Virus record (IMG/VR): IMGVR_UViG_3300035686_000079
Length of the DNA stretch: 64,000 nucleotides
Direction: 5' to 3' (one strand)
Origin: an uncultured virus (IMG/VR IMGVR_UViG_3300035686_000079)
Lineage: Duplodnaviria; Heunggongvirae; Uroviricota; Caudoviricetes
Within the stretch, counting starts at the first letter, position 1. The number at the start of each line of letters is the position of its first letter. A model generated the notes under the pieces. The model ran no database searches. It saw only the letters and a program-made list of their open reading frames with translations, and was not told where the DNA came from. Positions 1-64,000 of this stretch are shown in pieces. A program made the position numbers and the translations under genes.

Positions 1-10
1 CCCCACCTCA

Positions 11-1306
11 GTGCAGGAACAAAAACTGCGCTGGGGAAGGAAGATGCATCAAGAGCTGTATAACTCGGCATTGTCCAACCGTAAAACTCAGTACCAAAAG
101 TTTGGGAACAACGTTGATTACTACCACCAGCAAGGTAGCCTACCCGCTTTCAAGGAAGTTTGGGTAGAATACAAGTTACTCAATGCTGGTAGCTTGCAAG
201 CCACACTAAAACGTGTAGATTTTGCATATCAACGCTTTTTTCAAGGCTTAGGTAAGTACCCCCGTTTCAAGTCAATCCGACATTATTCTGGATGGACGTA
301 TCCCGACAGTCGCCAAGGCTTTAAAGTTCACACCACAGGTGTTAATGGCTATTTAGAGCTGACCGACCTAGGGATACAAATCCAGATGAGAGGAAAAGCT
401 AGAAGTTGGGGTAGACCAACGACCTGCACCATCGTCTACCGCCAGAACAAATGGTACGCATCTATAACAGTAGATATCACCAGTATCAAGCGAGAGCTAG
501 GGACAGGTGCTATTGGGATAGATATTGGTTGCAAGGCTGCACTAGCTATCACTGATGGTGAAAACCATCAATTGATAGATGCTCCTAAGTTTCTCCGCAA
601 GGCTGAAACTCAAATTAAGCAAGCATCTAAGTCTAAGCGTAGAAAAAGGGCACCAAATCGTAAGTCCAAGACCAAGGCTTCTAGACGATGGAAGAAGGCA
701 TCTGACCGAGTAGGCAAACTAACTCGCAAAGTAGCCAACTCCAGACAGAACTGGGTTCATCAGGTAGCAACAGAAATCACGCGCAGTAACAGCCTCGTTG
801 CTACTGAAAAGCTAGAAGTCAAGAATATGACCCGTAAGGCAAAGAAAGGTAAGCGTAAGAAGCAGAAGGCAGGACTGAATAAGTCTATCCTGGATGTAGG
901 TTTTGGGATGCTAAAGAGTGCAATTAAGTACAAGGTTGAAGAAGGTGGTGGGCAGTTCATTGAAGTACCCACCAGGAAAGTTAAACCTTCTCAAACTTGT
1001 CCTAAATGCGGACATCAGAAACCTAAAACATTGGATGAGCGCATTCATCAATGTGGTGAGTGTGGCTACCAACAGGATAGAGATATTGCCTCTGCTGAGG
1101 TCTGTCTTTACTGGGTCAAAGGTACTCTGCCGGGGCTGGGAACCAACCTCGTAGACGCCGATGGGTCTAGCTCTACTTCATCACCCAAGGGGCCCAAGTC
1201 CTGCGGAGGAATGAAGCAACTAGCCCAAGTGAAACGTCAAAAGTCTGTGCGCACTATAGTTGATAAAGGTGACGGGAATGCAGAAACCCGTCGCTCAACG
1301 AAGTAG
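11..1306 (+). CDS. tnpB: IS200/IS605-family RNA-guided endonuclease TnpB (true start may lie left of the window)
   Basis: RuvC motifs GIDIG, ATEKL, DRDIAS; zinc finger CPKC...CGEC; YPRFKS motif; 3' hairpin acccgtcgct...agcgacgggt followed by agttca at about 1320. Confidence 0.93.
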   Translation: MQEQKLRWGRKMHQELYNSALSNRKTQYQKFGNNVDYYHQQGSLPAFKEVWVEYKLLNAGSLQATLKRVDFAYQRFFQGLGKYPRFKSIRHYSGWTYPDSRQGFKVHTTGVNGYLELTDLGIQIQMRGKARSWGRPTTCTIVYRQNKWYASITVDITSIKRELGTGAIGIDIGCKAALAITDGENHQLIDAPKFLRKAETQIKQASKSKRRKRAPNRKSKTKASRRWKKASDRVGKLTRKVANSRQNWVHQVATEITRSNSLVATEKLEVKNMTRKAKKGKRKKQKAGLNKSILDVGFGMLKSAIKYKVEEGGGQFIEVPTRKVKPSQTCPKCGHQKPKTLDERIHQCGECGYQQDRDIASAEVCLYWVKGTLPGLGTNLVDADGSSSTSSPKGPKSCGGMKQLAQVKRQKSVRTIVDKGDGNAETRRSTK

Positions 1307-1371
1307 CGACGGGTAGTTCATTTCGGTACTCCGAATTAGTGGCGGGAGGATGTCAATTTTGGCGAGTGAAG

Positions 1372-1614
1372 CTAGGCGTTCCAGAACACGATCCTTTCTT
1401 GGATAGTCCCCTTAGCAACCCAGATAAAACCAGCGTCAATCATGTGCTTAAATAATTTTTCAAACTCAACCTTGCTTAGTGAAGGCATCCTTGCGTGAAT
1501 CTCTTCTGGGGATATGCAGACCACGCCCTGAAGCTCTTGGCGCTTCCTTTCATTAAAGTATGCTTCTTTGAATGCAATCTCTTCTGGTAAGTTGACAGAT
1601 GGCAAGTTGAACAT
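1372..1614 (-). CDS. Small hypothetical protein, possibly winged helix
   Basis: 80-aa ORF co-oriented with the upstream ORF. Confidence 0.55.
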   Translation of the reverse strand: MFNLPSVNLPEEIAFKEAYFNERKRQELQGVVCISPEEIHARMPSLSKVEFEKLFKHMIDAGFIWVAKGTIQERIVFWNA

Positions 1615-1656
1615 TTATTTGGCTCCTAGGTTGTCTGTCGGATGTATCTTCGTCAT

Positions 1657-2367
1657 TTAATACCCCAATAGTTTTTCCGCTTGTTTGGCTTCAATCCTTG
1701 CCAGCTCGTGCCTGTTTGCCCAAGCTGTATAATCGTCTGGGTCTGCAAATCCCCAATTAAAAGTGGTTTCAAGATCCAGATTCCGGAGCATTCTGTTAAT
1801 GCCCCTACCGATGATTTGTGCGATCGCTATAATCGGTGGCACGAGTTCGTTGTCGGCATCAATGAGCCGTTGTAAAACATCTCGGTCATCTCCCTCAAAG
1901 GGCTGGAAGATACTGCTGATGTTATCAGTCGTTATTAGTGATGCCTTGAGGGCGTTTGTAGCTAAAAGTTCTTCTGCCGTTACATCAAAATTTAGGTTCT
2001 GGGGGAATAGTACGGTTTGGCGATCGCTTAGGTTAGCCGTTATTCCTGCGGAGCGGTAAACCCAGCGCGTTTCGTCCTTTGAGCTGCTGGGCGTCCAGTC
2101 TCTTGAAAGAGATAGGGTCATTGGAGGAATTGGAAACAAGCTGAATATATCACTTCCCTCCGTTGTCACTTCGCAAACAGCGAGTTTAAACATTAGGATG
2201 TCGGGAACGATCGCCTCGACCAGGTCTCTGAACTCTCTACCAGCTAAAGACAGCTCTTTTGGGGATGAATACCAAGGCAACCCGGAGATAACGCCGCTGA
2301 TAAATCTACTTAACCTGGAAAATTCAACGCTATTTCGGTGTTGCAGTAGTTGATTTAAACTTTGCAT
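1657..2367 (-). CDS. Hypothetical protein
   Basis: 236-aa ORF with an SD-like GGAG upstream. Confidence 0.7.
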   Translation of the reverse strand: MQSLNQLLQHRNSVEFSRLSRFISGVISGLPWYSSPKELSLAGREFRDLVEAIVPDILMFKLAVCEVTTEGSDIFSLFPIPPMTLSLSRDWTPSSSKDETRWVYRSAGITANLSDRQTVLFPQNLNFDVTAEELLATNALKASLITTDNISSIFQPFEGDDRDVLQRLIDADNELVPPIIAIAQIIGRGINRMLRNLDLETTFNWGFADPDDYTAWANRHELARIEAKQAEKLLGY

Positions 2368-2427
2368 CGGTTCTTGACTCCATCGTTTTTCTGAACCATG
2401 ATTAGACTGTAAATAAAGTCTCAGGCG

Positions 2428-2670
2428 TTGTCAATGGCTGTCCAGAAAGTAAAAGGCAAAGGGTTGAAGGGTGTTCCTCGTACAGAGTATGAGGAAAAGA
2501 AAGTGGTAACGACCTTGTCGCTAACTCCAACGGCGATCGTACTCTTCGACACAGCGGCTACCTTGCTCAACCTCAGCCGAACGGCGCTTATGGAGCGTCT
2601 AGCCAGGGGCGATGAGGAGGTGTGGGAGGCAATAAAGCAAGCACCCTCCCAATTAGAAGTGAGAGGGTGA
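2428..2670 (+). CDS. Small DNA-binding protein, ribbon-helix-helix/CopG-like (likely ATG at 2434)
   Basis: Basic N-terminus, then TTLSLT strand and two helices (LNLSRTALMERLAR). Confidence 0.55.
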   Translation: MSMAVQKVKGKGLKGVPRTEYEEKKVVTTLSLTPTAIVLFDTAATLLNLSRTALMERLARGDEEVWEAIKQAPSQLEVRG

Positions 2671-2696
2671 ACTACCGATAACTACACTTACGGGTC

Positions 2697-3335
2697 TTAG
2701 GAACCAGGTAACAACTTCATTGCCTCACTCTTGCGCCTTTCCAGTTCTTGAATGCCTGCCGCTCCATCTTGTGAGGCTAGTTCTAGTAGAGCAGGATATC
2801 CAGATTCTATCAATTCTAGGCATTCTGCCAAGGATGCAGTCCTGCCTTCACGAAACCAGTGAACTTCAATTGGGTCTCCAAGTTTAAACAAAATACCATT
2901 AGGGGCGTTGAACGGCTGATAAGACTTGGTAATCCACAGTGCAACAACTCCAGGTTGCCGCTTGATACTAAATCCGGCCTGTTCCTGAAACCCTTCAGGG
3001 AGATGAGTTTCCCGTCGCTCCTCTTGTCGTTGAATCAAAAACGGGCATACCTTCATTGCCCACTCCATACAATCCCTATGGGAAGGGGGTTCGGAGATCG
3101 TTCGGTTGATGGCGCACATCGGACCGATGCCGAAAGCCAAATAAGCTCCTAATTTCTGTCCGCAGATCCAGCATAGTTTCTGTTTGACTGCGGGTTGTAT
3201 TTTTCGTGCGTCGATACAGCGAAAGTCATAGTTGTCGCCTACTTTGGCGGCAAACCAAGGAACGGGATAGCCGCGCTCGGTTGGAAGAGATTGTAATCGG
3301 CGGGGGATTGGGGGTAAATCTTGGCGGTAGTGCAT
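2697..3335 (-). CDS. Conserved phage protein with Cys/His motifs
   Basis: RGYPVPWF, CWICG, EPPSHRDC...CPFL pattern. Confidence 0.75.
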   Translation of the reverse strand: MHYRQDLPPIPRRLQSLPTERGYPVPWFAAKVGDNYDFRCIDARKIQPAVKQKLCWICGQKLGAYLAFGIGPMCAINRTISEPPSHRDCMEWAMKVCPFLIQRQEERRETHLPEGFQEQAGFSIKRQPGVVALWITKSYQPFNAPNGILFKLGDPIEVHWFREGRTASLAECLELIESGYPALLELASQDGAAGIQELERRKSEAMKLLPGS

Positions 3336-3363
3336 TGCAATATTTTCTGATTGATTTGAAGTT

Positions 3364-3588
3364 TCAGGGCATTACTTGTTGGACTACTCTCCTACCATCG
3401 TGCCAGTAGGCTCCAGTCCAGGCGTAGCGAACTGGAGGAGCGCCTTCTCCCGAATAGGCTGCTAGTTCTATGTTGAGTAGTGCTCTCTGGATGTTGACCT
3501 CAGCTTCTATGTCTCTACCGTGGTGTTTGTCCACTATTGCCTGCAATTCAAGCAACTTCGCTCTTTTTAAATGTTCTTCAGGGGTCAT
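3364..3588 (-). CDS. Hypothetical protein
   Basis: 74-aa ORF directly downstream of the terminase gene on the same strand. Confidence 0.6.
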   Translation of the reverse strand: MTPEEHLKRAKLLELQAIVDKHHGRDIEAEVNIQRALLNIELAAYSGEGAPPVRYAWTGAYWHDGRRVVQQVMP

Positions 3589-3633
3589 TGGTTAAGACTT
3601 TATATCATCGTTGGTTAAGACTTTATATCATCG
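3588..3633. repeat. Perfect 23-bp tandem duplication TTGGTTAAGACTTTATATCATCG x2 at the terL 3' junction
   Basis: Copies at 3588-3610 and 3611-3633. Confidence 0.95.
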
Positions 3634-5640
3634 TTTGCTAGTACCGGAGAAGGCAAATCGTTTCTGACCCGGTTCGTGAGGCACGAGTTGCATTCCAATT
3701 TCACAAAACGAATTAGCACTAAACCAGTGATCGGGTTGCCCTTGCGGCTCCAGCCATCGGCCATCCGGTAGTCGATCGCTTGTTAGATAGTGATGGAATA
3801 AATTACCTTGTTGTTTCGGATCAAAGTACAGCCCAGCAGGGAAATGCTGCCGTTTTTTGTAAATCCGCCACTTTACGCAGTCCAGGGCATACGTGCGATC
3901 GATGTTGTACACGATGGTTTCTGTGTCCTTGCGAGTGCTTTGAATTTTCCGAGGCTTTCTCTGAAACTGTTCCCCGCCTTTGAGTTGCATTTGATCGACC
4001 AAATACACCTGTCCAGGTGTTTCGTACCGCTTCTTGCCCCCTTCTGGCGGGTGAGATAAGGCATATTTAGCCGCTGACTGAAACTCCGGCTCGTTATCGA
4101 GAAACACAATGGTTACTCCATAGCGACGAACTAAATCGTCAATCCCTTCCTCAATCCCCTGGATTTCCTCCCACGCCAACACTTCAACGTGTGAATCGTT
4201 CCAAGCCTCCCCAGCATTTTTGTAGGGAGGGATGTACCATTTTTGAACGATCGCCCAGTTAGAATTTCGCCCTTGGTCAACGCCTGCAACGATGACAGTT
4301 TGCCATGTTTGAGCTTCTAATGGAACTTCTAAGCCCACACAGCTCGTCAAGCGAGTTAGGGAGATTTTGCCACCGCCCAAGCTATAGGGTTTGCCGAGGA
4401 ACTGGTGAATCCCGTCGTCTGGTTTCCGGGTCGTGAACATGAACTTAATTCGTTCCGCTGCCCGAAAACTGCGACTCGCTAACTTAGGGAGGCGTAGTGC
4501 GATCGTCTCTGTAATCACCTCCTGGTCATCTAAAGTTTGCACACACAATTCCCTCAAGGAGATTCCCGTGTTGACGCATTTAAACTCGCCCTCGGTTAAG
4601 TCTTTCCACCTCAGTTCCTTGGAGCAGCACTGACACCCCACATAAGCGGTGTCGTAGTAGATTTGTCGCTCTTTCCGGTCTAGAAGGATTATGTCGGTGT
4701 CGGGAACGCCCGGAGGGTTCTCTTTATGATGGAACCAACTCAAGGGGTGGCCGATATTGGAGATATAGCGCTCCTCCTCTACACCATCTTCGGTGACCAT
4801 CACGGGGCGAAGAAAGTTGCCAAACGGGTCGAGAAATTGCTCGGTTTGACAGTGAGGGCATGTGAGGTGCCACTGAAATAAGTAGGTTGCTCGGCGGATT
4901 TCTAAATCTACCGACGCCCCTTCATACGATGGAGTAGAACCAGCTCGTAATATAGACGATCGCAATGGAGTTCTCGCCATCCGCGCTTCACCAACGTCCA
5001 GCGCTCCATCTGGCATCAGCCCCCACTCGTCGCACCCCATTCCAAATGCCGTGAACGATCGCATGGATGGCGGGGCCTGGTACTCCTCATCTTTGGAACC
5101 GAACTTGGCACTAAATAAACTGAGGATCACATTGCCCACCATGATTGTTTGTCGAGAGTCAATGTCTTGTCCCCCTCCAATCGCTTCCTTGGTTTCTTGC
5201 TGGATTTGTTGGATTGCCTCGCAGCATCGAAAAGCTGGCTGAACTCGCTTGGCAGACATTTGCATCATCTTTTTGTCAGCCTCAAAGCCCAAACCAAAAT
5301 GCAGGCGAAGGTAGGCTAAATAGAAGGCACCAAAGGCGATGAGGAATTCCGTGAAGCCTACTTGTGCTGCTTTTTCGATTACAACGCGAGCGAACCAAGG
5401 GTTGCCGAATGCTAGGCAAAATTCATGCTGCCAAGGGTCATCCCATGTTAGGGGTTCCCCATCGTGGGTGCGATAGAACTTTTTTGTCCAATTCTTAAAT
5501 AACGCCCCCCCTTTTTCGTACCATAAGGCGATCGCTTTCCGCTTGGCTGCTAATCGTTGTGTTTCGAGGGCATTTCGCTTTCGTTTCCGAGACGACTTTT
5601 TGAGTGCTTGACTCTCAATGGTGCTAAGTTTGATAGGCAT
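3628..5640 (-). CDS. terL: Phage terminase large subunit, lambda GpA-like
   Basis: Walker A-like EKAAQVGFTE, Walker B GCDE, GSTP, CPHC zinc motif, nuclease motif AGVDQG and C-terminal PDHW. Confidence 0.85.
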   Translation of the reverse strand: MPIKLSTIESQALKKSSRKRKRNALETQRLAAKRKAIALWYEKGGALFKNWTKKFYRTHDGEPLTWDDPWQHEFCLAFGNPWFARVVIEKAAQVGFTEFLIAFGAFYLAYLRLHFGLGFEADKKMMQMSAKRVQPAFRCCEAIQQIQQETKEAIGGGQDIDSRQTIMVGNVILSLFSAKFGSKDEEYQAPPSMRSFTAFGMGCDEWGLMPDGALDVGEARMARTPLRSSILRAGSTPSYEGASVDLEIRRATYLFQWHLTCPHCQTEQFLDPFGNFLRPVMVTEDGVEEERYISNIGHPLSWFHHKENPPGVPDTDIILLDRKERQIYYDTAYVGCQCCSKELRWKDLTEGEFKCVNTGISLRELCVQTLDDQEVITETIALRLPKLASRSFRAAERIKFMFTTRKPDDGIHQFLGKPYSLGGGKISLTRLTSCVGLEVPLEAQTWQTVIVAGVDQGRNSNWAIVQKWYIPPYKNAGEAWNDSHVEVLAWEEIQGIEEGIDDLVRRYGVTIVFLDNEPEFQSAAKYALSHPPEGGKKRYETPGQVYLVDQMQLKGGEQFQRKPRKIQSTRKDTETIVYNIDRTYALDCVKWRIYKKRQHFPAGLYFDPKQQGNLFHHYLTSDRLPDGRWLEPQGQPDHWFSANSFCEIGMQLVPHEPGQKRFAFSGTSKR

Positions 5641-5643
5641 ACA

Positions 5644-6273
5644 ATGTATACAGATAAGGGGGTTGAGGTGCCAAAGCAGTCAAAATTAACGCCAGAAATT
5701 CATCAGACGATCGTTGAAGCGGTACGAGCTGGCAATTTTTTCTCTACAGCTTGCCGCATGGCAGGGATTAAGGAAAATACGGGATATGGCTGGCTAGCAC
5801 GGGGGCGAGGCATACGAGGAACTCCAGGTAGGGTATATCAAGATTTTGCCAAAGATATTGAAGCTGCTGAACCTGTAGCAGAAATAGCCGCCCTTCGCGG
5901 CATTATTGAAATTGGCAACGGTGTTGAGTTTATTAAAAAAAGTAAAACTTTTACAAAACCTGACGGCACGAGAGTTGAGGAAGTTGAACGAGAATTAGTC
6001 CGTGACTGGAAAGCTTTTGCTTGGTATTTAGAGCGAAAGTATCCACAGCGATGGGGTAAGCAGAAGATTGCCGAAGTGGAGGCTGTGAAAATTCTCCTAG
6101 AGGGCAATCGCTTGCCAGTTGAGGTAGTCGATCGAATTATCGAGGCAAGTGAAATTTACCAAGAGTCGATCGCTTCAGCCCTTGGTAATCATTTAGAAAA
6201 ACATTCCTCATCGACAGCTCCAGTAGACTCGGCAGATGACGATGAGGAGTGGATGGACGATGATGAGGATTGA
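5644..6273 (+). CDS. HTH protein, putative terminase small subunit (start ATG 5644 or GTG 5668)
   Basis: KLTPE...TACRMAGIKENTGYGWL helix-turn-helix; DWKAFAWYLERKYPQRWG motif; adjacent to terL. Confidence 0.65.
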   Translation: MYTDKGVEVPKQSKLTPEIHQTIVEAVRAGNFFSTACRMAGIKENTGYGWLARGRGIRGTPGRVYQDFAKDIEAAEPVAEIAALRGIIEIGNGVEFIKKSKTFTKPDGTRVEEVERELVRDWKAFAWYLERKYPQRWGKQKIAEVEAVKILLEGNRLPVEVVDRIIEASEIYQESIASALGNHLEKHSSSTAPVDSADDDEEWMDDDED

Positions 6274-6492
6274 TTCCGCGTAAATCACGACATTAAAAAA
6301 GGCAGGCGAAAGATGGTACAGATAAAAATCGATAATAGTCTGTGCTTTTAAATACTTTTTTATAAAACTTTTTATTTGGGCAAACATCAGTGATTTTACT
6401 GATGCCTGATTTGTTGTATTCCTTTAAAGTTACAGAGGCTTATAGTGCGATGAGTTTCGCGATCCATCGGGTGCTCCGTCCAAAAGACAACG

Positions 6493-7110
6493 ATGAAAAA
6501 AAACCTACAGACGCCAGATATCGATAACCTGTTCAAAGCAATCCAAAGTGAGGCACCCTCTTTTAGCGAGTGTCAACTTGAAGTGCAGGAGATAAATACT
6601 GAGTATTTGATTACTCTTTACTGCCAGCCAGAAACCCTAGACTTAGTATGGAACGATCGATCTGCCTTGGTAGTTCGCTTGTTTCAGTCGGGAATAAGAG
6701 GGAAACTGGTTTTCGTTGTCGGTGAAGTGCAGGTCGGTTCAGTAAAAATTAATCAAGACAACGCCTATGCGTTAATTGAGCAGGCGTCCATGCCGCAAGT
6801 CCCAACAATACGATCGGTCGAAGAAGTCCAGGAGATGCTATACGCATCATCGCTTCCAGCGCTAATGCTCGAAGAATCACTAGAAGATGATGCTCCGCCC
6901 AAGATTTTTTTGAATGGATTTGCCCGATCGCTTATCAGCCAAGTTGATTTTAAATTTTGGCTCTATCTGAGCAATGCATTGAAGCGCTGCTCAGATGCTG
7001 GTTGCTGGAAATTAAATCAGGAATTTCAATTCAACGAGCTTTGGTTTCGGCTGACTCTAGAAAAGGTTTTTACGGAATCCGGGTGTTATTGGTTGGCGCA
7101 TTTGCGCTAA
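6493..7110 (+). CDS. Hypothetical protein
   Basis: 205-aa ORF after an AT-rich promoter-like gap. Confidence 0.65.
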   Translation: MKKNLQTPDIDNLFKAIQSEAPSFSECQLEVQEINTEYLITLYCQPETLDLVWNDRSALVVRLFQSGIRGKLVFVVGEVQVGSVKINQDNAYALIEQASMPQVPTIRSVEEVQEMLYASSLPALMLEESLEDDAPPKIFLNGFARSLISQVDFKFWLYLSNALKRCSDAGCWKLNQEFQFNELWFRLTLEKVFTESGCYWLAHLR

Positions 7111-7762
7111 CATCGCTACCGTACATTAACGGAAATGCTGGTCCGCTACCCGTACCACCTTGACGGTCTTGTGATCGCGCTCTCAGCCATTGCGCTTCAG
7201 ATACCACATCCTCGTTAGGATCAAGAACCTGCTTCAAAACGCGGATCTGGCGATCATCTGGAGTTAGTTGCCCGTTTTTAAGCTGGAGATAGGTAGAGTA
7301 AGGGAAACCCATACCCCCTAGTTTGGTAAGTCTCGCTTCAACTTCTGTATCTGAAATCTCGAAATATCGTAGGCATTGAATAATTAATGCTTGCGTGCTG
7401 CTCATTTGATTACTGTCAATGTTAACCAAGATCATCATTAGCTCTCCAAAAGAATATTTTGTAAAAATAGCTACGAATTGTAATAGACCGACCTCGAATC
7501 CCCCTTCGTCATCGTCTAGATGCAAAAGGCGTAGGATGTTGGCGCTGTTAAAGGGCGCTGAACCTAGAGCATCAAGTTGCTCAGAGAGCATCTTCCTAAA
7601 GGTAGGAGCTGTTAATTGGTTATTTAAGAATGCCGCAAGCTCCTCATTTGTCAATGGGCTGCCTGCAATATTATTTTTTATATCTCGAATGATATCGGCA
7701 ACTCGAATCCTCCCAATTAAAGGGTAAAAATCCTTGGTCTTAGGTTTGCGCCGGATTGCCAT
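7070..7762 (-). CDS. Hypothetical protein, possible repressor-like helical DNA-binding protein
   Basis: 230-aa ORF; YSTYLQLKNGQLTP...LKQVL resembles an XRE-type helix; divergent from the 7890 ORF. Confidence 0.55.
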   Translation of the reverse strand: MAIRRKPKTKDFYPLIGRIRVADIIRDIKNNIAGSPLTNEELAAFLNNQLTAPTFRKMLSEQLDALGSAPFNSANILRLLHLDDDEGGFEVGLLQFVAIFTKYSFGELMMILVNIDSNQMSSTQALIIQCLRYFEISDTEVEARLTKLGGMGFPYSTYLQLKNGQLTPDDRQIRVLKQVLDPNEDVVSEAQWLRARSQDRQGGTGSGPAFPLMYGSDVSANAPTNNTRIP

Positions 7763-7889
7763 AAGATTCCACTAAGTAATGTAAAATAGAAAAAATTCTC
7801 GCTACCTAAAGAAAATCTCGCTGTGCGATCGAATTCCGTGGCGGGGGCTTTGGACTCGGCAAGCGAGATATTACTATTTACGTTTTAAT

Positions 7890-9140
7890 ATGCTAACAGC
7901 CAACGCGCTCAACCTCCAAGATATTAATCTTTCTGAGAAGACAACAGAACAAAACCACTATATCAGCCTTCAAGAGGATTTGCTTCTGGCGTCTTGGGTA
8001 TCGGACTTGCGCTGTAAAAAGACAAACTGGGGGCTAGCTAGGGGGAAATTTTACTACGAAGCGTTTGAAATCTTGGGAGACGATCGCATCTCTCAAACAT
8101 TTGGAAGTTTTCGGCAGCTAGCGATCCATCTCCACGAGCAACACAAAATCGCCTCGCCCAGTAGAGCTTATGAACTTAGACGTGCTTACACTGTATATTT
8201 GCGGATATTAGAGTTAGGTATTGAAATCCCGGCAAGGTCGCCGTTCAGTACTGAGGTTTTGCTAGAACTGGAGAAAGTTAAGGACGAACACTTCCAAGAG
8301 GCTGCCCAGTGGTGCAAAGATACCTGGGAGCAAACGGGAGAACTCAGGGCGATCGACTTCCTTAAGGAACTCCAGGAGGAATATCCGGCGATCGACTGGC
8401 TACGACGCAAGCCTAAGGAGCAGGTAGGTACGGGTACAACCAAAAAGCCAAAGAAGGATTTAGTAGAGCTAGAGCAAGCAGTACAAAATCAACGAGAGCA
8501 AATAGAGGAGCAAAAAGCGCGTATCAACGCCCTGTCCTCCAATCACCAGCAGTTAGAAGAGCAGTTGCTGGTTACAGCGAAAGAGCGAGACGAGTTCAAG
8601 CGCAAGGCTCAAGAGTTAGAGGAAAAGGTGCGAGAGCTGGAGGGATTGCTACAGCTACAGATCCCGGAGCCGCAAATCAGTACTCCAGAAGACGAACCAG
8701 AACTTCCCGTTGATTCTTGTGTGGAAGTTGAGAGTGAGACAATGGGGATTATCGCAAATCCAAGTTTCCCTAGTTTGCCGATATTTCAGTCTTCCCTCTT
8801 GCAAGCTTTAGATCAAAAGCGTCGGGAAGGAACGCAAGCGATCGTTGAATGCGAGTTCGGTGATTGGTCTGTCTACGATCAAGATGGAGAAATGCTGGGA
8901 GGCACAGAAGAAGGGGACGAGGCAGGACTGGAGCGGGTTATTAATGCGATCGTTCCACGGGTCATTTCAAACCTGCTCACGCCTGAGATGACATGTACCG
9001 CAAATCCTGAGACTGGATGCTACACATTGCAGGTTCCAGGAGAGGAAGAGGAAGTTTATCTCAGTGCTGCTTCTGTTGCGGCTCAAATCTTGCGTTTTAC
9101 ATCAAACCTGAATATCGGAGCCGGTAAGTTTCGTCGTTGA
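7890..9140 (+). CDS. Helical DNA-binding-like protein with a central coiled coil
   Basis: FGSFRQLA...SRAYEL N-terminal pattern; heptad-rich E/Q/K segment. Confidence 0.65.
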   Translation: MLTANALNLQDINLSEKTTEQNHYISLQEDLLLASWVSDLRCKKTNWGLARGKFYYEAFEILGDDRISQTFGSFRQLAIHLHEQHKIASPSRAYELRRAYTVYLRILELGIEIPARSPFSTEVLLELEKVKDEHFQEAAQWCKDTWEQTGELRAIDFLKELQEEYPAIDWLRRKPKEQVGTGTTKKPKKDLVELEQAVQNQREQIEEQKARINALSSNHQQLEEQLLVTAKERDEFKRKAQELEEKVRELEGLLQLQIPEPQISTPEDEPELPVDSCVEVESETMGIIANPSFPSLPIFQSSLLQALDQKRREGTQAIVECEFGDWSVYDQDGEMLGGTEEGDEAGLERVINAIVPRVISNLLTPEMTCTANPETGCYTLQVPGEEEEVYLSAASVAAQILRFTSNLNIGAGKFRR

Positions 9141-9163
9141 ACACCGTTCGATCGAACGGTGTT
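9140..9163. repeat. 24-bp palindrome, copy 1 (perfect; extends to 30 bp, 9137-9166)
   Basis: AACACCGTTCGATCGAACGGTGTT. Confidence 0.97.
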
Positions 9164-9213
9164 CAAACAAAAATCCCCCGATCGAATTGGATTCGATCAG
9201 GGGACGTGGTTGA

Positions 9214-10938
9214 TTACTCAACCCAATCAGAGAATTTAGGAAGCACTACTTCCTTCGGATTGCTTGGTGCGACTGGCTCGTGTGATTCTTCATCATCAAA
9301 CCAATCTGAAAATTTAGGCAGGATAACTTCCTGTTTTACTGGGGTTGGATCTGGAGTATGTTCTGGCAAGGGTACGGCTGGACAGAATTTGATATCCATC
9401 CACTCGCTCCGTGATTTTTCCTTCTTAGTTTTGGGTTTGTGCCAAACCCAAAATTGAGTTGTGTACTCCTGCGTAACTGTTAAAACCCCTTCAATATACT
9501 CAAAGGGGATTTCCACAGCTTTTTTATAGTCAGCGCTGCGTTGGTACTGGTATGTACCTTCCTTCCAGCGCAATTCGGCATCTTGAACGACGACTAATCG
9601 GTCTTCTTGCCATTCATACGGAAGTTGAACTGCCGTATGGTAATGATGCTCGACCTTGACCGTTTGATCGCTGTCGGGCACTTGCTCTTGAGTGATGTAG
9701 TAGCGATCTGCTACGACAACAAGAGCGCCGTCTTGTTCCTCTATAGGGAACGTTTCCTCAACGTGTAGACCCATTAAACCGTAATAGCCTTCGCCATCAG
9801 GTTTAATGGTTACTAGATTTTTCCTGCCTCGCCCTAGGGTAAGGCTGATTTCTTTCGACGAAATACATTGAAGGATATCTTCTAGTAGCCTGTAGTCGAG
9901 ATAGGAGGCATCGGGGTCATCTTCCACTTGCGCAGGTAATGACTCCGTGCCATTGCACCCTTCTACGACTATCACCTGCTTTTTAGAGCAACCGGATAGC
10001 CAAGTGTTGGAAGCGGACTTATCCTCCTTAGTGGCCGGAGAACAGCAACGCTTAAATGCATTGAGCAGGGCTTTGCGATCACATTTGATTGCTCCCGCAT
10101 TGCTGGGCTTTGCGATGTTCTCAAAAGTTGGATACTCTCCAGGAATGAGGCGCGATCGGATGACCATCGTGCCTGCCGTTACCAGCACCATCTCCTCATA
10201 GGCTTGAAATGTTACTGTTTGGCTTTCAGCTTTAGACAGGAACTGAATCAATCCTCGGTTGATAGTGAATTTGCAATCGTCTCCAGTAGCTGGAAGGATA
10301 CGATCGCACATTACAACGCCGTTAGTCGATCGAATGTGGGCAAGCCCGTTTTCGACTTCAATGTGTACTCCAGTGATGACCTGTTTGGTCTCATCATGGC
10401 AGGCAAGCTTTGCTGCCCCTTTGAGGATTTCGATCAAAGGCTGAAATTCAAACTCCACCGATTTACTCTCGCCCTGAATTTCCAGTGTTTCTGGGAATTC
10501 GTCGGGGTCGAGGCTCCTGAATTGGTAGTGGAGGTCGTTGAAGGACGATCGGACGTGCAATACGCGAATGTATTCATCCACCTGCTCTTCAAGATTGAAG
10601 TTTAGTGGAATGCGATCGGGGCACTGCTCTAACCAGCGAGCAAAAAGCTCTGCCGATACGAGGGCGCAGAATTGTTGCTCTGTGAGCATTTGCGCCACAA
10701 TAAAGTTATTAAGGTCTGTCGCCGTCGCCGTAAGTATGCCGTCTTTCGCCTGCAATTTAATGCAAGCCAACACGCTATGTGTTGGTTTCTTGGGGACAGC
10801 TGGTAGCACCGCTTTGACCAGGGCTAGCAGCTCCCCTGCCGGAATTGCAGAGTAAGCGTCATCGACAAGCCGGAGGTTTCCTCCAGCTTGAGTGTATTCT
10901 TCGCTATGCATATACTTTGTGGTTACATTGCTATACAT
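9214..10938 (-). CDS. dnaN: DNA polymerase III beta sliding clamp with about 200-aa C-terminal extension (likely start 10911)
   Basis: AVPKKPTHSVLACIKL, LTATATDL, LDPDEFP, DETKQVITGVH, SRLIPGEYP are DnaN hallmarks. Confidence 0.88.
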   Translation of the reverse strand: MYSNVTTKYMHSEEYTQAGGNLRLVDDAYSAIPAGELLALVKAVLPAVPKKPTHSVLACIKLQAKDGILTATATDLNNFIVAQMLTEQQFCALVSAELFARWLEQCPDRIPLNFNLEEQVDEYIRVLHVRSSFNDLHYQFRSLDPDEFPETLEIQGESKSVEFEFQPLIEILKGAAKLACHDETKQVITGVHIEVENGLAHIRSTNGVVMCDRILPATGDDCKFTINRGLIQFLSKAESQTVTFQAYEEMVLVTAGTMVIRSRLIPGEYPTFENIAKPSNAGAIKCDRKALLNAFKRCCSPATKEDKSASNTWLSGCSKKQVIVVEGCNGTESLPAQVEDDPDASYLDYRLLEDILQCISSKEISLTLGRGRKNLVTIKPDGEGYYGLMGLHVEETFPIEEQDGALVVVADRYYITQEQVPDSDQTVKVEHHYHTAVQLPYEWQEDRLVVVQDAELRWKEGTYQYQRSADYKKAVEIPFEYIEGVLTVTQEYTTQFWVWHKPKTKKEKSRSEWMDIKFCPAVPLPEHTPDPTPVKQEVILPKFSDWFDDEESHEPVAPSNPKEVVLPKFSDWVE

Positions 10939-11008
10939 CTATTTTAGCGTTTGCTATAGAGTTTTGTAGTTTGATAGAATGGTAAAGTAGCAATGTAATC
11001 ACACAACA

Positions 11009-12334
11009 ATGAAACCATCTGATATTACAGCCGTTGACTTTTTCTGCGGCTGCGGCGGCTCCACAACGGGAGCTGTAGAGGCAGGCGTTCGTGTAACCCA
11101 CGCGGTTAACCACGAGCAGATTGCGATCGCCTCGCACAACACAAACTACCCGGACACAGACCACGATTGTGTGGATGTGACCCAAATCCCAGCTAATCGA
11201 TATCCAGAAGCAACTCTAGGGTTGTTCTCTCCGGAATGTGGAGGACATGGAACGGCAGCGGGGAAGAAGCGAGTAGTTGGGCAGTTAAGTTTGTTCGAGC
11301 AAGAACAAGCCGACATTGGACGGGAGCGATCGCGAATGACGATGATGGAGGTTTGCCGCTTTACAGAAGCGCTGAACTTCCAATACGTTATCGTCGAGAA
11401 TGTGCCGGAAGTCACTCGCTGGTATCTGTTCGATCAGTGGCTGTACGAGCTAACTAAACTGGGGTACAAACACAAGATTGTGAGTTTCAACTCGCAATTC
11501 GCTTATCCGATCCCTCAAAGTCGAGATCGGGTGTATATCCACTTTTGGCGCAAGGGCAACCGTGCCCCAAATTTGGAGTACAAGCCCACGGGGTTTTGTG
11601 CAACTTGCAATAAATCCGTCTCGACCTACCAGCACTGGAAAAACCAGAGAATTACTGTTGGGCGTTATCGCCAGCAGTACGTCTATCGGTGTGATCGCTG
11701 CTTTAATGTTGTTGAGCCAGATGTAGCTTCGGCTGCATCTATCGTTAACTGGGACTTAGTTTGTCCCAAGATAGGTGATCGTATCCAGCCGCTAAGGACG
11801 GCAACATTAAAACGTATAGAAATAGGGCTGCAAAAATACGGCATCCCTTTTCTAGCTGAGTTGTATGGCACTGGTACAGCCAGATCGTTAGAAAAGCCAA
11901 TTGGAACTATTACGACCAGTGGCGCTCATCACGCCTTGGTTGCTCACCCCTCCTTCTTGGTGCAGTATAACGGTAAAAGCCATGCTTCCAGCCTTAGCGA
12001 GCCACTGCCAACGATCACGACAGTTGATCGCTGTGGTCTAGTCGATGCTCATTTCCTGCTTCAGTACTACGGCAGAGAGTCGGCGGCTAGCTCTACTACT
12101 AAACCCTTGCCCACTATCACAACGGAAAACCGTCACGCCCTAATTCAGTGCGCCCATGAGGTGCTTGAATGCGGTTTTCGGATGCTCCAACCAGCAGAAC
12201 TCAAGTTGGGCATGGGCTTCCAAGAAAGCTACGTAGTACTGGGAAATAAAAAGCAGCAAGTCAAGCAAGTTGGTAATGCCGTTACCCCTGGTGCGTTGAA
12301 GTGGCAAATTGAACGTGCCATAGAAAGTCTCTAA
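11009..12334 (+). CDS. Phage-type DNA (cytosine-5) methyltransferase
   Basis: Motifs DFFCGCGG (I), SPEC (IV), ENV (VI), QSRDR (VIII), RML...EL...GF and QVGNAV; repeated PLPTITT units. Confidence 0.93.
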   Translation: MKPSDITAVDFFCGCGGSTTGAVEAGVRVTHAVNHEQIAIASHNTNYPDTDHDCVDVTQIPANRYPEATLGLFSPECGGHGTAAGKKRVVGQLSLFEQEQADIGRERSRMTMMEVCRFTEALNFQYVIVENVPEVTRWYLFDQWLYELTKLGYKHKIVSFNSQFAYPIPQSRDRVYIHFWRKGNRAPNLEYKPTGFCATCNKSVSTYQHWKNQRITVGRYRQQYVYRCDRCFNVVEPDVASAASIVNWDLVCPKIGDRIQPLRTATLKRIEIGLQKYGIPFLAELYGTGTARSLEKPIGTITTSGAHHALVAHPSFLVQYNGKSHASSLSEPLPTITTVDRCGLVDAHFLLQYYGRESAASSTTKPLPTITTENRHALIQCAHEVLECGFRMLQPAELKLGMGFQESYVVLGNKKQQVKQVGNAVTPGALKWQIERAIESL

Positions 12335-12337
12335 TCA

Positions 12338-12361
12338 AACACCGTTCGACCGAACGGTGTT
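12338..12361. repeat. 24-bp palindrome, copy 2
   Basis: AACACCGTTCGACCGAACGGTGTT. Confidence 0.95.
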
Positions 12362-12441
12362 CTTAAGCTCACTCATACTTGAGTGGGCTTTTCTGTTGTA
12401 ACATTGCTACAATAGAATTGTGTACCACAAGCAGTGCAACT

Positions 12442-12744
12442 ATGAGCAAGACAAAAAAGGCTCTTGAGCCGAAGTTAATCAATCGACACTCTTTTCCCAT
12501 CAACGAGAAAGACCCCAGCGATCCATTTTCTGGGATCACATCGGAATGGTATGTAGGGTACGACATTGCATACGATCGCCTCCACAGTTTTCCTGTGGAA
12601 CAGCGAGGTGTTTTGACGGTGCATCAACCACTGATTATCAGCACGCCAGTTGGTATACTTTCCAACTGCAATAACGATTACTACATCAAGTACCATCGCC
12701 AAGATGGGCTATGGAGAGTCGATCTCAGACTTCCAGTTGCTTAA
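12442..12744 (+). CDS. Hypothetical protein (start reassigned to ATG 12442)
   Basis: ATG directly follows the AAGCAGTGCAAC leader motif; terminator hairpin after the stop. Confidence 0.6.
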   Translation: MSKTKKALEPKLINRHSFPINEKDPSDPFSGITSEWYVGYDIAYDRLHSFPVEQRGVLTVHQPLIISTPVGILSNCNNDYYIKYHRQDGLWRVDLRLPVA

Positions 12745-12813
12745 GGCAACAAAAAATGCCTCAGCGTGTATCTGAGGCAGCACGAACGAAACTTGTAACA
12801 TTATCTATCAACA

Positions 12814-13185
12814 ATGAACAACAAACCAAAAGCCTTGTTTCTAGGCTCTGATGGCAACATCTATCCAGACCATCAGATATGTTCGGGCATGATTCCTGCC
12901 GAGCTTAATGGCAAACCTTGCATTTATGCCCAAGAGGGTTGTATCCCAGAACCTCAGCCACTCAATGCTGAGGACGAATACTATAGTGTTGACAAAGGGA
13001 AGCCAGGAGATCTGTGCCCTCCCTGCGCCAAGCACAACCTATCGAATTTAGGGCACTGGCAAGGACATGGGAAGCAAACCTTCCCAGAAGAATTGCTACC
13101 ACTACGGCTGTTTAAATGCCGAATGTGGTTCTGGCTGGTGATACCCGGCTTATACGAAGACGATCCTACTCAGATCAAAGAGTAA
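12814..13185 (+). CDS. Hypothetical Cys-containing protein
   Basis: 123-aa ORF with a CPPC motif. Confidence 0.7.
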   Translation: MNNKPKALFLGSDGNIYPDHQICSGMIPAELNGKPCIYAQEGCIPEPQPLNAEDEYYSVDKGKPGDLCPPCAKHNLSNLGHWQGHGKQTFPEELLPLRLFKCRMWFWLVIPGLYEDDPTQIKE

Positions 13186-13201
13186 CGATCGTTGAATAGA
13201 T

Positions 13202-13765
13202 TTGCCTCGGATTATTCCGGGGCAACTTAGTTTAACCCTACTGGAATTTAAAAAGATGGAAACACTTTTAGCGTACAAATTGCAGTTAGAGAAGCTTGCA
13301 GAGGGCGAGCCAGTGGAAACTGGTTTTTACTTTGACGAGCCTTACGAGCCAAATGTAGATGGCGACTACTGCGAGCTATGTGCAAACTGGATTGTAGAGC
13401 TAATGCGATGCAAGCTAATCATGGACTGCCTCGCTTTCTTGCCCTATCCAGTGCTAGCCCAGCGTTACTATCAATTTTATTGGCAATGGTGGGAGTTCTC
13501 CTGGTGGGGAGAAAGCGAAATTCACCCTCACGTAAGTTGGACAGAAAGAGACAATATGATTTGCTGCGATCGATGCAGTGTAATGTTGTCTTACTCCCTC
13601 ACTGAGTATGGGATTGCTTCGGAGATTGAACATTTCGAGTCTCTAGAAAACATCTCGATCGATTCACGAGAAGCGTATCAACTATGGCAAATCTTTGATT
13701 CAGCACTTGACCTTGAAGTTTTTGTCGATGAGTTGATATTCCTAGGTAAAAAATATCTAGGTTAA
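13202..13765 (+). CDS. Hypothetical protein with two CxxC motifs (possible start 13256)
   Basis: CELC and CDRC. Confidence 0.65.
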   Translation: MPRIIPGQLSLTLLEFKKMETLLAYKLQLEKLAEGEPVETGFYFDEPYEPNVDGDYCELCANWIVELMRCKLIMDCLAFLPYPVLAQRYYQFYWQWWEFSWWGESEIHPHVSWTERDNMICCDRCSVMLSYSLTEYGIASEIEHFESLENISIDSREAYQLWQIFDSALDLEVFVDELIFLGKKYLG

Positions 13766-13878
13766 TTACCTGTTGCTGAACCACAGCAACAGCAAGTCAA
13801 GCCCATTCAGATATGAATGGGCTTTTCTGTTGCAACAATGCTAGAATGATAGAGTAACACTACAAGCAATGCAACCAG

Positions 13879-14577
13879 ATGAATATTTTCAAAGTCGATT
13901 ATAACTTCGGCGGACTGCCATCTACTGAAGTCATCATCAACAACGAAGTTGAGGTGTCTTCTTACGTTTCTGAGTTCCGTCTCATCGGAATTGAATGGCA
14001 TGGAGAAGGAGCGGTGCCTCACTGGCACCTGACACTAATCGTGCGATCGACTGGTCGCACAGACAAGGTTGAATGGTCGTTCCTGAAAAGGCGCGACCTC
14101 AATGGTTCAGGAACTCGCCGCAACAAGCGGCTAGCTAATGGAGATCGTTATAGCTATAAACAGCGGTTTCTTTCCATTTCATTCTGGAAGTGGTTCATCA
14201 GCTGGCATCCTTCCTCTCTTACGGGAAAATCGCCTATTGAAGCGATCGCTCCTTTTAGTGCAGTGTTCAAACCCATATACATTCCCTTTGTGGCTCCCAA
14301 GCCACATAAGGAGCGGAAGCGGTTGCAGAAATTTGCAAATAAGGAAGCCTTGGTTTCCGCGAAAGTGGAAGCCCTAGTCCACCAGTCTCTAGAAGAAGGG
14401 ACTGACAAGCCAATACTAGACCTCTACTCGTTCCACAAGGAGCAGGTGAAGCCAGTCTATTGCCCGAAGGTTTATGACGGGGGATTCTTTATCCCCGGTT
14501 TTGGATATTCGTGCGAACGAGTGGGAGTGGAGGTGACGCCGACGAGCGTTACATTTCACCCTGAGTTAATGGGGTAA
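13879..14577 (+). CDS. Hypothetical protein
   Basis: 232-aa ORF preceded by the AGCAATGCAAC motif and followed by a terminator. Confidence 0.7.
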   Translation: MNIFKVDYNFGGLPSTEVIINNEVEVSSYVSEFRLIGIEWHGEGAVPHWHLTLIVRSTGRTDKVEWSFLKRRDLNGSGTRRNKRLANGDRYSYKQRFLSISFWKWFISWHPSSLTGKSPIEAIAPFSAVFKPIYIPFVAPKPHKERKRLQKFANKEALVSAKVEALVHQSLEEGTDKPILDLYSFHKEQVKPVYCPKVYDGGFFIPGFGYSCERVGVEVTPTSVTFHPELMG

Positions 14578-14657
14578 TCTAAACGATCGCCCTAAAAAGG
14601 GAAAACCCTGCTTTTGAGCGGGGTTTTCTTTATGCAGACACTCTAACTAACCACATT

Positions 14658-15419
14658 ATGGCACTAACAGTTCTCACATATAAACAGTCCGGTATGAAAG
14701 CCGTCTACCATGAGGACAATCAAATTACCAAAACAATCAACGTGTTATCGCTGACTGTTTTGCAAGACAATGCAGAAGTCTATCAAGGTAAAGCTGATTT
14801 TTATGTCAGCACCTTGGTAGAGAACGGATGGGAAATTTGGGATATCAATTTATCGATATTCTCCGAAAAAGAAATCCGAGCTATGCGGACAACTGCATGG
14901 CATTTGCACAAACGCACAGAGGCGGATCGTCGCCTTGCATCATTGCAGGCTCCCATCATGGCTAAAGCCTTGGGACGATCGCTCAAAGACAACCATTATG
15001 CGCATTTCTATTGCGCTGAATGGGGTACGGACGCAATCACATGTGGTTGCGATTTAGTTTGGAAAACTGGGGGACAAAAAATCATCCAGTTTTGCCTAGC
15101 TATTACCAGCTTTGAAGACTTAGAACTTCGGGACTATACCGAGGAGCTGATGTGGCGACAATATATTAAAGGTCGTCGCGATAAAGGTCTTCCTTTTTCT
15201 ACTGAAGGGCGATGGAACCCCTATCGGAACGGGGAGCAACTAAGTGATTTAGAACGCCAAGCTATTCTTGACGCTCAAGAAGCCAAGCGAGGTAGGTTTG
15301 CCGCCTGTGGCGTGTCAGACCTCAATGCACTTTTTGATTCACTTTCTAACACATCTGTGAAGGACACAAAACCATTCACAGTAGATGACTTACCGAAGTT
15401 CTCAGATTTCGTTGAGTAA
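14658..15419 (+). CDS. Hypothetical protein ending LPKFSDFVE
   Basis: 253-aa ORF. Confidence 0.75.
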   Translation: MALTVLTYKQSGMKAVYHEDNQITKTINVLSLTVLQDNAEVYQGKADFYVSTLVENGWEIWDINLSIFSEKEIRAMRTTAWHLHKRTEADRRLASLQAPIMAKALGRSLKDNHYAHFYCAEWGTDAITCGCDLVWKTGGQKIIQFCLAITSFEDLELRDYTEELMWRQYIKGRRDKGLPFSTEGRWNPYRNGEQLSDLERQAILDAQEAKRGRFAACGVSDLNALFDSLSNTSVKDTKPFTVDDLPKFSDFVE

Positions 15420-15504
15420 GCAAAACCCCGATCGCACCTAACCACAAAGCCTCAGTCCCTGCAAGGGATTGGGGCTTTTCTTTGCGTTAGAATAGAGTAA
15501 GGCA

Positions 15505-16410
15505 ATGCAACCAACAACAAATATGGAACATACTGAAAACGCCGAGCCATCGGTGATGTTTGACGTAGCTAATTTCACGGACGATCGCATTATCTACGAA
15601 ATTCTCGAAGCCGTAGGCTTGGTGACTGAATTTGGCAAGGAAAAAGCAATTGCAGATTACGGGTCGCAAGTTGACCTTGTAGTAGCCAGAGAGTGGATGA
15701 TCAAATCCAATGAAGCAGAGGAAAAACTAGCTCAATACAAAGTAGTGAGAAATCAACTCTATTACTTGAGGAAACGACTAAACCCAATGGAAGATCGGTA
15801 CCTAGATAGTTTGTCTACACCAAGGCATCTATTGAAATATAAGGAACGCCTACACTTACTGGACAACCATCCAGAAATATCAGTCTTGCGTCGGGAGAAA
15901 GCCGAATTGCAAGCTGAATGCGATCACAGATCTAAAGCCTACGATCGGGCTTCTAATGAAGCATTCGCGATCAGCAAAAAGCTATTCAAGCCCCAACCCA
16001 AAAAGCCAAGGCAACCTAAACCTGAAAAGGATTACGCTGCTTTGGTTGAATACTGGGAAAGGAAACTAAGCGGTGCTACCTACCGCTTGAACAGAGCGAT
16101 AGGTGCATTAGAGACTGCTCAGAAGAACTACGATCGTATCTGTGGCAACGGTAGTGAAATTCTTCAACATTTCCACATGGGAATGGTTGGAGGCAGTGGC
16201 AAGAATGTCAAAGCGCTCAACAGAAAAAAGGAGCGCCAACTCGATAGCACCATTGAAGCTGCCAGAAAACTGAGAGCGGCTCAAGAACGAGTAAACAGCT
16301 TGCAATCAACTGTTGACCTATACCAGAAAAACTTGGATAAAGCTGCATCCAAGGTAAAGGTTACTAGTACACAAGTAACACTACCCAGTTTTGCAGACTG
16401 GGTAGAGTAG
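15505..16410 (+). CDS. Coiled-coil protein ending LPSFADWVE
   Basis: 301-aa helical ORF; terminator follows. Confidence 0.75.
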   Translation: MQPTTNMEHTENAEPSVMFDVANFTDDRIIYEILEAVGLVTEFGKEKAIADYGSQVDLVVAREWMIKSNEAEEKLAQYKVVRNQLYYLRKRLNPMEDRYLDSLSTPRHLLKYKERLHLLDNHPEISVLRREKAELQAECDHRSKAYDRASNEAFAISKKLFKPQPKKPRQPKPEKDYAALVEYWERKLSGATYRLNRAIGALETAQKNYDRICGNGSEILQHFHMGMVGGSGKNVKALNRKKERQLDSTIEAARKLRAAQERVNSLQSTVDLYQKNLDKAASKVKVTSTQVTLPSFADWVE

Positions 16411-16537
16411 AAACCCCGAAGACCCCCTGCTCCTCGAAAAGGCTTAGGGGGTCTTTGTTTTGGGTGTTTTAGCTTAATGTCTTAGTACAACATTTTGAAT
16501 TATGTTATCATAGATATGTAGCAATGTAATCACAACA

Positions 16538-16897
16538 ATGTTGAATAATTACGATAAATACGGGCATCTCCGCATTGGGGATGTCTGTCGGTTCGAGCAA
16601 AGCCTTGCGCCCAGGTCATCTTCCCTGATGATTCCGGAACTCTATGAGCCTCGGAATTGGATGGTGATAGCCTTTGGCATTGGCAAGGATGTCGATGAGG
16701 TGTACGTCCGCCGTTTCCACGACGGACTGGTCGTTAAGATACCGACCTACATAGCGATCGCCAACCGCCTTAAGCACCCCAAACAGGGACAAGGTGGTTT
16801 TTGGGCAAAAATCAAAGCGGTGCAACGGATTAACCAAACCCTATATCTGGATATAGCGGCAACACTTGCCGACGCCAAAAGAAAGCGACTGATTTAA
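16538..16897 (+). CDS. Hypothetical protein
   Basis: Leader TAGCAATGTAATCACAACAATG nearly identical to that of the C5 methylase. Confidence 0.7.
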   Translation: MLNNYDKYGHLRIGDVCRFEQSLAPRSSSLMIPELYEPRNWMVIAFGIGKDVDEVYVRRFHDGLVVKIPTYIAIANRLKHPKQGQGGFWAKIKAVQRINQTLYLDIAATLADAKRKRLI

Positions 16898-16940
16898 CAG
16901 CGCTCCTTGCAGGGGGCGATCGTTCAAGAACAGCCAAGCA

Positions 16941-17312
16941 ATGCAACCCAGAATAACTATGTCTCAAGGAAGAATAATTACGTTGCCGAGGGATGCGTTT
17001 CATTACGCATTACTACTCAAAAACATTGCACAACTTAGTTTGTGTATTTTAGACAATCAAGTGAACGGGTTGAAGTTAGAAGAGGAGCTAGAAGGAGATC
17101 AGTTCATCATAGAGCAAAATGAGTCAAGCGGCGCATTTTACGTTGCTAACTACTTCTTGACATTGAATGATGAACCAATTGAGGTTTATATTCCTCTACA
17201 CAGCCGTCATGGCTGGGTACTAAAAGCAACCTACAAAGGCGAAGACTATGAAGTCTTTGATGAAAAGGGCAACTTTATTGCAAACTTTGAAGCTTCGATT
17301 CCAGTCGGTTAA
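16941..17312 (+). CDS. Hypothetical acidic protein
   Basis: 123-aa ORF followed by a terminator. Confidence 0.65.
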   Translation: MQPRITMSQGRIITLPRDAFHYALLLKNIAQLSLCILDNQVNGLKLEEELEGDQFIIEQNESSGAFYVANYFLTLNDEPIEVYIPLHSRHGWVLKATYKGEDYEVFDEKGNFIANFEASIPVG

Positions 17313-17334
17313 GCGAAGCTAGAAATGGACACTC

Positions 17335-17362
17335 AACACCCACCCCTAAAGGTGGGTGTTTT
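17335..17362 (+). terminator. Intrinsic terminator
   Basis: AACACCCACC-cctaaa-GGTGGGTGTT followed by TT. Confidence 0.75.
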
Positions 17363-17417
17363 GTTATCACAAGTGTTAATATAGATATATAGCAATGCAA
17401 CAATAAGGAGCATATCA

Positions 17418-18356
17418 ATGCCTTTCAAATACGGAGAACCCGTGTGGGTCGAGTTCCTGCGTCCACTCAACCTTGTCAAAAAAGGAGAGACGTTTGGAGT
17501 GGATCGTAAAGACGAGTTTCAAGGTTACATGCTTTGCAACTATGACGTATGCAATCCCGAACCCAAAAACATAAAGCTGGCAATCACGATCGAATCACAG
17601 ATCTTTACTGGGGAATTCCCCCGAAATTCTGTGGATATCACAGCTCGCCCAGCCGAAGACAAACTCCCAGAGTTCACAATTTCTCATTTTGGACTCTACA
17701 AATTATGTGTTGAGGAGTGTTGGGTCGAATGTCAGCGGATCAAGCACAAGTGGCACGACCTGCCACTTACCCTTCCGCTCAAATCGAAACAGTCTTCAGC
17801 TGGGTTTTGGGAAATGTGCGAACGATCGATTAAGTATGGTCAGCTATACAAGCCTGACCAACTCAACCTTCGCAAGCTCATTTCAAATTGCAAACGACTT
17901 TGGTTGTTTGGAATCAAGAGCGATCGTATCCCCGACTTGTATGACATTGCAGGAAAACTCCTGTGTCAAGACCCGTGGGTTAAACCATGGGGTTCGCAGG
18001 GAGTCGGCAACGTACCGTTCAATCCAGACCAATTGTTCACCTATGAACATCACTGGTACGAAATGCTTGCCGCCCTACACTGGCTTCCACCAGTCACACC
18101 TATCGAGGTGGACGTGGAAGCTTGGGATTATTTCTTGGAGGTTCTTCCTCCACTGATGATGTCCTGTCACTTCGAGTGGCAAGGGCAAACTCAATACCTC
18201 TCCTATGTCATGGGAGAGGGAACCCCTCTCACCGGAGGGTTCTACAAAAATGACAAACACTACCTGGTTAGCGTTCCTGCAAATGCCAAGATTTGGCACA
18301 GGACTAGTAGCAAGGATAAGGCTGTTACAGCTTCGTACTTGTTCTACAACCGCTAA
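17418..18356 (+). CDS. Hypothetical protein
   Basis: 312-aa ORF with AAGGAG SD; C-terminal EAWDYFLEVLPP motif. Confidence 0.75.
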   Translation: MPFKYGEPVWVEFLRPLNLVKKGETFGVDRKDEFQGYMLCNYDVCNPEPKNIKLAITIESQIFTGEFPRNSVDITARPAEDKLPEFTISHFGLYKLCVEECWVECQRIKHKWHDLPLTLPLKSKQSSAGFWEMCERSIKYGQLYKPDQLNLRKLISNCKRLWLFGIKSDRIPDLYDIAGKLLCQDPWVKPWGSQGVGNVPFNPDQLFTYEHHWYEMLAALHWLPPVTPIEVDVEAWDYFLEVLPPLMMSCHFEWQGQTQYLSYVMGEGTPLTGGFYKNDKHYLVSVPANAKIWHRTSSKDKAVTASYLFYNR

Positions 18357-18423
18357 CACTCTCGATAAATAACTCACTCCCCCAGCCGTAAAAAGCTGGG
18401 GTTATTTTCGTGGAGAATCGCAC

Positions 18424-19014
18424 ATGACTGAGCTGAAACATCTGTTATCTCAAATCATTGGGAAAACAACGGCAAACAAGCTAATTAAGACTCTCCAAGA
18501 AATTGGAGACCCAGCTTACTTATTGCAAATCTCCTCCTATGAGGAGCTTTGTCATTACGTAGGTGAAAAGGCGGCGGCTAAAGTTATTGCTGCCCTAGCA
18601 TTGGGGCAGGTCGTCCGCATCCCAACTCATAAATGGACGGTCTCTTCCCCAAGAGCTGTATACCACGCCTTAAACTGCAATGCCCGTCCCAGACAGGAAT
18701 GCCTACAGGCGATATATGTAAATGCCCACCTAGAAGTGCTGGGCATAAAGACAATTAACATTGGCACGGCAGTAGAGTCTCTCGTAGACTCAAATGAATT
18801 TTTTCGTTGGGCGATCGTATTCAATGCGGCAGCGGCGATCGTTGCTCACAATCACCCAGGCGGGAGCCTTACTCCCAGTCCCGAAGATCTTGCGATCACC
18901 AAGCAACTGATCGCCGCTGGAAAAACAATCAATGTCGAGCTTCTCGATAGCTTGATATTGACGCTCTATACTTACCGATCACTCAAGCAAGACTACCCAC
19001 AACTGTGGGAGTAA
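18424..19014 (+). CDS. radC: RadC-like JAB/MPN domain protein
   Basis: KAAAKVIAALALG, QECL, JAMM motif HNHPGGSLTPSPED, LLDSLI. Confidence 0.9.
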   Translation: MTELKHLLSQIIGKTTANKLIKTLQEIGDPAYLLQISSYEELCHYVGEKAAAKVIAALALGQVVRIPTHKWTVSSPRAVYHALNCNARPRQECLQAIYVNAHLEVLGIKTINIGTAVESLVDSNEFFRWAIVFNAAAAIVAHNHPGGSLTPSPEDLAITKQLIAAGKTINVELLDSLILTLYTYRSLKQDYPQLWE

Positions 19015-19036
19015 CACCGTTCGGTCGAACGGTGTT
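19013..19036. repeat. 24-bp palindrome, copy 3
   Basis: AACACCGTTCGGTCGAACGGTGTT, overlapping the radC TAA. Confidence 0.95.
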
Positions 19037-19324
19037 AGTGAAAAACTAAGACAAAAACGCTAAAACCCTTTACTTATGAGGGTTAAGGATTGTTCAGCCG
19101 AATAGTCCAACGACAAGACGCTGAACCCCCTAACAAGGTTCAGCGCCTGCTCATGAATATTGCTCAGTTAGCAGTAATCGCATTCTCATTCTAACTCAAG
19201 AGCAATCATTCGCAAAAAACAGTCAAACCCCAGTCCCTGTAAAGGTTCTGGGGTTTTTGTTGTGTTAGAATGTAAGTGTGGCAACAATGTCACATTTAGC
19301 AATGCAACAAAAAGGACAAATAAC

Positions 19325-19816
19325 ATGGTCGCCTTCCACTACATCAATTGGTGCGAGGTTGCTCGGTTCATGGGCAAAGACAATTTTTTAATGCGTCTGA
19401 CGCCTGAGGAAGTCAGATTCTATCTGGCTCCTTATGGCGATATCTGCATCGCAAACAACGGACAAGAGGTTAATGTCTTCTGGTCTATCATTCCCAAACT
19501 GGAACTAAACTTCCCGGAGACGCTAACAACGTGGCAATTCAAGCTACATGAAAGCATCCCTCTCAACACGAGAGACAGCAAGCAAATTGCCACAGAAATT
19601 AAAGCGGCACTTGATAATGCGATCGCTCAGTCGATCGCAGAACAACCGATTCTGTATTCCAGAAAACCGGAGACGGGACTTGAAGTTCGCGTCATCAAAG
19701 AAGACGGCGAGTACATCATCCAGACTCGTTTCCCAGGAACGCTTTGGGAAAACCAGCTGGGAATGACCGATCGGAAACAAGTCCTTATAGAGGCAATAAG
19801 CTTCTGTAGTCTTTAA
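19325..19816 (+). CDS. Hypothetical protein (start reassigned from 19262)
   Basis: AAGGA SD and the AGCAATGCAAC motif precede ATG 19325; its TAA abuts hammerhead 1. Confidence 0.65.
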   Translation: MVAFHYINWCEVARFMGKDNFLMRLTPEEVRFYLAPYGDICIANNGQEVNVFWSIIPKLELNFPETLTTWQFKLHESIPLNTRDSKQIATEIKAALDNAIAQSIAEQPILYSRKPETGLEVRVIKEDGEYIIQTRFPGTLWENQLGMTDRKQVLIEAISFCSL

Positions 19817-19876
19817 CCCGCCTGACGAGGCTAGCGGCGGCTAGCCGAAACTCCCCTTAATAAGGGGAGTAGCGGG
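19817..19876 (+). ncRNA. Type I hammerhead ribozyme, copy 1
   Basis: P1 CCCGC/GCGGG; core CTGACGA; P2 GGCTAGC-ggcg-GCTAGCC; GAAA; P3 CTCCCCTT/AAGGGGAG; GUA triplet with predicted cut after 19871. Confidence 0.93.
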
Positions 19877-19905
19877 ACGCAATCTTTCACACCCGCATAC
19901 TAATT

Positions 19906-20304
19906 ATGCAAGCACATAGCATTGAAGAAATGATGTTAGTCCTTTATCAAAAGGGACTGGTTGACAATCTTGAAAGGTCTCGAAAAGAGGCGCGTGCCTA
20001 CTGGGAACGAATGCAGGGAACACCCGATGCGGAGTCCCCTCACACGGCGGCCCCTTGGCACAACTTTGGCTACATCATTCACCACAATGGGCAACATATT
20101 GCCCATGTGGTTAGCAAACAAGATACTCCAGAAAACCGAGCTAACGCTCACTTAATAGCAGCGGCTCCCGATCTACTGCAATCCGCCAAAGCGGCATTGC
20201 AAGCACTCGTAGCAGCAAATGGTGACGAAGTGGCAATTGCTGACCTCAGGGCGGCGATCGTCAAAGCCACACAAGAAAGCTGCTTGCCCTATGAACAGGG
20301 CTAA
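19906..20304 (+). CDS. Conserved phage protein
   Basis: HTAAPW...ANAHLIAAAPDLL motif; lies between hammerheads 1 and 2. Confidence 0.75.
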   Translation: MQAHSIEEMMLVLYQKGLVDNLERSRKEARAYWERMQGTPDAESPHTAAPWHNFGYIIHHNGQHIAHVVSKQDTPENRANAHLIAAAPDLLQSAKAALQALVAANGDEVAIADLRAAIVKATQESCLPYEQG

Positions 20305-20364
20305 CCCGCCTGACGAGGCTAGCGGCGGCTAGCCGAAACCCCCCTTGTTAAGGGGGGTAGCGGG
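20305..20364 (+). ncRNA. Type I hammerhead ribozyme, copy 2
   Basis: Same core; P3 CCCCCCTT/AAGGGGGG is a compensatory change relative to copy 1; predicted cut after 20359. Confidence 0.93.
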
Positions 20365-20397
20365 ACGCAATTTTTTCACCCCCGCAATAATGCAACC

Positions 20398-20739
20398 ATG
20401 ACCATTCAATATCTACACAACAACTGTCGAGCCTGTAAGGTTTTTCATATAGAAATTGCCAGAAGGCTCAAAGCAATTAAATATCCGGGAGTTGCCAGCT
20501 GCACCTCCTATCAGGATATTTGTGAAATGTTTTGGAGGGATACCATAACACAGTTTTCTTTCTTACTTAATACCCCTGAGTACAGGGGCAAGGTAATTAC
20601 ATGGGCATCCTTTGCCCAACTCATTAGTAATTATTCTGCCGACACAGAAAGAATTCCTCTGATCGTAGACCTTCTTTTACTTGCTGATTCACTCACTAAA
20701 TCAGCAGACAACCCGCCTGATGAGGCTAGCGGCGGCTAG
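20398..20739 (+). CDS. Hypothetical protein whose last codons read into hammerhead 3
   Basis: C-terminal NPPDEASGG is encoded by the ribozyme P1/core/P2. Confidence 0.65.
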   Translation: MTIQYLHNNCRACKVFHIEIARRLKAIKYPGVASCTSYQDICEMFWRDTITQFSFLLNTPEYRGKVITWASFAQLISNYSADTERIPLIVDLLLLADSLTKSADNPPDEASGG

Positions 20740-20771
20740 TCGAAACCCCCCTTATTAAGGGGGGTAGCGGG
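20712..20771 (+). ncRNA. Type I hammerhead ribozyme, copy 3
   Basis: CCCGC-CTGATGA-GGCTAGCggcgGCTAGTC-GAAA-CCCCCCTT...AAGGGGGG-TA-GCGGG; predicted cut after 20766. Confidence 0.92.
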
Positions 20772-20804
20772 ACGCAATTTTTCACACCCCGCAGCAATGC
20801 AACA

Positions 20805-21929
20805 ATGAGTCAGTCTATTCCAGGATTACCTAAAAAAGCTGCCCTAGACAAAGCCTACCAAGGCTTAAACAAAGGACAACCTATTACGGTTGAAATTTAT
20901 TCAGCACAATGCAGTTACGGCGCACAATCTAACTATCAACCAGTACTAACTAAGTTCTGGGTTGAGAAACAAGGGCAGGCTGCTCGCGTTCGACGCTTTA
21001 CTGGCAAGAGCTTAGCCAAGTTAGATGAGTTTTGTCAAAAACTCGTCAACGAAAAAGCGTTTGTATTACTAAGCCCACCTGATGAAGCCACTAGTAGTGG
21101 CTACCCCTTGTCCTTTGGCGACATTACTCCAGGAGACAACTTCACTCGCCTCCCAGTACCTGAAGGCGAAGCTATTCATACAGGGGGACTCTACCTCTCT
21201 CCAGACGGGAAAGAGGTCTGGAAACCATTGGACATTAAACCATATCAAAACTGCGATTTTCGGTATCCCTCGCAAGAGGCACAGTTACTGGAATGCATGG
21301 CAGATCAGCCAGGGTTTCCAAAGAACTGGCGAATTGAACAAGCCAATGGACGCCGATTCCTAGTGCGTCCGCGTTGTCGTATCATTGGGCAGGATCTACC
21401 CTATTCATTTCTATCTCTGGAAAATATTCTGGAGATCGAGCAGTGGATACGATCGCTCAACTCCCAATACTGGGAGGTTAACGACTACATCACTGTTGCC
21501 TTTGATAAAAATATTGGGCAACTGTTTCTTCTAGACCTATCTGCTGCCCAGGTAATGGGAAAGCCAGGTAGTTCAACGGCTTGGCAAGCTGATGATACCG
21601 ATCGGTTTTACCAGTTCGCTACCCAATGTGGATATACGGGGCTGGTCAAACTTCGTCAAGATGCCCGTCATCTGACAAGCTCGATCGCTTGGCTCCAATT
21701 ACAGGGGGACGAATACTCCCCTGTCACTGAAGAACATCGGCATATTTATGCCTCTCGCAATCGTCCCTTAGGCGGCTGGGCGAAAATTCCAGATGCTGTC
21801 TTTATGGATGGCAATTTCCAAGACACGAAGGTTTGGTCATGGGCAGTAACACCCACAGAACTTCCTCCAGACCTGCTACAACGGTACGAGTTAACCTGGG
21901 CGTATAGTCCAATCCCGTACCGCAAGTAA
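20805..21929 (+). CDS. Hypothetical protein, possible protein-kinase-like domain
   Basis: TGGLY...VWK...EAQLL...VND...FLLDLSAA spacing resembles a kinase fold. Confidence 0.6.
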   Translation: MSQSIPGLPKKAALDKAYQGLNKGQPITVEIYSAQCSYGAQSNYQPVLTKFWVEKQGQAARVRRFTGKSLAKLDEFCQKLVNEKAFVLLSPPDEATSSGYPLSFGDITPGDNFTRLPVPEGEAIHTGGLYLSPDGKEVWKPLDIKPYQNCDFRYPSQEAQLLECMADQPGFPKNWRIEQANGRRFLVRPRCRIIGQDLPYSFLSLENILEIEQWIRSLNSQYWEVNDYITVAFDKNIGQLFLLDLSAAQVMGKPGSSTAWQADDTDRFYQFATQCGYTGLVKLRQDARHLTSSIAWLQLQGDEYSPVTEEHRHIYASRNRPLGGWAKIPDAVFMDGNFQDTKVWSWAVTPTELPPDLLQRYELTWAYSPIPYRK

Positions 21930-21949
21930 ACCTTTGCCTACCTAACTAA

Positions 21950-21982
21950 AAACCGCTCAACCTCTCTCAGGTTGGGCGGTTT
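21950..21982 (+). terminator. Intrinsic terminator ending the ribozyme-containing operon
   Basis: AAACCGCTCAACCT...AGGTTGGGCGGTTT. Confidence 0.75.
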
Positions 21983-22055
21983 CTGTTTGTACAGATCTCG
22001 TTTACGGATTCCGTACATACTAAAATAGGTGATATGTCAATGAAGGCTGTCACTA

Positions 22056-22317
22056 CAAGCATAAGTTGTCCAAGATGGTCACTTTATGCTTGCAATACGG
22101 CGTAATCCTGTTGGGTTTGGCAGTTGCTCCGTCCTTCAATGACGGTTTTTGAGGAACGCAGCTTACGACTCTTGGACGGCTTATGCTTGGAATTGCTACT
22201 CTCGGTCAATTTATGATTGTTAACCGTCTTTGGAGTATATTTCCTCAAGCGATAAAGTGCCTGTTGCAGCACCTTCTTTGGTCAATTTATAGTTGGAATT
22301 TGGTCAACTTATGATTT
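22056..22317. repeat. Cluster of six degenerate 17-bp repeats (consensus about TGGWCAAYTTATGMTTG)
   Basis: 22056-22072 (inverted), 22076, 22173, 22203, 22279, 22301. Confidence 0.7.
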
Positions 22318-22515
22318 TAGTTGCAAAGGCAGGACTCATGCCTGAATGGCTAACCCAGTTCATTGGGAAGATAGAGTAGCTATGACGATCGTTTCTGTCG
22401 AGAAACGGAACTTGCAAAGAAAATTGCCAAGGGAGAGCTGCCGGGGATCTATCAAGAATACGACTTCCCTGTCACCTACTAAAAACTTAGACAAAAGTGG
22501 ACATGTCCACCCTGC

Positions 22516-24114
22516 CTAATTTAAGCCCTTCGGTGATTGGCTTAGCTTTAGCTCACCCGTTCCAATGCTTACTTGCAGTGAAGGTTGATGTTCCGTCATG
22601 CCCGAAGACATGGTGAGGATACCCTCAAGGGCTTTTAGCCATTGAAAAAGTTGAGTGCGTGGGATATCATGGCGTTTCAAGTAACGACCAATTCTATCCC
22701 ACCCACTCCATACATGCCTTGCTTCATCCTCTGGTGTCGCAAGGCATTGTGGTATCTTCTCGCTCAATCTCATGGCTCTACGAGCAATAGCCATTGCCGC
22801 AGATGTTCCACTATTGAGTCCATATTTCTGCATGAACTTAATCATGCCGATGACGCTGGTAAAGGCGGGATTAACTTTGATTAATTCCACACCGTATCTT
22901 CTACATCGAGATTCCAGGGAAGTCCTAAACAAACCTGTGCTGAGGTTGGAAAGCATTTCATTGTAGAGCTTGCTTTCCTCACTCATAGAGGCTTTCTTCT
23001 TGCTGAAGTCCAAGGATTCAATGGCAATAGCACAACCCAATGATTCGGCAAGAGTAACAATCTCGGCAGCAATATCCCTCATCCGGGCTTGGCGTTGTCC
23101 AGCTGTCAGTCCCTTCCACTCGAATGGCATTTCTTGGACATAGCCAATATTTCCATCTCGTTTAACATAGGCAAGAGAAATGTGATCGGCGTTAAAGTCA
23201 ATGCCAATACAACCGTTCTTTCGATTGTGAACGAGTGGAATGTGCGGTACGTAGGTTGTCAGGTGAACGTACCACCCACCAGCCTTGTGTTCTCTCCGGA
23301 AGACTTGAGTTGTTATTGGCTTTTGCATTTCCAGTGCATAGTCGAGGTCGCTTCTACGAGTGCGATTATCTCTATCGCTAACACTGAAATCTAGATCTAA
23401 AAATTCCCCTAACTGCGATCTGAGGCAACGAGGAATCCTAATGTTTAAACGGTAACTTCCCTCATCGTCTAACTTAAAAACTTTGAGCATAGTCCCACCG
23501 CCTGTTTGAGACTTGCCCACACAGTAGAACCGTCCTGAGCGTTTTTCCGCCCAGTCGTGTCGCCACTGTTCGTGAGACTCATAACCGTTTGCTTCCAAGT
23601 GGTGCTGGGCATTAAAAAGTTTGCGAGAGCCGAAGCAAATATGCAGACGTTGCACAGACTCTAATTGCTTAAGTTCCCTCTGGAGCGCTGCTATCTTCTT
23701 GGTTTTAGACTTTAATCCTAGTAGCTTAGTGTCAAACTTCTGCTTGTCTTGATGAGTAGGGAAGCCTTTCTTTGTTGCTGAGGTGAGTTGCTTCTCCAGT
23801 GTTTTGAGTGTATCTTTGGCTCGTTTTAGCTTCTTCTTAATCTGTTCTTTTATCCGGTCAATATTAAGTTCTTTCGCTGTTGTTAGTTGATCGAGACATT
23901 GTTTGGCTTCTGTAGCAATAGAGTCTGCCCATGCCCAATCAATATCAAAGTCTTTCTGAAGGCGTTTTTCTACTTCGTCTTCGGACAATCCTGATTGTAG
24001 CCAATTCAGGGCTGTTCTACGCCATGATTCGTACTTGATGCCAAGAATCTCAAGCGCTCTATGATAATCTATTTGGGCTTCAATTCCTACTTGAGTTCCG
24101 TGGCTTTTTGCCAT
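22516..24114 (-). CDS. tnpB: TnpB-related protein (IS607-associated clade lacking the zinc finger); no transposase nearby
   Basis: ICFGSRKLFNAQ, RuvC GIDFN and AIESLDF, VNPAFTSVIG, AAMAIARR. Confidence 0.85.
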   Translation of the reverse strand: MAKSHGTQVGIEAQIDYHRALEILGIKYESWRRTALNWLQSGLSEDEVEKRLQKDFDIDWAWADSIATEAKQCLDQLTTAKELNIDRIKEQIKKKLKRAKDTLKTLEKQLTSATKKGFPTHQDKQKFDTKLLGLKSKTKKIAALQRELKQLESVQRLHICFGSRKLFNAQHHLEANGYESHEQWRHDWAEKRSGRFYCVGKSQTGGGTMLKVFKLDDEGSYRLNIRIPRCLRSQLGEFLDLDFSVSDRDNRTRRSDLDYALEMQKPITTQVFRREHKAGGWYVHLTTYVPHIPLVHNRKNGCIGIDFNADHISLAYVKRDGNIGYVQEMPFEWKGLTAGQRQARMRDIAAEIVTLAESLGCAIAIESLDFSKKKASMSEESKLYNEMLSNLSTGLFRTSLESRCRRYGVELIKVNPAFTSVIGMIKFMQKYGLNSGTSAAMAIARRAMRLSEKIPQCLATPEDEARHVWSGWDRIGRYLKRHDIPRTQLFQWLKALEGILTMSSGMTEHQPSLQVSIGTGELKLSQSPKGLN

Positions 24115-24269
24115 GCCTAACTAATACGCTTATGTATTTTTCTGATTCTACCTGATACTGACACTCACGCGCTAGTTAACGCAATATTAAAACTTATACA
24201 TCTTGTCTATTTATGTACAAGATTGTCCAGGAAAATGCTGCCTAGACTGAAGCAGGTGCCTAGCTAACA

Positions 24270-24372
24270 AAAAAAGCCACACGATCAAATATTGATTGTG
24301 TGGCTTTTTTGTATGTATTAAGACCAAGAAAAAGGGACTCAGATCTAACTAATTAGATCTGAGTCCCTTTTT
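24270..24372. terminator. Two tandem bidirectional terminator-like hairpins
   Basis: AAAAAAGCCACAC...GTGTGGCTTTTTT and AAAAAGGGACTCAGATCTAA...TTAGATCTGAGTCCCTTTTT. Confidence 0.75.
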
Positions 24373-25749
24373 TTAAATAAACAGCCGCTGGTGCGGAGGT
24401 GTGAACTGTTTAAAGAACTGGAGTTGATATCCAATCCCATTAAGTCCAGCCAATGGTGTCTGGGCCGTCCACAGACGATCGGGTTGGGTCAGTAGCGTAG
24501 GAACTACAAATTCCCGATACTGACGCCCGGTGAGGAAAACAATCTCAGCTCCTGGAGCTGCGATCGATTCTAGTTGCTGAACGACACGTTCAGACCACTC
24601 ACGCCGATGACGAACACCTTTTCCTCTAAGGGTTTGGTCGTATGGCTCAAGAACGGTATCCGGATGGACGATGCCGTGCTTAGCCGAAATGGCATACCAA
24701 TTGTGGTTATTTACTTCCACATAGCGGCGAGCTGCTCGCCACCACTGCGAATTGTACAGCTGTTTTGCTGGTACTGGGTGGTCTAGCTTTGGATCGACAC
24801 AACTCACAAGCGTGATTCGCTTGCGGCTTATGATATTTCGATGGGCGGCGATTTGCTGACCTAAGTTATGGGCAATACGCCCGTAATTAGCCTGACGGGT
24901 TCCACTGGTTCTCGAATCAAAGCCTTCGAGTTGCAGTCGCTCACATACTGGGCATTCGCAAGTTGGTGCAATGGGCGTTTCTCCAGGATGAACTACATCG
25001 TAATCCTCTAGCTTGTGTCCATTTGCAAGAAGCCATTTATTTTTTCTAATAGCCATTTGCTGATAGGTACAGCCATCGAAAGATTCAATGCCTAGCCTTG
25101 TCCAGGCTTCAGCATACCTAGGAGAATTTAATCCCAGTACGTGAATTGCACAGTCAGCTGGCAATGCCTTCCGAATAGCTGCCACAAGATTTACGCAGTA
25201 TTGCAGATTAGAGGCGCTGGGAACCAATCCCCCCACTGCAATATACCGATAGCCAATTTTGTAGAGCCACTCGGCATAAACGATACGCTCGGGAATTGAT
25301 AAACCATGACAAACAGCCATGGGCACAAATCCAGTGTCGCGACTAATTTCCAAAAATTCTTCCGCACTATCGCGGTTAAATCTTCTACGAAATGCCATTT
25401 GGTAGGGGTAATCTCCGCCAAATGTACCTTGCAACTTTGGCGACAAGATATGATCTGGCGCGATCGCAATATCACCTGGATCGCCTACCGCCTTGATTCG
25501 GTTGAGAATCCATTGGGGCGTTACCAGGCTTTTGGCGATCATTGGAACCTCTAGCTCTAAATAAGTTCTAGCTCCGCAATCCCACTGCTTATGTCCTGAT
25601 GGCACAGTCTTGTGTTTATAGCTCAGCGAGAGCAGCCAGCCTTCCGGCTTTAAATAAAACTCCAAAAATTCGTACAACGGGATATCGCGCCCCGGCAAAC
25701 GAATGCAGTCATCATGCCCTACGTTTGCGTAGAATTTCGATTTAAGCAT
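24373..25749 (-). CDS. tRNA-guanine transglycosylase/DpdA-like protein fused to a C-terminal DUF6884-like domain
   Basis: WDCGA, APDH, AVGGLV, IHVLG, SFDG, zinc motif CECPVC...HNL; C-terminal LVSC...AKQLYNS...ISAKHG...EPYDQTL...PLAGL.GIGYQL. Confidence 0.8.
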   Translation of the reverse strand: MLKSKFYANVGHDDCIRLPGRDIPLYEFLEFYLKPEGWLLSLSYKHKTVPSGHKQWDCGARTYLELEVPMIAKSLVTPQWILNRIKAVGDPGDIAIAPDHILSPKLQGTFGGDYPYQMAFRRRFNRDSAEEFLEISRDTGFVPMAVCHGLSIPERIVYAEWLYKIGYRYIAVGGLVPSASNLQYCVNLVAAIRKALPADCAIHVLGLNSPRYAEAWTRLGIESFDGCTYQQMAIRKNKWLLANGHKLEDYDVVHPGETPIAPTCECPVCERLQLEGFDSRTSGTRQANYGRIAHNLGQQIAAHRNIISRKRITLVSCVDPKLDHPVPAKQLYNSQWWRAARRYVEVNNHNWYAISAKHGIVHPDTVLEPYDQTLRGKGVRHRREWSERVVQQLESIAAPGAEIVFLTGRQYREFVVPTLLTQPDRLWTAQTPLAGLNGIGYQLQFFKQFTPPHQRLFI

Positions 25750-25819
25750 ATTTTGTTGTTAGATGTCTATTTGTTTCTATTGTAACAAATTTGGGCACCA
25801 GTCTGATGAGCTGCTGCCG

Positions 25820-25843
25820 AACACCGTTCGACCGAACGGTGTT
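25820..25843. repeat. 24-bp palindrome, copy 4
   Basis: AACACCGTTCGACCGAACGGTGTT, overlapping the methylase stop codon. Confidence 0.95.
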
Positions 25844-26628
25844 CAACGATCTAAACGCTTGATCGATAAATCCACAAAACTAGCATGTAACTCACAACCC
25901 AAAAATCTGCGCCCTAGCCCTAAAGCCGCAACGCCAACCGTAGAAGAACCCGCAAACGGGTCAAAGACCAAATCGCCTGGTAGAGTCGTAGCACGAAGGC
26001 AGCGAGCCACTAATTCAACAGGTTTTTGAGTGGGGTGCTTGCCGTGCAACTTCTCTTGCTTGCCCGGAGCGGGAAGTCGCCAGACATTCTTCATCTGCTT
26101 CCCCCCGTTCTCTGCTTTCATTTCTTCGTAATTAAAGGTGTAAAACTCTCTGCCTTTACGGGCTTTTGTTGCCCAAATTAACAACTCTGTAGAGTGAGTG
26201 AAGCAACGACAACCCAAGTTTGGTGGGGGACAAGTTTTTTCCCAAACTATATCGTTGAGGAGTCGAAATCCAAGCTGCTGCATGGCAAATGCGATCGAAG
26301 GATAAACGTGCAACGTACCTGATACCCAGATACTACCTGTTGACTTTAGTACTCGATAACACTCTCTCAGCCATGCTTTATTAAACTCATGATCTACCTC
26401 TATTCCTTGACTTCGATCCCACTCCCCTTTATTGACTTTGGCTCTATTTCCGTTAACACAAGTAGACCCGTCATTCGACAAATTGTAGGGCGGATCAGTC
26501 CAAATGCACGAAATACTATCATCGGGTAGTGTTTCCATGAACTTCAAGCTATTGGCTTGATATAAGAACGATCGCCTATCCTTCGACGCCCAAGCCAATT
26601 TAAAACTTGGTTCTATTTGTGTTATCAT
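25843..26628 (-). CDS. Beta-class N6-adenine/N4-cytosine DNA methyltransferase
   Basis: TDPPY, VNKGEWD, HPTQKP, DPFAGSST. Confidence 0.93.
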   Translation of the reverse strand: MITQIEPSFKLAWASKDRRSFLYQANSLKFMETLPDDSISCIWTDPPYNLSNDGSTCVNGNRAKVNKGEWDRSQGIEVDHEFNKAWLRECYRVLKSTGSIWVSGTLHVYPSIAFAMQQLGFRLLNDIVWEKTCPPPNLGCRCFTHSTELLIWATKARKGREFYTFNYEEMKAENGGKQMKNVWRLPAPGKQEKLHGKHPTQKPVELVARCLRATTLPGDLVFDPFAGSSTVGVAALGLGRRFLGCELHASFVDLSIKRLDR

Positions 26629-26883
26629 TTTCTGTAGTGATAGTGTCCTTTTATCTTATCAAAAAAGCCCTCAAGATATTAATATCCTGAGGGCTTTTGC
26701 CTTTTAAGGCTTAATCGACAAGTTCTTGATTAAGTCTTGCGTGTAAGAGTGATTTAATCGATCGACACATTTGATTTTCTGCTGTTTTGATGTTGTTTTG
26801 ATGTTGTTTTGATTCCACATTGATTGCATTGCTATTGGGCTGATAAAAAGTAACCCATCAAGGGTTACTTGATGGGTAGGTAG

Positions 26884-27084
26884 TTACTGATCGGCTTTCT
26901 TGCTAGAAGAAGGGAAAGCCAGTTCGTTATATTTATTTAGCACTTTTTCAGCCTCCTCCTTATTTTGCATGTACAAGAAGATAGCTGCCTTTTTGTACAA
27001 ATCCGTCAGCTGATCGTTCAGCTGTGGTTGTTCGTGTTGAATTTTATTCGGTTGAATGTGAGACATAATGAATTTAGACTCCAT
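26884..27084 (-). CDS. Small helical hypothetical protein
   Basis: 66-aa ORF followed by a hairpin. Confidence 0.5.
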   Translation of the reverse strand: MESKFIMSHIQPNKIQHEQPQLNDQLTDLYKKAAIFLYMQNKEEAEKVLNKYNELAFPSSSKKADQ

Positions 27085-27313
27085 AGGGGTTAACGGGAGC
27101 CAGTTGCTTTACGCCTTTGCAATCGAGAAGCAGCTGGTTCTTCGTAAGTTTTTCTCCCTAAAAAGAATGCTTCAACCTTATAGGCTGAAGCAGAAATTCC
27201 TTCTAAGAGAGAATTTTTACTCACTCTTTAATGATAACATTTTATTGTTGTCACAACAACTTAAGAGCTATTAAACTGATTTTTTTGATAATATAGTTGC
27301 GGAAAACAATCGA

Positions 27314-27685
27314 ATGAAAAAAATGCCAACTACCTTAGAAACCATTCAGGGACTAACAGAGTGCCTGGACACCCTAATTAAAACCCAAGCCAATACAGAG
27401 GATGCAAATCGAGTTCTTCAGGAAACGATCGCCCAAAAAGATCGTCTCATCGAAAACTTAAAAGAAGGGCAGGAGGCTGGGGAGTCTGAGCTTCAGCAAA
27501 TTAACGATGCACTGGTGCGACTGCTTCAAACAGCCAAGAGTGCAATTCCTGAAGGGGGGTCGCCAGCTCAAGTCGAGTCAGTTGCTGCCTCAACTCCCAA
27601 TCCTACTGGCACAACTGTCACGACCGAAAACAGTGCAACTTACGGAACTGGAGCGAATGCCCCATCACAAGCTACCTTGAGCTGA
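27314..27685 (+). CDS. Coiled-coil hypothetical protein
   Basis: 123-aa ORF. Confidence 0.7.
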   Translation: MKKMPTTLETIQGLTECLDTLIKTQANTEDANRVLQETIAQKDRLIENLKEGQEAGESELQQINDALVRLLQTAKSAIPEGGSPAQVESVAASTPNPTGTTVTTENSATYGTGANAPSQATLS

Positions 27686-27761
27686 TAGACTGTAGAAAAG
27701 CCAAATTTTACTCCTTTTGAGCAAGAGCGATCGCCTGTTAGTGCGATCGCTTTGTCTTTGG

Positions 27762-27785
27762 AACACCGTTCGATCAAACGGTGTT
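27762..27785. repeat. 24-bp palindrome, copy 5
   Basis: AACACCGTTCGATCAAACGGTGTT. Confidence 0.93.
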
Positions 27786-28320
27786 ATTTGACTAACCTTA
27801 GTTGTTGAAGCCCACCCAAATCTATTAAGTCTTTTGAACTGGAACCCCTTTCACCAGGGTCTTGATCTGCGCTTCGCAGCGGCGCTTCGCTATCGAGCAA
27901 ACTGGTTTGAGCGCGTTTCCCGTCCAAATAGGCTCTTGCCTCGTCCATGACGATCTCCAGTTTTACTTTCAAGTCATTTGAGACTAATGATGGATCGAGG
28001 TAAGGCGTATTGATAATAATCGGACTGGGTACATCACTCGATTTATTTTGGGCGGTGATTACGCAGCCAATATCGCCGTCTAGGTGTTTTATGGTCAGCC
28101 CCGTAACATTGGCACCATCCCATCCATTAGGATCGAGTAAGCAGATGTTGACTACTTCATCCAACAGGGAATCCATTGCTACGTAGAAATCAGGGCGAGC
28201 ATCCCCCTTCCCTATTCTCGTCACCTCGTCTGGCTCAGAGGAAAAACTAGGATCATCGTAAGTTATGTTTACACCAATCTTGGTTATTTTGACCTTGTGA
28301 ATAGCAATTCGTTCTGACAT
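27784..28320 (-). CDS. Conserved phage protein
   Basis: IINTP...EARAYLDGKRAQTSLL pattern. Confidence 0.75.
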   Translation of the reverse strand: MSERIAIHKVKITKIGVNITYDDPSFSSEPDEVTRIGKGDARPDFYVAMDSLLDEVVNICLLDPNGWDGANVTGLTIKHLDGDIGCVITAQNKSSDVPSPIIINTPYLDPSLVSNDLKVKLEIVMDEARAYLDGKRAQTSLLDSEAPLRSADQDPGERGSSSKDLIDLGGLQQLRLVK

Positions 28321-28328
28321 ACCAACTC

Positions 28329-28739
28329 CTAAAAATCTAAATCAATTTGAGAAGGGTCTTTTATCAATAAAACACCTTCCTGTACTGAGCTGACATCGAT
28401 TTTCTGGCTACCAATCTCTACGGACAGAGAATCACCATCCAGGTGTACTTTGCCAACGGTATGCCCCTCTGCATCTGTAAGCGAAGCCGAGAAAGGCTCA
28501 ACTATAACCAATCGGAAAGGAACGTTGAGCTTGTTTGCGATCGCCGCAACCTGCAACTCACTGAGCAAACCCAATCGACCGGGATACTCAGAGGCTTCCT
28601 GGAGAACGCGCTGTATTTCTGATTTGTTTAGACTTTTGCGCTTAGGCTTGAAAAAATCGGTATCTGGAACTCTCGGTTTACGAGCAAAGGCTTCCATTTC
28701 TTCTCTTTGCTTAGACTGAAAATCAGTTAAATTCACCAA
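28329..28739 (-). CDS. Hypothetical protein
   Basis: Operonic 136-aa ORF. Confidence 0.65.
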   Translation of the reverse strand: MVNLTDFQSKQREEMEAFARKPRVPDTDFFKPKRKSLNKSEIQRVLQEASEYPGRLGLLSELQVAAIANKLNVPFRLVIVEPFSASLTDAEGHTVGKVHLDGDSLSVEIGSQKIDVSSVQEGVLLIKDPSQIDLDF

Positions 28740-29461
28740 GAAACCTCCCGCAAATAACGAAAACCTTCTTCAGCGGAGCTGACAACTTGCCACCTATAAT
28801 CCTTATCAAACTTGATCTGCCACTTGCCTGAGAGCAATCCAATACCAATCTGTCCCAGCAGCCTATCGCCTTTAGCGACGGATACGATGAACGGTAGTGG
28901 GTCGAAAACCAGTAACTGACATTCGCACTGAAGCGCGATCGCCTCTAATTCCACTAACTTGCCGTATTGAGCAGGATGACTGGATTGCCAACTGCGGATT
29001 TTGGCTAATTGGCGAATTTGCACGGCTGGATCTTCGTCAAGTCGCAGAGCTAATTCGAGAGAAGAAAATGCCTCACACTCTGGTTCTGGCAGCTGTGCCC
29101 CCTTCTTGGATGGGAACAGTGCCTTATTTTTAGATTTTGGCTCCTTAACTAAGGTTTTGGCTGTAAGAGGCGATCGCAAATACTCGATCCATGCCTCCTC
29201 TTCTGCGATTCCTTCCAAAAACATATCGGGCACGCCAGGGAATGCGACAATATTTCCTCGGCGTGCCATCTTTTCCTTAAGGAGGACAATACGCGATCGA
29301 CACAACTCAATTTGCTCCTCTGCCGAAAGATTACTGCAATCAATTACAGCGGCAGGACTTCGTTTGAAATCTATTTGCAGGGCTGGAGAAAGACCTTCTT
29401 TAAACCTATATCGGGGAAGCTTCTTGAAGGAGGGTTGATTTTTTTGGGACGATCGTGCCAT
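28733..29461 (-). CDS. Hypothetical protein
   Basis: Operonic 242-aa ORF. Confidence 0.7.
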   Translation of the reverse strand: MARSSQKNQPSFKKLPRYRFKEGLSPALQIDFKRSPAAVIDCSNLSAEEQIELCRSRIVLLKEKMARRGNIVAFPGVPDMFLEGIAEEEAWIEYLRSPLTAKTLVKEPKSKNKALFPSKKGAQLPEPECEAFSSLELALRLDEDPAVQIRQLAKIRSWQSSHPAQYGKLVELEAIALQCECQLLVFDPLPFIVSVAKGDRLLGQIGIGLLSGKWQIKFDKDYRWQVVSSAEEGFRYLREVSW

Positions 29462-29521
29462 ATTAGCTCATTGAATGCTTTTGCCTGCTCATAAGCTTGT
29501 TTAGGTTATGAAGTGCGAGAA

Positions 29522-29905
29522 CTATGTTTCTCGCACTTCTTGGCGTTTAAGCTCCCACCCATTTGAAGTGCTTGTAAATATCTGGGTTCCGTCCCAGATA
29601 ATAATACCTGGGGTAGGCTGCTCGTACTCGCCCCGATCGCGTTCCAATTCCTCCGGTAGCACGTCTTCACTTGTTAGGTGTTCAACCCCTTCTTTCGTAG
29701 CTGCGAACAGGATGCTCGAAACAGCGATACCAGTTTCAAGCAATAACTTTGCTGCCTGGAGAAGTTCGCGAAAGTCTGAGGCAACAAAGGTCGTAACATA
29801 CAGACCCATGCTGCATGTTGTTGGACAAAAGCCTAGCGCTGATACGCGAGACTGATAGTTTCGGTCTGACACTAGCAGACCTACCTCTGTGCAAGAAAGC
29901 ATCAT
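29522..29905 (-). CDS. Hypothetical protein (start uncertain; the track start at 30046 overlaps the divergent gene)
   Basis: C-terminal part of the 174-aa ORF looks protein-like. Confidence 0.5.
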   Translation of the reverse strand: MMLSCTEVGLLVSDRNYQSRVSALGFCPTTCSMGLYVTTFVASDFRELLQAAKLLLETGIAVSSILFAATKEGVEHLTSEDVLPEELERDRGEYEQPTPGIIIWDGTQIFTSTSNGWELKRQEVRET

Positions 29906-30009
29906 GGTTTTCAGTTTTGTAAATGTATGCGATCGCCTACTTCCTTTTGCGGTTTGTGGAGGCGAAGCGATCGTATCTGCTATATTAACATGGATAGCCA
30001 CGGGTAGCC

Positions 30010-30477
30010 ATGAAAGATAAACGACTGTCTTTAAGAATGCCATCACGGCAAATCACCAAACTAAGAAACGTAGCTGCCGAGCAAGGTAAGACAATGACAC
30101 AGTTCGTGTCCGACTGGATTAACTCTTTGCCCGAACCCAAAATCATAAATCATTCCGTAGGAGAAGCAATGAACTGGCAGGTACTACCACCCGAACCCGG
30201 CAAATGCAGAAGTTGCGCAGTCGAGCATCCGAACGAGATTCCGCATGACGCAACAAGTGCCTATTATCGAGTCTTATTTTTTAACAGTTACGGACGCTCC
30301 CCTACTTGGAGGGACGCAATGTCCCATTGTTGTCCGGAGTTACAAAAAGAGTGGATTGATCGCTTAACAGCCATAGGAATTGACGTTGATAGTGTGCAGG
30401 TGTGGGGAGACATCAAGAGCGAACCAGACCTGATGGAGCGACTCAAGAAAGCAGAAGAAGAGATTGATTCTGTTTGA
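30010..30477 (+). CDS. CopG/RHH-like N-terminus joined to a Cys/His-containing domain
   Basis: KRLSLRM...LRNVAAEQGKTMTQFVSDWI; internal GGAG plus ATG (MNWQ); CRSCAVEH...H. Confidence 0.65.
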   Translation: MKDKRLSLRMPSRQITKLRNVAAEQGKTMTQFVSDWINSLPEPKIINHSVGEAMNWQVLPPEPGKCRSCAVEHPNEIPHDATSAYYRVLFFNSYGRSPTWRDAMSHCCPELQKEWIDRLTAIGIDVDSVQVWGDIKSEPDLMERLKKAEEEIDSV

Positions 30478-30609
30478 CCTCGGTAATTTGGCTTAGGCAA
30501 TTAAGTCAAATTACCGAGGTTTCGGTTCCCTGACTGCGAACAAAATAAAGTAGGCATAATTAATTCTTTACAGGTTAAGGCTCCCTAGAAAAGGGAGCTT
30601 ACTTTTTTG

Positions 30610-30633
30610 AACACCGTTCGATCGAACGGTGTT
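30610..30633. repeat. 24-bp palindrome, copy 6 (perfect)
   Basis: AACACCGTTCGATCGAACGGTGTT. Confidence 0.97.
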
Positions 30634-30731
30634 CCGATCGCACCCTCTAGAACTCCCCAATCGTTTGATATATTCTTAGGGAGGACGCTACAACGGCGTC
30701 CGTAATTTTTCGCATGTACGGACGCCCGTAA

Positions 30732-33047
30732 ATGGTTGATTCTTCAGTCACTACCACAACGACTACGACAACAACGACATATGCAGTTCCCCCCAATCAA
30801 GTGGGATATCTCCCGCAACCGAATGATGGTGGAGTACTTTTTCAAGGACCGTTAAACAGGGGCGATCGTCGCGTTCCTTCAGCCCAAGGACTGACCCTCA
30901 ACAGTTTGTTGCAGTTAATCAACCTCTGTAAGGTTTGGCGACAAAACGGACAAGGGTGGGTTGAGGAGCCAAAAATAGAGGTGGCAGCGCCGAGAAGGGT
31001 TAGAATCGCCTCCGGTAAGGTTACGCTCCCTTCATACTTTGGAGCCTATCGAATCGACAAACCTTGGGAAGTTGATATTCCAGTTATCTCAGGTGAGGGG
31101 TTGATAAAAAGAACGGATACCTTGTATATGGTATCTATGGTTTGTCGCGTAACGGCAGCTCACGACCAGCGGTTGAACGTGACGTTTGCTGCGAAAAAGG
31201 AAAATACTGCGGATATCGTAGTAGACACAAAGGAAAACGAACGAAGATTTCGATCGTTCGCGGGAGTTGTTCTGAGCAGTAGTGAGCTGACGGCAGAAGC
31301 ACTGTTTGCAGCACTGCCCAAAGTAAAAGATGAATATGAACAAACCCAAACGGCAATGATTGTTGCCAACAAAACCAGTGCTGGATTTCCTGTGGGCAAC
31401 AATCATTTTTGGGCGCTTGACAGCAACTGGGTAACGACCGAACCCTATATCGTCGAGCCGCAATTAATAGATTTGGTGCCGATTTGTGGCATTAAAAGAG
31501 TTCAGAATATCACCAACAATGGAATCACGACCGGGTTAAATGGCGAGGAGCCATTTACAGATGCGGTGCTAGTACCAAAATATCAGCGATTCTCCTCAAC
31601 ATTGAGTCCAGAAGCGGTTGCCATAGAACGCTTGATGCAGATATTCTCTGGTACTCCTGGGGTTGGTGGAGGATGGGAGCGAGCGATCCTGAATTTGACT
31701 TCCGGCCCAGTTGGAAACAACCCTGGATTTCCTGGAATGGCAACAGCTAGCCCTAACAACTCTGCTGCGATCGCCAATGGTCAGCGCCTAGGCTTTAGCA
31801 ACCAGAGATTTAGGCAAGACTGCTTGGGTGGGTTGGTAGTGGCGGGGAATGATGGATCGGGGAATGCTGAATTGATATTTTCCCTCTCATCAAATATGCC
31901 CGAAGGGACGGTATTTAGCTCCAATGCCACAAGGCACAAAATTTATGCAATGGACGGAACGGAGATTGGTGCCCTTGGGACGTTCCGGAATTTAGGGAAA
32001 GCTGGAGCGCTGATCTGGACAGCCGGGCCCAATGCTAAAGTGTTCGTCCAACCGACGCAAAGGGCATGGATGGTGCCAAACATAGTCTTACCCGCTGGCA
32101 GTGGAAGCAATATTCCTTTTACGAAGGTAGATCGAGTCTGGCTGGGCGCTACGGAAATAAGTCCGGCTAATATTCGCACGGCATATATTAATGACCTAGC
32201 TGGTTATGAAGCGCCTGCAAATGGAGAAAATTATATAGTGGTGACCGGGCCGGAACGATCGGCTGTGTGTCACTACATTCTGGAGAAAGTTCAGGTGCTC
32301 TCTTCTGAGAAGGGAGTGGTTGCGGTGCCGCAGGGGAAGTCTGGGATTTTTGCTTATATCGAAGGCGTAACTAATCCAGACGGAACGACAAGACTGGATA
32401 AGCCCGTTGTTTCACAACTCAATAATAGAGTCACTTACAACGCCTTAATTTATAAGCCCCCACTACCCAACGAAGCATGGCAGTTTCAGGTTCGCTATCC
32501 AGCTTATGAGGGGCTAGGCAACACAAAGAGTGGCGAACTTGATGGAGCTACTGTTGTATCGCTCCCAGTGGGATTTGCCACAACCCAAGGCAGTGGCACC
32601 AGTGTCTTCAACAGTGAAGGAAGTATTCAATACTCACCCGTTGCTGGCTATCTACCGATCGGTTCTTCGGATATTTCCTACTACCAATTAGATGCACCTA
32701 TTCAGTGGATAGGTGAAGGGTTTATGGGAGATACGACGTTTCGATCGATGATGATAGTTCCTGGTAGTGGCTTGAGCTTGCCTTATCCCGGCATGAAATT
32801 AAGCTGGCAAGCAACTCAAGCCGTTCCACCTCGATCGTTGCAAGGGGTGTTATCCGCCTCCGGTAAAACTATTGGCTTTAGAGCACCATTACTTCAATCG
32901 GGACTGCCCTATCAAGTGATTGTGGCAGTGATTGTCGAGAAAGCTAAAAAGCGGTATTTACTGATCCTGACCAAGAACACGACAGGCAATGAAACGGTTG
33001 CAGCCGATAGCGCGACTGGGACGGGAATGGATTTATTTTTAATTTAG
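30732..33047 (+). CDS. Putative virion tail/baseplate structural protein
   Basis: 771 aa, G/T/S/N-rich beta composition, first gene of a tightly packed operon. Confidence 0.6.
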   Translation: MVDSSVTTTTTTTTTTYAVPPNQVGYLPQPNDGGVLFQGPLNRGDRRVPSAQGLTLNSLLQLINLCKVWRQNGQGWVEEPKIEVAAPRRVRIASGKVTLPSYFGAYRIDKPWEVDIPVISGEGLIKRTDTLYMVSMVCRVTAAHDQRLNVTFAAKKENTADIVVDTKENERRFRSFAGVVLSSSELTAEALFAALPKVKDEYEQTQTAMIVANKTSAGFPVGNNHFWALDSNWVTTEPYIVEPQLIDLVPICGIKRVQNITNNGITTGLNGEEPFTDAVLVPKYQRFSSTLSPEAVAIERLMQIFSGTPGVGGGWERAILNLTSGPVGNNPGFPGMATASPNNSAAIANGQRLGFSNQRFRQDCLGGLVVAGNDGSGNAELIFSLSSNMPEGTVFSSNATRHKIYAMDGTEIGALGTFRNLGKAGALIWTAGPNAKVFVQPTQRAWMVPNIVLPAGSGSNIPFTKVDRVWLGATEISPANIRTAYINDLAGYEAPANGENYIVVTGPERSAVCHYILEKVQVLSSEKGVVAVPQGKSGIFAYIEGVTNPDGTTRLDKPVVSQLNNRVTYNALIYKPPLPNEAWQFQVRYPAYEGLGNTKSGELDGATVVSLPVGFATTQGSGTSVFNSEGSIQYSPVAGYLPIGSSDISYYQLDAPIQWIGEGFMGDTTFRSMMIVPGSGLSLPYPGMKLSWQATQAVPPRSLQGVLSASGKTIGFRAPLLQSGLPYQVIVAVIVEKAKKRYLLILTKNTTGNETVAADSATGTGMDLFLI

Positions 33048-34151
33048 ATGGCAACAAAACTCCTAAGTTACGCGGTTCCTGCCACCTTACTGCGAAATGC
33101 CGTACTAAGGGTGCCAGAAGACTTCGCCTCAATCGGGGCAGCTTTAGCCTATCTCAGAGGTAAAGTGTGCTTGAATACGGCGATCGATATTGCTCCAGGC
33201 ACCTACAATGAGTCTCTGATTATTTCAGATATCTCAACAGGAGGCTCATTTAATGCAAGTGTCGCACTCGCCGCTACAACACCTACGACAGGCATACTTG
33301 GCGTTCATGGACTAGAACTGAGGGCGAGAAATTATACAGATGGGATGACAACTCCATCTGTTTCTATTCAAGGGTTGGTCAGCTTTGTACGGGATGTTGG
33401 AGTTTTTGGCTTTCGAGCTACGCTCAACACATTACCCGAACACTTGCTATACGGCTTTGCCGCTATGAACGGAGGTGTTTTGTCTTGCTACGATTGCCAA
33501 GCGATCGGCACTGGATACAACATTAATAATAACTTTGGTTCTGGTTTTGCCTCTTTAAGCAACGGGTTACTTAGAGCAAAAAAAGCGATCGCCTCCAATC
33601 TCCAGCACGGGTTAATCGCCCAGCACGATGGACTTATTCATGCCGATGGAGCTTTGGCTCAAGACAATCGTACCTATCAAATTTTTGCCGCTCAAAAGAG
33701 TACTATTTCAGTTAATAACTTGACTGCAAGTGGAGTGAACGGGGTTTATTCAGCTGGAAACTCTAATATTTGGGCTAATAATTCTGTGGTTACAGGTACG
33801 GCGATGGGAACTGGAATAGGATTTTTAGCAACTTATGGGGGTTATATAAATAGTCAGAGCGCTCAATCTAGTTTATTTCTTCAAGGCTTTCTGACAACAC
33901 ATAATGGCAAAATTGACGCCCTAAATGCAATAGCTTCAAACTGTTCTCAAGGAATTTATTCAAACTCCAATGGTTATGTTGCAGCCAATGGTAGTACCAC
34001 CAGAAATTGTACGACTGGATATTTTGCAAATATGGGAGCCTTCCTTTTTGCTCCAAACACTCTAGCTAAGGCTTCTGGAAATGGAGCCAACTATTCTCCT
34101 AGCACCAGTGGAACACCAGGCAACACAAATGCTGTTATTCACTTTAGTTAA
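33048..34151 (+). CDS. Putative tail fibre/spike with right-handed beta-helix
   Basis: VPEDFASIGAAL...IAPGTYNE followed by roughly 22-residue repeats of G..A...G.I.A. Confidence 0.7.
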   Translation: MATKLLSYAVPATLLRNAVLRVPEDFASIGAALAYLRGKVCLNTAIDIAPGTYNESLIISDISTGGSFNASVALAATTPTTGILGVHGLELRARNYTDGMTTPSVSIQGLVSFVRDVGVFGFRATLNTLPEHLLYGFAAMNGGVLSCYDCQAIGTGYNINNNFGSGFASLSNGLLRAKKAIASNLQHGLIAQHDGLIHADGALAQDNRTYQIFAAQKSTISVNNLTASGVNGVYSAGNSNIWANNSVVTGTAMGTGIGFLATYGGYINSQSAQSSLFLQGFLTTHNGKIDALNAIASNCSQGIYSNSNGYVAANGSTTRNCTTGYFANMGAFLFAPNTLAKASGNGANYSPSTSGTPGNTNAVIHFS

Positions 34152-34157
34152 TCACCA

Positions 34158-35534
34158 ATGAAAAATCCTAAACTATTTAGACCTGGATATGGAGTGGACG
34201 AGGAAGCTACCGATAGTGGCGCATCCTCAGGCACGAACAATACAGTCGTAAGCCTATCGGAAGTTAATAGACTGATTAGACAACAATCCAAAACGTCAGC
34301 CATTCGACAGGCTTTTGCTCTAAAAAGCAGCCAACAAGGAGCGATCGCACTACAAAACGTTAGGTCAGAGATTATTAATGGACTACTACCATTAGATCAA
34401 ATTGGTCAACGCAGAATCACAATAGGTTTTTCGGGTTCAATGGCAGTATTGGTTGGAGGGGATTATCGTTCAATAACTGAGGAGTTTGTAGATTGGTCAA
34501 ACTATATCAATCGAATGACAGAATTTTTGTATGTAAGCCAAGTGTTTACACACTTAACCGTCACTACTCCTACTCCGAGTCGGTATGGTTCTGCATCAGC
34601 CTCTAATTTGGTAAATTCGTACTTTTTTGGAGGATTCGCTGGAAAGCGAACGACACCTAATACAATAGGATTTTCCGCAGGTACTGATACGATAGATCGC
34701 TACAATCGAGCGTCTAAAAGCATTGTTCAAATTGCAACTAAAGTAAGCAGTCCTTGGGTTTGCTTTTATTCATCCTCCAGTTTAACTAATCTCAATAAAG
34801 CCATTATTCCTAGTGGTCAGCGATCGCATCCAGCTCCTGCTCCTTGGAAGATCAATTTTATCGATCTAGGAAACAGAGTTCTTCAATACGCGGACAACTC
34901 GCTAAAGCGATTTGGATATAGCGGAGAGGATATGCAAACCATTGCAGCTACTCTCAGTCAACCTAGGATGGGAGCAAGCGCCCTCCAAGGGGACAAGAAG
35001 ACTGGATATTTCTTTTTCGGACTAAATTGTTACGACCGGAACAAAGCTGGCGGGATTGGAGGATACGACGTAAACACAAATTTCAACCAAGCAACTCAGT
35101 TTGATCTAGACCTCGAAACCAGTACGGTCATTGGCGAATTTAGGTCGCATGGAGGCTCTCGGTTTGGAGGAGGAAGCGCCTCAAGCAAAATCAATGGTTA
35201 TGTGTTTTCAGGTCGGGATCATACCACTCATACGGCAACGACAAGAGAGCCAAACTTGAATTCGATCTTTGAATTCAATTTTTCCACAAGAGCTGGAACT
35301 GTTATTGGGACGGTATTGCCAGAAATACCTAATAATCCCCATTACTTAAACGCTACAGCTAGTTCAACTGATGCTTATATTTTTAGGGGGAATAGCGGGG
35401 CACCCAACAGTTATATATTTAACTTTGGTAGGAGAGACTTGGCTCCAATCTCAACCGCCTTGGTTACACAAGCCAATGTTAGATTACAGCGGTTCGCAGC
35501 CGAGTCAGACTACAACGTAGGATGGGGAATTTGA
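34158..35534 (+). CDS. Putative virion protein with kelch-like beta-propeller
   Basis: Repeats of the type SASASNLVNSYFFGG, SASSKINGYVFSG, ATASSTDAYIFRG. Confidence 0.65.
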   Translation: MKNPKLFRPGYGVDEEATDSGASSGTNNTVVSLSEVNRLIRQQSKTSAIRQAFALKSSQQGAIALQNVRSEIINGLLPLDQIGQRRITIGFSGSMAVLVGGDYRSITEEFVDWSNYINRMTEFLYVSQVFTHLTVTTPTPSRYGSASASNLVNSYFFGGFAGKRTTPNTIGFSAGTDTIDRYNRASKSIVQIATKVSSPWVCFYSSSSLTNLNKAIIPSGQRSHPAPAPWKINFIDLGNRVLQYADNSLKRFGYSGEDMQTIAATLSQPRMGASALQGDKKTGYFFFGLNCYDRNKAGGIGGYDVNTNFNQATQFDLDLETSTVIGEFRSHGGSRFGGGSASSKINGYVFSGRDHTTHTATTREPNLNSIFEFNFSTRAGTVIGTVLPEIPNNPHYLNATASSTDAYIFRGNSGAPNSYIFNFGRRDLAPISTALVTQANVRLQRFAAESDYNVGWGI

Positions 35535-35536
35535 TA

Positions 35537-36328
35537 ATGCAGCCAAATATCACAAATCACGGACTTAATTCTGATGCAGCGACTCGCTTTGGCATTACCC
35601 GCCATGCCAATATCCATCCATTTTATGTCTTACGACAGGCGGAGTTAACAGTTGATAGCAAAAAGAAAGAGATACTTGAAGTCGAATTAGCTATCGAGCA
35701 GATGGATCTCGCTTATAAATCCTGGCTTGACAGGTTGGCGATTCTATATGCCAGAGAGCAGATTTGCGACGATCGGCATTTAGGTTGGTTGTTCAAACGG
35801 GTGCGATCGGCTAAAAATTATACCTACAAAATACTCCGCCTACCTTCAGAGCAACAAGAGCTGCACACTATTGAAGGGAATGTTCGACGCTACGATTTGG
35901 AACGTCCTAAAGCCGAACGAGATCTGCGGGATTTAAAAATGGAACTAACCGCAGCCGAAGAGGAAAAGCAACGTTTCTACCTAGAACATCCAGACTGGGT
36001 TGGAAAGACTTACCAGGAGGTGCAGGCGGAGCATAGTGAATCGGCGTTTCTCGGTCGAATTGCAGTATCGCTGGCGGCCCACCTTTATGCAGGGGAGAAC
36101 CACGCAGCTTTTGTACTACTGGCAGACTTATCACATGAACAGCGTCTCATTGTCACCAAGAAGGCAGTAGAGCTTAAGGTACAAGTCGAAGGGTATGGTT
36201 TTGCAGGAAAAGCCTACGACCTGCTTCAAGGAATCCCAGTAGACGAGCGAGAGAACTTTATTGCCGCTGCCGCTGCCCTCTGTCGATCGAATTACCCTGG
36301 TTCGATGCAACTAATAACCAACGACTAA
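35537..36328 (+). CDS. Helical coiled-coil hypothetical protein (possible assembly chaperone)
   Basis: ORF follows the kelch-like gene; ATG 35537 lies just after its stop. Confidence 0.65.
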   Translation: MQPNITNHGLNSDAATRFGITRHANIHPFYVLRQAELTVDSKKKEILEVELAIEQMDLAYKSWLDRLAILYAREQICDDRHLGWLFKRVRSAKNYTYKILRLPSEQQELHTIEGNVRRYDLERPKAERDLRDLKMELTAAEEEKQRFYLEHPDWVGKTYQEVQAEHSESAFLGRIAVSLAAHLYAGENHAAFVLLADLSHEQRLIVTKKAVELKVQVEGYGFAGKAYDLLQGIPVDERENFIAAAAALCRSNYPGSMQLITND

Positions 36329-36349
36329 TAACCAACGACTAATAACCAA
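36310..36349 (+). repeat. 14-bp tandem repeat ACTAATAACCAACG x about 2.9 (STRR-like)
   Basis: Read directly at the gene junction. Confidence 0.9.
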
Positions 36350-38493
36350 TGCCTAATTTACCTATCTTTGCTGTTGAGGGGTGCTTTTTGACCGATCGCA
36401 TCTCTAATCGAATTCCCACCTTCAAGCGGGGTAGTTCCGTTAATTTGGTCAGTTACAATCCCAAAACACCCGTCACGGTGCAATCCGTCCGCGACCACAC
36501 TCCCGCTGTCTACAGTGACACTGGGGGTATCTTGCTAGAGAAAGCAGCGGCTCCACTACTGAACCACAACATAGATTTATCTCAGAAAAATCTCTGGATT
36601 GCAGGACAGTACGTCAACGTTTTCCCCAATCAAGCCATTGGAGCTGATGGGGCGAAGACAGCCGATTTAATTGCATGGAGCGCGGTAACAACAGGGGTCG
36701 ATCAGTCTTTAAGTCGAACGTTTTCACTCGTGGCGGAAAAAACTTATACGATCGCCTTCTTGATCGGATTACAAAACAAAGGTGGAACGTTTAACGAGTC
36801 TGGGGAAATTCGGATTACAGGAGACGTAAAATCGGCGACACCCATCAAGTTGAGCGAATTGAATAATTCTCCCGGACAATACAGGTATTTGTGGACAACA
36901 TTCAAGGCCGCAGGCAAACAACCAAAATTACCTGTTGGCTCAATGACCTCTGGAACTGGCTCTGGCGACTACCAGGTGCTGAGCGTTACGAACAACACCA
37001 TCACCTTGCAAATTTTTGACATGCAAGCCAATGACCTTAGAGGGGGTCAGTTGCAATTTGATGCTAACGATCAGTCGCATACGATCAATGGCAGCTCTCA
37101 GTCAACCAATGGAATTGTCACTATCTCGACCGATACACCATCCCTTGCCGCTTTTGGCGTGACAACGGCATCTAGAGCCAGAATATTAAGTGCTCCTGTT
37201 CAAACTGTTACGTTGACATTTTATTCAGAAGCGAGCGCAACACTGATGTTTGGAGGGTGTTTCTTAGAGGAGGGAGATTTTCCTTCTAGCCCACTGTTCA
37301 CCGACCAAGAACTCAAGCCGCGAGCGCAGTCAATCTGCCATTACAGCCCAACCCCCCTGCAAAACCTCAATACTTTTGGGGTATTCGTGCATTTGGACTA
37401 CTGGCAAGGGGATGGAAACATCATTCAGTCGGGAGATTTTCAGATTGCGATCGTCTCCAACAGGTTGACGGTTACATTGGGTGGGACGAGCGTTACTGTT
37501 CCACAGGATCTACCTCGATATGGATTAAAAATCTTTGTACAGGTGGCAATCGAAACCACCTCTCTAAGCGTCTATATAAACACTCAATTAGCCTCCGTTC
37601 AAACAATCCCTCGTTACCAAGCACCAGCAGGTTTGCTGGTGTTGACCACAGAAGGCGTGAGGGTTTTCAAGCAGATCTTCTTATTTGATTACCTGTTACC
37701 TGGTGGCGGGAATGCTATTAACGATTTTGCTACAGGGGAGCTGCTTGACCTGATCGCAAATCCAGAGTTAGTCATTCCATCGGAGTTGATTACTCGTAGC
37801 CTACCCGTACTAAAACTACCCCCAATTGAAGTACCTGGCATGGTGCCGCCTAAGGCATCCAGTGTGATCACGTCGCTATCCACGTCTTCTCGGCTAGTCA
37901 CTGTGTCCGACATAACTGGCTTCGCTGTTGGGGACTTAGTAGTGGTATTGAGAGGGGAATTTCAAATCACATGGACGACCATTAGAGCTATCCCTAGCGT
38001 CAGTACTGGCACGATCGAGCTTGAGAATGTAGCAGGCATTAATACCGTCACGGATTCCCTAGTGGCGGGGAATATCAACGAGCCGGGGCGAGCCTCCGTT
38101 CGATTGCCGTTTGATACTCAGGCATCTGGGGTTGTGGATACGATCGACTTAGCAACAAAATCCGTTAGACTCACCAGTTCAGCGGTTGCTTTTACGGCAG
38201 GTCGAGTTTTTATATTAACGGCGGGAGGACAAGATATTCGAGAAGCTATTGTTAGTTTTGTCGATCCTGCCAACCAGCGCCTGGTATTGAGTTCTGTGGA
38301 TGACATCAGGCAGGGGCATTTAATCGTTCAGCCCAGTTATGAAACAGAAGTCAGCCCACCAAACTACGAAGTTGGTTTCACGCTGCAAGTTCCAGGAATC
38401 CGTGTTGGGGCTAAAGCGAACAATAGTTTTGTTGTTTTGAACGATCGCCCCAATAAAGCGTACTTGACCCCACTGGTGACGGTAAACCTATGA
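36349..38493 (+). CDS. Putative virion tail protein with carbohydrate-binding/LamG-like regions
   Basis: GILLEKAA..LL.HN and FGGCFLEEGDFPSS motifs typical of phage tail/spike domains. Confidence 0.6.
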   Translation: MPNLPIFAVEGCFLTDRISNRIPTFKRGSSVNLVSYNPKTPVTVQSVRDHTPAVYSDTGGILLEKAAAPLLNHNIDLSQKNLWIAGQYVNVFPNQAIGADGAKTADLIAWSAVTTGVDQSLSRTFSLVAEKTYTIAFLIGLQNKGGTFNESGEIRITGDVKSATPIKLSELNNSPGQYRYLWTTFKAAGKQPKLPVGSMTSGTGSGDYQVLSVTNNTITLQIFDMQANDLRGGQLQFDANDQSHTINGSSQSTNGIVTISTDTPSLAAFGVTTASRARILSAPVQTVTLTFYSEASATLMFGGCFLEEGDFPSSPLFTDQELKPRAQSICHYSPTPLQNLNTFGVFVHLDYWQGDGNIIQSGDFQIAIVSNRLTVTLGGTSVTVPQDLPRYGLKIFVQVAIETTSLSVYINTQLASVQTIPRYQAPAGLLVLTTEGVRVFKQIFLFDYLLPGGGNAINDFATGELLDLIANPELVIPSELITRSLPVLKLPPIEVPGMVPPKASSVITSLSTSSRLVTVSDITGFAVGDLVVVLRGEFQITWTTIRAIPSVSTGTIELENVAGINTVTDSLVAGNINEPGRASVRLPFDTQASGVVDTIDLATKSVRLTSSAVAFTAGRVFILTAGGQDIREAIVSFVDPANQRLVLSSVDDIRQGHLIVQPSYETEVSPPNYEVGFTLQVPGIRVGAKANNSFVVLNDRPNKAYLTPLVTVNL

Positions 38494-39446
38494 CCCTCTC
38501 TAACTACCGTGTCAATACCAGTGGACTAACCGAAGTCCTCATCCCCGGACTTCAAGAGTACGGGCTATTGGTCGTCCCTACCCAGATTAAGGGAGGACTT
38601 GTTGTCCGATTAACCACGGGACAAGAAACAATTCTTAGTAACCTCACCCAACTCCAAGGCATTCCAAAGGTATTAGAAGGACTGAAGGCAATAGACTCAG
38701 TATTGGGTGAACTGAAAAATAAAATACCAGCATCCAATTCCAGTGCCGATATTCTCAAAGCGATCGCCTCGTTCAATGCGTCTGTGTCGAGCAAAGTTGA
38801 TGATACGGAACGGATTAGCCAATTACAGATTTTTCTCGCAACGTGGCTATCGACGCTCAATAAAGGCAATTCGGACACTATATTCACTTTGTCCCTTATC
38901 AGCAGCAAGTTAGACAGCACGGTCAAGCCAGTTACTGACAAGTTAGATAGTACGACAAAGTTAATTACCGATAAAATTGACAGCGCTCGTCAGTCTCTTG
39001 GAGACAAGATAGACAATGCCGCCAATGCGATCGCAACTAGGATAGACGCAACTAATGCTGCACTGGCTACCTTGAATCAAACCCTGTCAACGACCCTGAT
39101 TAATGACATTGACTTTCAAAGTGTCGCTATGCCCCAGGCTCAGACAGAGTACGCTTTCCCCCTTCCTAATGGAACAAAGAGCTTTACCTTAAGGTGTTCC
39201 GTCCTTCCTCCAGTTGTTGCCGGAGACCCACCACGAGCCGCCGATATTTGGTATTCCTTGCGATCGGGGCAAGTCGTTCCAGCTTCAAGAGGGCAAACCC
39301 TGACCGATGGGTCATTGCCACGTTGCCGTAGGTTACTTGCACTCAATGAAACGGCGAGAGATGTATCATTGAATCTCACAGGCAAGACGCTTTATCTTGC
39401 CTGTGCAACGGCTGGATGGACGGCAGAAATTGATATAGGGACATGA
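38490..39446 (+). CDS. Putative structural protein with 11-residue coiled-coil repeats
   Basis: SKLDSTVKPVT/DKLDSTTKLIT/DKIDSARQSLG/DKIDNAANAIA. Confidence 0.6.
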   Translation: MTLSNYRVNTSGLTEVLIPGLQEYGLLVVPTQIKGGLVVRLTTGQETILSNLTQLQGIPKVLEGLKAIDSVLGELKNKIPASNSSADILKAIASFNASVSSKVDDTERISQLQIFLATWLSTLNKGNSDTIFTLSLISSKLDSTVKPVTDKLDSTTKLITDKIDSARQSLGDKIDNAANAIATRIDATNAALATLNQTLSTTLINDIDFQSVAMPQAQTEYAFPLPNGTKSFTLRCSVLPPVVAGDPPRAADIWYSLRSGQVVPASRGQTLTDGSLPRCRRLLALNETARDVSLNLTGKTLYLACATAGWTAEIDIGT

Positions 39447-39605
39447 GAGGCTGGCTAGACATCATATTAGGAAATTACCAGTGGTATCGCCGCAAACGTG
39501 GTGGCACATGGCACCTGGTTACCGTTCGGGCGATCGCAGGGTTTGGCGAATGCTGGATCAGAGGTGAGACTAACCCATCAGAAACAATTCTCAGGACAGA
39601 GCGAT

Positions 39606-39971
39606 ATGAGTGAATTTGGGAGTTCTAGCACCGAAGAGGCATACGTAGATCGCAACCTGGCAGTCCAACTACTAGCCTTAGTCCTTCACGATAACGGCTA
39701 TCAAGTAGGCTGGCTAGCAGATGACCCAAACCCTCAAGAAGGATGGGCCATTTTGATGATGGAGCTGCCCGAAGGGCAAATTAGCTATCACATCCCAGTA
39801 GAAGACAAAATCGTTGAGTTACCCGACTTCTACGGCTGGGATGGGCACACTGTACAGGAAAAACGGCAGCGCATCGTCGATTTTTGCAACAAATATCAAA
39901 ACCCAGAAATACTGTCAACAACCGCACCCACAAGGGGATGCGGCTTATTCCTAGCCGAGAATATCGACTGA
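39606..39971 (+). CDS. Phage protein with a WDGH motif; 3' end altered by IS insertion
   Basis: LPEGQISYH...WDGHT. Confidence 0.7.
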   Translation: MSEFGSSSTEEAYVDRNLAVQLLALVLHDNGYQVGWLADDPNPQEGWAILMMELPEGQISYHIPVEDKIVELPDFYGWDGHTVQEKRQRIVDFCNKYQNPEILSTTAPTRGCGLFLAENID

Positions 39972-41201
39972 AACAATAGGCGCATTGACTGACGCCCTAA
40001 GCTTTAGAAAATCATCACGGATATTCATTGAGGCATTGTAGTCGGCATGGCACTCAAATCCACATTTCTTGCACTTAAACTCGGCTTGAGTAGGGCGATT
40101 CCCTCGCTCAATATGCCCACATTGGCTGCATTTTTGCGAAGTATAGCGAGGATCGACAAATCCTACGTTTACGCCTTTAGCTTCAGCTTTATAAGTGACG
40201 AATGCTTGGAACTGAGCAAAACTCCATCCATGCAGTCTACGACGTTGAGCCTTTCTCATTTTGGCTCTGCCGCGAATATTCGTGAGATCTTCAAAAACCA
40301 ATGTGGCACCAGACTCAACGGATTGAACCAATCGCTTAGACAGCACATGGTCGCAATCTTTTCTGAAACGTTTCTGCCTGCCAGAGAGTTTTTTAAGATG
40401 CCTCTTGGCAGACTTCGTGCCTTTAGATTGGAGTCTACGGCGCAACTGGAATGTTCTATCTTCTACCTGCTTCCAATGGTCAGAGCCATATTTGTTCCCA
40501 TTACTATCGACGGCTGGAGTAACAATACCCAAGTCAATACCAACCACTTGAGTCGTTGGTTCGGGCTTGGGAGTGTCTGTCTCCATGACGATGTGCAGCC
40601 ACCAACGCCCTTTTCGGTCACGCACCAGGTCAGCACTAGTATTCTTCCAGTTCAGGTATTGGCGATAATACTGGGCAATTTCAAAGTGCAACTTAATGCG
40701 TCCTTTGATACTGAGGATTGTCAATTCCTGACGGTCAAACCAGACAGTATAAGACCGAGCATCGTACCGAATGGGGCAATGCTTAGATACTGGGCAACTA
40801 ACTGTCTTACCTTTCTTCTTGAGGGCTTTAGCCGATTTCAAGGCTTCAGCCGCTTTGACTCTAGCGGCACAGACCAGTTGAGAAGGCAAGCCTGTTTCCA
40901 GGCGATGCTCGTAGTAGGTTGCCTTGTGCAACTCTACGCCATTGGTCAGATTAGAATCCCATCCGTACTTGCAAGCAGCATTAAACGACCAAGTGTACCG
41001 CTCAATCGTTTGAGAAAGAGCCTGTGCTTCTTGGTCGTTTGGCTTGAGTTGCAGTCGAATGGTTCTTTGCATACAGATATGCTACTTCATATATGAGTGT
41101 AGATATCTGTTTTATACAAAAGTTAACTAGGAAGGCGTTACACCCTGCCCCGCCTTCCTCCCCGCCCACAAGGGGACGGGGTTTCCAGGCAGGAAGACTT
41201 T
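39914..41201 (-). mobile_element. Non-autonomous IS200/IS605 (IS1341-type) element carrying tnpB only
   Basis: Related subterminal hairpins with the shared CCCACAAGGGGA core at both ends; right end ...GTTGAC; removal restores an ATGA stop/start overlap. Confidence 0.82.
39951..41072 (-). CDS. tnpB: RNA-guided endonuclease TnpB
   Basis: GIDLG, VFEDL, HADYNAS RuvC triad; CSQC...CKKC zinc finger. Confidence 0.95.
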   Translation of the reverse strand: MQRTIRLQLKPNDQEAQALSQTIERYTWSFNAACKYGWDSNLTNGVELHKATYYEHRLETGLPSQLVCAARVKAAEALKSAKALKKKGKTVSCPVSKHCPIRYDARSYTVWFDRQELTILSIKGRIKLHFEIAQYYRQYLNWKNTSADLVRDRKGRWWLHIVMETDTPKPEPTTQVVGIDLGIVTPAVDSNGNKYGSDHWKQVEDRTFQLRRRLQSKGTKSAKRHLKKLSGRQKRFRKDCDHVLSKRLVQSVESGATLVFEDLTNIRGRAKMRKAQRRRLHGWSFAQFQAFVTYKAEAKGVNVGFVDPRYTSQKCSQCGHIERGNRPTQAEFKCKKCGFECHADYNASMNIRDDFLKLRASVNAPIVSVDILG

Positions 41202-41480
41202 ATGAACTACGTCAAAGCTCATCCAAATCAATTCCGTGAAGGTCAGCGCTTCAAAAACTATCCAGAGCAGGCTGACACGTTTGTAATCAAGAGCATTCAT
41301 CTAGATAAAGACCAAGGCTTAGCCACGGTCATCTTCTACAAGGAAGGCGATGAGGACACTGATACAGACCTCTGGCAAGGGCGACTGGACGAGGATGAAA
41401 CCTTGTGCGGGTTCTTGTTCGTCCTAGAGGACGAGCTTCCCCAGGAGCCTCAGCAAACCTCAGTGGGTGATGCAAGGTAG
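41202..41480 (+). CDS. Hypothetical protein
   Basis: 92-aa ORF. Confidence 0.65.
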   Translation: MNYVKAHPNQFREGQRFKNYPEQADTFVIKSIHLDKDQGLATVIFYKEGDEDTDTDLWQGRLDEDETLCGFLFVLEDELPQEPQQTSVGDAR

Positions 41481-41931
41481 CGCAGAAAGTATCATTACTT
41501 ACGAAGAACTGTTCGCTTGGCGTAACGTTTGCGAACTGCTTCATCGTTTGGGTGCGATCGATCGTGGCAGATGGACGGAGTTCGGGCTTAGCGAATGGGA
41601 CTGCGCTGTCTTCATCAAAGACGCCAGGTTGGTTCTTAGCTTTGATGTCCGTCCGCGTCGCCAACTTCTTTGGGATACTTGGCGAATTCAGTTGGTTCGG
41701 TGGATTAGCTCTAGCCAAGTAGCCAAGAAAAATACTGGCTGGGTTCTCAAGTCTCGATGGGAACACAAGATCGACTTCCTCGAACATGTTGTTCTGTTTA
41801 ATGCCAGCCCGTACAGCTTGCCAATGCCTTGGCTGCGAAGCGACATGCCGAAACCTTGGGATGCGGTTATTAGCAAAGACCTTATGCCACGACCAGGGGA
41901 CATGGTTTTAAGTAGGAAGCCGCAAGCTTAA
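41467..41931 (+). CDS. Hypothetical Trp-rich protein
   Basis: 154-aa operonic ORF. Confidence 0.6.
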   Translation: MMQGSAESIITYEELFAWRNVCELLHRLGAIDRGRWTEFGLSEWDCAVFIKDARLVLSFDVRPRRQLLWDTWRIQLVRWISSSQVAKKNTGWVLKSRWEHKIDFLEHVVLFNASPYSLPMPWLRSDMPKPWDAVISKDLMPRPGDMVLSRKPQA

Positions 41932-41953
41932 CACCGTTCGATCGAACGGTGTT
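41930..41953. repeat. 24-bp palindrome, copy 7 (perfect)
   Basis: AACACCGTTCGATCGAACGGTGTT overlapping a TAA. Confidence 0.97.
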
Positions 41954-42058
41954 CTTTCTTTGACACTGCACTTGACTAGCATCATTAATGATGTTAATCT
42001 TATGTAAACAAAGGGGACTATTGGTGCCCCCTGACAAACATTGAAGTTTTTTTGCATT

Positions 42059-42316
42059 ATGACAGACAACTTTCAAAACAAAAACAAGGAGATCCTTGAG
42101 GTAGCACAAAAAATAGCCTTGGCTCATGGAATCGGTACTGATGCAGCAATGCACGCCATTCAAAACGTGCAGAATCTAGGATCTTTAAACTTGAATGACA
42201 TAGAGTCAGTTTCGACTGCACTCAACGATCTCGCCATCCAAGAGCGCAAAAAACTCCCTTGGTGGAAACAAGCTTGGCTATCACTAACCGATCGCATTCA
42301 TTCAGCAAACAAGTGA
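42059..42316 (+). CDS. Hypothetical protein
   Basis: ORF starting MTDNFQ and ending LPWWKQ... Confidence 0.6.
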   Translation: MTDNFQNKNKEILEVAQKIALAHGIGTDAAMHAIQNVQNLGSLNLNDIESVSTALNDLAIQERKKLPWWKQAWLSLTDRIHSANK

Positions 42317-42564
42317 TTCACGTTCAGCAAAATACTGCTCTTAGCCCTGTCGAAAAACTAGGAAGCGTTGCGATCGCCATTGACCGGATCTTAGACGATG
42401 GTGAATGGCACACATCAACCGAGCTAGTTTGCCAGCTCGACGGGCTAAAGGGCAGCAGTAGAGCGCAGATTCAGCGCGTAATCTCAAAACTCAGAGTTGC
42501 AGGGAAAGACCTCGGCTTTGAGATTGAAAGTAATCGTAGACGAGGTTACAGGAAGTCAAAATGA
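42313..42564 (+). CDS. Winged-helix DNA-binding protein
   Basis: ILDDGEWHTSTEL...IQRVISKLR...GFEIES...GY. Confidence 0.65.
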   Translation: MIHVQQNTALSPVEKLGSVAIAIDRILDDGEWHTSTELVCQLDGLKGSSRAQIQRVISKLRVAGKDLGFEIESNRRRGYRKSK

Positions 42565-43016
42565 CTAAGCACAAACAGAACAAAATGAATCGCACTATCA
42601 ACGAAAAAGATTTTTTGGCAATCGGTCCCGGATACAGTGGCGACAAGGGCTATTTTTCCTGGATTCGTCGAGAGGGAAGAACGGAAGAGGTGATGGGTAA
42701 ATCCATAATAATAGACCCTTTTTCTGAAGTGTTTATTGTTGTTGCCAGAGGAACAATCGAAACAGAAGAAGACGGGCGGCTTAGCTCAGCTACACCTGTC
42801 AAATACTGCAATACCATTCAAGAAGCGGTCACCCTTGTCAATAAACTCAACAGCGCAATTGGAACAAAAGACCTGTCTTTACCCTACGCTGAGTGCCCAG
42901 ATTGTGGTGACTCAGAAAACATTAGACAATCTACCGCTGAATGGAAAAAGGGTGAATTATTAATCTTTCATTGTCCTGCTTGTGAAATCGATTTTCAACC
43001 AAAACAGCGGCTTTGA
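42561..43016 (+). CDS. Hypothetical protein with C-terminal zinc ribbon
   Basis: CPDC...CPAC. Confidence 0.7.
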   Translation: MTKHKQNKMNRTINEKDFLAIGPGYSGDKGYFSWIRREGRTEEVMGKSIIIDPFSEVFIVVARGTIETEEDGRLSSATPVKYCNTIQEAVTLVNKLNSAIGTKDLSLPYAECPDCGDSENIRQSTAEWKKGELLIFHCPACEIDFQPKQRL

Positions 43017-43057
43017 GATTGAAATTAATCGTAGACGAGGTTACAGGAAGAATAGAA

Positions 43058-43429
43058 ATGACTAAATACAAACCGAACAAAACACTAAGGACATGGCTTG
43101 AGAGCAAGAGTGTTGTGGCGATCGGCTATTACGACCAGGTAAAAGCCGTTAATCTAGACTATTTACTGGCTTGCTGGGTGGACATAACAGTGGAACAGAA
43201 AGAAACACTAGAAGACAACTACCCTTATGCTGCTGACCATACCCAGGTAATGGTCATCGAGAAAGACGATCCACGCAATGAACAGGGTGGAATTTTGCAA
43301 AAAGTAGTTAGCGAGTTTCGTCACTGTCCTCACCTCAAGATTTGGAGTGAAGGAGAGGTGGTTGAGGAACAGTTAATACAGGAAATTGCTGACTCGATAT
43401 ACGCGGCACAAGTACGAAGTGTTCGTTGA
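43058..43429 (+). CDS. Hypothetical protein (start reassigned to 43058)
   Basis: Start context duplicates that of the 42561 ORF. Confidence 0.65.
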   Translation: MTKYKPNKTLRTWLESKSVVAIGYYDQVKAVNLDYLLACWVDITVEQKETLEDNYPYAADHTQVMVIEKDDPRNEQGGILQKVVSEFRHCPHLKIWSEGEVVEEQLIQEIADSIYAAQVRSVR

Positions 43430-43585
43430 ACCTGAGCAGTTTAAGGCTGAAGGGTACACAGAAGTGCAGTCAGACAAAACCACTTATTTTGTGTGGAAAA
43501 ACAATGATTCTTGCCGACGCTGAACTTTGAGCAGTATCTAACTGAACGGTATTTGACTAAAATTAAAGACAACTATCCGTAATCT

Positions 43586-43615
43586 AAAACCCCGCCCTTC
43601 AAGGTGGGGTTTTTT
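43586..43615 (+). terminator. Intrinsic terminator
   Basis: AAAACCCCGCC-cttcaa-GGTGGGGTTTTTT. Confidence 0.8.
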
Positions 43616-43711
43616 ATTAAAGTTGCAAGTTATTAAAAACACTCCAAAAACCGCCTATTCCTTTATATAGAAAGGCTTTAGATTCCTGCTGTAGATTGAT
43701 CTCACTCATGG

Positions 43712-45508
43712 GTGAAATTCATGTACGTTACGGCAGCAGGGAAAACACTATCCAGCAGAAACGACTCGGCTATTCGCCAAGCCGCGATGACGCTATTGGA
43801 AGTTTTGCTAGGTGCTGGAGGGGCTGGAGCTAGACAAGAAATAGAGAAGGTTAGGCAACTACTTTTTCCTTCACAGGAAAAGTCAGAAACCGAAGCTGAA
43901 GAGAGCAAGGGTGCCGCTCCCCCTGCCGACGACAGTTGGATGGAGGGCACTACCGTTGAGGCGGGCCGGTTGGCTGACAACGTCAAGCTGGCTACCTGGT
44001 TTGATGGGGTACGTCGTAGCCTGTCCATGTTCAAATCCAACTTTATAAATCTTCACCAGACTAGAGACGATCATCTCGAACAAATCTATGGAGCTGGTTC
44101 AACCCGCGATGCCGTAGCCTCAGAATTAATCGAAGACCTTGCCGCCCTACTTCAGGAATACAAGGAAAACTACCCCGGCTATCCTGCAACAAGCGATATG
44201 CCCCTTTATTTTCCTTCAGACACTGAGTATGGGATGTACGCCCAAGCTAAGGAGGAAGCGCAGGAAGAACCTGTGATTGCCGCTAAAGCGGAAAGTAAAT
44301 TATACGTCCCAGATCAAGTTGAATTTTTATTTGAGTTTGATTGCGTAGCCCAAGAAATCTTGGCATCTCGCCGTCCCAACGCCAATCAAATTCCTTTCGA
44401 GGGCGTTCTATTTAAAATTGCCTCCCCTTCTGAATCACCTCCCGCCAAGGGTTCGGACTACCCACTGTACGTGCCTTTGGCAGTAGCGGAACTTGCAGCC
44501 GAACAACTCAATAGCTCGGCAGGACTTCCCTTGGATGTGGACGAGTCGCTCTCCTGCCACAGTGACGAAAACATTGTGGGCATCATGACCGCTGCCGAAA
44601 TCAGAGGGGATGATTTCGTAGTTCGGGGACACCTGTTCTCCCGGAACCAAGGGAAGAAAACAGCCCTAATTGCCAGCAATAAAGACAATCTGGGCATGTC
44701 CATGAACGCCTTTGCCTCTGGGCGCAAAGCGGAAGTGGACGGGCGAAAGGTTTACTGCATCGACACGCTTGAGTTGTTGGGGGCGAATATCCTGCTCGCC
44801 AACAAAGCAACCTGGCAACAAACTCGCGTGTTAGCTGCTGAAATTGCGGCTTCTGCCGCAGAGGTTGACCACACAGAACAAGAGGAAAGAGAAGAAATGG
44901 ACTTGAAAACCCTTGGCGAGCACATGGAGAAGATCAATGGAATCTTAGCCACGCTTCAAGCCAGTAGCGCCGTCGAGAAGACACAAACAGATGAGCGGTT
45001 TAAGCGCATTGAAGAACAGTTTCAGAAGCAGGCTGAATTGATGGCAAGTCAACAGGAAGTCCTGAGTCTGATTGTTGCCGAGCGCAAGGAAAGTCAGTTA
45101 GCGGCTCAAGCCAAAGAACAGGAGCAGAAGAAAGAGGCAGAGGTTTCCAGCTTAGTTGAGGCCATGGCCAAGGTGATGGACACCAAACTTAGTGACTTCA
45201 AAAAAACCTACCTCGATCGCATGAATCCTCGTCGCGCTCCAGCATCTATTACTGCCAGTGGCGCTTATGCCGGAATGCAACCTCTAGTCGCCAGTGGATC
45301 GGAAGAAGAGAACAGCTCTACTCCAGGATTGCACCCCCTGCAACTGGAGTTATTGCAATGCGAAGCCAAACTATCTGGACTGGCTGAAGCTGGAGCAACT
45401 GGAGCAAATCGAATTGCACTGATTGAACGGCGCAAGGAACTTAAAGCAATGGGCGTAACAGTTCCAGCCCTACCTCAGTCCAACTCTCATCAACTGGTAG
45501 GGGTCTAG
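43712..45508 (+). CDS. Prohead protease plus scaffold fusion
   Basis: PLDVD...CH...IVG...VRGHL...GMSM assemblin-like pattern; C-terminal coiled coil; directly upstream of capsid. Confidence 0.72.
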   Translation: MKFMYVTAAGKTLSSRNDSAIRQAAMTLLEVLLGAGGAGARQEIEKVRQLLFPSQEKSETEAEESKGAAPPADDSWMEGTTVEAGRLADNVKLATWFDGVRRSLSMFKSNFINLHQTRDDHLEQIYGAGSTRDAVASELIEDLAALLQEYKENYPGYPATSDMPLYFPSDTEYGMYAQAKEEAQEEPVIAAKAESKLYVPDQVEFLFEFDCVAQEILASRRPNANQIPFEGVLFKIASPSESPPAKGSDYPLYVPLAVAELAAEQLNSSAGLPLDVDESLSCHSDENIVGIMTAAEIRGDDFVVRGHLFSRNQGKKTALIASNKDNLGMSMNAFASGRKAEVDGRKVYCIDTLELLGANILLANKATWQQTRVLAAEIAASAAEVDHTEQEEREEMDLKTLGEHMEKINGILATLQASSAVEKTQTDERFKRIEEQFQKQAELMASQQEVLSLIVAERKESQLAAQAKEQEQKKEAEVSSLVEAMAKVMDTKLSDFKKTYLDRMNPRRAPASITASGAYAGMQPLVASGSEEENSSTPGLHPLQLELLQCEAKLSGLAEAGATGANRIALIERRKELKAMGVTVPALPQSNSHQLVGV

Positions 45509-45553
45509 TACTCACACCATCCAATAGCTCAACACTCATAAACACAGATTATT

Positions 45554-46687
45554 ATGACCGCCTACGCCCCCATCGTTGAGGAGTTCGGCTTCAAGGACTT
45601 CGACGCAACCGAGAATATGTTCTTGCAAGCCTCCGCCATGCCGCTGGGAGGCTTCACCGTTCAGCAAGACTATGAAGATGTGATTCTTGACTATCGGCGT
45701 CAGGATACGATTTTCTGGCAAATGATTTTGCCGGGGAACAAGAAAAAAGCCCGTACAGCTACGATTCAAAAAATGAAGCGCGACAAACGCGCACGGGTGG
45801 GATTTACCAACCGGATGGACTTGTCTGCTACGGTTCACAACCGCAAGGAAGACCTCAACCTCAACCTCAACGATCCGGGTCAGCCAATACGAGCACTAAC
45901 ATCTTCAGTCTCATTCCCTCACTTTCCTCGATCGGTTGCCAAAGCGCAGGGAATGCCCTACGGCGACGAGATCGCCGAGAACACAGACTCCATGCTCAAA
46001 GAGGGCTATCGATTCCTGGAGATGGCTCTGTTTAACTCCAGGAATACTCCAGAAACCCCTCACGCCTTCAATGGGTTACAGGCTCAACAAACTGAGGAAG
46101 GGCACGTTTTTACAGTTGATACGATCGGCGATACCCCCGAAAGCATCGTCGATACGATCAACGAAGTCTGCACTCGAATTGCCACCGATCGCAACGTTCG
46201 CCGGAAAGTGACTCACCTAATGGTCACGGGTGCCGCCTATACAGCAATTTCCAGGGAAGTACGAGCCAACTCCATCAAGGTCAATATGGTGGAAATTATT
46301 CCAGGAGTTCGAGTTCCAGCGATTATTACAGGCGCGGGAGAAGTACCAATCTTCATGACCCCCTACCTGGATGATGTGGCAGATCCAGCTGGAGATGACA
46401 GTCACGATGTTGTAAGAATTTTCCCACTCGATCTCGAATGTGTGGAGTGGTGGGGGCTAGTTCCTGATGGAGGGACGGAGACGATCGAGCCTCAGATTTT
46501 CGATATGTCGGCCTCAATGTATTCTGCAACAACTCCACTTGTTTTACAACGGATGATGTTACTTTATGGCACTCCGTACCTCAATAACGAAGGCTTGTGG
46601 AGAATTGATGTCCGAGTGCCCAGAGGTCGCGCATGGAGTCTTGCACAGGAAATGGATATTCAGTTAGAGCCTAGCGTTCAATATTAA
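45554..46687 (+). CDS. Major capsid protein, HK97-fold
   Basis: 377 aa after protease/scaffold; LEMALFN...FNGL and GEVPIF.TPYL patterns; terminator after the next gene. Confidence 0.75.
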   Translation: MTAYAPIVEEFGFKDFDATENMFLQASAMPLGGFTVQQDYEDVILDYRRQDTIFWQMILPGNKKKARTATIQKMKRDKRARVGFTNRMDLSATVHNRKEDLNLNLNDPGQPIRALTSSVSFPHFPRSVAKAQGMPYGDEIAENTDSMLKEGYRFLEMALFNSRNTPETPHAFNGLQAQQTEEGHVFTVDTIGDTPESIVDTINEVCTRIATDRNVRRKVTHLMVTGAAYTAISREVRANSIKVNMVEIIPGVRVPAIITGAGEVPIFMTPYLDDVADPAGDDSHDVVRIFPLDLECVEWWGLVPDGGTETIEPQIFDMSASMYSATTPLVLQRMMLLYGTPYLNNEGLWRIDVRVPRGRAWSLAQEMDIQLEPSVQY

Positions 46688-46690
46688 GCA

Positions 46691-47224
46691 ATGCCTCGTC
46701 TTACTCCAGATCCAAAACATTGGCACCCCGGTCAATTACTTAAACCCACTCCCTTTGGCATCCTACTGAGGAGAAGCCAAGTTATCGTAAGCGGTCAAAT
46801 GGCGGCTCACCTTAAGGCAAGGAAACAGGCAAAGCCGTTAACCAGCTCATTGGCTGTAGAAAGACCCGCGATCGCCGTTGGGCAACCTACAGGTAATTTT
46901 AAGGTGGAGACACCGTCAACTCCTGCGATCGTCCCAGAGACAAGTGGAGAAGAGGAGACAGAGGCAAGCGAACAAGAGCAAGAGCAGGTCTTAACCATTG
47001 ACGGAAAAGTCGTAACTCCAGAGGAGCAATCTTCACTGGTTAAATTCTTCAACGACCCATCCAAGCGCAGTGTGGCATTGTCGATAAATTACATCGGCAG
47101 CAAGACGATGGACAATCTAGAGTCTAAACGTCCACTGACATGGGATGTACTGGTTGACTCTTTGAGCCAAATTCAACTAGAATCAGCTATGAAGTGGCTC
47201 CGTAGTCACCCAAATTATACGTAA
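46691..47224 (+). CDS. Hypothetical protein in the head operon
   Basis: Starts 3 bp after the capsid stop; HhH-like INYIGSKT. Confidence 0.65.
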   Translation: MPRLTPDPKHWHPGQLLKPTPFGILLRRSQVIVSGQMAAHLKARKQAKPLTSSLAVERPAIAVGQPTGNFKVETPSTPAIVPETSGEEETEASEQEQEQVLTIDGKVVTPEEQSSLVKFFNDPSKRSVALSINYIGSKTMDNLESKRPLTWDVLVDSLSQIQLESAMKWLRSHPNYT

Positions 47225-47280
47225 GTCTTATAATTTCAACACACAAAAGCCACCCCCTTGGGTGGCTTAGCTGTTTTAAG

Positions 47281-47304
47281 AACACCGTTCAATCGAACGG
47301 TGTA
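47281..47304. repeat. 24-bp palindrome, copy 8 (two mismatches)
   Basis: AACACCGTTCAATCGAACGGTGTA. Confidence 0.9.
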
Positions 47305-47339
47305 AAATCGCAGTAATTATTTTGTGCAAAATTCAACCC

Positions 47340-48020
47340 ATGCTCTTAACCCTCGAAGAGATTCGCAAGGCGGAGGCGATCGAACGTCTTGAGCAAAAGC
47401 AACGGGATTCTCTGCCTCAATCAAAATTGGTTATTGTCAAGCAAAATACTCCGCCCCCTCCCGCTCCTTCGGTTAAGCGAGAAGCAAGGAAGCAAGGGAG
47501 AAGAGAACAGAGGAAGAGAGTGGGGAGAGTAGAGAGTGGGGAGCAGGGTGTAATGGGACTGGGGAATTTAAACCCCTGCCTCCTGTCCTCTGCCCCACAG
47601 CCTCTCCCTACTTCCACAACAGCTGGAATTGAAAAAAACTGCGAGATTTGCTTGCGGTCTTACCACATTCCACCCAGTTACAGAGATCGGCGGCGTACCT
47701 GCGGAGACAGTAAGTGTGTCGCTAAGATACGGAATTTAGAAAAAATATCGAAAACCTGCGAGATTTGCGGGAATGATTTTAAAGTAGTAGCCAGCAATGT
47801 CAATCGACGACGCACATGCGGAAAACGGGAATGCAACCGCCAGATCCGCTCGATCGCCCGTCGCAGGCACAAGCTATGGGATGAACCGAAAAAGTGCGAA
47901 CATCCCGACTGCCCAAATATGTTAGAAGCAAATCGGAAGAAATCTAAGCAGGAAAAGTATTGCTCGAAAAGATGTGCGTCACGCGATCGGCATAAACTGG
48001 GACTTAATCCAACAAGGTGA
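47340..48020 (+). CDS. Protein with three Cys4 zinc-binding repeats
   Basis: CEIC...RRRTCG..KC twice, then CEHPDC...YCSKRC. Confidence 0.65.
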   Translation: MLLTLEEIRKAEAIERLEQKQRDSLPQSKLVIVKQNTPPPPAPSVKREARKQGRREQRKRVGRVESGEQGVMGLGNLNPCLLSSAPQPLPTSTTAGIEKNCEICLRSYHIPPSYRDRRRTCGDSKCVAKIRNLEKISKTCEICGNDFKVVASNVNRRRTCGKRECNRQIRSIARRRHKLWDEPKKCEHPDCPNMLEANRKKSKQEKYCSKRCASRDRHKLGLNPTR

Positions 48021-48259
48021 AGGCGAACATGGAAAGTATACGTATTTCAGCTCGATGCCATTCCTGTCTAATTCAAGAATCTTGGACTGAGAAGTGCAAG
48101 CCTCGTCATAACTGGCGGCTAATCTCCACGCCAGTCGATTTATCGAGCTTAAGTCACTACGGGCCATATTGTTTTTGTAGTGAGCGTTGCGAATTTGGGT
48201 ACATGGAAAACAAGGCTGTTCTGGAGGCAGAACTTAGGCGGCAGGCAGGACAACATTGA
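48017..48259 (+). CDS. Small Cys-rich protein
   Basis: CHSC...FCSERC. Confidence 0.55.
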   Translation: MKANMESIRISARCHSCLIQESWTEKCKPRHNWRLISTPVDLSSLSHYGPYCFCSERCEFGYMENKAVLEAELRRQAGQH

Positions 48260-49292
48260 CCCGAATCCAGCTACCTGATTCCGACTCGATCAATAGCCGC
48301 CCTTTGTACTGTTCGCAGATGTTCTGCACGATCGCCAGTCCCAAGCCCAGCCCATCTTTGTCCCAGAACTTCATGTAGGGTCCGATGCGAGCAATTTGCT
48401 CAGCCGTCAGTCCTACTCCTTCGTTGTAGACAGAAATTCGGTGATATCCGGGTGCTTCGTGCCGATCGTCAATTACAACAGGCGAACCCGGAGCGGAGAA
48501 CTTAAATGCGTTGTCCACAATGCAAGCAAGAATCTTGGACAGAGCTGAACTGGGCAACGCAATGGGTATAGGAATCAAATTGCACTGAACATCTTGCGAT
48601 CGTTGATATTGAATCCCAAAATCTGAAGCTATTTTTGTTCCTACTATAAATAAATCTGAAGAAGAATTCTCTAAAGGCTTAATCCCCAGTTCTTTGGAGG
48701 TTTCAGACGCATAATAACTCATCCAATTTTCAGTCAGCCTATTTTGTCGCAAGGCTGACTTCTGGATATCATCAACTAATTCCTTGGCCTCATCAGGCAG
48801 ATCCATCTCCTTCAGCAGGGAAATATTGGCAAGTATGCCATTCAACGGAGTTCTGAGTTCATGAGGAAGAACCTCATGAATTACAGACTGCATATGAGTA
48901 AGCTTGAAGTCAAACTCCTTATCTCGCCTACCCTTCTTTTCTAGTTGAGTAGCAATACTCTTAAGTAACTCCGAACGGGTAAAGGGTTTTGTAAGGTAAT
49001 CTTCTGCTCCTGATTCCATCCCTAGCCGCGTATCGGCAGGAGCCGCTTTAGCCGTCAGGAAAATGAATGGAGTGTCAATCGATCGCTCTCGAAGTCGAGC
49101 CAGTACCTCCATTCCATCCATGTGAGGCATCATGATGTCGCACAGGATTAAATCTGGAGAACAGGATAGAGCGAGGTCAACTCCCTCAATCCCGTTGGTT
49201 GCTTCGATAACATCAAACTCGTCGATAGCGAGAATATCAGCAATGTTCTCGCGTACCTCTGGATTGTCCTCGATGACTAATATTGTTGGCAT
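48234..49292 (-). CDS. Hybrid response regulator-histidine kinase (REC-HisKA-HATPase)
   Basis: ILVIEDN, ILCDIMMP, FLTAK, YLTKPF; HELRTPL; VDNAFKF; GLGLGLAI. Confidence 0.93.
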   Translation of the reverse strand: MPTILVIEDNPEVRENIADILAIDEFDVIEATNGIEGVDLALSCSPDLILCDIMMPHMDGMEVLARLRERSIDTPFIFLTAKAAPADTRLGMESGAEDYLTKPFTRSELLKSIATQLEKKGRRDKEFDFKLTHMQSVIHEVLPHELRTPLNGILANISLLKEMDLPDEAKELVDDIQKSALRQNRLTENWMSYYASETSKELGIKPLENSSSDLFIVGTKIASDFGIQYQRSQDVQCNLIPIPIALPSSALSKILACIVDNAFKFSAPGSPVVIDDRHEAPGYHRISVYNEGVGLTAEQIARIGPYMKFWDKDGLGLGLAIVQNICEQYKGRLLIESESGSWIRVNVVLPAA

Positions 49293-49396
49293 TTTTGTAG
49301 AGCGCAATGGCAGCTATAGGAAAGCAAAGAAAATAGGAAAAGTGCAATTAATTTAATCCCAACCAATAAAGGGGGATTTTCTTGACTGGAGAAAAC

Positions 49397-49900
49397 TCAA
49401 GCTACATGCAATTCTTTATGTGGGACTACTAGTTTTACAGGTTCTGACAGAACAAATGAATGCCCCTCTCGAACACACCGCATCTCCCAGAATTCCCCTT
49501 TGCGCTTCTTGCAAGGGAGTTGTCCTTTGATGTTTATCTTGAATGAATCTTTTTGAATGGAGCGTCTAATTTGCATAACCAATATTTTGTTTTTGTCATT
49601 CCAGAAATTTAGCTCTCCTCTAATACAAAACCAGTCTATTAATCTAGGACTTGGATCGGGCATGATGGCGATCGCATAAAACGATAGTGATTCGGCATGA
49701 CATCTGGGATAAACATGAAAAACCTGCTCCTGTTTTAGTATTTCAGGATGTTTCCTTAACCATGCCCTCATGGAGGGGCTTAATGAGAGGGCAAACTCCC
49801 CATCGTCAGCTTTGATGACATTTTTTGAAGGGATATACAGCCCTTTTATGAATCCGTTGGCTTGATATTTGGACTCATTCGATGATGTAAATCTATCCAT
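49397..49900 (-). CDS. Hypothetical protein resembling a conserved cyanobacterial family (start uncertain)
   Basis: YQANGFIKGLY, VYPR, FCIRGE, FW motifs; the 5' part of the track ORF is antisense to the 49869 ORF. Confidence 0.6.
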   Translation of the reverse strand: MDRFTSSNESKYQANGFIKGLYIPSKNVIKADDGEFALSLSPSMRAWLRKHPEILKQEQVFHVYPRCHAESLSFYAIAIMPDPSPRLIDWFCIRGELNFWNDKNKILVMQIRRSIQKDSFKINIKGQLPCKKRKGEFWEMRCVREGHSFVLSEPVKLVVPHKELHVA

Positions 49901-52244
49901 GGTTGACATTACTAACTCCCAAATTACAGTTGTTAACTCTCCAGAATTATCCTCTCTCCTGACTTCGGCACCAGTGGCACCCACTGAACAAACGGGAACG
50001 TTAAAGGATGCCAAGACGACGACTGATGACAAGTCTAAGACTGGCAACAAAACTGACAGCAAAAAAGAGGACAAGGACGATAAAGGCGCTGACAAGCGCT
50101 CTAGACATTATATCCGGATAAAGTTTGGAGGTGATCCAACTGGGACATTGCCCACCACGGCGAGCAGTGAGCCGGACAAAAGTACTTTTGAATACATGGC
50201 TCAAGCCTTGAAAATGTTAGGTGGAGACGCCACATTGATTTCTGCCACTGAGCTAGCAGCAAAGTGGGAGCAGGAGCGGAACGCTACTAACAACGAACTG
50301 GCAGCACGCCTTCAGGCGTTAGGTGGAGACGCTACATTAATCTCTGCTGCCCAAACCGTTAATAAAATCAACACAACACCCAAAACTCAAGCAACCGACA
50401 AGCCTTCATCGCCGAATCCCGCCGCACCTAACCAACCCATAGCTAAAGACAAAAATATCGTCATTCCAGATTATTTAAAACCAGAAAATTTTAAGCCGCC
50501 TTCTACCACACCAGCGACAAATACCGCAACACCGACATTACGCAAGTTTGATACCAATGATGCCTCGACGGGTACGAAGGTAGCAGAAAACATCAAGAGT
50601 GGGCAGCTAGGTGTTGGAAAATTTGATATTAAAACGGAAGATCTTGTCAAGGCTGGAGAGCAAGCCAAGGTAAAGAAGCAAGAAGCCGAGGGGACAAGAG
50701 AGATCGAGTTTAACAGTCTTAATGGCGATTTATTGGGTCGCACGGAGGTGATTTCATCAAGTACTCAGCACAACTCAGCGAAGTTCACAATTTATGACCC
50801 TAAAGATGAATTCAGGGCAATCATACCCAAACTGAAAAACGTTCAAGTAACCATAGGGTTTGTCGATGGTTATTCAAAGAACGTCTTTGTTGGGATTGTC
50901 TTGGAGGTAGGACGCAAACCGCCCCACGGAACTTTTGTTTGGGCGATCGATCCAAGCTATGAACTCAAGGCTCCGGCGTCGGGAACCAACGTTACATCCC
51001 CTCCCAATACGTCTTCGGCTCAGTCTGATGCCAAGACAATGGCAGAACTAGCCGGTACGCTTACTTTATTAGGCGGGGACAAGCGACTTATTAATTTAGC
51101 AGAAACCTTAAATAAAGACTTACAAAGCCAAGAACAAGTAAAATCCATTGCTCAAGATATTTCGGCAATTGACAGTAACTCTGAGCTGGCTAAAATAGCT
51201 GGCTCTTTAGTCAAAAAGCCAACTACTCCTCAAACGCCTACTACGCCTCAGGCTCCTGCCACCACGCCCCAAACGCCTACTACGCCTCAGGCTCCTGCCA
51301 CCACGCCCCAACAAGCCTCTGCCACTCAAAATCCAGCCCCTTCAACTAACGGCGATTTGTTAGCCGAAATCAAAAAGGCAGATAATTCAATGTCGCCTTC
51401 ATTGGCACAGCAATTTGTTGGACTCGCTCCTAACAAAGACCTGAAATTCAAAGACCAAACCAATGGCATCACCATCCAGAAGATGGGCGAGGTTCAACTC
51501 CAACAAAGCCAGCTAGCGGCAGCGCAAACTCAAGCTGCACTGAAAGGAGACATTGTTGTTGTTCGAGGCAACACACTGGTAGAGGCATCTCCAGGCAAAG
51601 GAGAAAGCACGGGTGTAATTTTAGACTTCAAAGGCAACCCCTCTACTTTCATTGGTGCTCCAGTAATCAAAAAACGATCGCCTGTTTCCCTGCAAGGGCC
51701 AGCCGGAGGGGTAATGGTTCAGGGCTGGAATCCTCAAACCAAGCAGTTAACCAGAGGCATTGCCTACACGCAGGGTGGACCGACTCAGCATCCTACGGGT
51801 GTTATCAATCCACCGGAATGGAAGGCTGTAAAACTTTCCGATCCTATCATTCCCGGTTCGCCTTATACCTGGGGAGATGCAACGAAGGAAGGAGCGCGAG
51901 TTCCGGAGACAAAACAAATTATGGGGGGGATTATCAGAATTGCTACAATTATTACCGAATTCACTAAAAAGACGGGTCAACAAAAGTGGGTAATCACGTC
52001 TTGGTATCGCGATCCAGTTAGCAATAGAAATGCAGATGGAGCAACTAATTCTCGACACCTGTACGGGGATGCTGTTGACTTCTATTTCGATGGTCCAGAG
52101 TATACCAAATTCTTCAAAGAATTGTGGGCTGATGGTGAAGGGGGAAAGCAGGGTTGGGCTGGAGGAATAGCTCAGGGCAGTGGTTTCACGCACATAGATG
52201 ACAGAGCATCCCAAGGAGAGGCTAGATCGAGATGGTATTATTGA
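49869..52244 (+). CDS. Tail/baseplate-hub-like protein with C-terminal peptidase M15A (cell-wall hydrolase) domain
   Basis: ITSWYR...N...GATNSRHLYGDAVDF...FTHID; P/T-rich linkers; AKFTIYDP...VTIGF...VFVGIV hub-like segment. Confidence 0.78.
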   Translation: MDSFDDVNLSMVDITNSQITVVNSPELSSLLTSAPVAPTEQTGTLKDAKTTTDDKSKTGNKTDSKKEDKDDKGADKRSRHYIRIKFGGDPTGTLPTTASSEPDKSTFEYMAQALKMLGGDATLISATELAAKWEQERNATNNELAARLQALGGDATLISAAQTVNKINTTPKTQATDKPSSPNPAAPNQPIAKDKNIVIPDYLKPENFKPPSTTPATNTATPTLRKFDTNDASTGTKVAENIKSGQLGVGKFDIKTEDLVKAGEQAKVKKQEAEGTREIEFNSLNGDLLGRTEVISSSTQHNSAKFTIYDPKDEFRAIIPKLKNVQVTIGFVDGYSKNVFVGIVLEVGRKPPHGTFVWAIDPSYELKAPASGTNVTSPPNTSSAQSDAKTMAELAGTLTLLGGDKRLINLAETLNKDLQSQEQVKSIAQDISAIDSNSELAKIAGSLVKKPTTPQTPTTPQAPATTPQTPTTPQAPATTPQQASATQNPAPSTNGDLLAEIKKADNSMSPSLAQQFVGLAPNKDLKFKDQTNGITIQKMGEVQLQQSQLAAAQTQAALKGDIVVVRGNTLVEASPGKGESTGVILDFKGNPSTFIGAPVIKKRSPVSLQGPAGGVMVQGWNPQTKQLTRGIAYTQGGPTQHPTGVINPPEWKAVKLSDPIIPGSPYTWGDATKEGARVPETKQIMGGIIRIATIITEFTKKTGQQKWVITSWYRDPVSNRNADGATNSRHLYGDAVDFYFDGPEYTKFFKELWADGEGGKQGWAGGIAQGSGFTHIDDRASQGEARSRWYY
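51231..51308 (+). repeat. 39-bp in-frame tandem duplication (QTPTTPQAPATTP x2)
   Basis: Identical units at 51231-51269 and 51270-51308. Confidence 0.93.
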
Positions 52245-52636
52245 TGCAAGAAAAATCGCAACAATTGACGATCGAATCTATTAGGAAAAGTCTAACACAA
52301 CAAACTCAATGGTTGACATTGGAAGGGGCGATCGTTTACGTTTGTCACAAGCTTCTTGAAAAACGAACTTACCCAAGTAAGATGATTTCCGAATGTCCTG
52401 CACCGTATGAAATCTCGGACACGATTTGTTATCGCGCTATTAATTGGCTCATCGAGCAGCGAATAATTACCAGCCAAATAGAGAAGTTAGCTGAGTTTAA
52501 GCGGGGGCGTCCGCGACGGATGCTCGATATTACTGAGGGCAACAGGGCGAAGGCTGAGGAACTGGCGAAGCTGTGGATCGATGTTTACGGACGATCGGTT
52601 GTGCAAACGGAAACCCCGCAAAGCCTTGACGAATAA
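52244..52636 (+). CDS. pex: PadR-family regulator, homologue of cyanobacterial circadian period extender Pex
   Basis: L..E.AI.YV, Y.ISDT..Y.A..WL, RGRPRRM, AEELAKLW match Pex signature motifs; TGATG coupling to the upstream gene. Confidence 0.8.
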   Translation: MQEKSQQLTIESIRKSLTQQTQWLTLEGAIVYVCHKLLEKRTYPSKMISECPAPYEISDTICYRAINWLIEQRIITSQIEKLAEFKRGRPRRMLDITEGNRAKAEELAKLWIDVYGRSVVQTETPQSLDE

Positions 52637-52654
52637 GGCTTTGTGGGGAATTAG

Positions 52655-53236
52655 ATGGTGTGTACGGATTCCGTAAAGTATTTTATGATCGCAAAACAAC
52701 GACCGCTAATATTCTATGACTGGGAGTTCCAAGAAGACGGTATAACAATAGATCCGATCAGCCTTGGGATGGTATCAAGTGATGGGCGGGAGCTTTACCT
52801 AATCAACAAAAGTTTTGACTGGAATAAAGCAACAGATTGGTTAAGGCAAAACGTGAAGCCCAATCTATACCTTGTTGAGCCGCAATTCAGCTCAACACTT
52901 GAAGTAACAAAGCAAGAACTACACAACTGTATTCTCAGTTTTTTAACAGCACAATTTGAGGCTACCAGCGAGAAGCCGAAACTTATTGGCTGGTTCTCAG
53001 CTTACGATTTTGTTTGTACGGCTCAAAGATTTGGAGCTTTAGTTGATAAACCCAATTTACTACCTTGGTGGAATTGCGACTTAAAGCAATGGGCAGACGA
53101 CTTAGGTAACCCAAGGCTGCCAGAAAAACCAGCTCAACACAATGCGTTACTTGACGCTCGGTGGGTAAAAGACTCATACAAATGGTTAAGCGAAAACTAC
53201 AATCACCCAGCTTGGACAGTTCAGTCCACTGACTAG
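52655..53236 (+). CDS. DEDDh 3'-5' exoribonuclease (RNase AS/Rv2179c-like); likely start 52687
   Basis: IFYDWEFQEDG, ISLGMV...ELY, WLRQNV, SAYDFV, HNALLDARW. Confidence 0.85.
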   Translation: MVCTDSVKYFMIAKQRPLIFYDWEFQEDGITIDPISLGMVSSDGRELYLINKSFDWNKATDWLRQNVKPNLYLVEPQFSSTLEVTKQELHNCILSFLTAQFEATSEKPKLIGWFSAYDFVCTAQRFGALVDKPNLLPWWNCDLKQWADDLGNPRLPEKPAQHNALLDARWVKDSYKWLSENYNHPAWTVQSTD

Positions 53237-53371
53237 CGCTAAGGCTGAGGAACTGGCAAAGCTGTGGATCGATGTTTACGGGCGATCGGTTACGCAGGCG
53301 GAAACCCCGCAAAGCATTGAGGAGTAAGGCTTGCGGGGTTTAAGAAGGCGTTTACGGATTCCGTAAACGGA

Positions 53372-54034
53372 TCAATCGACATCACCGTGCCAGGAATTTG
53401 CAGCTCTCCAGTTCCTCAAACGAAAGGCTTCCTCCTGAAAATATCGACCTTGATTGGCTTGATGTTCCAAAAGCGCAATTTCGATAGACCATTCATCCAG
53501 TTGTTTTTCCTTCTCGCCCAAGGCTTCCCGTAGGTGAGAAACTTCATTCTGTAGTTCAACCTTTCCTTCCACAAACAACTTTTCTATAACCTCATACACC
53601 CAAACTTCTAAGTCTGGGTTTAACCAAGTAGCGAGACGTAAAGCAACTCGCCTATGCCCCCATGTCCCCTGCAACTCAGGAACACCACCCTGGTAGACTT
53701 CAACTAATGGTTTAAATACTGAACTATTCTCAATAAGCTCCGTTACGCTTTTTGGCGCAACGGGCGAAGGCGGCACAAAATAGAAGATAAAGTCCGTTGC
53801 GCTATTCTCAATAAAAGACTTGTTTAACCTATACGCCAATGCCTTCATATAACTCTCGGTTGAATCAATACGCAAAAAATTGTTGATTCGCTTGTTATAG
53901 ATTTTGCACATTGCAGTTAAGTTCCAATACTCGTCTTCTGGGCGAATCAATACACGATGCCCCTCAAAGTATTGCTCTACTAAAGATAAGCTGCTCATCG
54001 GTTTTATTCCTCTGCTAGTTCTTCTAGTGTGCAA
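53372..54034 (-). CDS. KilA-N domain protein (likely start about 53998)
   Basis: YWNLTAMCK...INNFLR...QGTWGHRRVALRLATWLNP. Confidence 0.88.
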   Translation of the reverse strand: MHTRRTSRGIKPMSSLSLVEQYFEGHRVLIRPEDEYWNLTAMCKIYNKRINNFLRIDSTESYMKALAYRLNKSFIENSATDFIFYFVPPSPVAPKSVTELIENSSVFKPLVEVYQGGVPELQGTWGHRRVALRLATWLNPDLEVWVYEVIEKLFVEGKVELQNEVSHLREALGEKEKQLDEWSIEIALLEHQANQGRYFQEEAFRLRNWRAANSWHGDVD

Positions 54035-54201
54035 TCAAGGACGCGGCATAGCTGGCGCATATCCTTAAAATTTAGTCTGGCTTCTCTTCTGCCTGATTCC
54101 CAATTTTGAACGGTGGTAACCGTTACGCCAAGCGCTTCAGCTACCTGCCTTTGAGTTAACCCAGCTCTGTTTCTTAACTTAATCAAGGTGTCGGACTGCA
54201 A
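54004..54201 (-). CDS. XRE/Cro-family HTH regulator
   Basis: LRNRAGLTQRQVAEALGVTVTTVQNWESG. Confidence 0.9.
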   Translation of the reverse strand: MQSDTLIKLRNRAGLTQRQVAEALGVTVTTVQNWESGRREARLNFKDMRQLCRVLDCTLEELAEE

Positions 54202-54366
54202 TTTGTAATTCGTCTCCTTTAGATTAACACTTGTTAGTTAAAGTGTGTTAGCCTTATAGACACACCAAAGCGATCGCGTCTCAGTATGGCTGCCGTGGCG
54301 CGATCGCATCTTTCATCCTCACAAGGAGGCAAGATCTCATTATGCCAATTTTTGAGCTAAATTCCT

Positions 54367-54858
54367 ATGGCTCAGCGTCTTATTTCTTCGGCATCAACAG
54401 TGATTGTTGCTACGAAGAATGCCCAAACTCAGCGGTGTTCTACGACGCTTGCAATTTCGGCTACTGTCTGGAACACTGGGAGGGCGAAATTAATGTTTAG
54501 CCCTGGAACCAATGTCGATATTTTCTCTCCAGCAGACCAACCTTCAGGTGAGTGGGTTTGGATTGGAGGCTACCAAATCTCCACTAGCAAGAAGCAGCGC
54601 CATACGAGGCTTCCAAAAACTCTAGTGAATCCATTGACGAGAGAGATAGAGAAGTGCCTCGTCGTCCAAAATGGGCCTAGAGCTTTCCCTGTTTGCCAAT
54701 CACATGTTCGACTCGCAGCGAAAGATGCTTGGAAATACCCAAAACTCAATTTGTCTCGAACGATCGCCTTAGCAGGTGTTGTTATTGCGGATGAATCAGA
54801 CAAGGCCGATCTGGAAGCGATAAGTGAGATAGGCGTTAGCTCGGAGGAAGAAGTTTAG
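54367..54858 (+). CDS. Hypothetical protein
   Basis: 163-aa ORF followed by a terminator hairpin. Confidence 0.6.
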   Translation: MAQRLISSASTVIVATKNAQTQRCSTTLAISATVWNTGRAKLMFSPGTNVDIFSPADQPSGEWVWIGGYQISTSKKQRHTRLPKTLVNPLTREIEKCLVVQNGPRAFPVCQSHVRLAAKDAWKYPKLNLSRTIALAGVVIADESDKADLEAISEIGVSSEEEV

Positions 54859-54950
54859 AACAGAAAAAAGACGCAATCTGCCGCTCCTTCGGGGCGGTTT
54901 TTTTTGTTAATGTCAACACGCTATAGTAGGGTGTGCCTTCTCTTCTAATT

Positions 54951-54974
54951 AACACCGTTCGATCGAACGGTGTT
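54951..54974. repeat. 24-bp palindrome, copy 9 (perfect), 11 bp before the tape-measure ATG
   Basis: AACACCGTTCGATCGAACGGTGTT. Confidence 0.97.
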
Positions 54975-54985
54975 CCCCTACCAAT

Positions 54986-57900
54986 ATGGATGACGATTTC
55001 GATCAATTTGGTATTTCGGCTCTCTATTCCTTTGCGATCGAAAAGAACGCAATCACCAACATGCAAAAGGTGAGGGGAGAGATTCGGGCACTGGAGGACG
55101 ATTTCAGCCAGATGATCCGAGCCTTCGAGCAGGGTAACTTCTCTGCCCCGATCGCCAAGGAAACAGCGACGGTCAAAAAGTCGATGCAGACCGTATCGAC
55201 AGCGGCGGGGCAAAGTGCCGACAATATGAAGTTGGTGAGAAAGGCGATCGCACCACTCAAACAGGAGTTTCGCGCTCTAAAAGCCGCATCTAGCAACATC
55301 ACCTTTGGAGAGCTTAACGACGACCAACAGTTTAAAGATGCCTCCAGGGCGGTTAAACAGTACGTTCGGGACTTGGAGGCATTACAGCAACAGATTGGTG
55401 GTACAACAGCTCTAGAACGTGAGTTCACAGAAGTTCTCAAGCGTCAGCAGACGATCGCGCAAGGGCGAGTCGATCTAGCAGAGGCGGAACGACGAGCCGC
55501 CAGAGCATCTCAAAACTTAGGCAGTGCCCAAGCCCTTCAAGGTGCGGGGAAAGCAATCCTAAATACCTTGTCTGAGCCGATGGAAGCGGCGCAAGAATTG
55601 CAGCAAGGGTTGGGGACGATCGCAAAACTGGCGGGTGATATCAGCCCTCAAGGATTAACTGACGTTAAGAACGAAATCCTTGGGTTGAGTGCCGCGATGG
55701 CAACGGCAGACACCCAAGTCAGTAGCGTCTTTGAAGATTTGGCGGGGGCGGGGAAGGCATTTAATGACGCGATCGACCCTAAAACCGGACGCCGTGCCAT
55801 TCAGGAGCGGATGCGCGAAGTCGAACAAATCCTCAAAAATAAGGCAGCACTGGACATCACAACGGGAGCCGCCACTCAGTTAAATATCACACTCGGTTCC
55901 ATCTATAAAGACAGTCTACCGAACTATGCTGGTGGAGTAGTAGAGGTTAACGCCCGTGCCGCTAGCTCCATCAACGAGCTTAGCGATAAGTTGAGCGACG
56001 TGCGTATATCTGCCGAAGATGTCATCCCAGTGATGAATGTGGTAATGAACACCATTGGGGATGCAGCAAACTTTCCAGTAGACCAGATTGCCGCATTCAG
56101 TGCAGCAGTAAGCGCATTAGGGACGATCGAACCGGAAGCGGCTGGCAGCTTTTTCAACCGATTTAGTGCTGCTATCAGTAAAAATCCTGCTGCATTTGTT
56201 GAGAAGCTGGGATATGAATCAGCAGAGGCATTTGATAAGGCACTAAATGAGGACAAGCTAGATATAATTGTCCGGATTGCAGAGCAATATAAATCTATTA
56301 ATGGTGAATTAGAGAGAGGTAAATTCCTAGGAAAAGGGGGGTTGGGGATAGCCTCAGCTCAAGACCAAAAATTAATTCAAGGACTATCTAATAACATTAA
56401 AGTTCTCAAAGAAGCCAGGGTCGTTGCAAGAGAAGGCTTCTACGGGGAGGAAGGAAAAGAATTATCGGTACAAGCGGAGTTTAACCGTGTCATTCAAACC
56501 TCTGCATTTCAGGCTGAGCGGTTTAATAAAACAGTAACGGCGCTCAAAGATACGATCGGATTGGCGGTGCAAGAAGCCATTACGCCGATGCTGGAAACAT
56601 TGTCCAACACAATGGATTTTGTCCTACAGCTAACCCAAAAGTTCCCTGGAGTAACTAAAGCAGTATCATTGGGTGCATTAGCATTTGGGGCATTAGCTGC
56701 TGCTGCCGGAACAGCGGGAGTAGTTTTATTTAGTCTGGAACAGGCTGGAGCCGTTGCCACTATTGCGCTTGGCTCGATGGAGCGCTCCATGCTGCCCCTT
56801 ACGGGTTTCTTTCAGACTGCCCAAACAGCTCTAAGCGGCACGAATCCACTGGAGACGTTCTTTCACAACAACACCAAATTAGCCACTGACTTTGGTGATG
56901 CAGCAACACTGAACTTCAAGGAAACGGGGCGTGGGCTACGAGCGCTTGCAACCCAGGCGATCAGTACGGGACGTGCTTTTGTTGTATTGTCTCGCTCAAT
57001 CATTTTATCCCCGCTCGGAATTGCCATAGGCAGCTTCATTCTGCTCAATACTTTACTAGAGCAAGTTGTACCGGGATTTAATCTATTAGGAGTAGTGCTA
57101 GGGGCTATTGCCGCACCGTTTGGATTTATCTACGGACTACTAAAAGGGTTAACTGAGTCTCTCCTAGAATTTTTAGGCGTTACTAGCGGTGGCACGCTGG
57201 GAGCGATCGCACCATTATTTCAGACTATTAGCAATGCAATTCAGGTTGCTGCCAAAAGTTTCATGTTGTTTGCCAGCTCTGGAGAACGAGTAGGGCAGGC
57301 GCTGGGACATGCCATCGTTTTCCCCTTCAGATTTGCTGGTGAAACGATCGTCAACATCTGGAACAAGACGATCGGTGCAATGCGGAATATCTTGAGTCCG
57401 TTTGCTGATTTTGTAAATTTAATTGGATTATTATTAGTCTCTTTCTTAGCCGAAGCATCACCAGGACCAACCTACTGGATTCGCAAGAAATGGACTTATA
57501 CCATTGATTACTTGCAAGGGCTGTTCGGACATTTGGTTCAATCAGCAGCAAGTGTTGGAACGAGGATCAGGGATACATTCACTTCAATTTTCCCAACTAC
57601 AGCTATCTCTCAAGAATTTACAGGGATTGCTGGAGCAGCGACAGACAGTGGCAACGTCATTATCAATGGACTAGGCTCGGCTTTCCGGTTTATTGTTGGA
57701 GTACTCAGTGCGGTTATCCATGCCGTAGACCTTGTTAACAAGGCGTTTCTCAATATTGGTGGCAACACAACAGTTGACGAACGAATTGCCGCCAGACGGG
57801 AAATCTTTAGTGGATTTATTAAAGTCCTGATTGGCGTTGGTCACGCCTTCGTCTTTGTGGGCAAGGCTATAGCCTCTTTCGTTCAGTTTGAGAAACAAAT

Positions 57901-60900
57901 GATCGAAGGGGCAATTGAGAACCTTGATTTGCTGGGATTCACTTTACTTACCTTGTCTTCACTGCCGATGACACTGTTAAGGCAACTGGAAGAAGGGTTT
58001 GAACGATATATTCCACAACTAGGCTTTTTGGCAGCCAAGGGCATACCTAGAGCTATTTTGTTTGCTTTACCCAATCTAGTCGCCTTGGCTATCAGCACGG
58101 GACTGATTAAGGCGTTTGAGAGAGGGTTTAGTGATGCACTAGATGCTCTACCCAGTAGAATCAAGAGTTTTGTCGATCGTCTGTACGGATTGCTGACACC
58201 AGAGGTAGTCGGTCAAATCAACAAAGTTGTCAGTGCCACTGTCACGGAACTCGGACAAGCCATGCCAGAGGTGTTTGGCAAAGGGTTTACCTTTGAATTT
58301 AATTTAGACGACTTACGCCTAGGGATTCACCGATTTGTTGATGGTCCGTTGGTCAGCTTTATCGATTACCTACACAAGGTTGGCGATACAGCGAAAGAGG
58401 TGGGGGCAAATATCAAGGCGGTTATTGAGCCTCTACTGCGATTCAAATTAGGCGATATTATCCCACTCTTGTCGTTTCTACCACCGCTAATCCCTGCCTT
58501 CATTGGAATGAGAGCGGCAATTGATGCAATTATCAACCTAGCGGCATCACCTGCACTACAGGGGCTGTACAATTTTTTCTCTGGCTCGATATTACCTGCG
58601 GCACTTAAAACTCTGACTGCTATAGGCGCTGTAGTCGCCTACATTGGCGGCGCTTTGGTGCTGTATCCCGTCGCAATGCTGCAAGTGGCATTGCGTGGCG
58701 TAACCTCCGCTGTTGGAGCATTAATCACCCAAGTGCAGGTTCTTATTCCACTGTTACCGGAAATCGCCAGGAGACTGATTGAAACATTCGGTCGAGCAGT
58801 AGCACAGGTGATTCTCAATTCAGCTACAGCACTAGCTGGACTACTGCGACAAGTTCCCTATATTGGCGACGTTTTAGCTACAACATTAACCAGGACAGTT
58901 GAATTAGTCGTTTACGCCTTCCCCGTCTATGTGAATTTGATGGTTAAGGCGCTCAGCCCTGTGTGGACGGCATTTAAAGCCGTAGCTGGTGCCTATGGCA
59001 AAGTACTAGGAGACTTATTCAAAGGGATTGCTTACTTCGTTGACAAGGGGCTGAAACCACTAGGCCCAATTATTGCCAACGTACTAGACCCGCGATCGGC
59101 GTTTAAGTTATTGGGCTTGTACCTCCGCACGAAAGGATTCAAGGGGATTATTAAACCTGGGTTACTAGGGCTAAGCCCATTTGATCTACTCTTTTCTCCT
59201 ATAACCCCAAGGACGATCGCCTCTTACTCAGCAGAAGAGTTGAGTAAGCTACCTCCAGCCATGCTCAAGGCATTGGAGGCACAGTCTAAACGAGCTAATT
59301 TGCTCAAACCGTTCTTGGGTCCGATCGAATCTATTCGCCGCACACTCGTTGATGCACTAAAACTTGGATTCAGAGGGGCGGTCGATACGGCATTCCCCAT
59401 CAACATAATCAAGGCAAAGCAGGCAGAATATCTGAAAGTCCTAGCTAGTGGCCGAAGCCTTAAGATTGCCGAGCGCTACGGACTACCGCTAGCCGATCTA
59501 ATCGACACCCCGCTGGCAAACCTGGCCAAAGGCATCATGCTGATTTCGCCTTGGCTTCAAATCATTGGAAGAGCCGCAAACACGACATTATTCTGGTACA
59601 CAATCTTAAAACCCCTAGACAGGGAGATGTTGACGGCAATCGCCAACACGGAAGTCTGGGGTCACAAGTTAACCATAATTGCCGTAGCACTAGGAATTGC
59701 TCGCTTTGCTGTAGTTAATCTCACCGATGCCATATTCGGGCTGGCTAAATACATTCCAGTGGCTTTATTCGGAACTCTGGAGTTCTTTGACAAGCTGGGA
59801 ATCACTATCGGAGTTGTTACTCACGAAATTGTTGGCATCGGCTCTATCCTGGCAAATGTCATCAAGTTTTCAATTATCAACCCCCTGACCTTAATTCCCT
59901 TGGGCATAACAGCAGCACTTAATGGGGTGCTGATCGGACTGCGGGAAATGCTCAAGATGATTAAGGCAGAAACCCAAAAGTATGGGGATGCCATCATCGC
60001 GGCAATGCACGGTAATTTCCTGCCATTAGGTAAGGCGCTAGTTGAAGACCTGATCGTCACCCCGGCACGATTGGCAACGATCGCCTTTACCAATACGATC
60101 GGTCGTGTATTTAATTTGCTACTGCGTGGAGTTCGGGTAACAGTCGAGGAAATCGGAAGGTTAATTCGCCATCCGATTGCCGAAACCATGCGTTTGATCG
60201 GATTACTGGGTGGGGTGTTTTCTGATGTCCTAGAACAGGTCAATGTTTATATCAAGTTGCTGCAACTAGATAAACTGGCTAACTTCATCCGCCAAAACTG
60301 GATGCAGCTAACCCCTGTCGTAACAACGGCATTGAGATTACTAGGGGTAATCACTAACCTCCAGTTTGGTATTGGTGCATTAGTTGGAGTGACAGCATTC
60401 CTGATTCACGAGTACCAAACCGGATTCCAAACCATTAATTCAATTATTGAGGGATTGCAGCATCCGATCGATCTTCTCAATTCAGCACTTCAAGGCATGT
60501 TGGGGTTCTTGAATCTTTACATCAGTCCGGAAATGACAGGTGTGATTGCCAACTTAACAGCTGAATTCGTTCGGTTGCTGCCAGTGATTACGGGCGGCAT
60601 TTTCTTTGTGGCGTTACTAATCAAGCGCAACATTGGTGATGCCATCAATATGGTAGTCGGTGGCTTCTTGCGAGTCGTTGGGGAAATCCAACGCGCAATT
60701 ATGGCAATGGTTGGGTTCAAAGACAGTATTGTTGATGCTGCAACTAGTGCCAGGAGTCAGGTATTTTTTGGCGAGCAGGTTCATAATATCCGCCGACAGT
60801 CCACTTTTGGAGGATTGAAAAATCCCTTCGCTTACTCCAGAGACGCAGAACAGCAACGTAAGGGTGTTTACCTCGGTGAGCAACGAGTCACTAAATCTAA

Positions 60901-63900
60901 GGCGGCGTTAAGCTACCAGAAAGAGATCGAGAAGGCGATTGAACGAGAAGTCGAAAACATTAGAAAAGGGTACCTCAAGGCTGCACGATCGGGCGATGAG
61001 AACGAAAGGCGCAAAGTCCTAGGTGGGCAAGTTGCTAGATTGAACGCTCAGGGCGAGGTAGAAGAAACTCACACGATTAAACCTCTAGTAGAGAGGCAGC
61101 GTAACCGTTTTGGCATAGAAACGAACCAACTCACCGACCTAGGGGAAGATGCCGCTAGACGGATGGCTAGGAATGCGATTCAAGGTTCTACCGCTGAGGA
61201 ATACAGTAAAATTCGTCGAAATGCAGCAAGAGAAGCTGGGTTAGGCTCTGCATTTAAAGGGGTTGATCCCAATATTTCTACTGAAGATTATGACAAAGTT
61301 CTTCAGAAGCTTGCTCGCGGGGGAGAAAAAGAAGTTAGGGCGATGCTGAATGAGTTTCAAGAAGCTCTAGAAAACGCCCATATTCAAACCCAGAATGTCG
61401 ATACTTTGTATGTCAAAAAAATCGTAAGTGGTAGCGATCCAAAAACTCTCAAGTCTCAACCATACAACTACAAAGCATTTGACGAGCAGCTAACTGCATT
61501 TAAGGATGCTAAAGGATTAAGTTCTAAACAAAAATCATATCTAGATACACTTACGCCACTTGAGAGCATAAAAAATAACTTGATATCGGCGCAAAGGTTA
61601 AATAAAAACCGTTCGCAACAATTAAAAGACAGTGTTGGAACAGCACTCCAGCCCAGTAATTTCCCTGACAACGCGACTCCATCTTCTCAAGACTTCCAGA
61701 CTTTCCTTGCAAATAAAACGCCAGAGTACAAGAATGCATTAGACAAAGTTAGGACTGACGACATAGCTTACGAAAACAAGGTCAAAGAAATATTAAGTGA
61801 ACTAGCAATAGAACTTAATGAAGTCGTTTCATCTACAATCAAAGATTTTAAAGACTTTGAAGAGTTAAACAAGAAACTATTAGCAGCTGACATTCCTACC
61901 AGCGACGCCCAAATCTCTACAGGTATTAACGTCTTGTACGATGGCGTCAGAGACGTGGTCAATGACGCTCAACACGCAACTCAACGGGCAGAAGCGACTC
62001 GTAAATCAATTGGTGAATTGTTATTTGGTTTCACGGGTATCCCTCAAGTCATCGAAACATTTAAAGAGAACCGGAGAATCTACAAACGATCGGAGCAAGT
62101 AGCCCGTCGAGCCAAGCGTTTGGGCGACCAAGATAAAGAGGAGCTAGAGGCATTACTCTCTGCCAGACGCCGAGGTTTGGCGGCTTTGATGAGCAATGAA
62201 GGGTTTACCTACTCTGACGACTTCAAGTCAAACGCTCCACGAGGAATGAAGGAGTTCTTCAAGGAGAAGGGCATCGACACGAAGCAGCAGCAGATGCTGG
62301 AGAACTTTATAACGAAGACCAGGAAGTTGGAACGATCGTTTGCTCCAGCAGATGTTACCGAGACATTTAAAGCCCTGTCTGGGCTGGCAGGGAAATACAG
62401 GAGCGAGGTTGTCCGAGCGGAGGATGGATTAAGTGAAGGGATGTTCCGATTCCGTGAAGCTATCTCCAGTGCAGGTTTTGGTGGTGATGCCGAAAGAAGT
62501 TTACTTTATAAGTTACTGGAGAAAGGGCGTAGTGGCTTAACACCGCAACAAGACAAACAACTTGAAGAGGCATTCACTCGAATCGGCACAAAAATCGGAA
62601 GTGTTGAGCGAATGCAAGAATCCTTGGACAAATCAGGCTTAATCAACACCGCACTCCATATTATTAAAACAGGTAAATTGGGAGGCAGTATCGACGCCGA
62701 GCGCCTCGATCTAGCTAAAGCCCTAGGTGTCACTGTAGGGGCACTGAAGCGGATTGACAAAACTCCCCTGAATAACCCAATAGACCAGCTCAAAGCTAAC
62801 TTTGAAGTCTTTGTAGAGAACCTGACACGCCAAGCCAAGAAGTTCGACCGATCGATTGTCCACCAATTGGAAAACTTAGACAAAGCTCTCAACACGCAGC
62901 TGCTTATCCCCACACCTGTTGGCAAGCTCATCTCGCAACCTATTTTGTGGTTGTACACGAGTACCCGCGATCAGTTCCTTAAAGGGATTCGGGCAGGGGC
63001 ACCAATCCTTAGCTCGGTTGCCAGAGAGGCAAAAGATATATTTGGGTTCCCAGAGTTAACTAAGCAATTCCAGTCGATCCGCGCTCAATTTAGAGATGCA
63101 ACCAAGAGCAGCCTGCCGGATATTTTGGCAAGAAGTACGATTCCCGGCAAACGTCGGTATGGGAAGGCAACGCCGGAGCTGAGAGCTCAGTTTCAGTCTC
63201 GAATGATGGAGTCGCTACAAAAAACTCCTGACTATACTCCAGCTAAGGCGTCTCAGGTGATGGAAATCTTCCTGAAAGATGCCAAGGGAACTTCAATTGA
63301 GCAGCAACTTAAGAGCGCAGGCTTAGATCCCAAGGCGGTAGCTAAGTCCCTAGAAAAAGCACTAGGAGCGACTGAGGAACAAGTCAAGAAAATCATTGAA
63401 GACAATAATTACAGTGCCAAATTAGCGTACCCCTACCAAGTGTATTTCCTCAAAGGGTTGCCAGGGCTGATGGCAGGAGCCGCTAAGGACATCTGGAAGG
63501 TTACCAATAAGGTACTTGGTTTAGCTGGTCGAGTACTGGGCAAGCCACTGAGAAGCGTAGCCATGGACGTTATTGGCACGTTTGGGGTTGGTTTGGTAAC
63601 GCGGCTCTCTGAGTTTTCTAATAAACTAGGCGATCGCATCCAAGTTGGGCTTGAGAATTTAAGTCAGCAAAGTCGCAAACTGTTCGGACAAAACAATGTA
63701 TTTGAAAAAGTACTCAAGCGTTTTTCTGGTTTTCTAGGAAGCATGGGACGCCGCACGGGAGATTACCTATCGGAGCAAGCCAAGCAGTTACAGAGCAACC
63801 CAAAAACTAAAACTCAAATGATTATTGATGCCGGGATGCGACTGTTTCGAGGTATAGCCAATACCTTCGATGTAGCTCGCAAGGCATTGGCTAAACCCAG

Positions 63901-64000
63901 AGCATTATTTGGCAACTTATTTAACTCTGTTAAGCAGTTTTTTTCTAGCCTATTCAGTGGAAAGGAACTTAAGGAAGTTCGAGCGGCAAGGGAAAAAAGT
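54986..64000 (+). CDS. Very large tail tape-measure protein, truncated by the window end (at least 3005 codons; absent from the ORF track)
   Basis: ATG 54986 (MDDDFDQFGISALYSF...); the same frame is open at the window end (...RAAREKS) and the track reports no closed long + ORF here; TP901-like core (EPMEAAQELQQGLGTIAKL...DLAGAG), Ala/Gly/Leu-rich hydrophobic middle. Confidence 0.85.
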   Translation, partial: MDDDFDQFGISALYSFAIEKNAITNMQKVRGEIRALEDDFSQMIRAFEQGNFSAPIAKETATVKKSMQTVSTAAGQSADNMKLVRKAIAPLKQEFRALKAASSNITFGELNDDQQFKDASRAVKQYVRDLEALQQQIGGTTALEREFTEVLKRQQTIAQGRVDLAEAERRAARASQNLGSAQALQGAGKAILNTLSEPMEAAQELQQGLGTIAKLAGDISPQGLTDVKNEILGLSAAMATADTQVSSVFEDLAGAGKAFNDAIDPKTGRRAIQERMREVEQILKNKAALDITTGAATQLNITLGSIYKDSLPNYAGGVVEVNARAASSINELSDKLSDVRISAEDVIPVMNVVMNTIGDAANFPVDQIAAFSAAVSALGTIEPEAAGSFFNRFSAAISKNPAAFVEKLGYESAEAFDKALNEDKLDIIVRIAEQYKSINGELERGKFLGKGGLGIASAQDQKLIQGLSNNIKVLKEARVVAREGFYGEEGKELSVQAEFNRVIQTSAFQAERFNKTVTALKDTIGLAVQEAITPMLETLSNTMDFVLQLTQKFPGVTKAVSLGALAFGALAAAAGTAGVVLFSLEQAGAVATIALGSMERSMLPLTGFFQTAQTALSGTNPLETFFHNNTKLATDFGDAATLNFKETGRGLRALATQAISTGRAFVVLSRSIILSPLGIAIGSFILLNTLLEQVVPGFNLLGVVLGAIAAPFGFIYGLLKGLTESLLEFLGVTSGGTLGAIAPLFQTISNAIQVAAKSFMLFASSGERVGQALGHAIVFPFRFAGETIVNIWNKTIGAMRNILSPFADFVNLIGLLLVSFLAEASPGPTYWIRKKWTYTIDYLQGLFGHLVQSAASVGTRIRDTFTSIFPTTAISQEFTGIAGAATDSGNVIINGLGSAFRFIVGVLSAVIHAVDLVNKAFLNIGGNTTVDERIAARREIFSGFIKVLIGVGHAFVFVGKAIASFVQFEKQMIEGAIENLDLLGFTLLTLSSLPMTLLRQLEEGFERYIPQLGFLAAKGIPRAILFALPNLVALAISTGLIKAFERGFSDALDALPSRIKSFVDRLYGLLTPEVVGQINKVVSATVTELGQAMPEVFGKGFTFEFNLDDLRLGIHRFVDGPLVSFIDYLHKVGDTAKEVGANIKAVIEPLLRFKLGDIIPLLSFLPPLIPAFIGMRAAIDAIINLAASPALQGLYNFFSGSILPAALKTLTAIGAVVAYIGGALVLYPVAMLQVALRGVTSAVGALITQVQVLIPLLPEIARRLIETFGRAVAQVILNSATALAGLLRQVPYIGDVLATTLTRTVELVVYAFPVYVNLMVKALSPVWTAFKAVAGAYGKVLGDLFKGIAYFVDKGLKPLGPIIANVLDPRSAFKLLGLYLRTKGFKGIIKPGLLGLSPFDLLFSPITPRTIASYSAEELSKLPPAMLKALEAQSKRANLLKPFLGPIESIRRTLVDALKLGFRGAVDTAFPINIIKAKQAEYLKVLASGRSLKIAERYGLPLADLIDTPLANLAKGIMLISPWLQIIGRAANTTLFWYTILKPLDREMLTAIANTEVWGHKLTIIAVALGIARFAVVNLTDAIFGLAKYIPVALFGTLEFFDKLGITIGVVTHEIVGIGSILANVIKFSIINPLTLIPLGITAALNGVLIGLREMLKMIKAETQKYGDAIIAAMHGNFLPLGKALVEDLIVTPARLATIAFTNTIGRVFNLLLRGVRVTVEEIGRLIRHPIAETMRLIGLLGGVFSDVLEQVNVYIKLLQLDKLANFIRQNWMQLTPVVTTALRLLGVITNLQFGIGALVGVTAFLIHEYQTGFQTINSIIEGLQHPIDLLNSALQGMLGFLNLYISPEMTGVIANLTAEFVRLLPVITGGIFFVALLIKRNIGDAINMVVGGFLRVVGEIQRAIMAMVGFKDSIVDAATSARSQVFFGEQVHNIRRQSTFGGLKNPFAYSRDAEQQRKGVYLGEQRVTKSKAALSYQKEIEKAIEREVENIRKGYLKAARSGDENERRKVLGGQVARLNAQGEVEETHTIKPLVERQRNRFGIETNQLTDLGEDAARRMARNAIQGSTAEEYSKIRRNAAREAGLGSAFKGVDPNISTEDYDKVLQKLARGGEKEVRAMLNEFQEALENAHIQTQNVDTLYVKKIVSGSDPKTLKSQPYNYKAFDEQLTAFKDAKGLSSKQKSYLDTLTPLESIKNNLISAQRLNKNRSQQLKDSVGTALQPSNFPDNATPSSQDFQTFLANKTPEYKNALDKVRTDDIAYENKVKEILSELAIELNEVVSSTIKDFKDFEELNKKLLAADIPTSDAQISTGINVLYDGVRDVVNDAQHATQRAEATRKSIGELLFGFTGIPQVIETFKENRRIYKRSEQVARRAKRLGDQDKEELEALLSARRRGLAALMSNEGFTYSDDFKSNAPRGMKEFFKEKGIDTKQQQMLENFITKTRKLERSFAPADVTETFKALSGLAGKYRSEVVRAEDGLSEGMFRFREAISSAGFGGDAERSLLYKLLEKGRSGLTPQQDKQLEEAFTRIGTKIGSVERMQESLDKSGLINTALHIIKTGKLGGSIDAERLDLAKALGVTVGALKRIDKTPLNNPIDQLKANFEVFVENLTRQAKKFDRSIVHQLENLDKALNTQLLIPTPVGKLISQPILWLYTSTRDQFLKGIRAGAPILSSVAREAKDIFGFPELTKQFQSIRAQFRDATKSSLPDILARSTIPGKRRYGKATPELRAQFQSRMMESLQKTPDYTPAKASQVMEIFLKDAKGTSIEQQLKSAGLDPKAVAKSLEKALGATEEQVKKIIEDNNYSAKLAYPYQVYFLKGLPGLMAGAAKDIWKVTNKVLGLAGRVLGKPLRSVAMDVIGTFGVGLVTRLSEFSNKLGDRIQVGLENLSQQSRKLFGQNNVFEKVLKRFSGFLGSMGRRTGDYLSEQAKQLQSNPKTKTQMIIDAGMRLFRGIANTFDVARKALAKPRALFGNLFNSVKQFFSSLFSGKELKEVRAAREKS

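Follow-up and report, generated by a model that had tools for sequence, protein, structure and literature searches.

Dispersed copies of a 24-bp palindrome on a cyanobacterial phage-plasmid: likely docking sites for a phage DNA-binding protein

Background

Why does a cyanobacterial phage-plasmid carry the same palindrome every few kilobases, and what reads it? The window analysed here, a single stretch of 64,000 nt, sits inside a 157-kb record of an element whose gene content (ParAB, terminase, portal and a tape measure of 7,556 amino acids) is that of a phage-plasmid. The initial annotation of the window pointed to nine copies of a 24-bp palindrome, referred to below as the 24-mer, and proposed that they serve a dimeric protein encoded by the element, or else recombination. 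The counts given here cover the 157-kb record; the source contig is 179.9 kb long, about 23 kb of it lying outside the record. The element has close relatives at the protein level, with terminase identities of 67%, 57% and 53%. A tRNA search of the element gave no match. We argue below that the 24-mers are probably where a DNA-binding protein of the phage docks to organise the prophage as a whole, or to keep it quiet.

Sequence and placement of the 24-mer

The nine window copies lie exactly where they were first placed (Table 1), and 100 dinucleotide shuffles yield no match at all (chance expectation 0). Four are perfect, four carry one change and one carries two. The measured gaps of 1.9-11.3 kb agree with the earlier estimate of about 2-11 kb; the overlap of five copies with a stop codon and the position of one copy ahead of the tape-measure start were also correctly described. 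Beyond the window, the record holds 14 more copies as well as parAB with its own palindrome. The full set of 23 comprises seven perfect copies, 12 with one change, three with two and one with a 1-bp deletion (record position 141303). Apart from these, only three places in the record reach eight mismatches, and none has three to four or six to seven.

The core, CACCGTT-N6-AACGGTG, is unchanged in 44 of 44 half-sites (22 full-length copies), and variation among copies is confined to the 6-bp centre and the two outer bases. The site is a perfect or near-perfect palindrome with a 20-bp core and a fixed 6-bp centre, and its flanks prolong the palindrome beyond chance (p 0.006), something that binding by a protein would not require. 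The centre CGATCG, which had suggested methylation-sensitive binding, is missing from 11 of the 23 copies, so that methylation sensing is unlikely and, as a general feature of these sites, not supported.

Stop codons are overlapped by ten of the 23 copies, against 0.5 expected, and 13 copies lie within 10 bp of one. With an automatic ORF set, 12 copies fall between tandem genes, six between convergent and two between divergent genes; three are called inside ORFs, the tape-measure copy being the only one of them that is clearly intragenic. It is this copy, in frame within the 22.7-kb gene at record position 131143, beyond the window, that limits the earlier statement that all copies lie at gene boundaries. 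The distance from the copies to -10-like hexamers is not fixed. In a duplicated promoter cassette, the -35 region is overlapped by two of the copies, which lie 14 bp from a TATAAC; this promoter-plus-site cassette of about 80 bp has other flanks in a related strain. Several copies visibly adjoin terminators. Despite this, no terminator link is claimed, since a strict test of hairpin proximity (2 of 23 copies against a background of 0.16) detects no enrichment.

The 23 copies, about one per 7 kb, are spaced more evenly than random (CV 0.61, p 0.010), also when compared with random gene junctions (p 0.009), and the largest gap between them is 14.2 kb (p 0.005); when only the 22 copies with the strict core are taken, evenness falls short of significance (p 0.06).

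Table 1. Positions in the window of the 24-mer copies and of the genes discussed.
Feature	Position	Strand	Description
Rival candidate binder, 230 aa	7070..7762	-	divergent gene; weak XRE/Cro-type HTH likeness (scores below the tool's threshold)
Candidate cognate protein, 416 aa	7890..9140	+	predicted ParB/Noc/KorB-type DNA-binding domain, residues about 25-170; coiled coil about 190-257
24-mer, perfect	9140..9163		overlaps stop of 7890-9140; convergent junction; minus-strand terminator-like hairpin adjoins
24-mer, centre CGACCG	12338..12361		4 bp past methyltransferase stop, then terminator-like hairpin
24-mer, centre CGGTCG	19013..19036		overlaps stop of RadC-like gene
24-mer, centre CGACCG	25820..25843		overlaps N6/N4 methyltransferase stop; copy also covered by related-strain contig
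24-mer, centre CGATCA	27762..27785		convergent junction; overlaps stop
24-mer, perfect	30610..30633		follows hairpin; 99 bp upstream of 771-aa gene
24-mer, perfect	41930..41953		overlaps stop
24-mer, two changes, centre CAATCG	47281..47304		between tandem genes
24-mer, perfect	54951..54974		ends 12 bp upstream of tape-measure start (ATG)
Tape-measure-like gene start	54986..64000	+	7,556 aa, 22.7 kb; continues beyond window; one in-frame 24-mer copy at record position 131143

Occurrence outside the element

An exact 22-bp search of GTDB returns one single match, on a G+C-rich non-cyanobacterial contig, and an exact 22-bp search of IMG/VR returns none. An 18-bp pattern run against 30 of 64 parts of a metagenome collection hits 120 loci. 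None of these has two copies and they are treated as chance; they give only two weak matches to common protein domains of the element. In the source run, the motif matches only the element's own contigs. A generic host repeat of the HIP1 or REP kind, considered at the outset, does not fit the source run, to which this comparison is confined: a 2-kb stretch with two copies of the motif is matched by four records at a depth of 28-34, like the element, as against a bin depth above 3000 for a true host repeat in the window.

Protein site, hairpin or recombination site

The invariant core, the near absence of the motif elsewhere and the restriction of source-run matches to the element's own contigs support the original proposal of a site for a dimeric element-encoded protein. 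That the 24-mer acts as a protein-on-DNA site is indeed very probable.

A palindrome at gene ends might also act as a hairpin, in RNA or in extruded DNA, recognised by sequence and serving in processing, pausing or antitermination. For three copies taken with their flanks, the folding energies are -14.5 to -22 kcal/mol on either strand, the variation lies mostly in the would-be loop and the flanks lengthen the stem beyond chance. However, the stem sequence never covaries, changes in the outer stem are mostly one-sided, no U-tract is found downstream of the 24-mers, an Rfam search gives no match and one 24-mer lies within essential coding sequence. Furthermore, the A+T-rich dyad that occupies the same kind of position in kin elements (see below) cannot fold. 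One copy of it from the kin element G002, taken as RNA, has no structure (0 kcal/mol), indicating that the layout does not need a hairpin. A hairpin signal is accordingly rated as highly unlikely. Intrinsic termination was considered as well and rejected: none of the five copies between 8500 and 28400 is found among 48 terminator-like sites, and the stem is invariant.

The possibility that the 24-mers are recombination or resolution sites that shuffle gene cassettes is more remote still. Integrase, resolvase and telomere resolvase families are unmatched among the 140 proteins of at least 90 aa in the 157-kb record (about 23 kb of the source contig lie outside it), and the centre of the 24-mer is symmetric, so this reading, which the initial annotation had left beside the protein one, is not supported. 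The centre is also heterogeneous, a genome with 23 active sites would be unstable and, in two runs, no joint with long flanks is seen at a 24-mer. What speaks for recombination is the duplication of the promoter-plus-site cassette with its other flanks in the related strain, and geometry: with its arms plus a 6-bp centre, the 24-mer resembles tyrosine-recombinase core sites.

The partition locus has its own predicted site

The record matches ParA at 7173-8003 and, in its sole ParB_N match, ParB at 6083-7180; the element thus has one ParB only. The 24-mers come no closer than 1.1 kb on the upstream side of parA and 2.6 kb on the downstream side of parB, and the start of parA is occupied by a different palindrome, perfect over 30 bp. 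Plasmid relatives have a dyad at this position, which changes along with their ParB residues. A site matrix built from 11 parA-adjoining sites of related cyanobacterial plasmids scores the parA palindrome at +10.4 (rank 15 of 157,159 positions) and the 24-mer at -34.7 (rank 140,747 of 157,159), bearing in mind that the recognition residues of the element's ParB are unusual for the family. Symmetric copies of the relatives' parA-type dyad occur only at the par locus in the scans that returned them, which were nine of ten plasmid scans; symmetric matches alone were used, background matches to the loose degenerate pattern being near control level. Among the changes listed for the related strain, none falls inside the parA palindrome.

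These observations weaken the early suggestion of a dispersed centromere, in which a CTPase-type ParB with changed specificity would load at the 24-mers in the way known for KorB on RK2. Such a model can draw on the presence of ParA and a CTPase-type ParB on the replicon, on ParB recognition residues unlike those of all 18 plasmid relatives aligned, on the arms-plus-6-bp-centre geometry that the 24-mer shares with sites of the ParB family and on four 24-mers within 10.6 kb around parAB (p 0.07). Yet for the single ParB there is, where parA starts, another site that is typical of its family, and the kin element G002, whose ParA has a 130-aa partner, shows neither a ParB_N match nor a dyad at that locus and still has 43 dispersed dyads. 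The 24-mers are probably not the centromere of the element's ParAB system, and the dispersed-centromere model appears clearly unlikely. As a by-product, the comparison predicts an 18-bp parA-proximal site for a ParB family of cyanobacterial plasmids, which varies with the recognition residues in 11 plasmids and could help to build stable cyanobacterial vectors.

A candidate reader

The gene at 7890-9140 ends on a copy of the 24-mer, a link that was spotted after 19 candidates had been tested. A model of residues 21-190 of its product (pLDDT 78, pTM 0.71) aligns with Spo0J 99-214 (Z 8.9, rmsd 3.2, 116 residues), Noc-NBS (Z 8.5, rmsd 3.0, 114 residues), Spo0J-parS (Z 7.7) and KorB-operator (Z 7.0); for unrelated rows Z drops to about 3.4. 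Five members of the ParB/KorB/Noc family give Z 7.0-8.9 and rmsd 3.0-3.9 over 112-124 residues, where Z below about 13 can reflect a common helical arrangement. The Rubisco chaperone Raf1 leads the fold matches (Z 9.9), and every Foldseek E-value exceeds 0.4. A CTPase (ParB_N) domain is absent: the record's single ParB_N match is elsewhere and the aligned domain begins at about residue 25. A single-sequence fold of residues 1-260 is poor (pLDDT 50) and was used for the coiled coil alone.

The putative recognition helix is kept in both homologues found. Two homologues are on contigs whose lengths equal those of two of the terminase relatives. The homologue on the Nostoc plasmid NZ_CP040278.1 begins about 95 bp past a copy of that plasmid's own dyad. 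A 3-row profile of the protein matched none of five records, including G002 and G003 (63% and 88% complete), which have the densest dyads. Six copies of a 17-mer make up another dispersed dyad of the element itself, its half-site being common to the motif of NZ_CP040278.1. Because only the element and this plasmid share both the protein and the 17-mer half-site, the protein could bind the 17-mer in place of the 24-mer.

Two candidates had been put forward initially. The 416-aa protein of 7890-9140 has gained a predicted ParB-type DNA-binding fold, its binding to the motif being a conjecture; for 7070-7762 there is weak XRE-type HTH likeness only. That the 416-aa protein binds the 24-mer is a tentative assignment, somewhat less likely than not.

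Dispersed dyads in kin elements

Six elements with a terminase of the same family were compared, and three of them have a dispersed palindrome of their own, different in sequence. G002 and G003 carry 43 and 59 copies, respectively, of a 16-bp A+T-rich dyad; those of G003 are evenly spaced (CV p 0.0002), and six exact-consensus copies lie within its tape-measure gene. The 14 copies of another 16-mer on NZ_CP040278.1 are not evenly spaced (p 0.34). G001 and G004 have no clear dispersed dyad, and the candidate of G005 is doubtful (35 matches at one mismatch, clustered, with four in the reversed control) and is not counted as clear; the trait is therefore not family-wide. Where they have such sites, kin phages have evolved sequences of their own at comparable positions. 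The exact letters of three of these motifs have no match in the literature searched, a scope that excludes subscription papers and supplementary files, and topic searches of titles and abstract starts, again outside subscription papers, find nothing on them.

Proposed role

In the proposed mechanism, the 24-mers would be double-stranded docking sites of the phage's own dimeric protein, most likely that of 7890-9140. Each dimer would read two CACCGTT arms on either side of a 6-bp centre that tolerates change, and pairing or tethering of bound dimers would be the task of the coiled coil. Bound dimers would thereby organise the roughly 160-180 kb of low-copy prophage DNA end to end, as MatP, Noc or KorB do, ParAB acting meanwhile from its own site at parA. 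The preference for stop codons and gene junctions would then follow from cost, which for a bound protein or a fixed sequence is lowest at such places. An organising role is by itself a tentative assignment, and to the explanation as a whole, in which 7890-9140 dimers dock on the 24-mers and organise the prophage, we give a probability of about one in three.

The sites may instead silence. A phage repressor, either the XRE-like 7070-7762, a Cro/CI-type protein encoded at 54004-54201 or the 416-aa protein itself, would then occupy all sites and block read-through across the prophage. Mycobacteriophage stoperators, as presented in PMC9283540, similarly lie in short intergenic gaps and at stop codons and exceed 20 copies genome-wide, which the 23 copies, 13 of them within 10 bp of a stop, would match. 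The element has HTH genes, and the two copies on the -35 region of the duplicated cassette also favour silencing. But stoperators are asymmetric and oriented and 24-mers symmetric, six 24-mers lie where converging genes end and a block would have no obvious target to silence, and the divergent gaps ahead of the two XRE-like genes are free of copies. A better operator lead is the short dyad TGTARCAWT, separate from the 24-mer and present at several promoter-like regions of the element. Silencing of this kind is somewhat unlikely.

Should the organising role hold, the element would encode a genome-structuring system distinct from partition. A broader and more doubtful proposal is that giant-tail cyanophage-plasmids have a dedicated genome-organising system apart from ParABS, in which the prophage is clamped by a CTPase-less coiled-coil protein of ParB fold; its palindromes would be specific to the lineage and recur every few kb, even through a 22-kb gene. 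Such a viral counterpart of MatP or Noc would compact, tether or mark phage DNA in a polyploid host, or ready it for packaging.

Comparison with known systems

Dispersed protein sites are already known on plasmids, chromosomes and mycobacteriophages, so the layout alone would be no surprise to a specialist. The value of the present set lies in an invariant 24-bp site, a named candidate reader, a separate predicted partition site and kin phages with different sites of their own. N15 is a phage-plasmid with a handful of separate palindromic centromere sites that are read by SopB. The present element is like it in being a phage-plasmid with separate palindromic sites and not one array, and unlike it in its 23 copies and its family-type ParB site at parA. 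MatP/matS relies on tens of palindromic sites across a replicon and has a structural or spatial role. Noc has a ParB fold, as predicted for 7890-9140, and retains the CTPase domain. Unlike Noc, SlmA and MatP, which are chromosomal host systems with regional bias, the 24-mers are on a phage-plasmid and cover it end to end. With Noc/NBS and SlmA/SBS, in the account of PMC4726725, they share tens of palindromic sites over the replicon and a role, here a proposed one, that is structural or spatial and not tied to particular promoters.

KorB and its OB operators on RK2/RP4, as outlined in PMC3597684, likewise combine palindromic sites dispersed over a low-copy replicon with a ParB-type HTH reader, which is predicted in the present case; the model of 7890-9140 aligns with the KorB DNA-binding domain itself. 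OB is a 13-bp operator and KorB is the partition ParB of RK2/RP4 (PMC3597684), whereas the core of the 24-mer measures 20 bp, a different predicted site belongs to the ParAB locus and the candidate reader is devoid of a CTPase domain. The stoperators of Cluster A mycobacteriophages, described in PMC9283540 as oriented sites of 13 bp that lack symmetry and are read by a monomer, resemble the 24-mers in number (more than 20 sites across the phage genome) and in their short intergenic spaces; the 24-mers differ in being symmetric and, in several cases, at convergent gene ends. Finally, the SAS/ESAS repeats of Cluster K mycobacteriophages are, like the 24-mers, genome-wide conserved phage repeats that include inverted repeats. 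The former are tied to translation starts and have a variable spacer between the inverted repeats (PMC3203893), whereas the 24-mers favour gene ends and keep a fixed 6-bp centre.

Element and gene content

The record (157,177 bp, with the window at positions 62,001-126,000) was excised from a 179,900-bp contig and is classed as a provirus, 96% complete. It encodes a terminase, a portal, a capsid-like protein, baseplate and tail proteins, endolysins, several methyltransferases, IS200/IS605 genes, one ParA-ParB pair and a 7,556-aa ORF homologous to the annotated tape-measure protein of Nostoc plasmid NZ_CP040278.1. HIP1 is enriched (61 occurrences against 1.7 expected), the best plasmid matches of the ParB are all cyanobacterial, and the two runs containing element DNA are both listed as biocrust metagenomes. 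This suggests a temperate cyanophage maintained as a plasmid or provirus.

A Cro/CI-type HTH gene next to a KilA-N gene, with a divergent neighbour, looks like a lysis-lysogeny switch. Two of the three sliding-clamp (beta-clamp-like) paralogues carry long extensions; family searches identify no replication initiator or polymerase among the element's proteins. The methyltransferases number at least six and accompany other DNA-modification-type genes. A paralogous family 3' of the tape-measure gene shares one N-terminal motif and recurs in kin phages, where some members have nuclease- or kinase-like tails. The candidate hammerhead-like ribozymes have no Rfam match in the window at gathering score.

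Coordinates of features in the window and in the record (L001, L006 and L007 are stretches of the record)
Feature	Window	Record or stretch
Palindrome at parA start, 30 bp		L001:7946-7975
Gene of the 416-aa protein (+)	7890-9140
17-bp dyad, six copies	22001, 52661, 53351	3503, 61688, 156816
TGTARCAWT motif	12397, 12794, 16517, 51947	9551, 12515, 35372
Duplicated cassette		L001:9532-9610, L001:12496-12574
Abundant short repeat (gene containing it)	27864-27900 (27784-28320)
Cro/CI-type HTH and KilA-N genes	53372-54201
Divergent neighbour	54367-54858
Sliding-clamp paralogues	9214-10938	1779-3365, 49656-50903
TGT-like with DUF6884, DndB-like, PAPS-reductase-like genes	24373-25749	47059-48732, 35438-36805
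Post-tape-measure paralogue family		L006:15665-L007:12744, L007:15088-15906
Candidate hammerhead-like ribozymes	19817-20771, 21074-21109

The dispersed 24-bp palindrome

All nine copies of the 24-mer located in the window by the initial annotation are confirmed, against no matches in 100 shuffles; 14 more lie outside it, giving 23 in the record. One copy has a 1-bp deletion and is excluded from half-site counts. In the others CACCGTT-N6-AACGGTG is invariant (44/44 half-sites), variation being confined to the two outer A's and the inner CGA. The 22 centres are CGATCG (12), CGACCG (6), CGATCA (3) and CAATCG (1), and that of the deleted copy is likewise CGACCG. Methylation-sensitive binding through the HIP1 core had been proposed; since 11 of the 23 copies lack this core, a general methylation switch is disfavoured. 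Host methylation followed by deamination could have produced the four centres with a C-to-T change. The flanks prolong the palindrome somewhat beyond chance (p 0.006); part of this may come from a single duplicated flank and from the stop codons on either side.

Ten copies overlap a stop codon (0.5 expected) and one lies in-frame inside the tape-measure gene. Spacing is more even than random when all 23 copies are taken (CV 0.61, p 0.010; largest gap p 0.005), with p 0.06 for the 22 strict copies only. Hexamers resembling -10 elements stand at no fixed distance from the 24-mers, save in one duplicated promoter cassette. The cassette (~80 bp: leader, -10-like hexamer and one 24-mer copy) occurs with different flanks in a related strain.

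Searched exactly over 22 bp, the motif has a single match in GTDB and none in IMG/VR. A 2-kb stretch with two copies draws only 4 records in the source run, at a depth equal to that of the element, whereas the probable host repeat at 27864-27900 lifts its depth bin in the window above 3,000. The 24-mer is therefore probably not a host repeat. The abundant sequence, short, in-frame within its gene and very frequent in both runs, is probably a host cyanobacterial repeat. The related strain, found in the second run, retains the 24-mer beside a flanking gene that is ~8% diverged.

Relation to the ParB site

At the start of parA the record has a perfect 30-bp palindrome that differs from the 24-mer and is likely the ParB site of the element. 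Among 18 plasmid relatives of the ParB, a strict scan lists nine with a dyad placed 19-109 bp before the parA gene, and other scans find one upstream of parA in three more (L135, L136 and L137); the remaining six have none at this position. Such parA-proximal 18-bp dyads are present in roughly twelve cyanobacterial plasmids, and their sequence changes along with the ParB recognition residues. Whole-plasmid scans detect symmetric copies at the par locus only. Position and covariation together suggest that ParB binds them. In a matrix built from 11 of the plasmid parA dyads, the element's parA palindrome ranks 15th and the 24-mer 140,747th of 157,159 positions. Of the earlier comparison with dispersed ParB sites, the dispersed palindromes hold and the parS identity is weakened. 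Dispersed parS sites arising through a switch in ParB specificity are conceivable because the recognition residues of this ParB are unusual, and must be considered unlikely.

A candidate reader

The gene ending on the 24-mer copy at 9140 encodes 416 aa. Pfam and PHROG give no useful match for its product; a feature-level comparison points, as no more than a lead, to DUF3102 and a plasmid partition domain (score 0.90), and a representative search finds just two homologues. Structural alignment of its model (three-row alignment, pLDDT 78) puts Raf1 first (Z 9.9) and also matches DNA-binding domains from Spo0J, Noc, KorB, ParB and SopB (Z from 8.9 down to 5.3). The alignment begins where the Spo0J CTPase domain ends, and a long helix (residues 191-257) is confidently predicted. 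We infer, with a probability of roughly one in three, that this CTPase-less ParB-fold protein reads the 24-mers as docking sites on duplex DNA, where its predicted dimers would bridge or tether the prophage along its length. Of the other readings, silencing by a roadblock at the 24-mers is a tentative alternative not far behind, ahead of dispersed parS sites; a hairpin signal is improbable and recombination sites are the least probable.

Six kin elements have the same terminase family. A 16-bp A+T-rich dyad is present 43 times in G002 and 59 times in G003, mostly at gene junctions and sometimes inside genes; NZ_CP040278.1 has 14 copies of a different 16-mer, 9 of them inside ORFs. The dyad census shows no clear dispersed dyad in G001 and G004, and that of G005 is doubtful. 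The 24-mer is found in none of the kin (G003 screened by dyad census only). In the part of G002 examined there is no ParB_N match and no dyad at the parA locus; G002 also has its own odd-centred dyad family.

In NZ_CP040278.1 the homologue of the 416-aa protein directly follows a copy of that plasmid's dyad, ~2 kb from parB. The 16-mer half-site there is that of a second dispersed dyad of the element (17 bp, A/T centre), which could be the true target of the 416-aa protein. This alternative, and the lack of a match to the protein in G002 and G003, weaken its pairing with the 24-mer. XRE-type genes are predicted rival readers, and the remaining probability goes to a docking site of the same kind with another reader or role. 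A further motif, TGTARCAWT, occurs ahead of or in the leaders of small genes, where the sequence looks promoter-like or leader-like; one instance forms a full dyad, and the motif is a possible repressor operator.

Comparison with known systems

N15 and MatP form part of the background to this comparison. An exact-letter literature search returns no paper with these motifs. The layout is most like KorB/OB (PMC3597684), Noc/NBS (PMC4726725) or MatP/matS, and the placement resembles that of stoperators (PMC9283540); the SAS/ESAS repeats of Cluster K mycobacteriophages (PMC3203893) were also compared. On the membership features compared, the 24-mers do not qualify as this element's parS or as stoperators. 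The 24-mer system is a variant of an already known dispersed-site layout.

Follow-up and report, generated by a model that had tools for sequence, protein, structure and literature searches.

Predicted type I hammerhead ribozymes between the genes of an early operon in an uncultured cyanophage-like virus

RESULTS

An early operon of an uncultured cyanophage-like virus carries three predicted type I hammerhead ribozymes, which probably cut one long message into single-gene messages. We put a probability of roughly 0.7 on the reading that all three are active and belong to a pseudoknot-stabilized subclass widespread between phage genes, splitting a single plus-strand early transcript. The analysis shows the motif, its fold and constraint, covariation in the family, the gene syntax, and the bounds of the operon. 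The virus (IMG/VR IMGVR_UViG_3300035686_000079, Caudoviricetes) is represented by 64,000 nt from a biocrust metagenome, here called the window, and among sequencing runs the locus was found in two DNA runs from biocrust metagenomes and in no RNA run. Among the phage hallmarks in the window are a terminase gpA, an SU10-like capsid protein, KilA-N, and an M15 peptidase.

Operon layout

The operon is bounded by two hairpins (Table 1), the first of which closes the preceding unit just 5' of the operon. From this first terminator onward, the plus-strand early-gene unit runs in the order -10 box, gene A, hammerhead 1, gene B, hammerhead 2, gene C, hammerhead 3, gene D, and second terminator. From 11009 to 21929, all ORFs of at least 90 amino acids taken as genes lie on the plus strand. 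The -10-like box is part of a promoter-like repeat with three copies in the window (at 10962, 16493, and 19253); a consensus promoter scan did not have the TAGAAT box among its listed sites. The open frame of gene A already starts at GTG 19262.

A first-pass annotation of this DNA had placed one gene in each interval, and this holds: the three ribozymes lie on the sense strand between four plus-strand genes. Its predicted cuts, after 19871, 20359, and 20766, are correct, as are the resulting unit lengths of 488 and 407 nt, and each of these units holds one complete ORF. A TAA stands directly before copies 1 and 2 (19814 to 19816 and 20302 to 20304), and an ATG follows each copy (19906, 20398, and 20805, which is 34, 38, and 38 nt past the predicted cuts), both as annotated. 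Copy 3 is preceded by CAA instead of TAA, so that gene C extends 8 codons into the ribozyme; these last 8 codons and the TAG stop lie inside hammerhead 3, with the stop (20737 to 20739) in the 3' strand of stem II. Translation of gene C into stems I and II could upset the folding of this hammerhead.

The genes separated by the ribozyme units are mutually unrelated. A lead toward a protein-kinase-like fold was obtained for gene D, weak and below the bar of the fold comparison (TM 0.43, model pLDDT 0.49). NCBIfam and PADLOC gave nothing usable for genes A to D, and the homologue search for gene B returned only gene B itself. No DNA match was present among 50,697 phage records, and no relatives of gene A, gene D, or the RadC-like gene were found in IMG/VR. 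In the second biocrust run, read cover is absent at 19336 to 19669 and at 20004 to 20671, from which we draw no inference.

Table 1. Coordinates of the operon features in the window
Feature	Position	Strand	Details
Terminator-like hairpin with U run	19225..19256	+	-19.3 kcal/mol, z -5.22, 0/200 shuffles as good
TAGAAT, -10-like box	19266..19271	+	Part of promoter-like repeat; read by eye
Leader box GCAATGCAAC, gene A	19299..19308	+	6 exact copies in window, 0.21 expected
Gene A	19325..19816	+	163 aa from ATG 19325; no family found
Hammerhead 1, type I	19817..19876	+	Predicted cut after A19871; R1 64.7 bits, E 6.8e-13
Leader 1	19877..19905	+	ACGC and CCCGC pairing segments
Leader box variant TTATGCAAGC, unit 1	19903-19912	+
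Gene B	19906..20304	+	132 aa; Phage_P22_Y8K6 domain (PF27050), phrog_1273
Hammerhead 2, type I	20305..20364	+	Predicted cut after A20359; R1 65.1 bits, E 5.5e-13
Leader box variant TAATGCAACC, unit 2	20387-20396	+
Gene C	20398..20739	+	113 aa; no family
Hammerhead 3, type I	20712..20771	+	N7 = U, G.U in stem II; predicted cut after A20766; R1 62.5 bits, E 2.2e-12
Leader box GCAATGCAAC, unit 3	20794..20803	+
Gene D	20805..21929	+	374 aa; no family
Intrinsic terminator-like hairpin, operon end	21950..21982	+	14-pair stem; -25.1 kcal/mol, z -6.89

Sequence and fold of the three hammerheads

A repeat search found one family with three copies, units of about 99 nt that begin at 19815, 20303, and 20710 (spacing, 488 and 407 nt). 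All three read, in the 5' part, CCCGC / CUGA(C or U)GA / stem II GGCUAGC-GGCG-GCUAG(C or U)C / GAAA, and in the 3' part, stem III C(U or C)CCCCUU...AAGGGG(A or G)G / UA / GCGGG. Every copy has the core C3 U4 G5 A6 N7 G8 A9 ... G12 A13 A14 and the cleavage triplet GUA with A17 (H17 not G). Three helices meet at this core, stem I with 5 pairs, stem II with 7, and stem III with 9 (closing pairs 1.1-2.1, 10.1-11.1, and A15.1-U16.1), and the topology is that of type I, with stem I open and loops closing stems II and III. The original description of three near-identical elements with a full hammerhead core and three stems is thus borne out by sequence, descriptor, fold, and the covariance model R1 introduced below.

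The claim that pairing is kept despite differences between the copies was confirmed in both instances: stem III pair 15.3-16.3 is U-A in copy 1 and C-G in copies 2 and 3, and stem II pair 10.2-11.2 is G.U in copy 3. Altogether, 7 substitutions distinguish the three 60-nt ribozymes, located at N7, in loop III, in one compensatory pair, and in one wobble, with 0 in the conserved core. The leaders are much more divergent than the ribozymes; over the whole 99-nt unit, identity to copy 2 is 78% for copy 1 and 90% for copy 3. Sequence analysis thus supports all three as genuine type I hammerheads that are under constraint.

A loose core pattern matched at 4 places in the window where 1.01 would be expected; among 100 shuffles, a single one gave as many. 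Three of the matches are the hammerheads. The fourth match (30689 to 30747, minus strand) is without stems and fails a three-topology descriptor, which returned just the three hammerheads from both strands of the window. No further ribozymes were found in the window by an E-value-level Rfam scan of all 64 kb. The same scan gave just a subthreshold trpB motif and a spurious Hsp83 match.

In each 60-mer, the minimum-energy structure is the hammerhead fold (-34.8, -36.9, and -34.2 kcal/mol; z -4.36, -4.13, and -3.41 relative to shuffles, of which 0, 0, and 1 of 200 were as good). With flanks of about 45 nt, it is still the minimum-energy structure for copies 1 and 2; in copy 3 with its flanks, the core CUGAU is paired to an upstream AUCAG. 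When copy 1 is folded together with its leader, a GCGGG-CCCGC helix replaces stem I in the minimum-energy fold. These alternative pairings, nearly iso-energetic with the hammerhead fold, count against active ribozymes, as do the mere 5 pairs of stem I and the loop II-tail pseudoknot, which in the window comprises 3 G-C pairs at most (GCG with CGC).

Relatives of the window hammerheads

Scans with patterns in which nothing but the core and stem I was fixed gave relatives at 11 IMG/VR, 7 genome, and 84 metagenome loci; a pattern with the exact stem II of the window matched 0 metagenome loci. The 65 distinct nonwindow ribozymes used yielded an alignment of 68 rows, in which 87.7% of cells pair compared with 69.1% in shuffles (0/500 as high). 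The covariation score is 0.397, compared with 0.097 in shuffles, and slid controls pair at 33 to 41%. Stem II pairs in 89.2% of cases, with both sides changed in 6 of its 7 pairs, and stem III in 93.4%, with both sides changed in 5 of 7. The loop II-tail pseudoknot pairs at 62.9% across the family, and here both sides have changed in all five pairs (5/5); its column pair 30-83, for example, is C-G in 28 members, U-A in 13, and G-C in 4. Invariance of the core and stem I among the relatives proves nothing, because the search pattern, taken from the window, fixed them.

The relatives also show a comparable gene syntax. An ORF start lies within 120 nt downstream of 51 of 66 distinct nonwindow ribozymes (median, 40 nt past the cut), and an upstream ORF ends near 54 of the 66; among those 54, the stop is 0 to 3 nt ahead of the ribozyme in 15 and is formed by the UGA of the core in 19. 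Arrays recur as well: at least two R1 matches were present in 18 of 96 loci and at least three in 10 of 96, on one strand and a few hundred nucleotides apart.

R1 is a covariance model built from the 65 other sequences, with the window rows left out. Applied to the window, it returned exactly three matches (62 to 65 bits, E about 1e-12), and the next best hit scored 12.9 bits. The Rfam hammerhead models, with which the first-pass annotation had proposed to check the elements, did not recover them: no Rfam family matched at gathering score anywhere in the window. The best match, RF03152 (RAGATH-1 hammerhead), scored 28.8, 27.9, and 25.8 bits, far short of its gathering score of 56.3, and RF00163 (type I) and RF00008 (type III) gave no match here at E values up to 10. 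Given that the relatives likewise fall below gathering (12 loci; best Hammerhead_3, 42.4 versus 48.5 bits; best Hammerhead_1, 27.9 versus 34), we attribute the shortfall to a gap in model coverage. The elements have the catalytic core and three-helix junction in common with all three models. They align to RF03152 over its full 77 positions, including the 5-pair stem I and the long stem III, but stem II has 7 pairs here and is minimal in that model, and the RAGATH-1 upstream hairpin is not convincingly present here.

If the missing gathering-level match meant that these elements were inactive relics or chance look-alikes, namely, ordinary intergenic hairpins or terminators, one would have to account for a full core occurring three times, for substitutions that are only compensatory or neutral, for the distance between the R1 scores and the next match, and for the covariation of the family. 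We regard this as the least credible of the alternatives.

Leaders and competing pairings

Shine-Dalgarno sequences are absent from the leaders. Leader 1 harbors an ACGC (19877 to 19880) that can pair with loop II in the pseudoknot and a CCCGC (19892 to 19896) that can re-pair with the released GCGGG. The tail CCCGC lies 15 to 16 nt downstream of the first five leader nucleotides, and the tail hairpin by itself is no more stable than shuffles (z -1.5 to -0.2). Of 64 relatives, 18 have a CCCGC in the 40 nt downstream and 2 have one upstream (200 shuffles: mean, 4.5; maximum, 10), although these counts are not independent because many of the relatives are akin to each other. Leaders are further marked by the phage-specific box GCAATGCAAC; its 6 exact occurrences in the window (0.21 expected) all lie on the plus strand. 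The box in the ribozyme-unit leaders is of the same type as that in the promoter-proximal leaders of the phage's other early genes.

In an alternative reading, cleavage is conditional or tuned, and the ribozymes would leave some transcripts uncut. The tail CCCGC would then compete with stem I, AUCAG with the core of copy 3, and ribosomes on gene C would enter hammerhead 3, together setting the fraction cut per transcript and hence the ratio of the four proteins. Near iso-energetic alternative folds and the downstream enrichment of CCCGC are consistent with such tuning, and regulated cleavage is raised for phage hammerheads by Perreault et al. 2011 (PMC3088659). However, many of the relatives in which the enrichment was counted are interrelated, and a ligand or protein partner is not indicated. 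Moreover, transcription reaches the tail CCCGC only once the whole ribozyme has been made, so that the tail hairpin is more likely to arise after cleavage. We consider tuned cleavage unlikely.

DISCUSSION

In the preferred reading, in which three active hammerheads split the message, we infer that the locus is transcribed, that the RNA is cut in vivo, and that stability and translation are affected. One plus-strand early transcript would begin near 19.28 kb and end at the terminator at 21.98 kb, and each ribozyme would fold once the 3' strand of its stem I (GCGGG) emerges. Cleavage after the three GUA triplets would then produce four separate mRNAs: that of gene A, with a ribozyme and a 2',3'-cyclic phosphate at its 3' end; those of genes B and C, 488 and 407 nt long, which would start with a 5'-OH and end in a ribozyme; and that of gene D, with a 5'-OH and the terminator hairpin. 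The downstream mRNAs would each have a defined leader of 34 to 38 nt, independent of the upstream gene, whose first five nucleotides could re-pair with the CCCGC 15 to 16 nt further on. The likely effects would be that stability and translation of the four cistrons are uncoupled and that each receives a standard 5' end.

Cutting between phage genes is familiar from phage T7, in which RNase III cuts the long early transcript and the hairpin-bearing ends set mRNA stability and translation. T7 needs the host RNase III and double-stranded RNA hairpins, whereas here the RNA would cut itself and leave 5'-OH and cyclic-phosphate ends. RiboJ-type synthetic insulators, in which a hammerhead and a short hairpin strip the upstream context and give a standard 5' leader, work alike; RiboJ is an engineered part derived from satellite RNA, and in our case a natural type I ribozyme would serve in a phage operon.

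The first-pass annotation had read the locus as a ribozyme-delimited gene-cassette system. As something new, this reading is not supported: the layout was first described by Perreault et al. in 2011 and is common in phage DNA, and the array itself is no new discovery. According to that work (PMC3088659), clustered hammerheads in phages and prophages flank one gene or a short block of genes, with the same polarity and in intergenic spacers, and the adjoining phage genes vary in identity. Three tandem arrangements cleaved in vitro and one also in E. coli, cleavage was seen in native transcripts of about 2 kb, and processing of polycistronic phage RNA into single-gene mRNAs was proposed. The array findings and the processing proposal are repeated in a 2019 review (PMC6765202), according to which additional work is needed to define the purpose of phage hammerheads. 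In cells of Desulfovibrio vulgaris, cutting has been recorded at three type II hammerheads close to phage-like genes (PMC8782182). In the partly accessible literature on hammerhead ribozymes and cyanophages, natural cyanophage ribozymes were not found as a subject. Our locus resembles the 2011 arrays in that at least two same-sense hammerheads (here three, with four genes) lie in spacers around single phage genes. It differs in being located on a cyanophage-like biocrust contig, in its type I topology, and in its leaders without Shine-Dalgarno sequences but with a GCAATGCAAC box.

The excised RNAs could in principle have a further fate, in that the 488- and 407-nt RNAs might be joined end to end into circular mRNAs by hammerhead ligation or by a host RtcB-type ligase. 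Stem I and the loop II/tail partners are identical in all three units, so the ends of an excised unit could rebuild a native hammerhead, with the 5'-OH beside the cyclic phosphate. Tandem same-sense hammerheads with ends able to do this also delimit unit-length RNAs in retrozymes and viroid-like circular RNAs (PMC5680766); those RNAs, however, are noncoding, eukaryotic or viroid, and their circles are demonstrated, whereas here the units are coding cistrons of a double-stranded DNA phage, each with a complete ORF. Spliced or circular products were sought in the phage arrays by Perreault et al. (PMC3088659) and not detected. The tail CCCGC is a competing partner for the 5' end, and no match to the RtcB family was present among the 55 window ORFs scanned. 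Neither 488 nor 407 is a multiple of 3, which also led us to reject rolling translation of circles. Circular mRNAs thus appear very improbable.

Integron cassettes are promoterless single genes separated by a repeated element. The operon shares this arrangement of single genes with a repeated element between them, but the repeat is a sense-strand RNA enzyme, and neither an attC-like site nor an integrase was found (55 ORFs, Pfam). It might nevertheless be argued that the 99-nt units serve mainly at the DNA level, where their homology would let recombination add, remove, or exchange cassettes, with ribozyme activity secondary. The units are far more alike than the unrelated genes between them, being 78 to 90% identical. 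A contig of the second run has a leader end (20808) directly abutting the first position of a ribozyme unit (19815), and another has a different gene end ahead of a unit. The joint, however, is a single contig with a depth of about 6, a 35-nt side, and 85% likeness, and such joints often stem from repeats or other organisms; with respect to gain and loss of cassettes, this second metagenome gives one weak hint. The Pfam scan of the 55 ORFs also detected no cassette-type transposase or reverse transcriptase. A role in recombination leaves purifying selection on the ribozyme fold unexplained, and it would be compatible with cleavage of the message by active hammerheads. As the main function of the units, we find it quite improbable.

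It is tempting to speculate that the 99-nt unit does more than cut and is a portable, promoter-free expression module, composed of a hammerhead, the phage's own non-Shine-Dalgarno leader box GCAATGCAAC, and a strand of stem I that folds over into a 5'-terminal hairpin once cleavage has occurred, and that it has been copied within the genome to plug new accessory genes into the early operon, with cargo varying between related phages. We hold this idea only tentatively, as possible but on the unlikely side. It includes the suggestion that a fraction of the excised single-gene RNAs might circularize, since the units do not differ in stem I or in the partners of the pseudoknot. If the module reading were true, the processed mRNAs would have leaders resembling those with which the primary early transcripts of this phage begin.

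The locus offers a clean, compact test case, in which three near-identical ribozymes and four genes lie between a single promoter-like site and a single terminator, and for which sharp predictions of fragment sizes and ends can be made. It may also hold clues to why phages put ribozymes between genes, namely, that the leader box also occurs at promoter-driven early genes and that a complement of the stem I strand set free by cleavage is conserved. In combination, these two details suggest that each cistron receives from the ribozymes a uniform 5' end, independent of context.

Three complete hammerheads within one operon

A repeat search found a roughly 99-nt unit three times in region 19815-20808 (family D3), at spacings of 488 and 407 nt; identity to copy 2 is 78% for copy 1 and 90% for copy 3. 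Each unit consists of a leading AA and a complete hammerhead over 60 nt (HH1 to HH3), in the order CCCGC (5' strand of stem I), CUGA(C/U)GA, stem II, GAAA, stem III, UA, and GCGGG (3' strand of stem I), followed by a leader. In all three, stem II has seven pairs and a GGCG loop and stem III has nine pairs; because stem I is the open helix, they are type I hammerheads. A loose core pattern matched the window four times (1.01 expected), and a descriptor that required the full set of helices, allowed each of the three topologies, and covered both strands matched HH1 to HH3 only. The hammerhead fold is also the minimum-energy structure of each 60-mer (-34.8, -36.9, and -34.2 kcal/mol; z of -4.4, -4.1, and -3.4 for copies 1, 2, and 3). 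Together with the covariance model described below, these results bear out the first-pass annotation, which had described three hammerheads with the core and all three stems, and the cuts predicted here, after A19871, A20359, and A20766, are the ones that it had named.

Seven positions vary among the three ribozymes: N7 is C or U, two to three differences fall in loop III, copy 1 has U-A at pair 15.3-16.3 where copies 2 and 3 have C-G, and position 11.2 is C or U, which gives copy 3 a G.U wobble. All seven spare the conserved core and leave every pair intact, so that the earlier claim of pairing-preserving differences holds. The leaders 3' of the ribozymes are far more divergent than the ribozymes themselves.

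The window is phage-like, with genes for a terminase gpA ATPase, an SU10-like capsid protein, a pol III beta clamp, an M15 peptidase, and KilA-N, as well as DNA methyltransferases, RadC, and a TGT-DUF6884 fusion. Only two sequencing runs, both biocrust metagenomes, contained its DNA, and its GCGATCGC motifs, which we take to be HIP1, point to a cyanobacterial host. HH1 to HH3 lie inside one plus-strand unit, between genes A and B, B and C, and C and D, respectively. No family was found for genes A and C, and the sole lead for gene D is kinase-like and below the bar. HH3 is preceded by CAA where HH1 and HH2 have TAA; the frame of gene C therefore extends into HH3, where it ends at a TAG in stem II (within 20734-20739).

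Coordinates of the hammerhead operon and of repeated elements in the window
Feature	Position	Strand	Detail
Hairpin with U run	19225-19256	+	-19.3 kcal/mol, z -5.2
TAGAAT box	19266-19271	+	sequence
Leader box	19299-19308	+	sequence
Gene A	ATG 19325 to TAA 19816	+	ORF
HH1	19817-19876	+	
Gene B	19906-20304	+	Phage_P22_Y8K6 domain
HH2	20305-20364	+	
Gene C	20398-20739	+	ORF
HH3	20712-20771	+	
Gene D	20805-21929	+	ORF
14-pair terminator	21950-21982	+	-25.1 kcal/mol, z -6.9
GCAATGCAAC copies	13866, 15502, 16938, 17392, 19299, 20794	+	exact match
AACACCGTTCGATCGAACGGTGTT copies (D1)	9133, 12331, 19006, 25813, 27755, 30603, 41923, 47274, 54944		~30 nt each
98-nt shared stretch	52544-52641 and 53235-53332		
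TACGGATTCCGTA hairpin	52641-52677 and 53331-53367		after each 98-nt copy

Relatives and covariation

No Rfam family reached its gathering score in the window, so that the proposed check against Rfam hammerhead models gave no match at that level; the hammerhead matches were sub-threshold and to RF03152 (RAGATH-1 hammerhead) only (25.8-28.8 bits versus 56.3). Since hammerhead matches in 12 loci of relatives likewise all fell below the gathering score, this result reflects model coverage.

Relatives were collected by scanning public collections with a pattern in which only the core and stem I were fixed, stems II and III being left free. It matched 11 loci in IMG/VR, 7 in genome contigs (including Chamaesiphon and Elainellaceae cyanobacterial MAGs and a Paenibacillus genome), and 84 in metagenome contigs, yielding 65-66 distinct non-window ribozymes, 65 of which had enough flank to be aligned. 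Because the pattern was derived from the window, the identical core and stem I of these relatives carry no evidential weight. Their stems II and III vary in sequence and keep their pairing, with on average 5.3 and 5.8 contiguous pairs from the core, versus 1.7 in shuffles. In the 68-row alignment, 87.7% of cells were paired versus 69.1% in shuffles (0/500 as high) and 33-41% in slid controls, and six of the seven stem II pairs and five of the seven stem III pairs had changed on both sides. The same was true of all five pairs of a candidate pseudoknot formed by loop II with the 4-6 nt directly 3' of stem I (62.9% paired; e.g., one pair with C-G 28, U-A 13, and G-C 4), for which three G-C pairs are possible in the window copies. 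A covariance model trained on the 65 non-window rows only scored the window copies at 65.1, 64.7, and 62.5 bits (E about 1e-12), versus 12.9 bits for the best other match in the 64 kb.

Gene syntax and arrays

Among the 66 distinct non-window ribozymes, 51 have an ORF start within 120 nt downstream (median distance from the cut, 40 nt; often preceded by GGAGG) and 54 are preceded by the end of an upstream ORF. In 15 of these 54 the stop precedes the ribozyme by 0-3 nt, and in 19 the UGA of the core CUGA is itself the stop codon. The window's syntax (0 nt from stop to ribozyme, 34-38 nt from cut to start) is thus typical of the relatives. Upstream genes often end within the ribozyme, as gene C does, so terminating ribosomes would sit on stem I and the core.

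Arrays are common: at least two model matches occurred in 18 of 96 loci (~1-3.4 kb) and at least three in 10, the largest array having five (L092), with members on the same strand a few hundred nucleotides apart. One 1.9-kb metagenome locus (L049, 289-1824) is a mixed ribozyme array on one strand, holding three type I hammerheads of the HH1-HH3 subclass, a near-threshold type III hammerhead (42.4 bits versus 48.5), and a twister-sister ribozyme above threshold (58.8 bits versus 34).

Shared leader elements

The window leaders are without a Shine-Dalgarno sequence and end in GCAATGCAAC or a near variant. The exact 10-mer occurs six times in the window (0.21 expected), always 1-25 nt before an ORF start, and four of the six copies directly follow TAGAAT or TAATAT boxes. 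At some copies the ATG of the 10-mer shares the reading frame of the ORF, and at others it does not. This box may be a non-Shine-Dalgarno translation signal or an early-gene regulator site; given its place at leader ends and behind promoter-like boxes, processed mRNAs would share the leader box of the promoter-driven early genes of this phage. Each window leader also carries CCCGC 15-16 nt after the released GCGGG. Within 40 nt, CCCGC was found downstream in 18 of 64 relatives versus upstream in 2 (shuffle mean, 4.5). In folding, GCGGG-CCCGC and stem I come out with about equal stability; the GCGGG-CCCGC pairing could tie up the new 5' end once cleavage has occurred, or it could compete with folding beforehand.

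Further features of the window

Promoter-like repeats at 10962-11003, 16493-16534, and 19253-19294 (D5) consist of a TAGAAT box and GTAGCAATGTAATCACA, and a pair at 12365-12413 and 13799-13847 (D9) of a terminator hairpin and TTGTAACATTGCTACAAT; the latter includes the reverse complement of the word GTAGCAAT, common to D5. The two families resemble a common set of operators or promoters serving the early region. The near-perfect palindrome AACACCGTTCGATCGAACGGTGTT, whose centre CGATCG is a restriction-type palindrome, has nine copies, placed at the ends of genes on either side of the genome map (fold at 19004-19040, -17.2 kcal/mol, z -4.4), and may serve as a terminator throughout the phage, as a hairpin that stabilises RNA, or as a binding site for a protein.

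On the minus strand, a sub-threshold match to RF04312 (trpB ncRNA motif; 24265-24371, 48.8 bits versus 59, E 0.00087) lies directly upstream of a 532-aa ORF (22516-24114) with a weak Cas12f1-like TNB/transposase signature, and may be the guide-type RNA of a TnpB-like element. Another minus-strand ORF (24373-25749) fuses a TGT-like domain (E 5.6e-09) to DUF6884 (E 2.2e-40) and adjoins N6/N4 and C5 DNA methyltransferases, a combination suggesting that the phage modifies DNA bases to counter restriction. At their 3' ends, two adjacent genes (52232-52636 and 52655-53236) have a 98-nt stretch in common (89% identity), and a third copy of the TACGGATTCCGTA hairpin (21981-22017) directly follows the hammerhead operon terminator (families D4 and D7). 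An open plus-strand frame of at least 3004 aa (54986-64000) runs off the window end and had no Pfam match at E up to 0.001.

Known arrays and the likely role of cleavage

According to Perreault et al. (2011, PMC3088659), multiple hammerheads in prophages often flank single genes or short blocks, as HH1 to HH3 do here, and long phage transcripts were proposed to be processed to operon- or single-gene mRNAs; three tandem arrangements cleave in vitro and one in E. coli. A 2019 review restates this idea and calls the purpose still undefined (PMC6765202), and in Desulfovibrio vulgaris active hammerheads close to phage-like genes have been captured in vivo (PMC8782182). The strict descriptor, the covariance model, and the operon map uphold three ribozymes in a phage operon; the ribozyme-delimited gene-cassette system of the first-pass annotation lacks support as a new arrangement, since such arrays are described in PMC3088659.

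Could the excised units form circular single-gene RNAs instead? Such circles are possible in principle, since stem I and the pseudoknot partners are common to all units; however, Perreault et al. report that they detected no spliced or circular products (PMC3088659), a result that weighs against circles. As for cassette exchange, one low-depth contig of the second biocrust run joins the leader end (20808) directly to the ribozyme start (19815), and another has a unit following the end of a different gene. This hints weakly that relatives carry different cargo. Judging from the sequence, the mechanism is most likely self-cleavage, by which an early transcript spanning four genes would be cut into mRNAs of one gene each that carry standard leaders.

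Follow-up and report, generated by a model that had tools for sequence, protein, structure and literature searches.

Operon structure and the three intact hammerheads

The window analysed here, a 64,000-nt stretch of DNA from an uncultured virus, is phage-like and encodes a terminase large subunit, a sliding-clamp homologue and C5 and N6/N4 DNA methylases, together with a TGT/DUF6884 protein, an M15 peptidase and two TnpB-like genes. A RadC-like gene among the DNA methylases is located just 5' of an array of small ORFs separated by hammerhead motifs, and the last ORF of this array (20805–21929) contains a further, translated hammerhead-like stretch. The features of the locus are listed below.

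19262–19816, plus strand: cassette ORF 1, 184 aa from a GTG at 19262, with an ATG also at 19325; its TAA stop adjoins stem I of hammerhead 1
19817–19876, plus strand: intact type I hammerhead 1, with CUGACGA and GAAA present; predicted cleavage between 19871 and 19872
19906–20304, plus strand: cassette ORF 2, 132 aa; its TAA stop adjoins hammerhead 2
20305–20364, plus strand: intact type I hammerhead 2; predicted cleavage between 20359 and 20360
20398–20739, plus strand: cassette ORF 3, 113 aa; runs into hammerhead 3, ends in NPPDEASGG and has its stop in stem II
20712–20771, plus strand: intact type I hammerhead 3, with a G.U pair in stem II; predicted cleavage between 20766 and 20767
20805–21071, plus strand: N part of the fused ORF (residues 1–89), an orphan and presumed former cassette under purifying selection
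21072–21102, plus strand: hammerhead-like stretch, a likely relic, with the stem I 5' strand (A)GCCCAC, the core CTGATGA and a 7-bp stem II; encodes the linker S90–G99
21102–21929, plus strand: C part of the fused ORF (Y100–K374), a stand-alone family elsewhere, with a probable protein-kinase-like fold
21950–21982, plus strand: terminator-like hairpin of 14 pairs that closes the operon after the last ORF

A search with the intact hammerhead pattern returned three matches in the window, against 0.01 expected. All three have both core strands, three helices, the A15.1-U16.1 pair, H17 and an open stem I, in keeping with type I hammerheads, and in our own descriptor scan stems I, II and III are 5, 7 and 9 bp long in copies that are nearly identical. 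A compensatory C-G to U-A change in stem III distinguishes copy 1 from copies 2 and 3, and the minimum-energy fold of hammerhead 3 is the canonical three-way junction (−35.3 kcal/mol, z −4.04). Rfam returned no match for hammerheads 1–3 at its gathering thresholds; the best family was RF03152 (RAGATH-1-hammerhead), which scored 25.8–28.8 bits (28.8 for hammerhead 1) under a gathering score of 56.3. The RAGATH-1 hammerhead reportedly comes from the 2017 survey of Weinberg et al. The intact copies resemble it in presenting stem I, CUGAUGA, a short stem II, GAAA and a long stem III in the same order, but the extra 5' hairpin of the model aligns poorly to them, and the hammerhead-like stretch in the last ORF does not match the model.

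Each intact hammerhead separates two co-oriented small ORFs, and the three ribozymes occupy three successive gaps. All gaps of the operon other than the joint inside the last ORF thus contain a hammerhead, an observation that raises the prior for a relic at that joint. ORF 2 belongs to phrog_1273, a family of unknown function (E 7.4e-12), while searches of Pfam, PHROG and NCBIfam assigned ORF 1 to no family. Viral contigs contained no relative of ORF 2 or of the RadC-like gene; likewise, the exact intact-ribozyme pattern had 0 matches in genome and viral contigs, region 19200–22000 had no blastn match among plasmids, and ORF 20805–21929 had no tblastn match among phages.

Gene fusion at the end of the operon

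The original prediction held that ORF 20805–21929 is a fusion of two parts of about 90 aa and about 280 aa, and the homologues bear this out. A protein search returned 35 of them, 34 of which are stand-alone proteins of 210–316 aa that lack the N part, begin at the joint and cover just the C-terminal 53–75% of the query (three quarters in most). The single full-length relative (P0001, 373 aa) comes from a 98% identical strain. In alignment A2 the similarity starts at Y100, and the start methionines of the three closest stand-alone relatives, P0002 (283 aa, 70% identity), P0003 (63–64%) and P0004 (57–58%), fall on residues 93–95, inside the hammerhead-like stretch of residues 90–100. Full-length homologues across diverse taxa, the outcome that the original prediction had named as its refutation, were sought and not found; the P0001/X2 strain alone has the full length.

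A tblastn search gave the same picture at 57 related loci (5 genome, 50 metagenome and 2 viral), where most matches start at residue 90 or later and none before residue 76. All five genome loci match from residue 90 or later, four of them from residue 101, and at the loci whose matches start at residues 76–89 the frame upstream is unrelated sequence. Inspection of 14 loci revealed a methionine no more than about 10 residues before the conserved LPLxIRD motif, with the exceptions of L051 and L029, which have N-terminal extensions of about 230 aa (different from the N part) and about 70 aa, respectively. The short N-terminal extension of P0031 is not similar to the N part either. In the Leptolyngbyaceae genome G001 the C-part homologue begins 62 nt after recG, and a search of 401 cyanobacterial genomes with P0002 recovered G001 only. 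A metagenome scan found no relative closer than 56–60% identity.

Compared separately, as the original prediction had proposed, the C part proves to be a stand-alone family and the N part an orphan. The 91-aa N part has no relative among proteins of 50–160 aa, and comparison with 1.84 billion protein representatives gave no convincing relative, with one weak match of 27 residues. Relatives in which the two parts are separate genes with an intact hammerhead between them were also sought, and none was found. Taken together, ORF 20805–21929 is almost certainly a gene fusion within a hammerhead-punctuated phage operon.

The region is present in two biocrust-metagenome runs, X1, which is probably the source of the window, and X2, which comes from another study and represents a second strain; no RNA run was found to contain it. 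An X2 contig from this second study spans 20978–21171 without a gap and with four differences, which rules out an assembly artefact at the joint. Over codons 1–67 of the N part (45.7 synonymous and 155.3 non-synonymous sites), X2 differs by 11 synonymous and 3 non-synonymous changes and one 3-nt deletion; the resulting dN/dS of about 0.08 shows that the N part is real coding sequence. The X2 difference table omits 20 less well supported differences (14 of the 15 in record 8 are listed), and those that it lists reproduce the amino-acid changes of P0001. Both parts lie in one frame in both strains. ORFs 1–3 fall outside the X2 contigs, which as contigs only give no proof of absence. Both parts are under purifying selection in the two strains, and the product has apparently been kept by selection.

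The AlphaFold model built on A2 reflects the same division. Residues 1–100, where two sequences alone inform the model, have pLDDT values of 29–57, residues 84–96 are below 50 and no secondary structure is predicted at residues 83–99, while from residue 101 onwards the values of 10-residue blocks are 81–96 except for two (67 and 64). Structural matches in the ESM Atlas begin at residues 97–109 and belong to Pkinase/APH clusters, at TM scores of 0.40–0.54 that are under the bar. Sequence searches of Pfam, PHROG, NCBIfam and PDB with the C part gave no match. When its model was compared with PDB by Foldseek, there were five matches with E ≤ 0.001, the best being CK2 alpha (3q9z_A, E 5e-4, probability 1.00); the kinase matches have TM scores of 0.25–0.34 over the whole query, an rmsd of 6–13 Å and 11–16% identity. 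The modelled C part thus resembles the kinase domains of CK2 alpha, a class III lanthipeptide synthetase (7wj7_A) and granulovirus PK-1 (6vvg_B), and it probably has a protein-kinase-like fold.

Ribozyme likeness of the joint

The joint reads TAAGCCCAC (21070–21078), CTGATGA (21079–21085), AGCCACT (21086–21092), AGT, AGTGGCT (21096–21102) and ACCCCTT (21103–21109), in frame within the 374-aa ORF, and encodes S90-P-P-D-E-A-T-S-S-G99-Y100. The original prediction had read the core, the perfect 7-bp hairpin and their frame exactly, and only its start at 21074 was 2–4 nt late, as the motif begins at 21070–21072. CTGATGA agrees with the hammerhead 5' core C3-U4-G5-A6-N7-G8-A9, and stem II follows directly after A9 as a perfect 7-bp helix with a 3-nt loop (21086–21102). 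Compared in register with the intact copies, three of its seven pairs are identical and in the other four both bases differ; it is closed by A-U, where G-C closes stem II of the intact copies. The proposed parallel between SPPDEATSSG and the NPPDEASGG of ORF 3 is also correct, in that ORF 3 (20398–20739) runs into copy 3 in the same frame relative to the core, and the two proteins have only S/NPPDEAS/T in common. A TAA at 21070–21072 parallels the stops that adjoin copies 1 and 2, although here it is out of frame, in a frame that is open for just 16 codons upstream.

The 3' half had been described as missing, and it is. A 3' core G12-A13-A14 with closure of stem II was sought within 400 nt of the relic without success (ACCCCTTG follows stem II), no partner of at least 5 bp for the stem I strand AGCCCAC was found downstream in the ORF over 400 nt, and stem III, a cleavage triplet NUH and the stem I 3' strand are absent, the 3'-half motif occurring only at the three intact copies. 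Because GAAA, stem III, the cleavage site and the stem I partner are all lacking, the relic is catalytically dead. One detail of the original prediction falls away, namely that GAAA is reduced to A, and ACCCCTT is no remnant of stem III. TAC-CCC-TTG encodes Tyr-Pro-Leu, and P0002, the closest stand-alone homologue, has YPL at the same aligned place; ACCCCTT therefore represents bases of the downstream gene, and a reduced GAAA is not needed.

Two further readings of the joint were considered and rejected. Completion of the half ribozyme in trans is ruled out by hammerhead architecture, since stem II is a closed hairpin that is followed directly by non-core bases. In the second reading, which came from the covariance model described below, AGTGGCT would be the stem I 3' strand after 'UA', with an A-U pair compensating a G-to-A change. 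This is less parsimonious and was rejected because two in-frame deletions would be needed and the 3' similarity is weak, with no 3'-half match at that place.

The statistics of the joint fall on both sides. Among 40 CTGANGA sites on both strands of the window, a perfect hairpin of at least 5 bp adjoins only copies 1 and 2 and the joint (copy 3 is left out of this count by the G.U pair in its stem II). In 500 dinucleotide shuffles of the window there were on average 0.022 CTGANGA sites with a hairpin of at least 7 bp, and 11 of the shuffles had one. Codon shuffling of the ORF (100,000 shuffles) produced the core with an adjacent 7-bp hairpin anywhere in 15 cases, and within 30 nt of the joint in one. 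An ungapped comparison of 21072–21088 with the intact 17-mer AACCCGCCTGAYGAGGC gave 14/17 identities, the exact CTGATGA included, where 0.16 such matches are expected per window; one unrelated match occurs at 48787 on the minus strand.

Other measures do not single out the joint. The best local alignment of the 105-nt ribozyme unit with the ORF lies at 21074–21088, but it is not significant (p about 0.2), since 392 of 2000 codon shuffles score at least as high, as do 26 of 106 other pieces of the window. The folding energy of the joint hairpin is ordinary (−9.8 kcal/mol, z −1.26), with 18 of 200 shuffles folding as well. An Rfam scan of 21040–21104 up to E 10 returned 0 matches, and our own covariance model R1, built from the three intact copies, did not report the joint when run on the whole window; given the 64-nt stretch alone it scored 4.7 bits (E 0.084) with a different pairing. 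Genome and viral contigs contain the exact relic core and stem II at three unrelated loci, of which two have the same sequence. These chance loci, a Flavobacterium terminator and an Actinobacillus RNase-like coding region, show that core-plus-hairpin strings do arise without ribozymes. Our own scanner found no type I or III hammerhead at the 57 related loci (L001–L057), nor did Rfam find a hammerhead at the five genome loci of the C-part family, and thus the family is not generally associated with ribozymes. The core-plus-hairpin statistics and the position favour a ribozyme relic, while Rfam, the covariance model and plain alignment do not; on balance we consider it likely, not proven, that the joint is a ribozyme relic, by whichever route it arose.

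Route to the fusion and relation to known arrays

The route that we regard as somewhat more probable than all others is a single deletion that joined two cistrons and left the relic behind; both the ribozyme ancestry and this route are inferred, whereas the fusion, its position, the purifying selection on both parts and the lack of a usable 3' half are shown. In the ancestral operon, every gap between its five cistrons would have contained a self-cleaving type I hammerhead. Like ORF 3 today, the upstream cassette would by then have extended into its ribozyme through the open CCN-CCT-GAT-GAR frame, and for this reason the two reading frames could be joined. The deletion would have begun immediately 3' of stem II in the fourth ribozyme (left breakpoint 21102/21103), ended at about codon 7 of the next ancestral gene and removed GAAA, stem III, the cleavage site, the stem I 3' strand, a leader of roughly 30 nt and the start codon and first residues of the kinase-like gene. 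By analogy with copy 3, in which 63 nt separate the end of stem II from the ATG, roughly 80–100 nt would have been lost. The 5' half of the ribozyme (21072–21102) would now be translated as the ten-residue linker SPPDEATSSG in a 374-aa two-part protein, between the orphan N part and the kinase-like C part, and the transcript is predicted to be cut at three places (19871/72, 20359/60 and 20766/67) rather than four. The wider claim of the original prediction, that the array evolves by ribozyme loss, goes further than the locus allows, as it would depend on this single event.

The first question for any alternative is whether a fusion took place at all. If the 374-aa form were ancestral, or if the two parts were made separately from an internal start, the short homologues would be truncated or miscalled; TTG 21108 could in principle start translation, and internal starts are often chosen by gene callers. 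A start at this TTG would nevertheless drop the conserved Tyr-Pro, and no ribosome-binding motif is seen before it. At the 14 inspected loci, L051 and L029 excepted, the upstream frame runs into a stop a few to a few dozen codons from the start, and the absence of the N part from 34 of 35 database proteins and from all loci, its lack of any relative and the retention of both parts in one frame in two strains make this explanation highly improbable. A real fusion could also carry a merely coincidental likeness to a hammerhead, its linker being derived from ordinary intergenic or coding sequence with a CTGATGA and a hairpin. The insignificant similarity by sequence alone, the silence of Rfam and the covariance model and the chance occurrence of the same core and hairpin in unrelated genomes are what such a coincidence would produce, and the motif was first spotted by eye, after the intact copies had been noticed. 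Against this stand the rarity of the combination in codon shuffles (15, and 1 at the joint, in 100,000), its being the sole such site in 64 kb apart from the true ribozymes, and its location: it shares the strand of hammerhead 3, follows it by 308 nt, occupies the very place expected of an intercistronic element and is in the frame in which ORF 3 reads into its ribozyme. We therefore judge coincidence to be quite unlikely.

The remaining alternative accepts the relic and differs in the history of the C part, which would be a foreign kinase-like gene joined to the last hammerhead by illegitimate recombination, so that a fifth ribozyme-separated cistron never existed. The absence of ribozymes from all 57 related loci agrees with this, and so do the varied contexts of the family: it follows recG in G001, is interrupted by an IS in L035 and carries a different N-terminal extension of about 230 aa in L051. 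Among 401 cyanobacterial genomes searched it turned up in a single one, which would be expected of a mobile gene. The cassettes 5' of the same gene appear to be different in X2, yet the ribozyme units are retained there, pointing to recombination at these units. Capture needs the same breakpoints as the deletion, however, and no donor context is known, and we consider it unlikely, if worth keeping in mind. Deletion through a fourth ribozyme thus remains the preferred reading.

Arrays of hammerheads between phage genes have been on record since 2011, but their origin, turnover and death are hardly documented. In the portion of Perreault et al. (2011, PMC3088659) considered here, clusters of hammerheads in prophages flank single genes or short gene blocks, and a trio in A. 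tumefaciens flanks the anti-restriction gene ardA. The present array resembles those arrays in having several same-strand hammerheads between consecutive, varied small genes in phage-type DNA, and would be expected to yield gene-length mRNAs; the trio has ardA as its neighbour, and the present array comes after a RadC-like gene situated among DNA methylases. That portion of the report describes no half ribozyme translated within a fused protein, such as is present here.

Fusion of neighbouring cistrons of one operon through loss of the stop codon and of the spacer between them is a general mechanism, and what is left of the spacer becomes a linker. Here, by contrast, the remaining spacer looks like a catalytic RNA reduced to its 5' half, and the neighbouring ORF 3, which runs into an intact ribozyme, displays the intermediate state. 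Our literature search found no hammerhead remnant at a gene fusion and no half ribozyme as an interdomain linker. If the relic reading is true, the locus is a concrete example of non-coding catalytic RNA sequence turned coding. One may go further and imagine ribozyme-punctuated arrays as a workshop for multidomain proteins, in which one deletion of a back half welds two cassettes together and the front half is recycled as a flexible linker. As a general rule this is speculative and we think it improbable; were it general, one would expect half-hammerhead relics at the domain joints of other phage accessory proteins.

The view of the hammerhead mechanism is unchanged by these findings, which are a small evolutionary addition to what is known of such ribozyme arrays. 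The fused protein, with an orphan 89-aa part and a kinase-like domain encoded in a phage accessory region, is uncharacterised. Three states lie side by side in the operon, namely a stop before the ribozyme (ORFs 1 and 2), reading into it (ORF 3) and the probable end state (the fusion), and for cleavage assays the locus offers an internal control, with three predicted live sites and one dead site on one transcript.

Leaders and reading frames at the ribozymes

Three intact type I hammerheads lie on the plus strand between the small cassette ORFs of the array. At all three inferred cleavage sites, the GCGGG of the 3' strand of stem I, which would be freed by the cut, is able to pair with a CCCGC located 15–16 nt downstream, in the following stretches:

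19872–19896, plus strand, potential GCGGG/CCCGC pairing past the inferred cut in hammerhead 1
20360–20385, plus strand, potential GCGGG/CCCGC pairing past the inferred cut in hammerhead 2
20767–20792, plus strand, potential GCGGG/CCCGC pairing past the inferred cut in hammerhead 3

Such pairing past each inferred cut would place a 5-bp hairpin at the extreme 5' end of every downstream mRNA, where it could protect the cut end or block religation. The leaders also share GCAATGCAAC immediately 5' of the start codons.

The third cassette ORF (ORF 3) has no stop codon ahead of hammerhead 3 (20710–20739), where it carries CAA versus the TAA found at copies 1 and 2. As a result, stem I, the core and stem II of hammerhead 3 supply the final nine residues of ORF 3 and its stop codon.

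Ribozyme units in two biocrust metagenomes

The region occurs in two biocrust-metagenome runs, X1, which is probably the source, and X2, from another study. Loose contig ends at 20726 and 20784 in both runs reveal an additional copy of the ribozyme family elsewhere in both metagenomes, with a depth of at most 53 in X2. The stem II of this copy is GACTAGC/GCTAGTC, with an A-U pair in place of the G·U of copy 3; it is preceded on the 5' side by an unusual sequence, CCTGAAGATGA, and is accompanied by a different leader.

In X2, one contig links position 20808 directly to 19815, joining the leader and ATGA to another hammerhead unit; on this contig evidence, the junction would be two tandem ribozyme units without an intervening gene. 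X2 contigs also cover the ribozyme units and the fused ORF 4 and leave ORFs 1–3 uncovered; these contigs suggest that cassettes are swapped at ribozyme units.

The C-terminal family and other features of the window

The C-terminal part of ORF 4 (21102–21929) belongs to a family with a predicted kinase-like fold and no Pfam assignment, which was present in one of the 401 cyanobacterial genomes searched. One relative is interrupted by the insertion of an IS-like gene (L035, 2998–5053), another has an unrelated N-terminal extension of ~230 aa (L051) and a third has a C-terminal extension of ~100 aa (L001, 2989–4134).

Elsewhere, an open reading frame of >3005 aa (54986–64000, plus strand) continues past the window end; a Pfam search with its first 1005 aa gave no match at E ≤ 1e-5. 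A 532-aa TnpB-related gene (22516–24114) matches NCBIfam guided_TnpB at 51.8 bits, under the cutoff. Between this gene and a TGT/DUF6884 gene (24373–25749) lies a sub-threshold match to the Rfam 'trpB ncRNA motif' RF04312 (24265–24371, minus strand; 48.8 bits against a threshold of 59, E = 8.7e-4).
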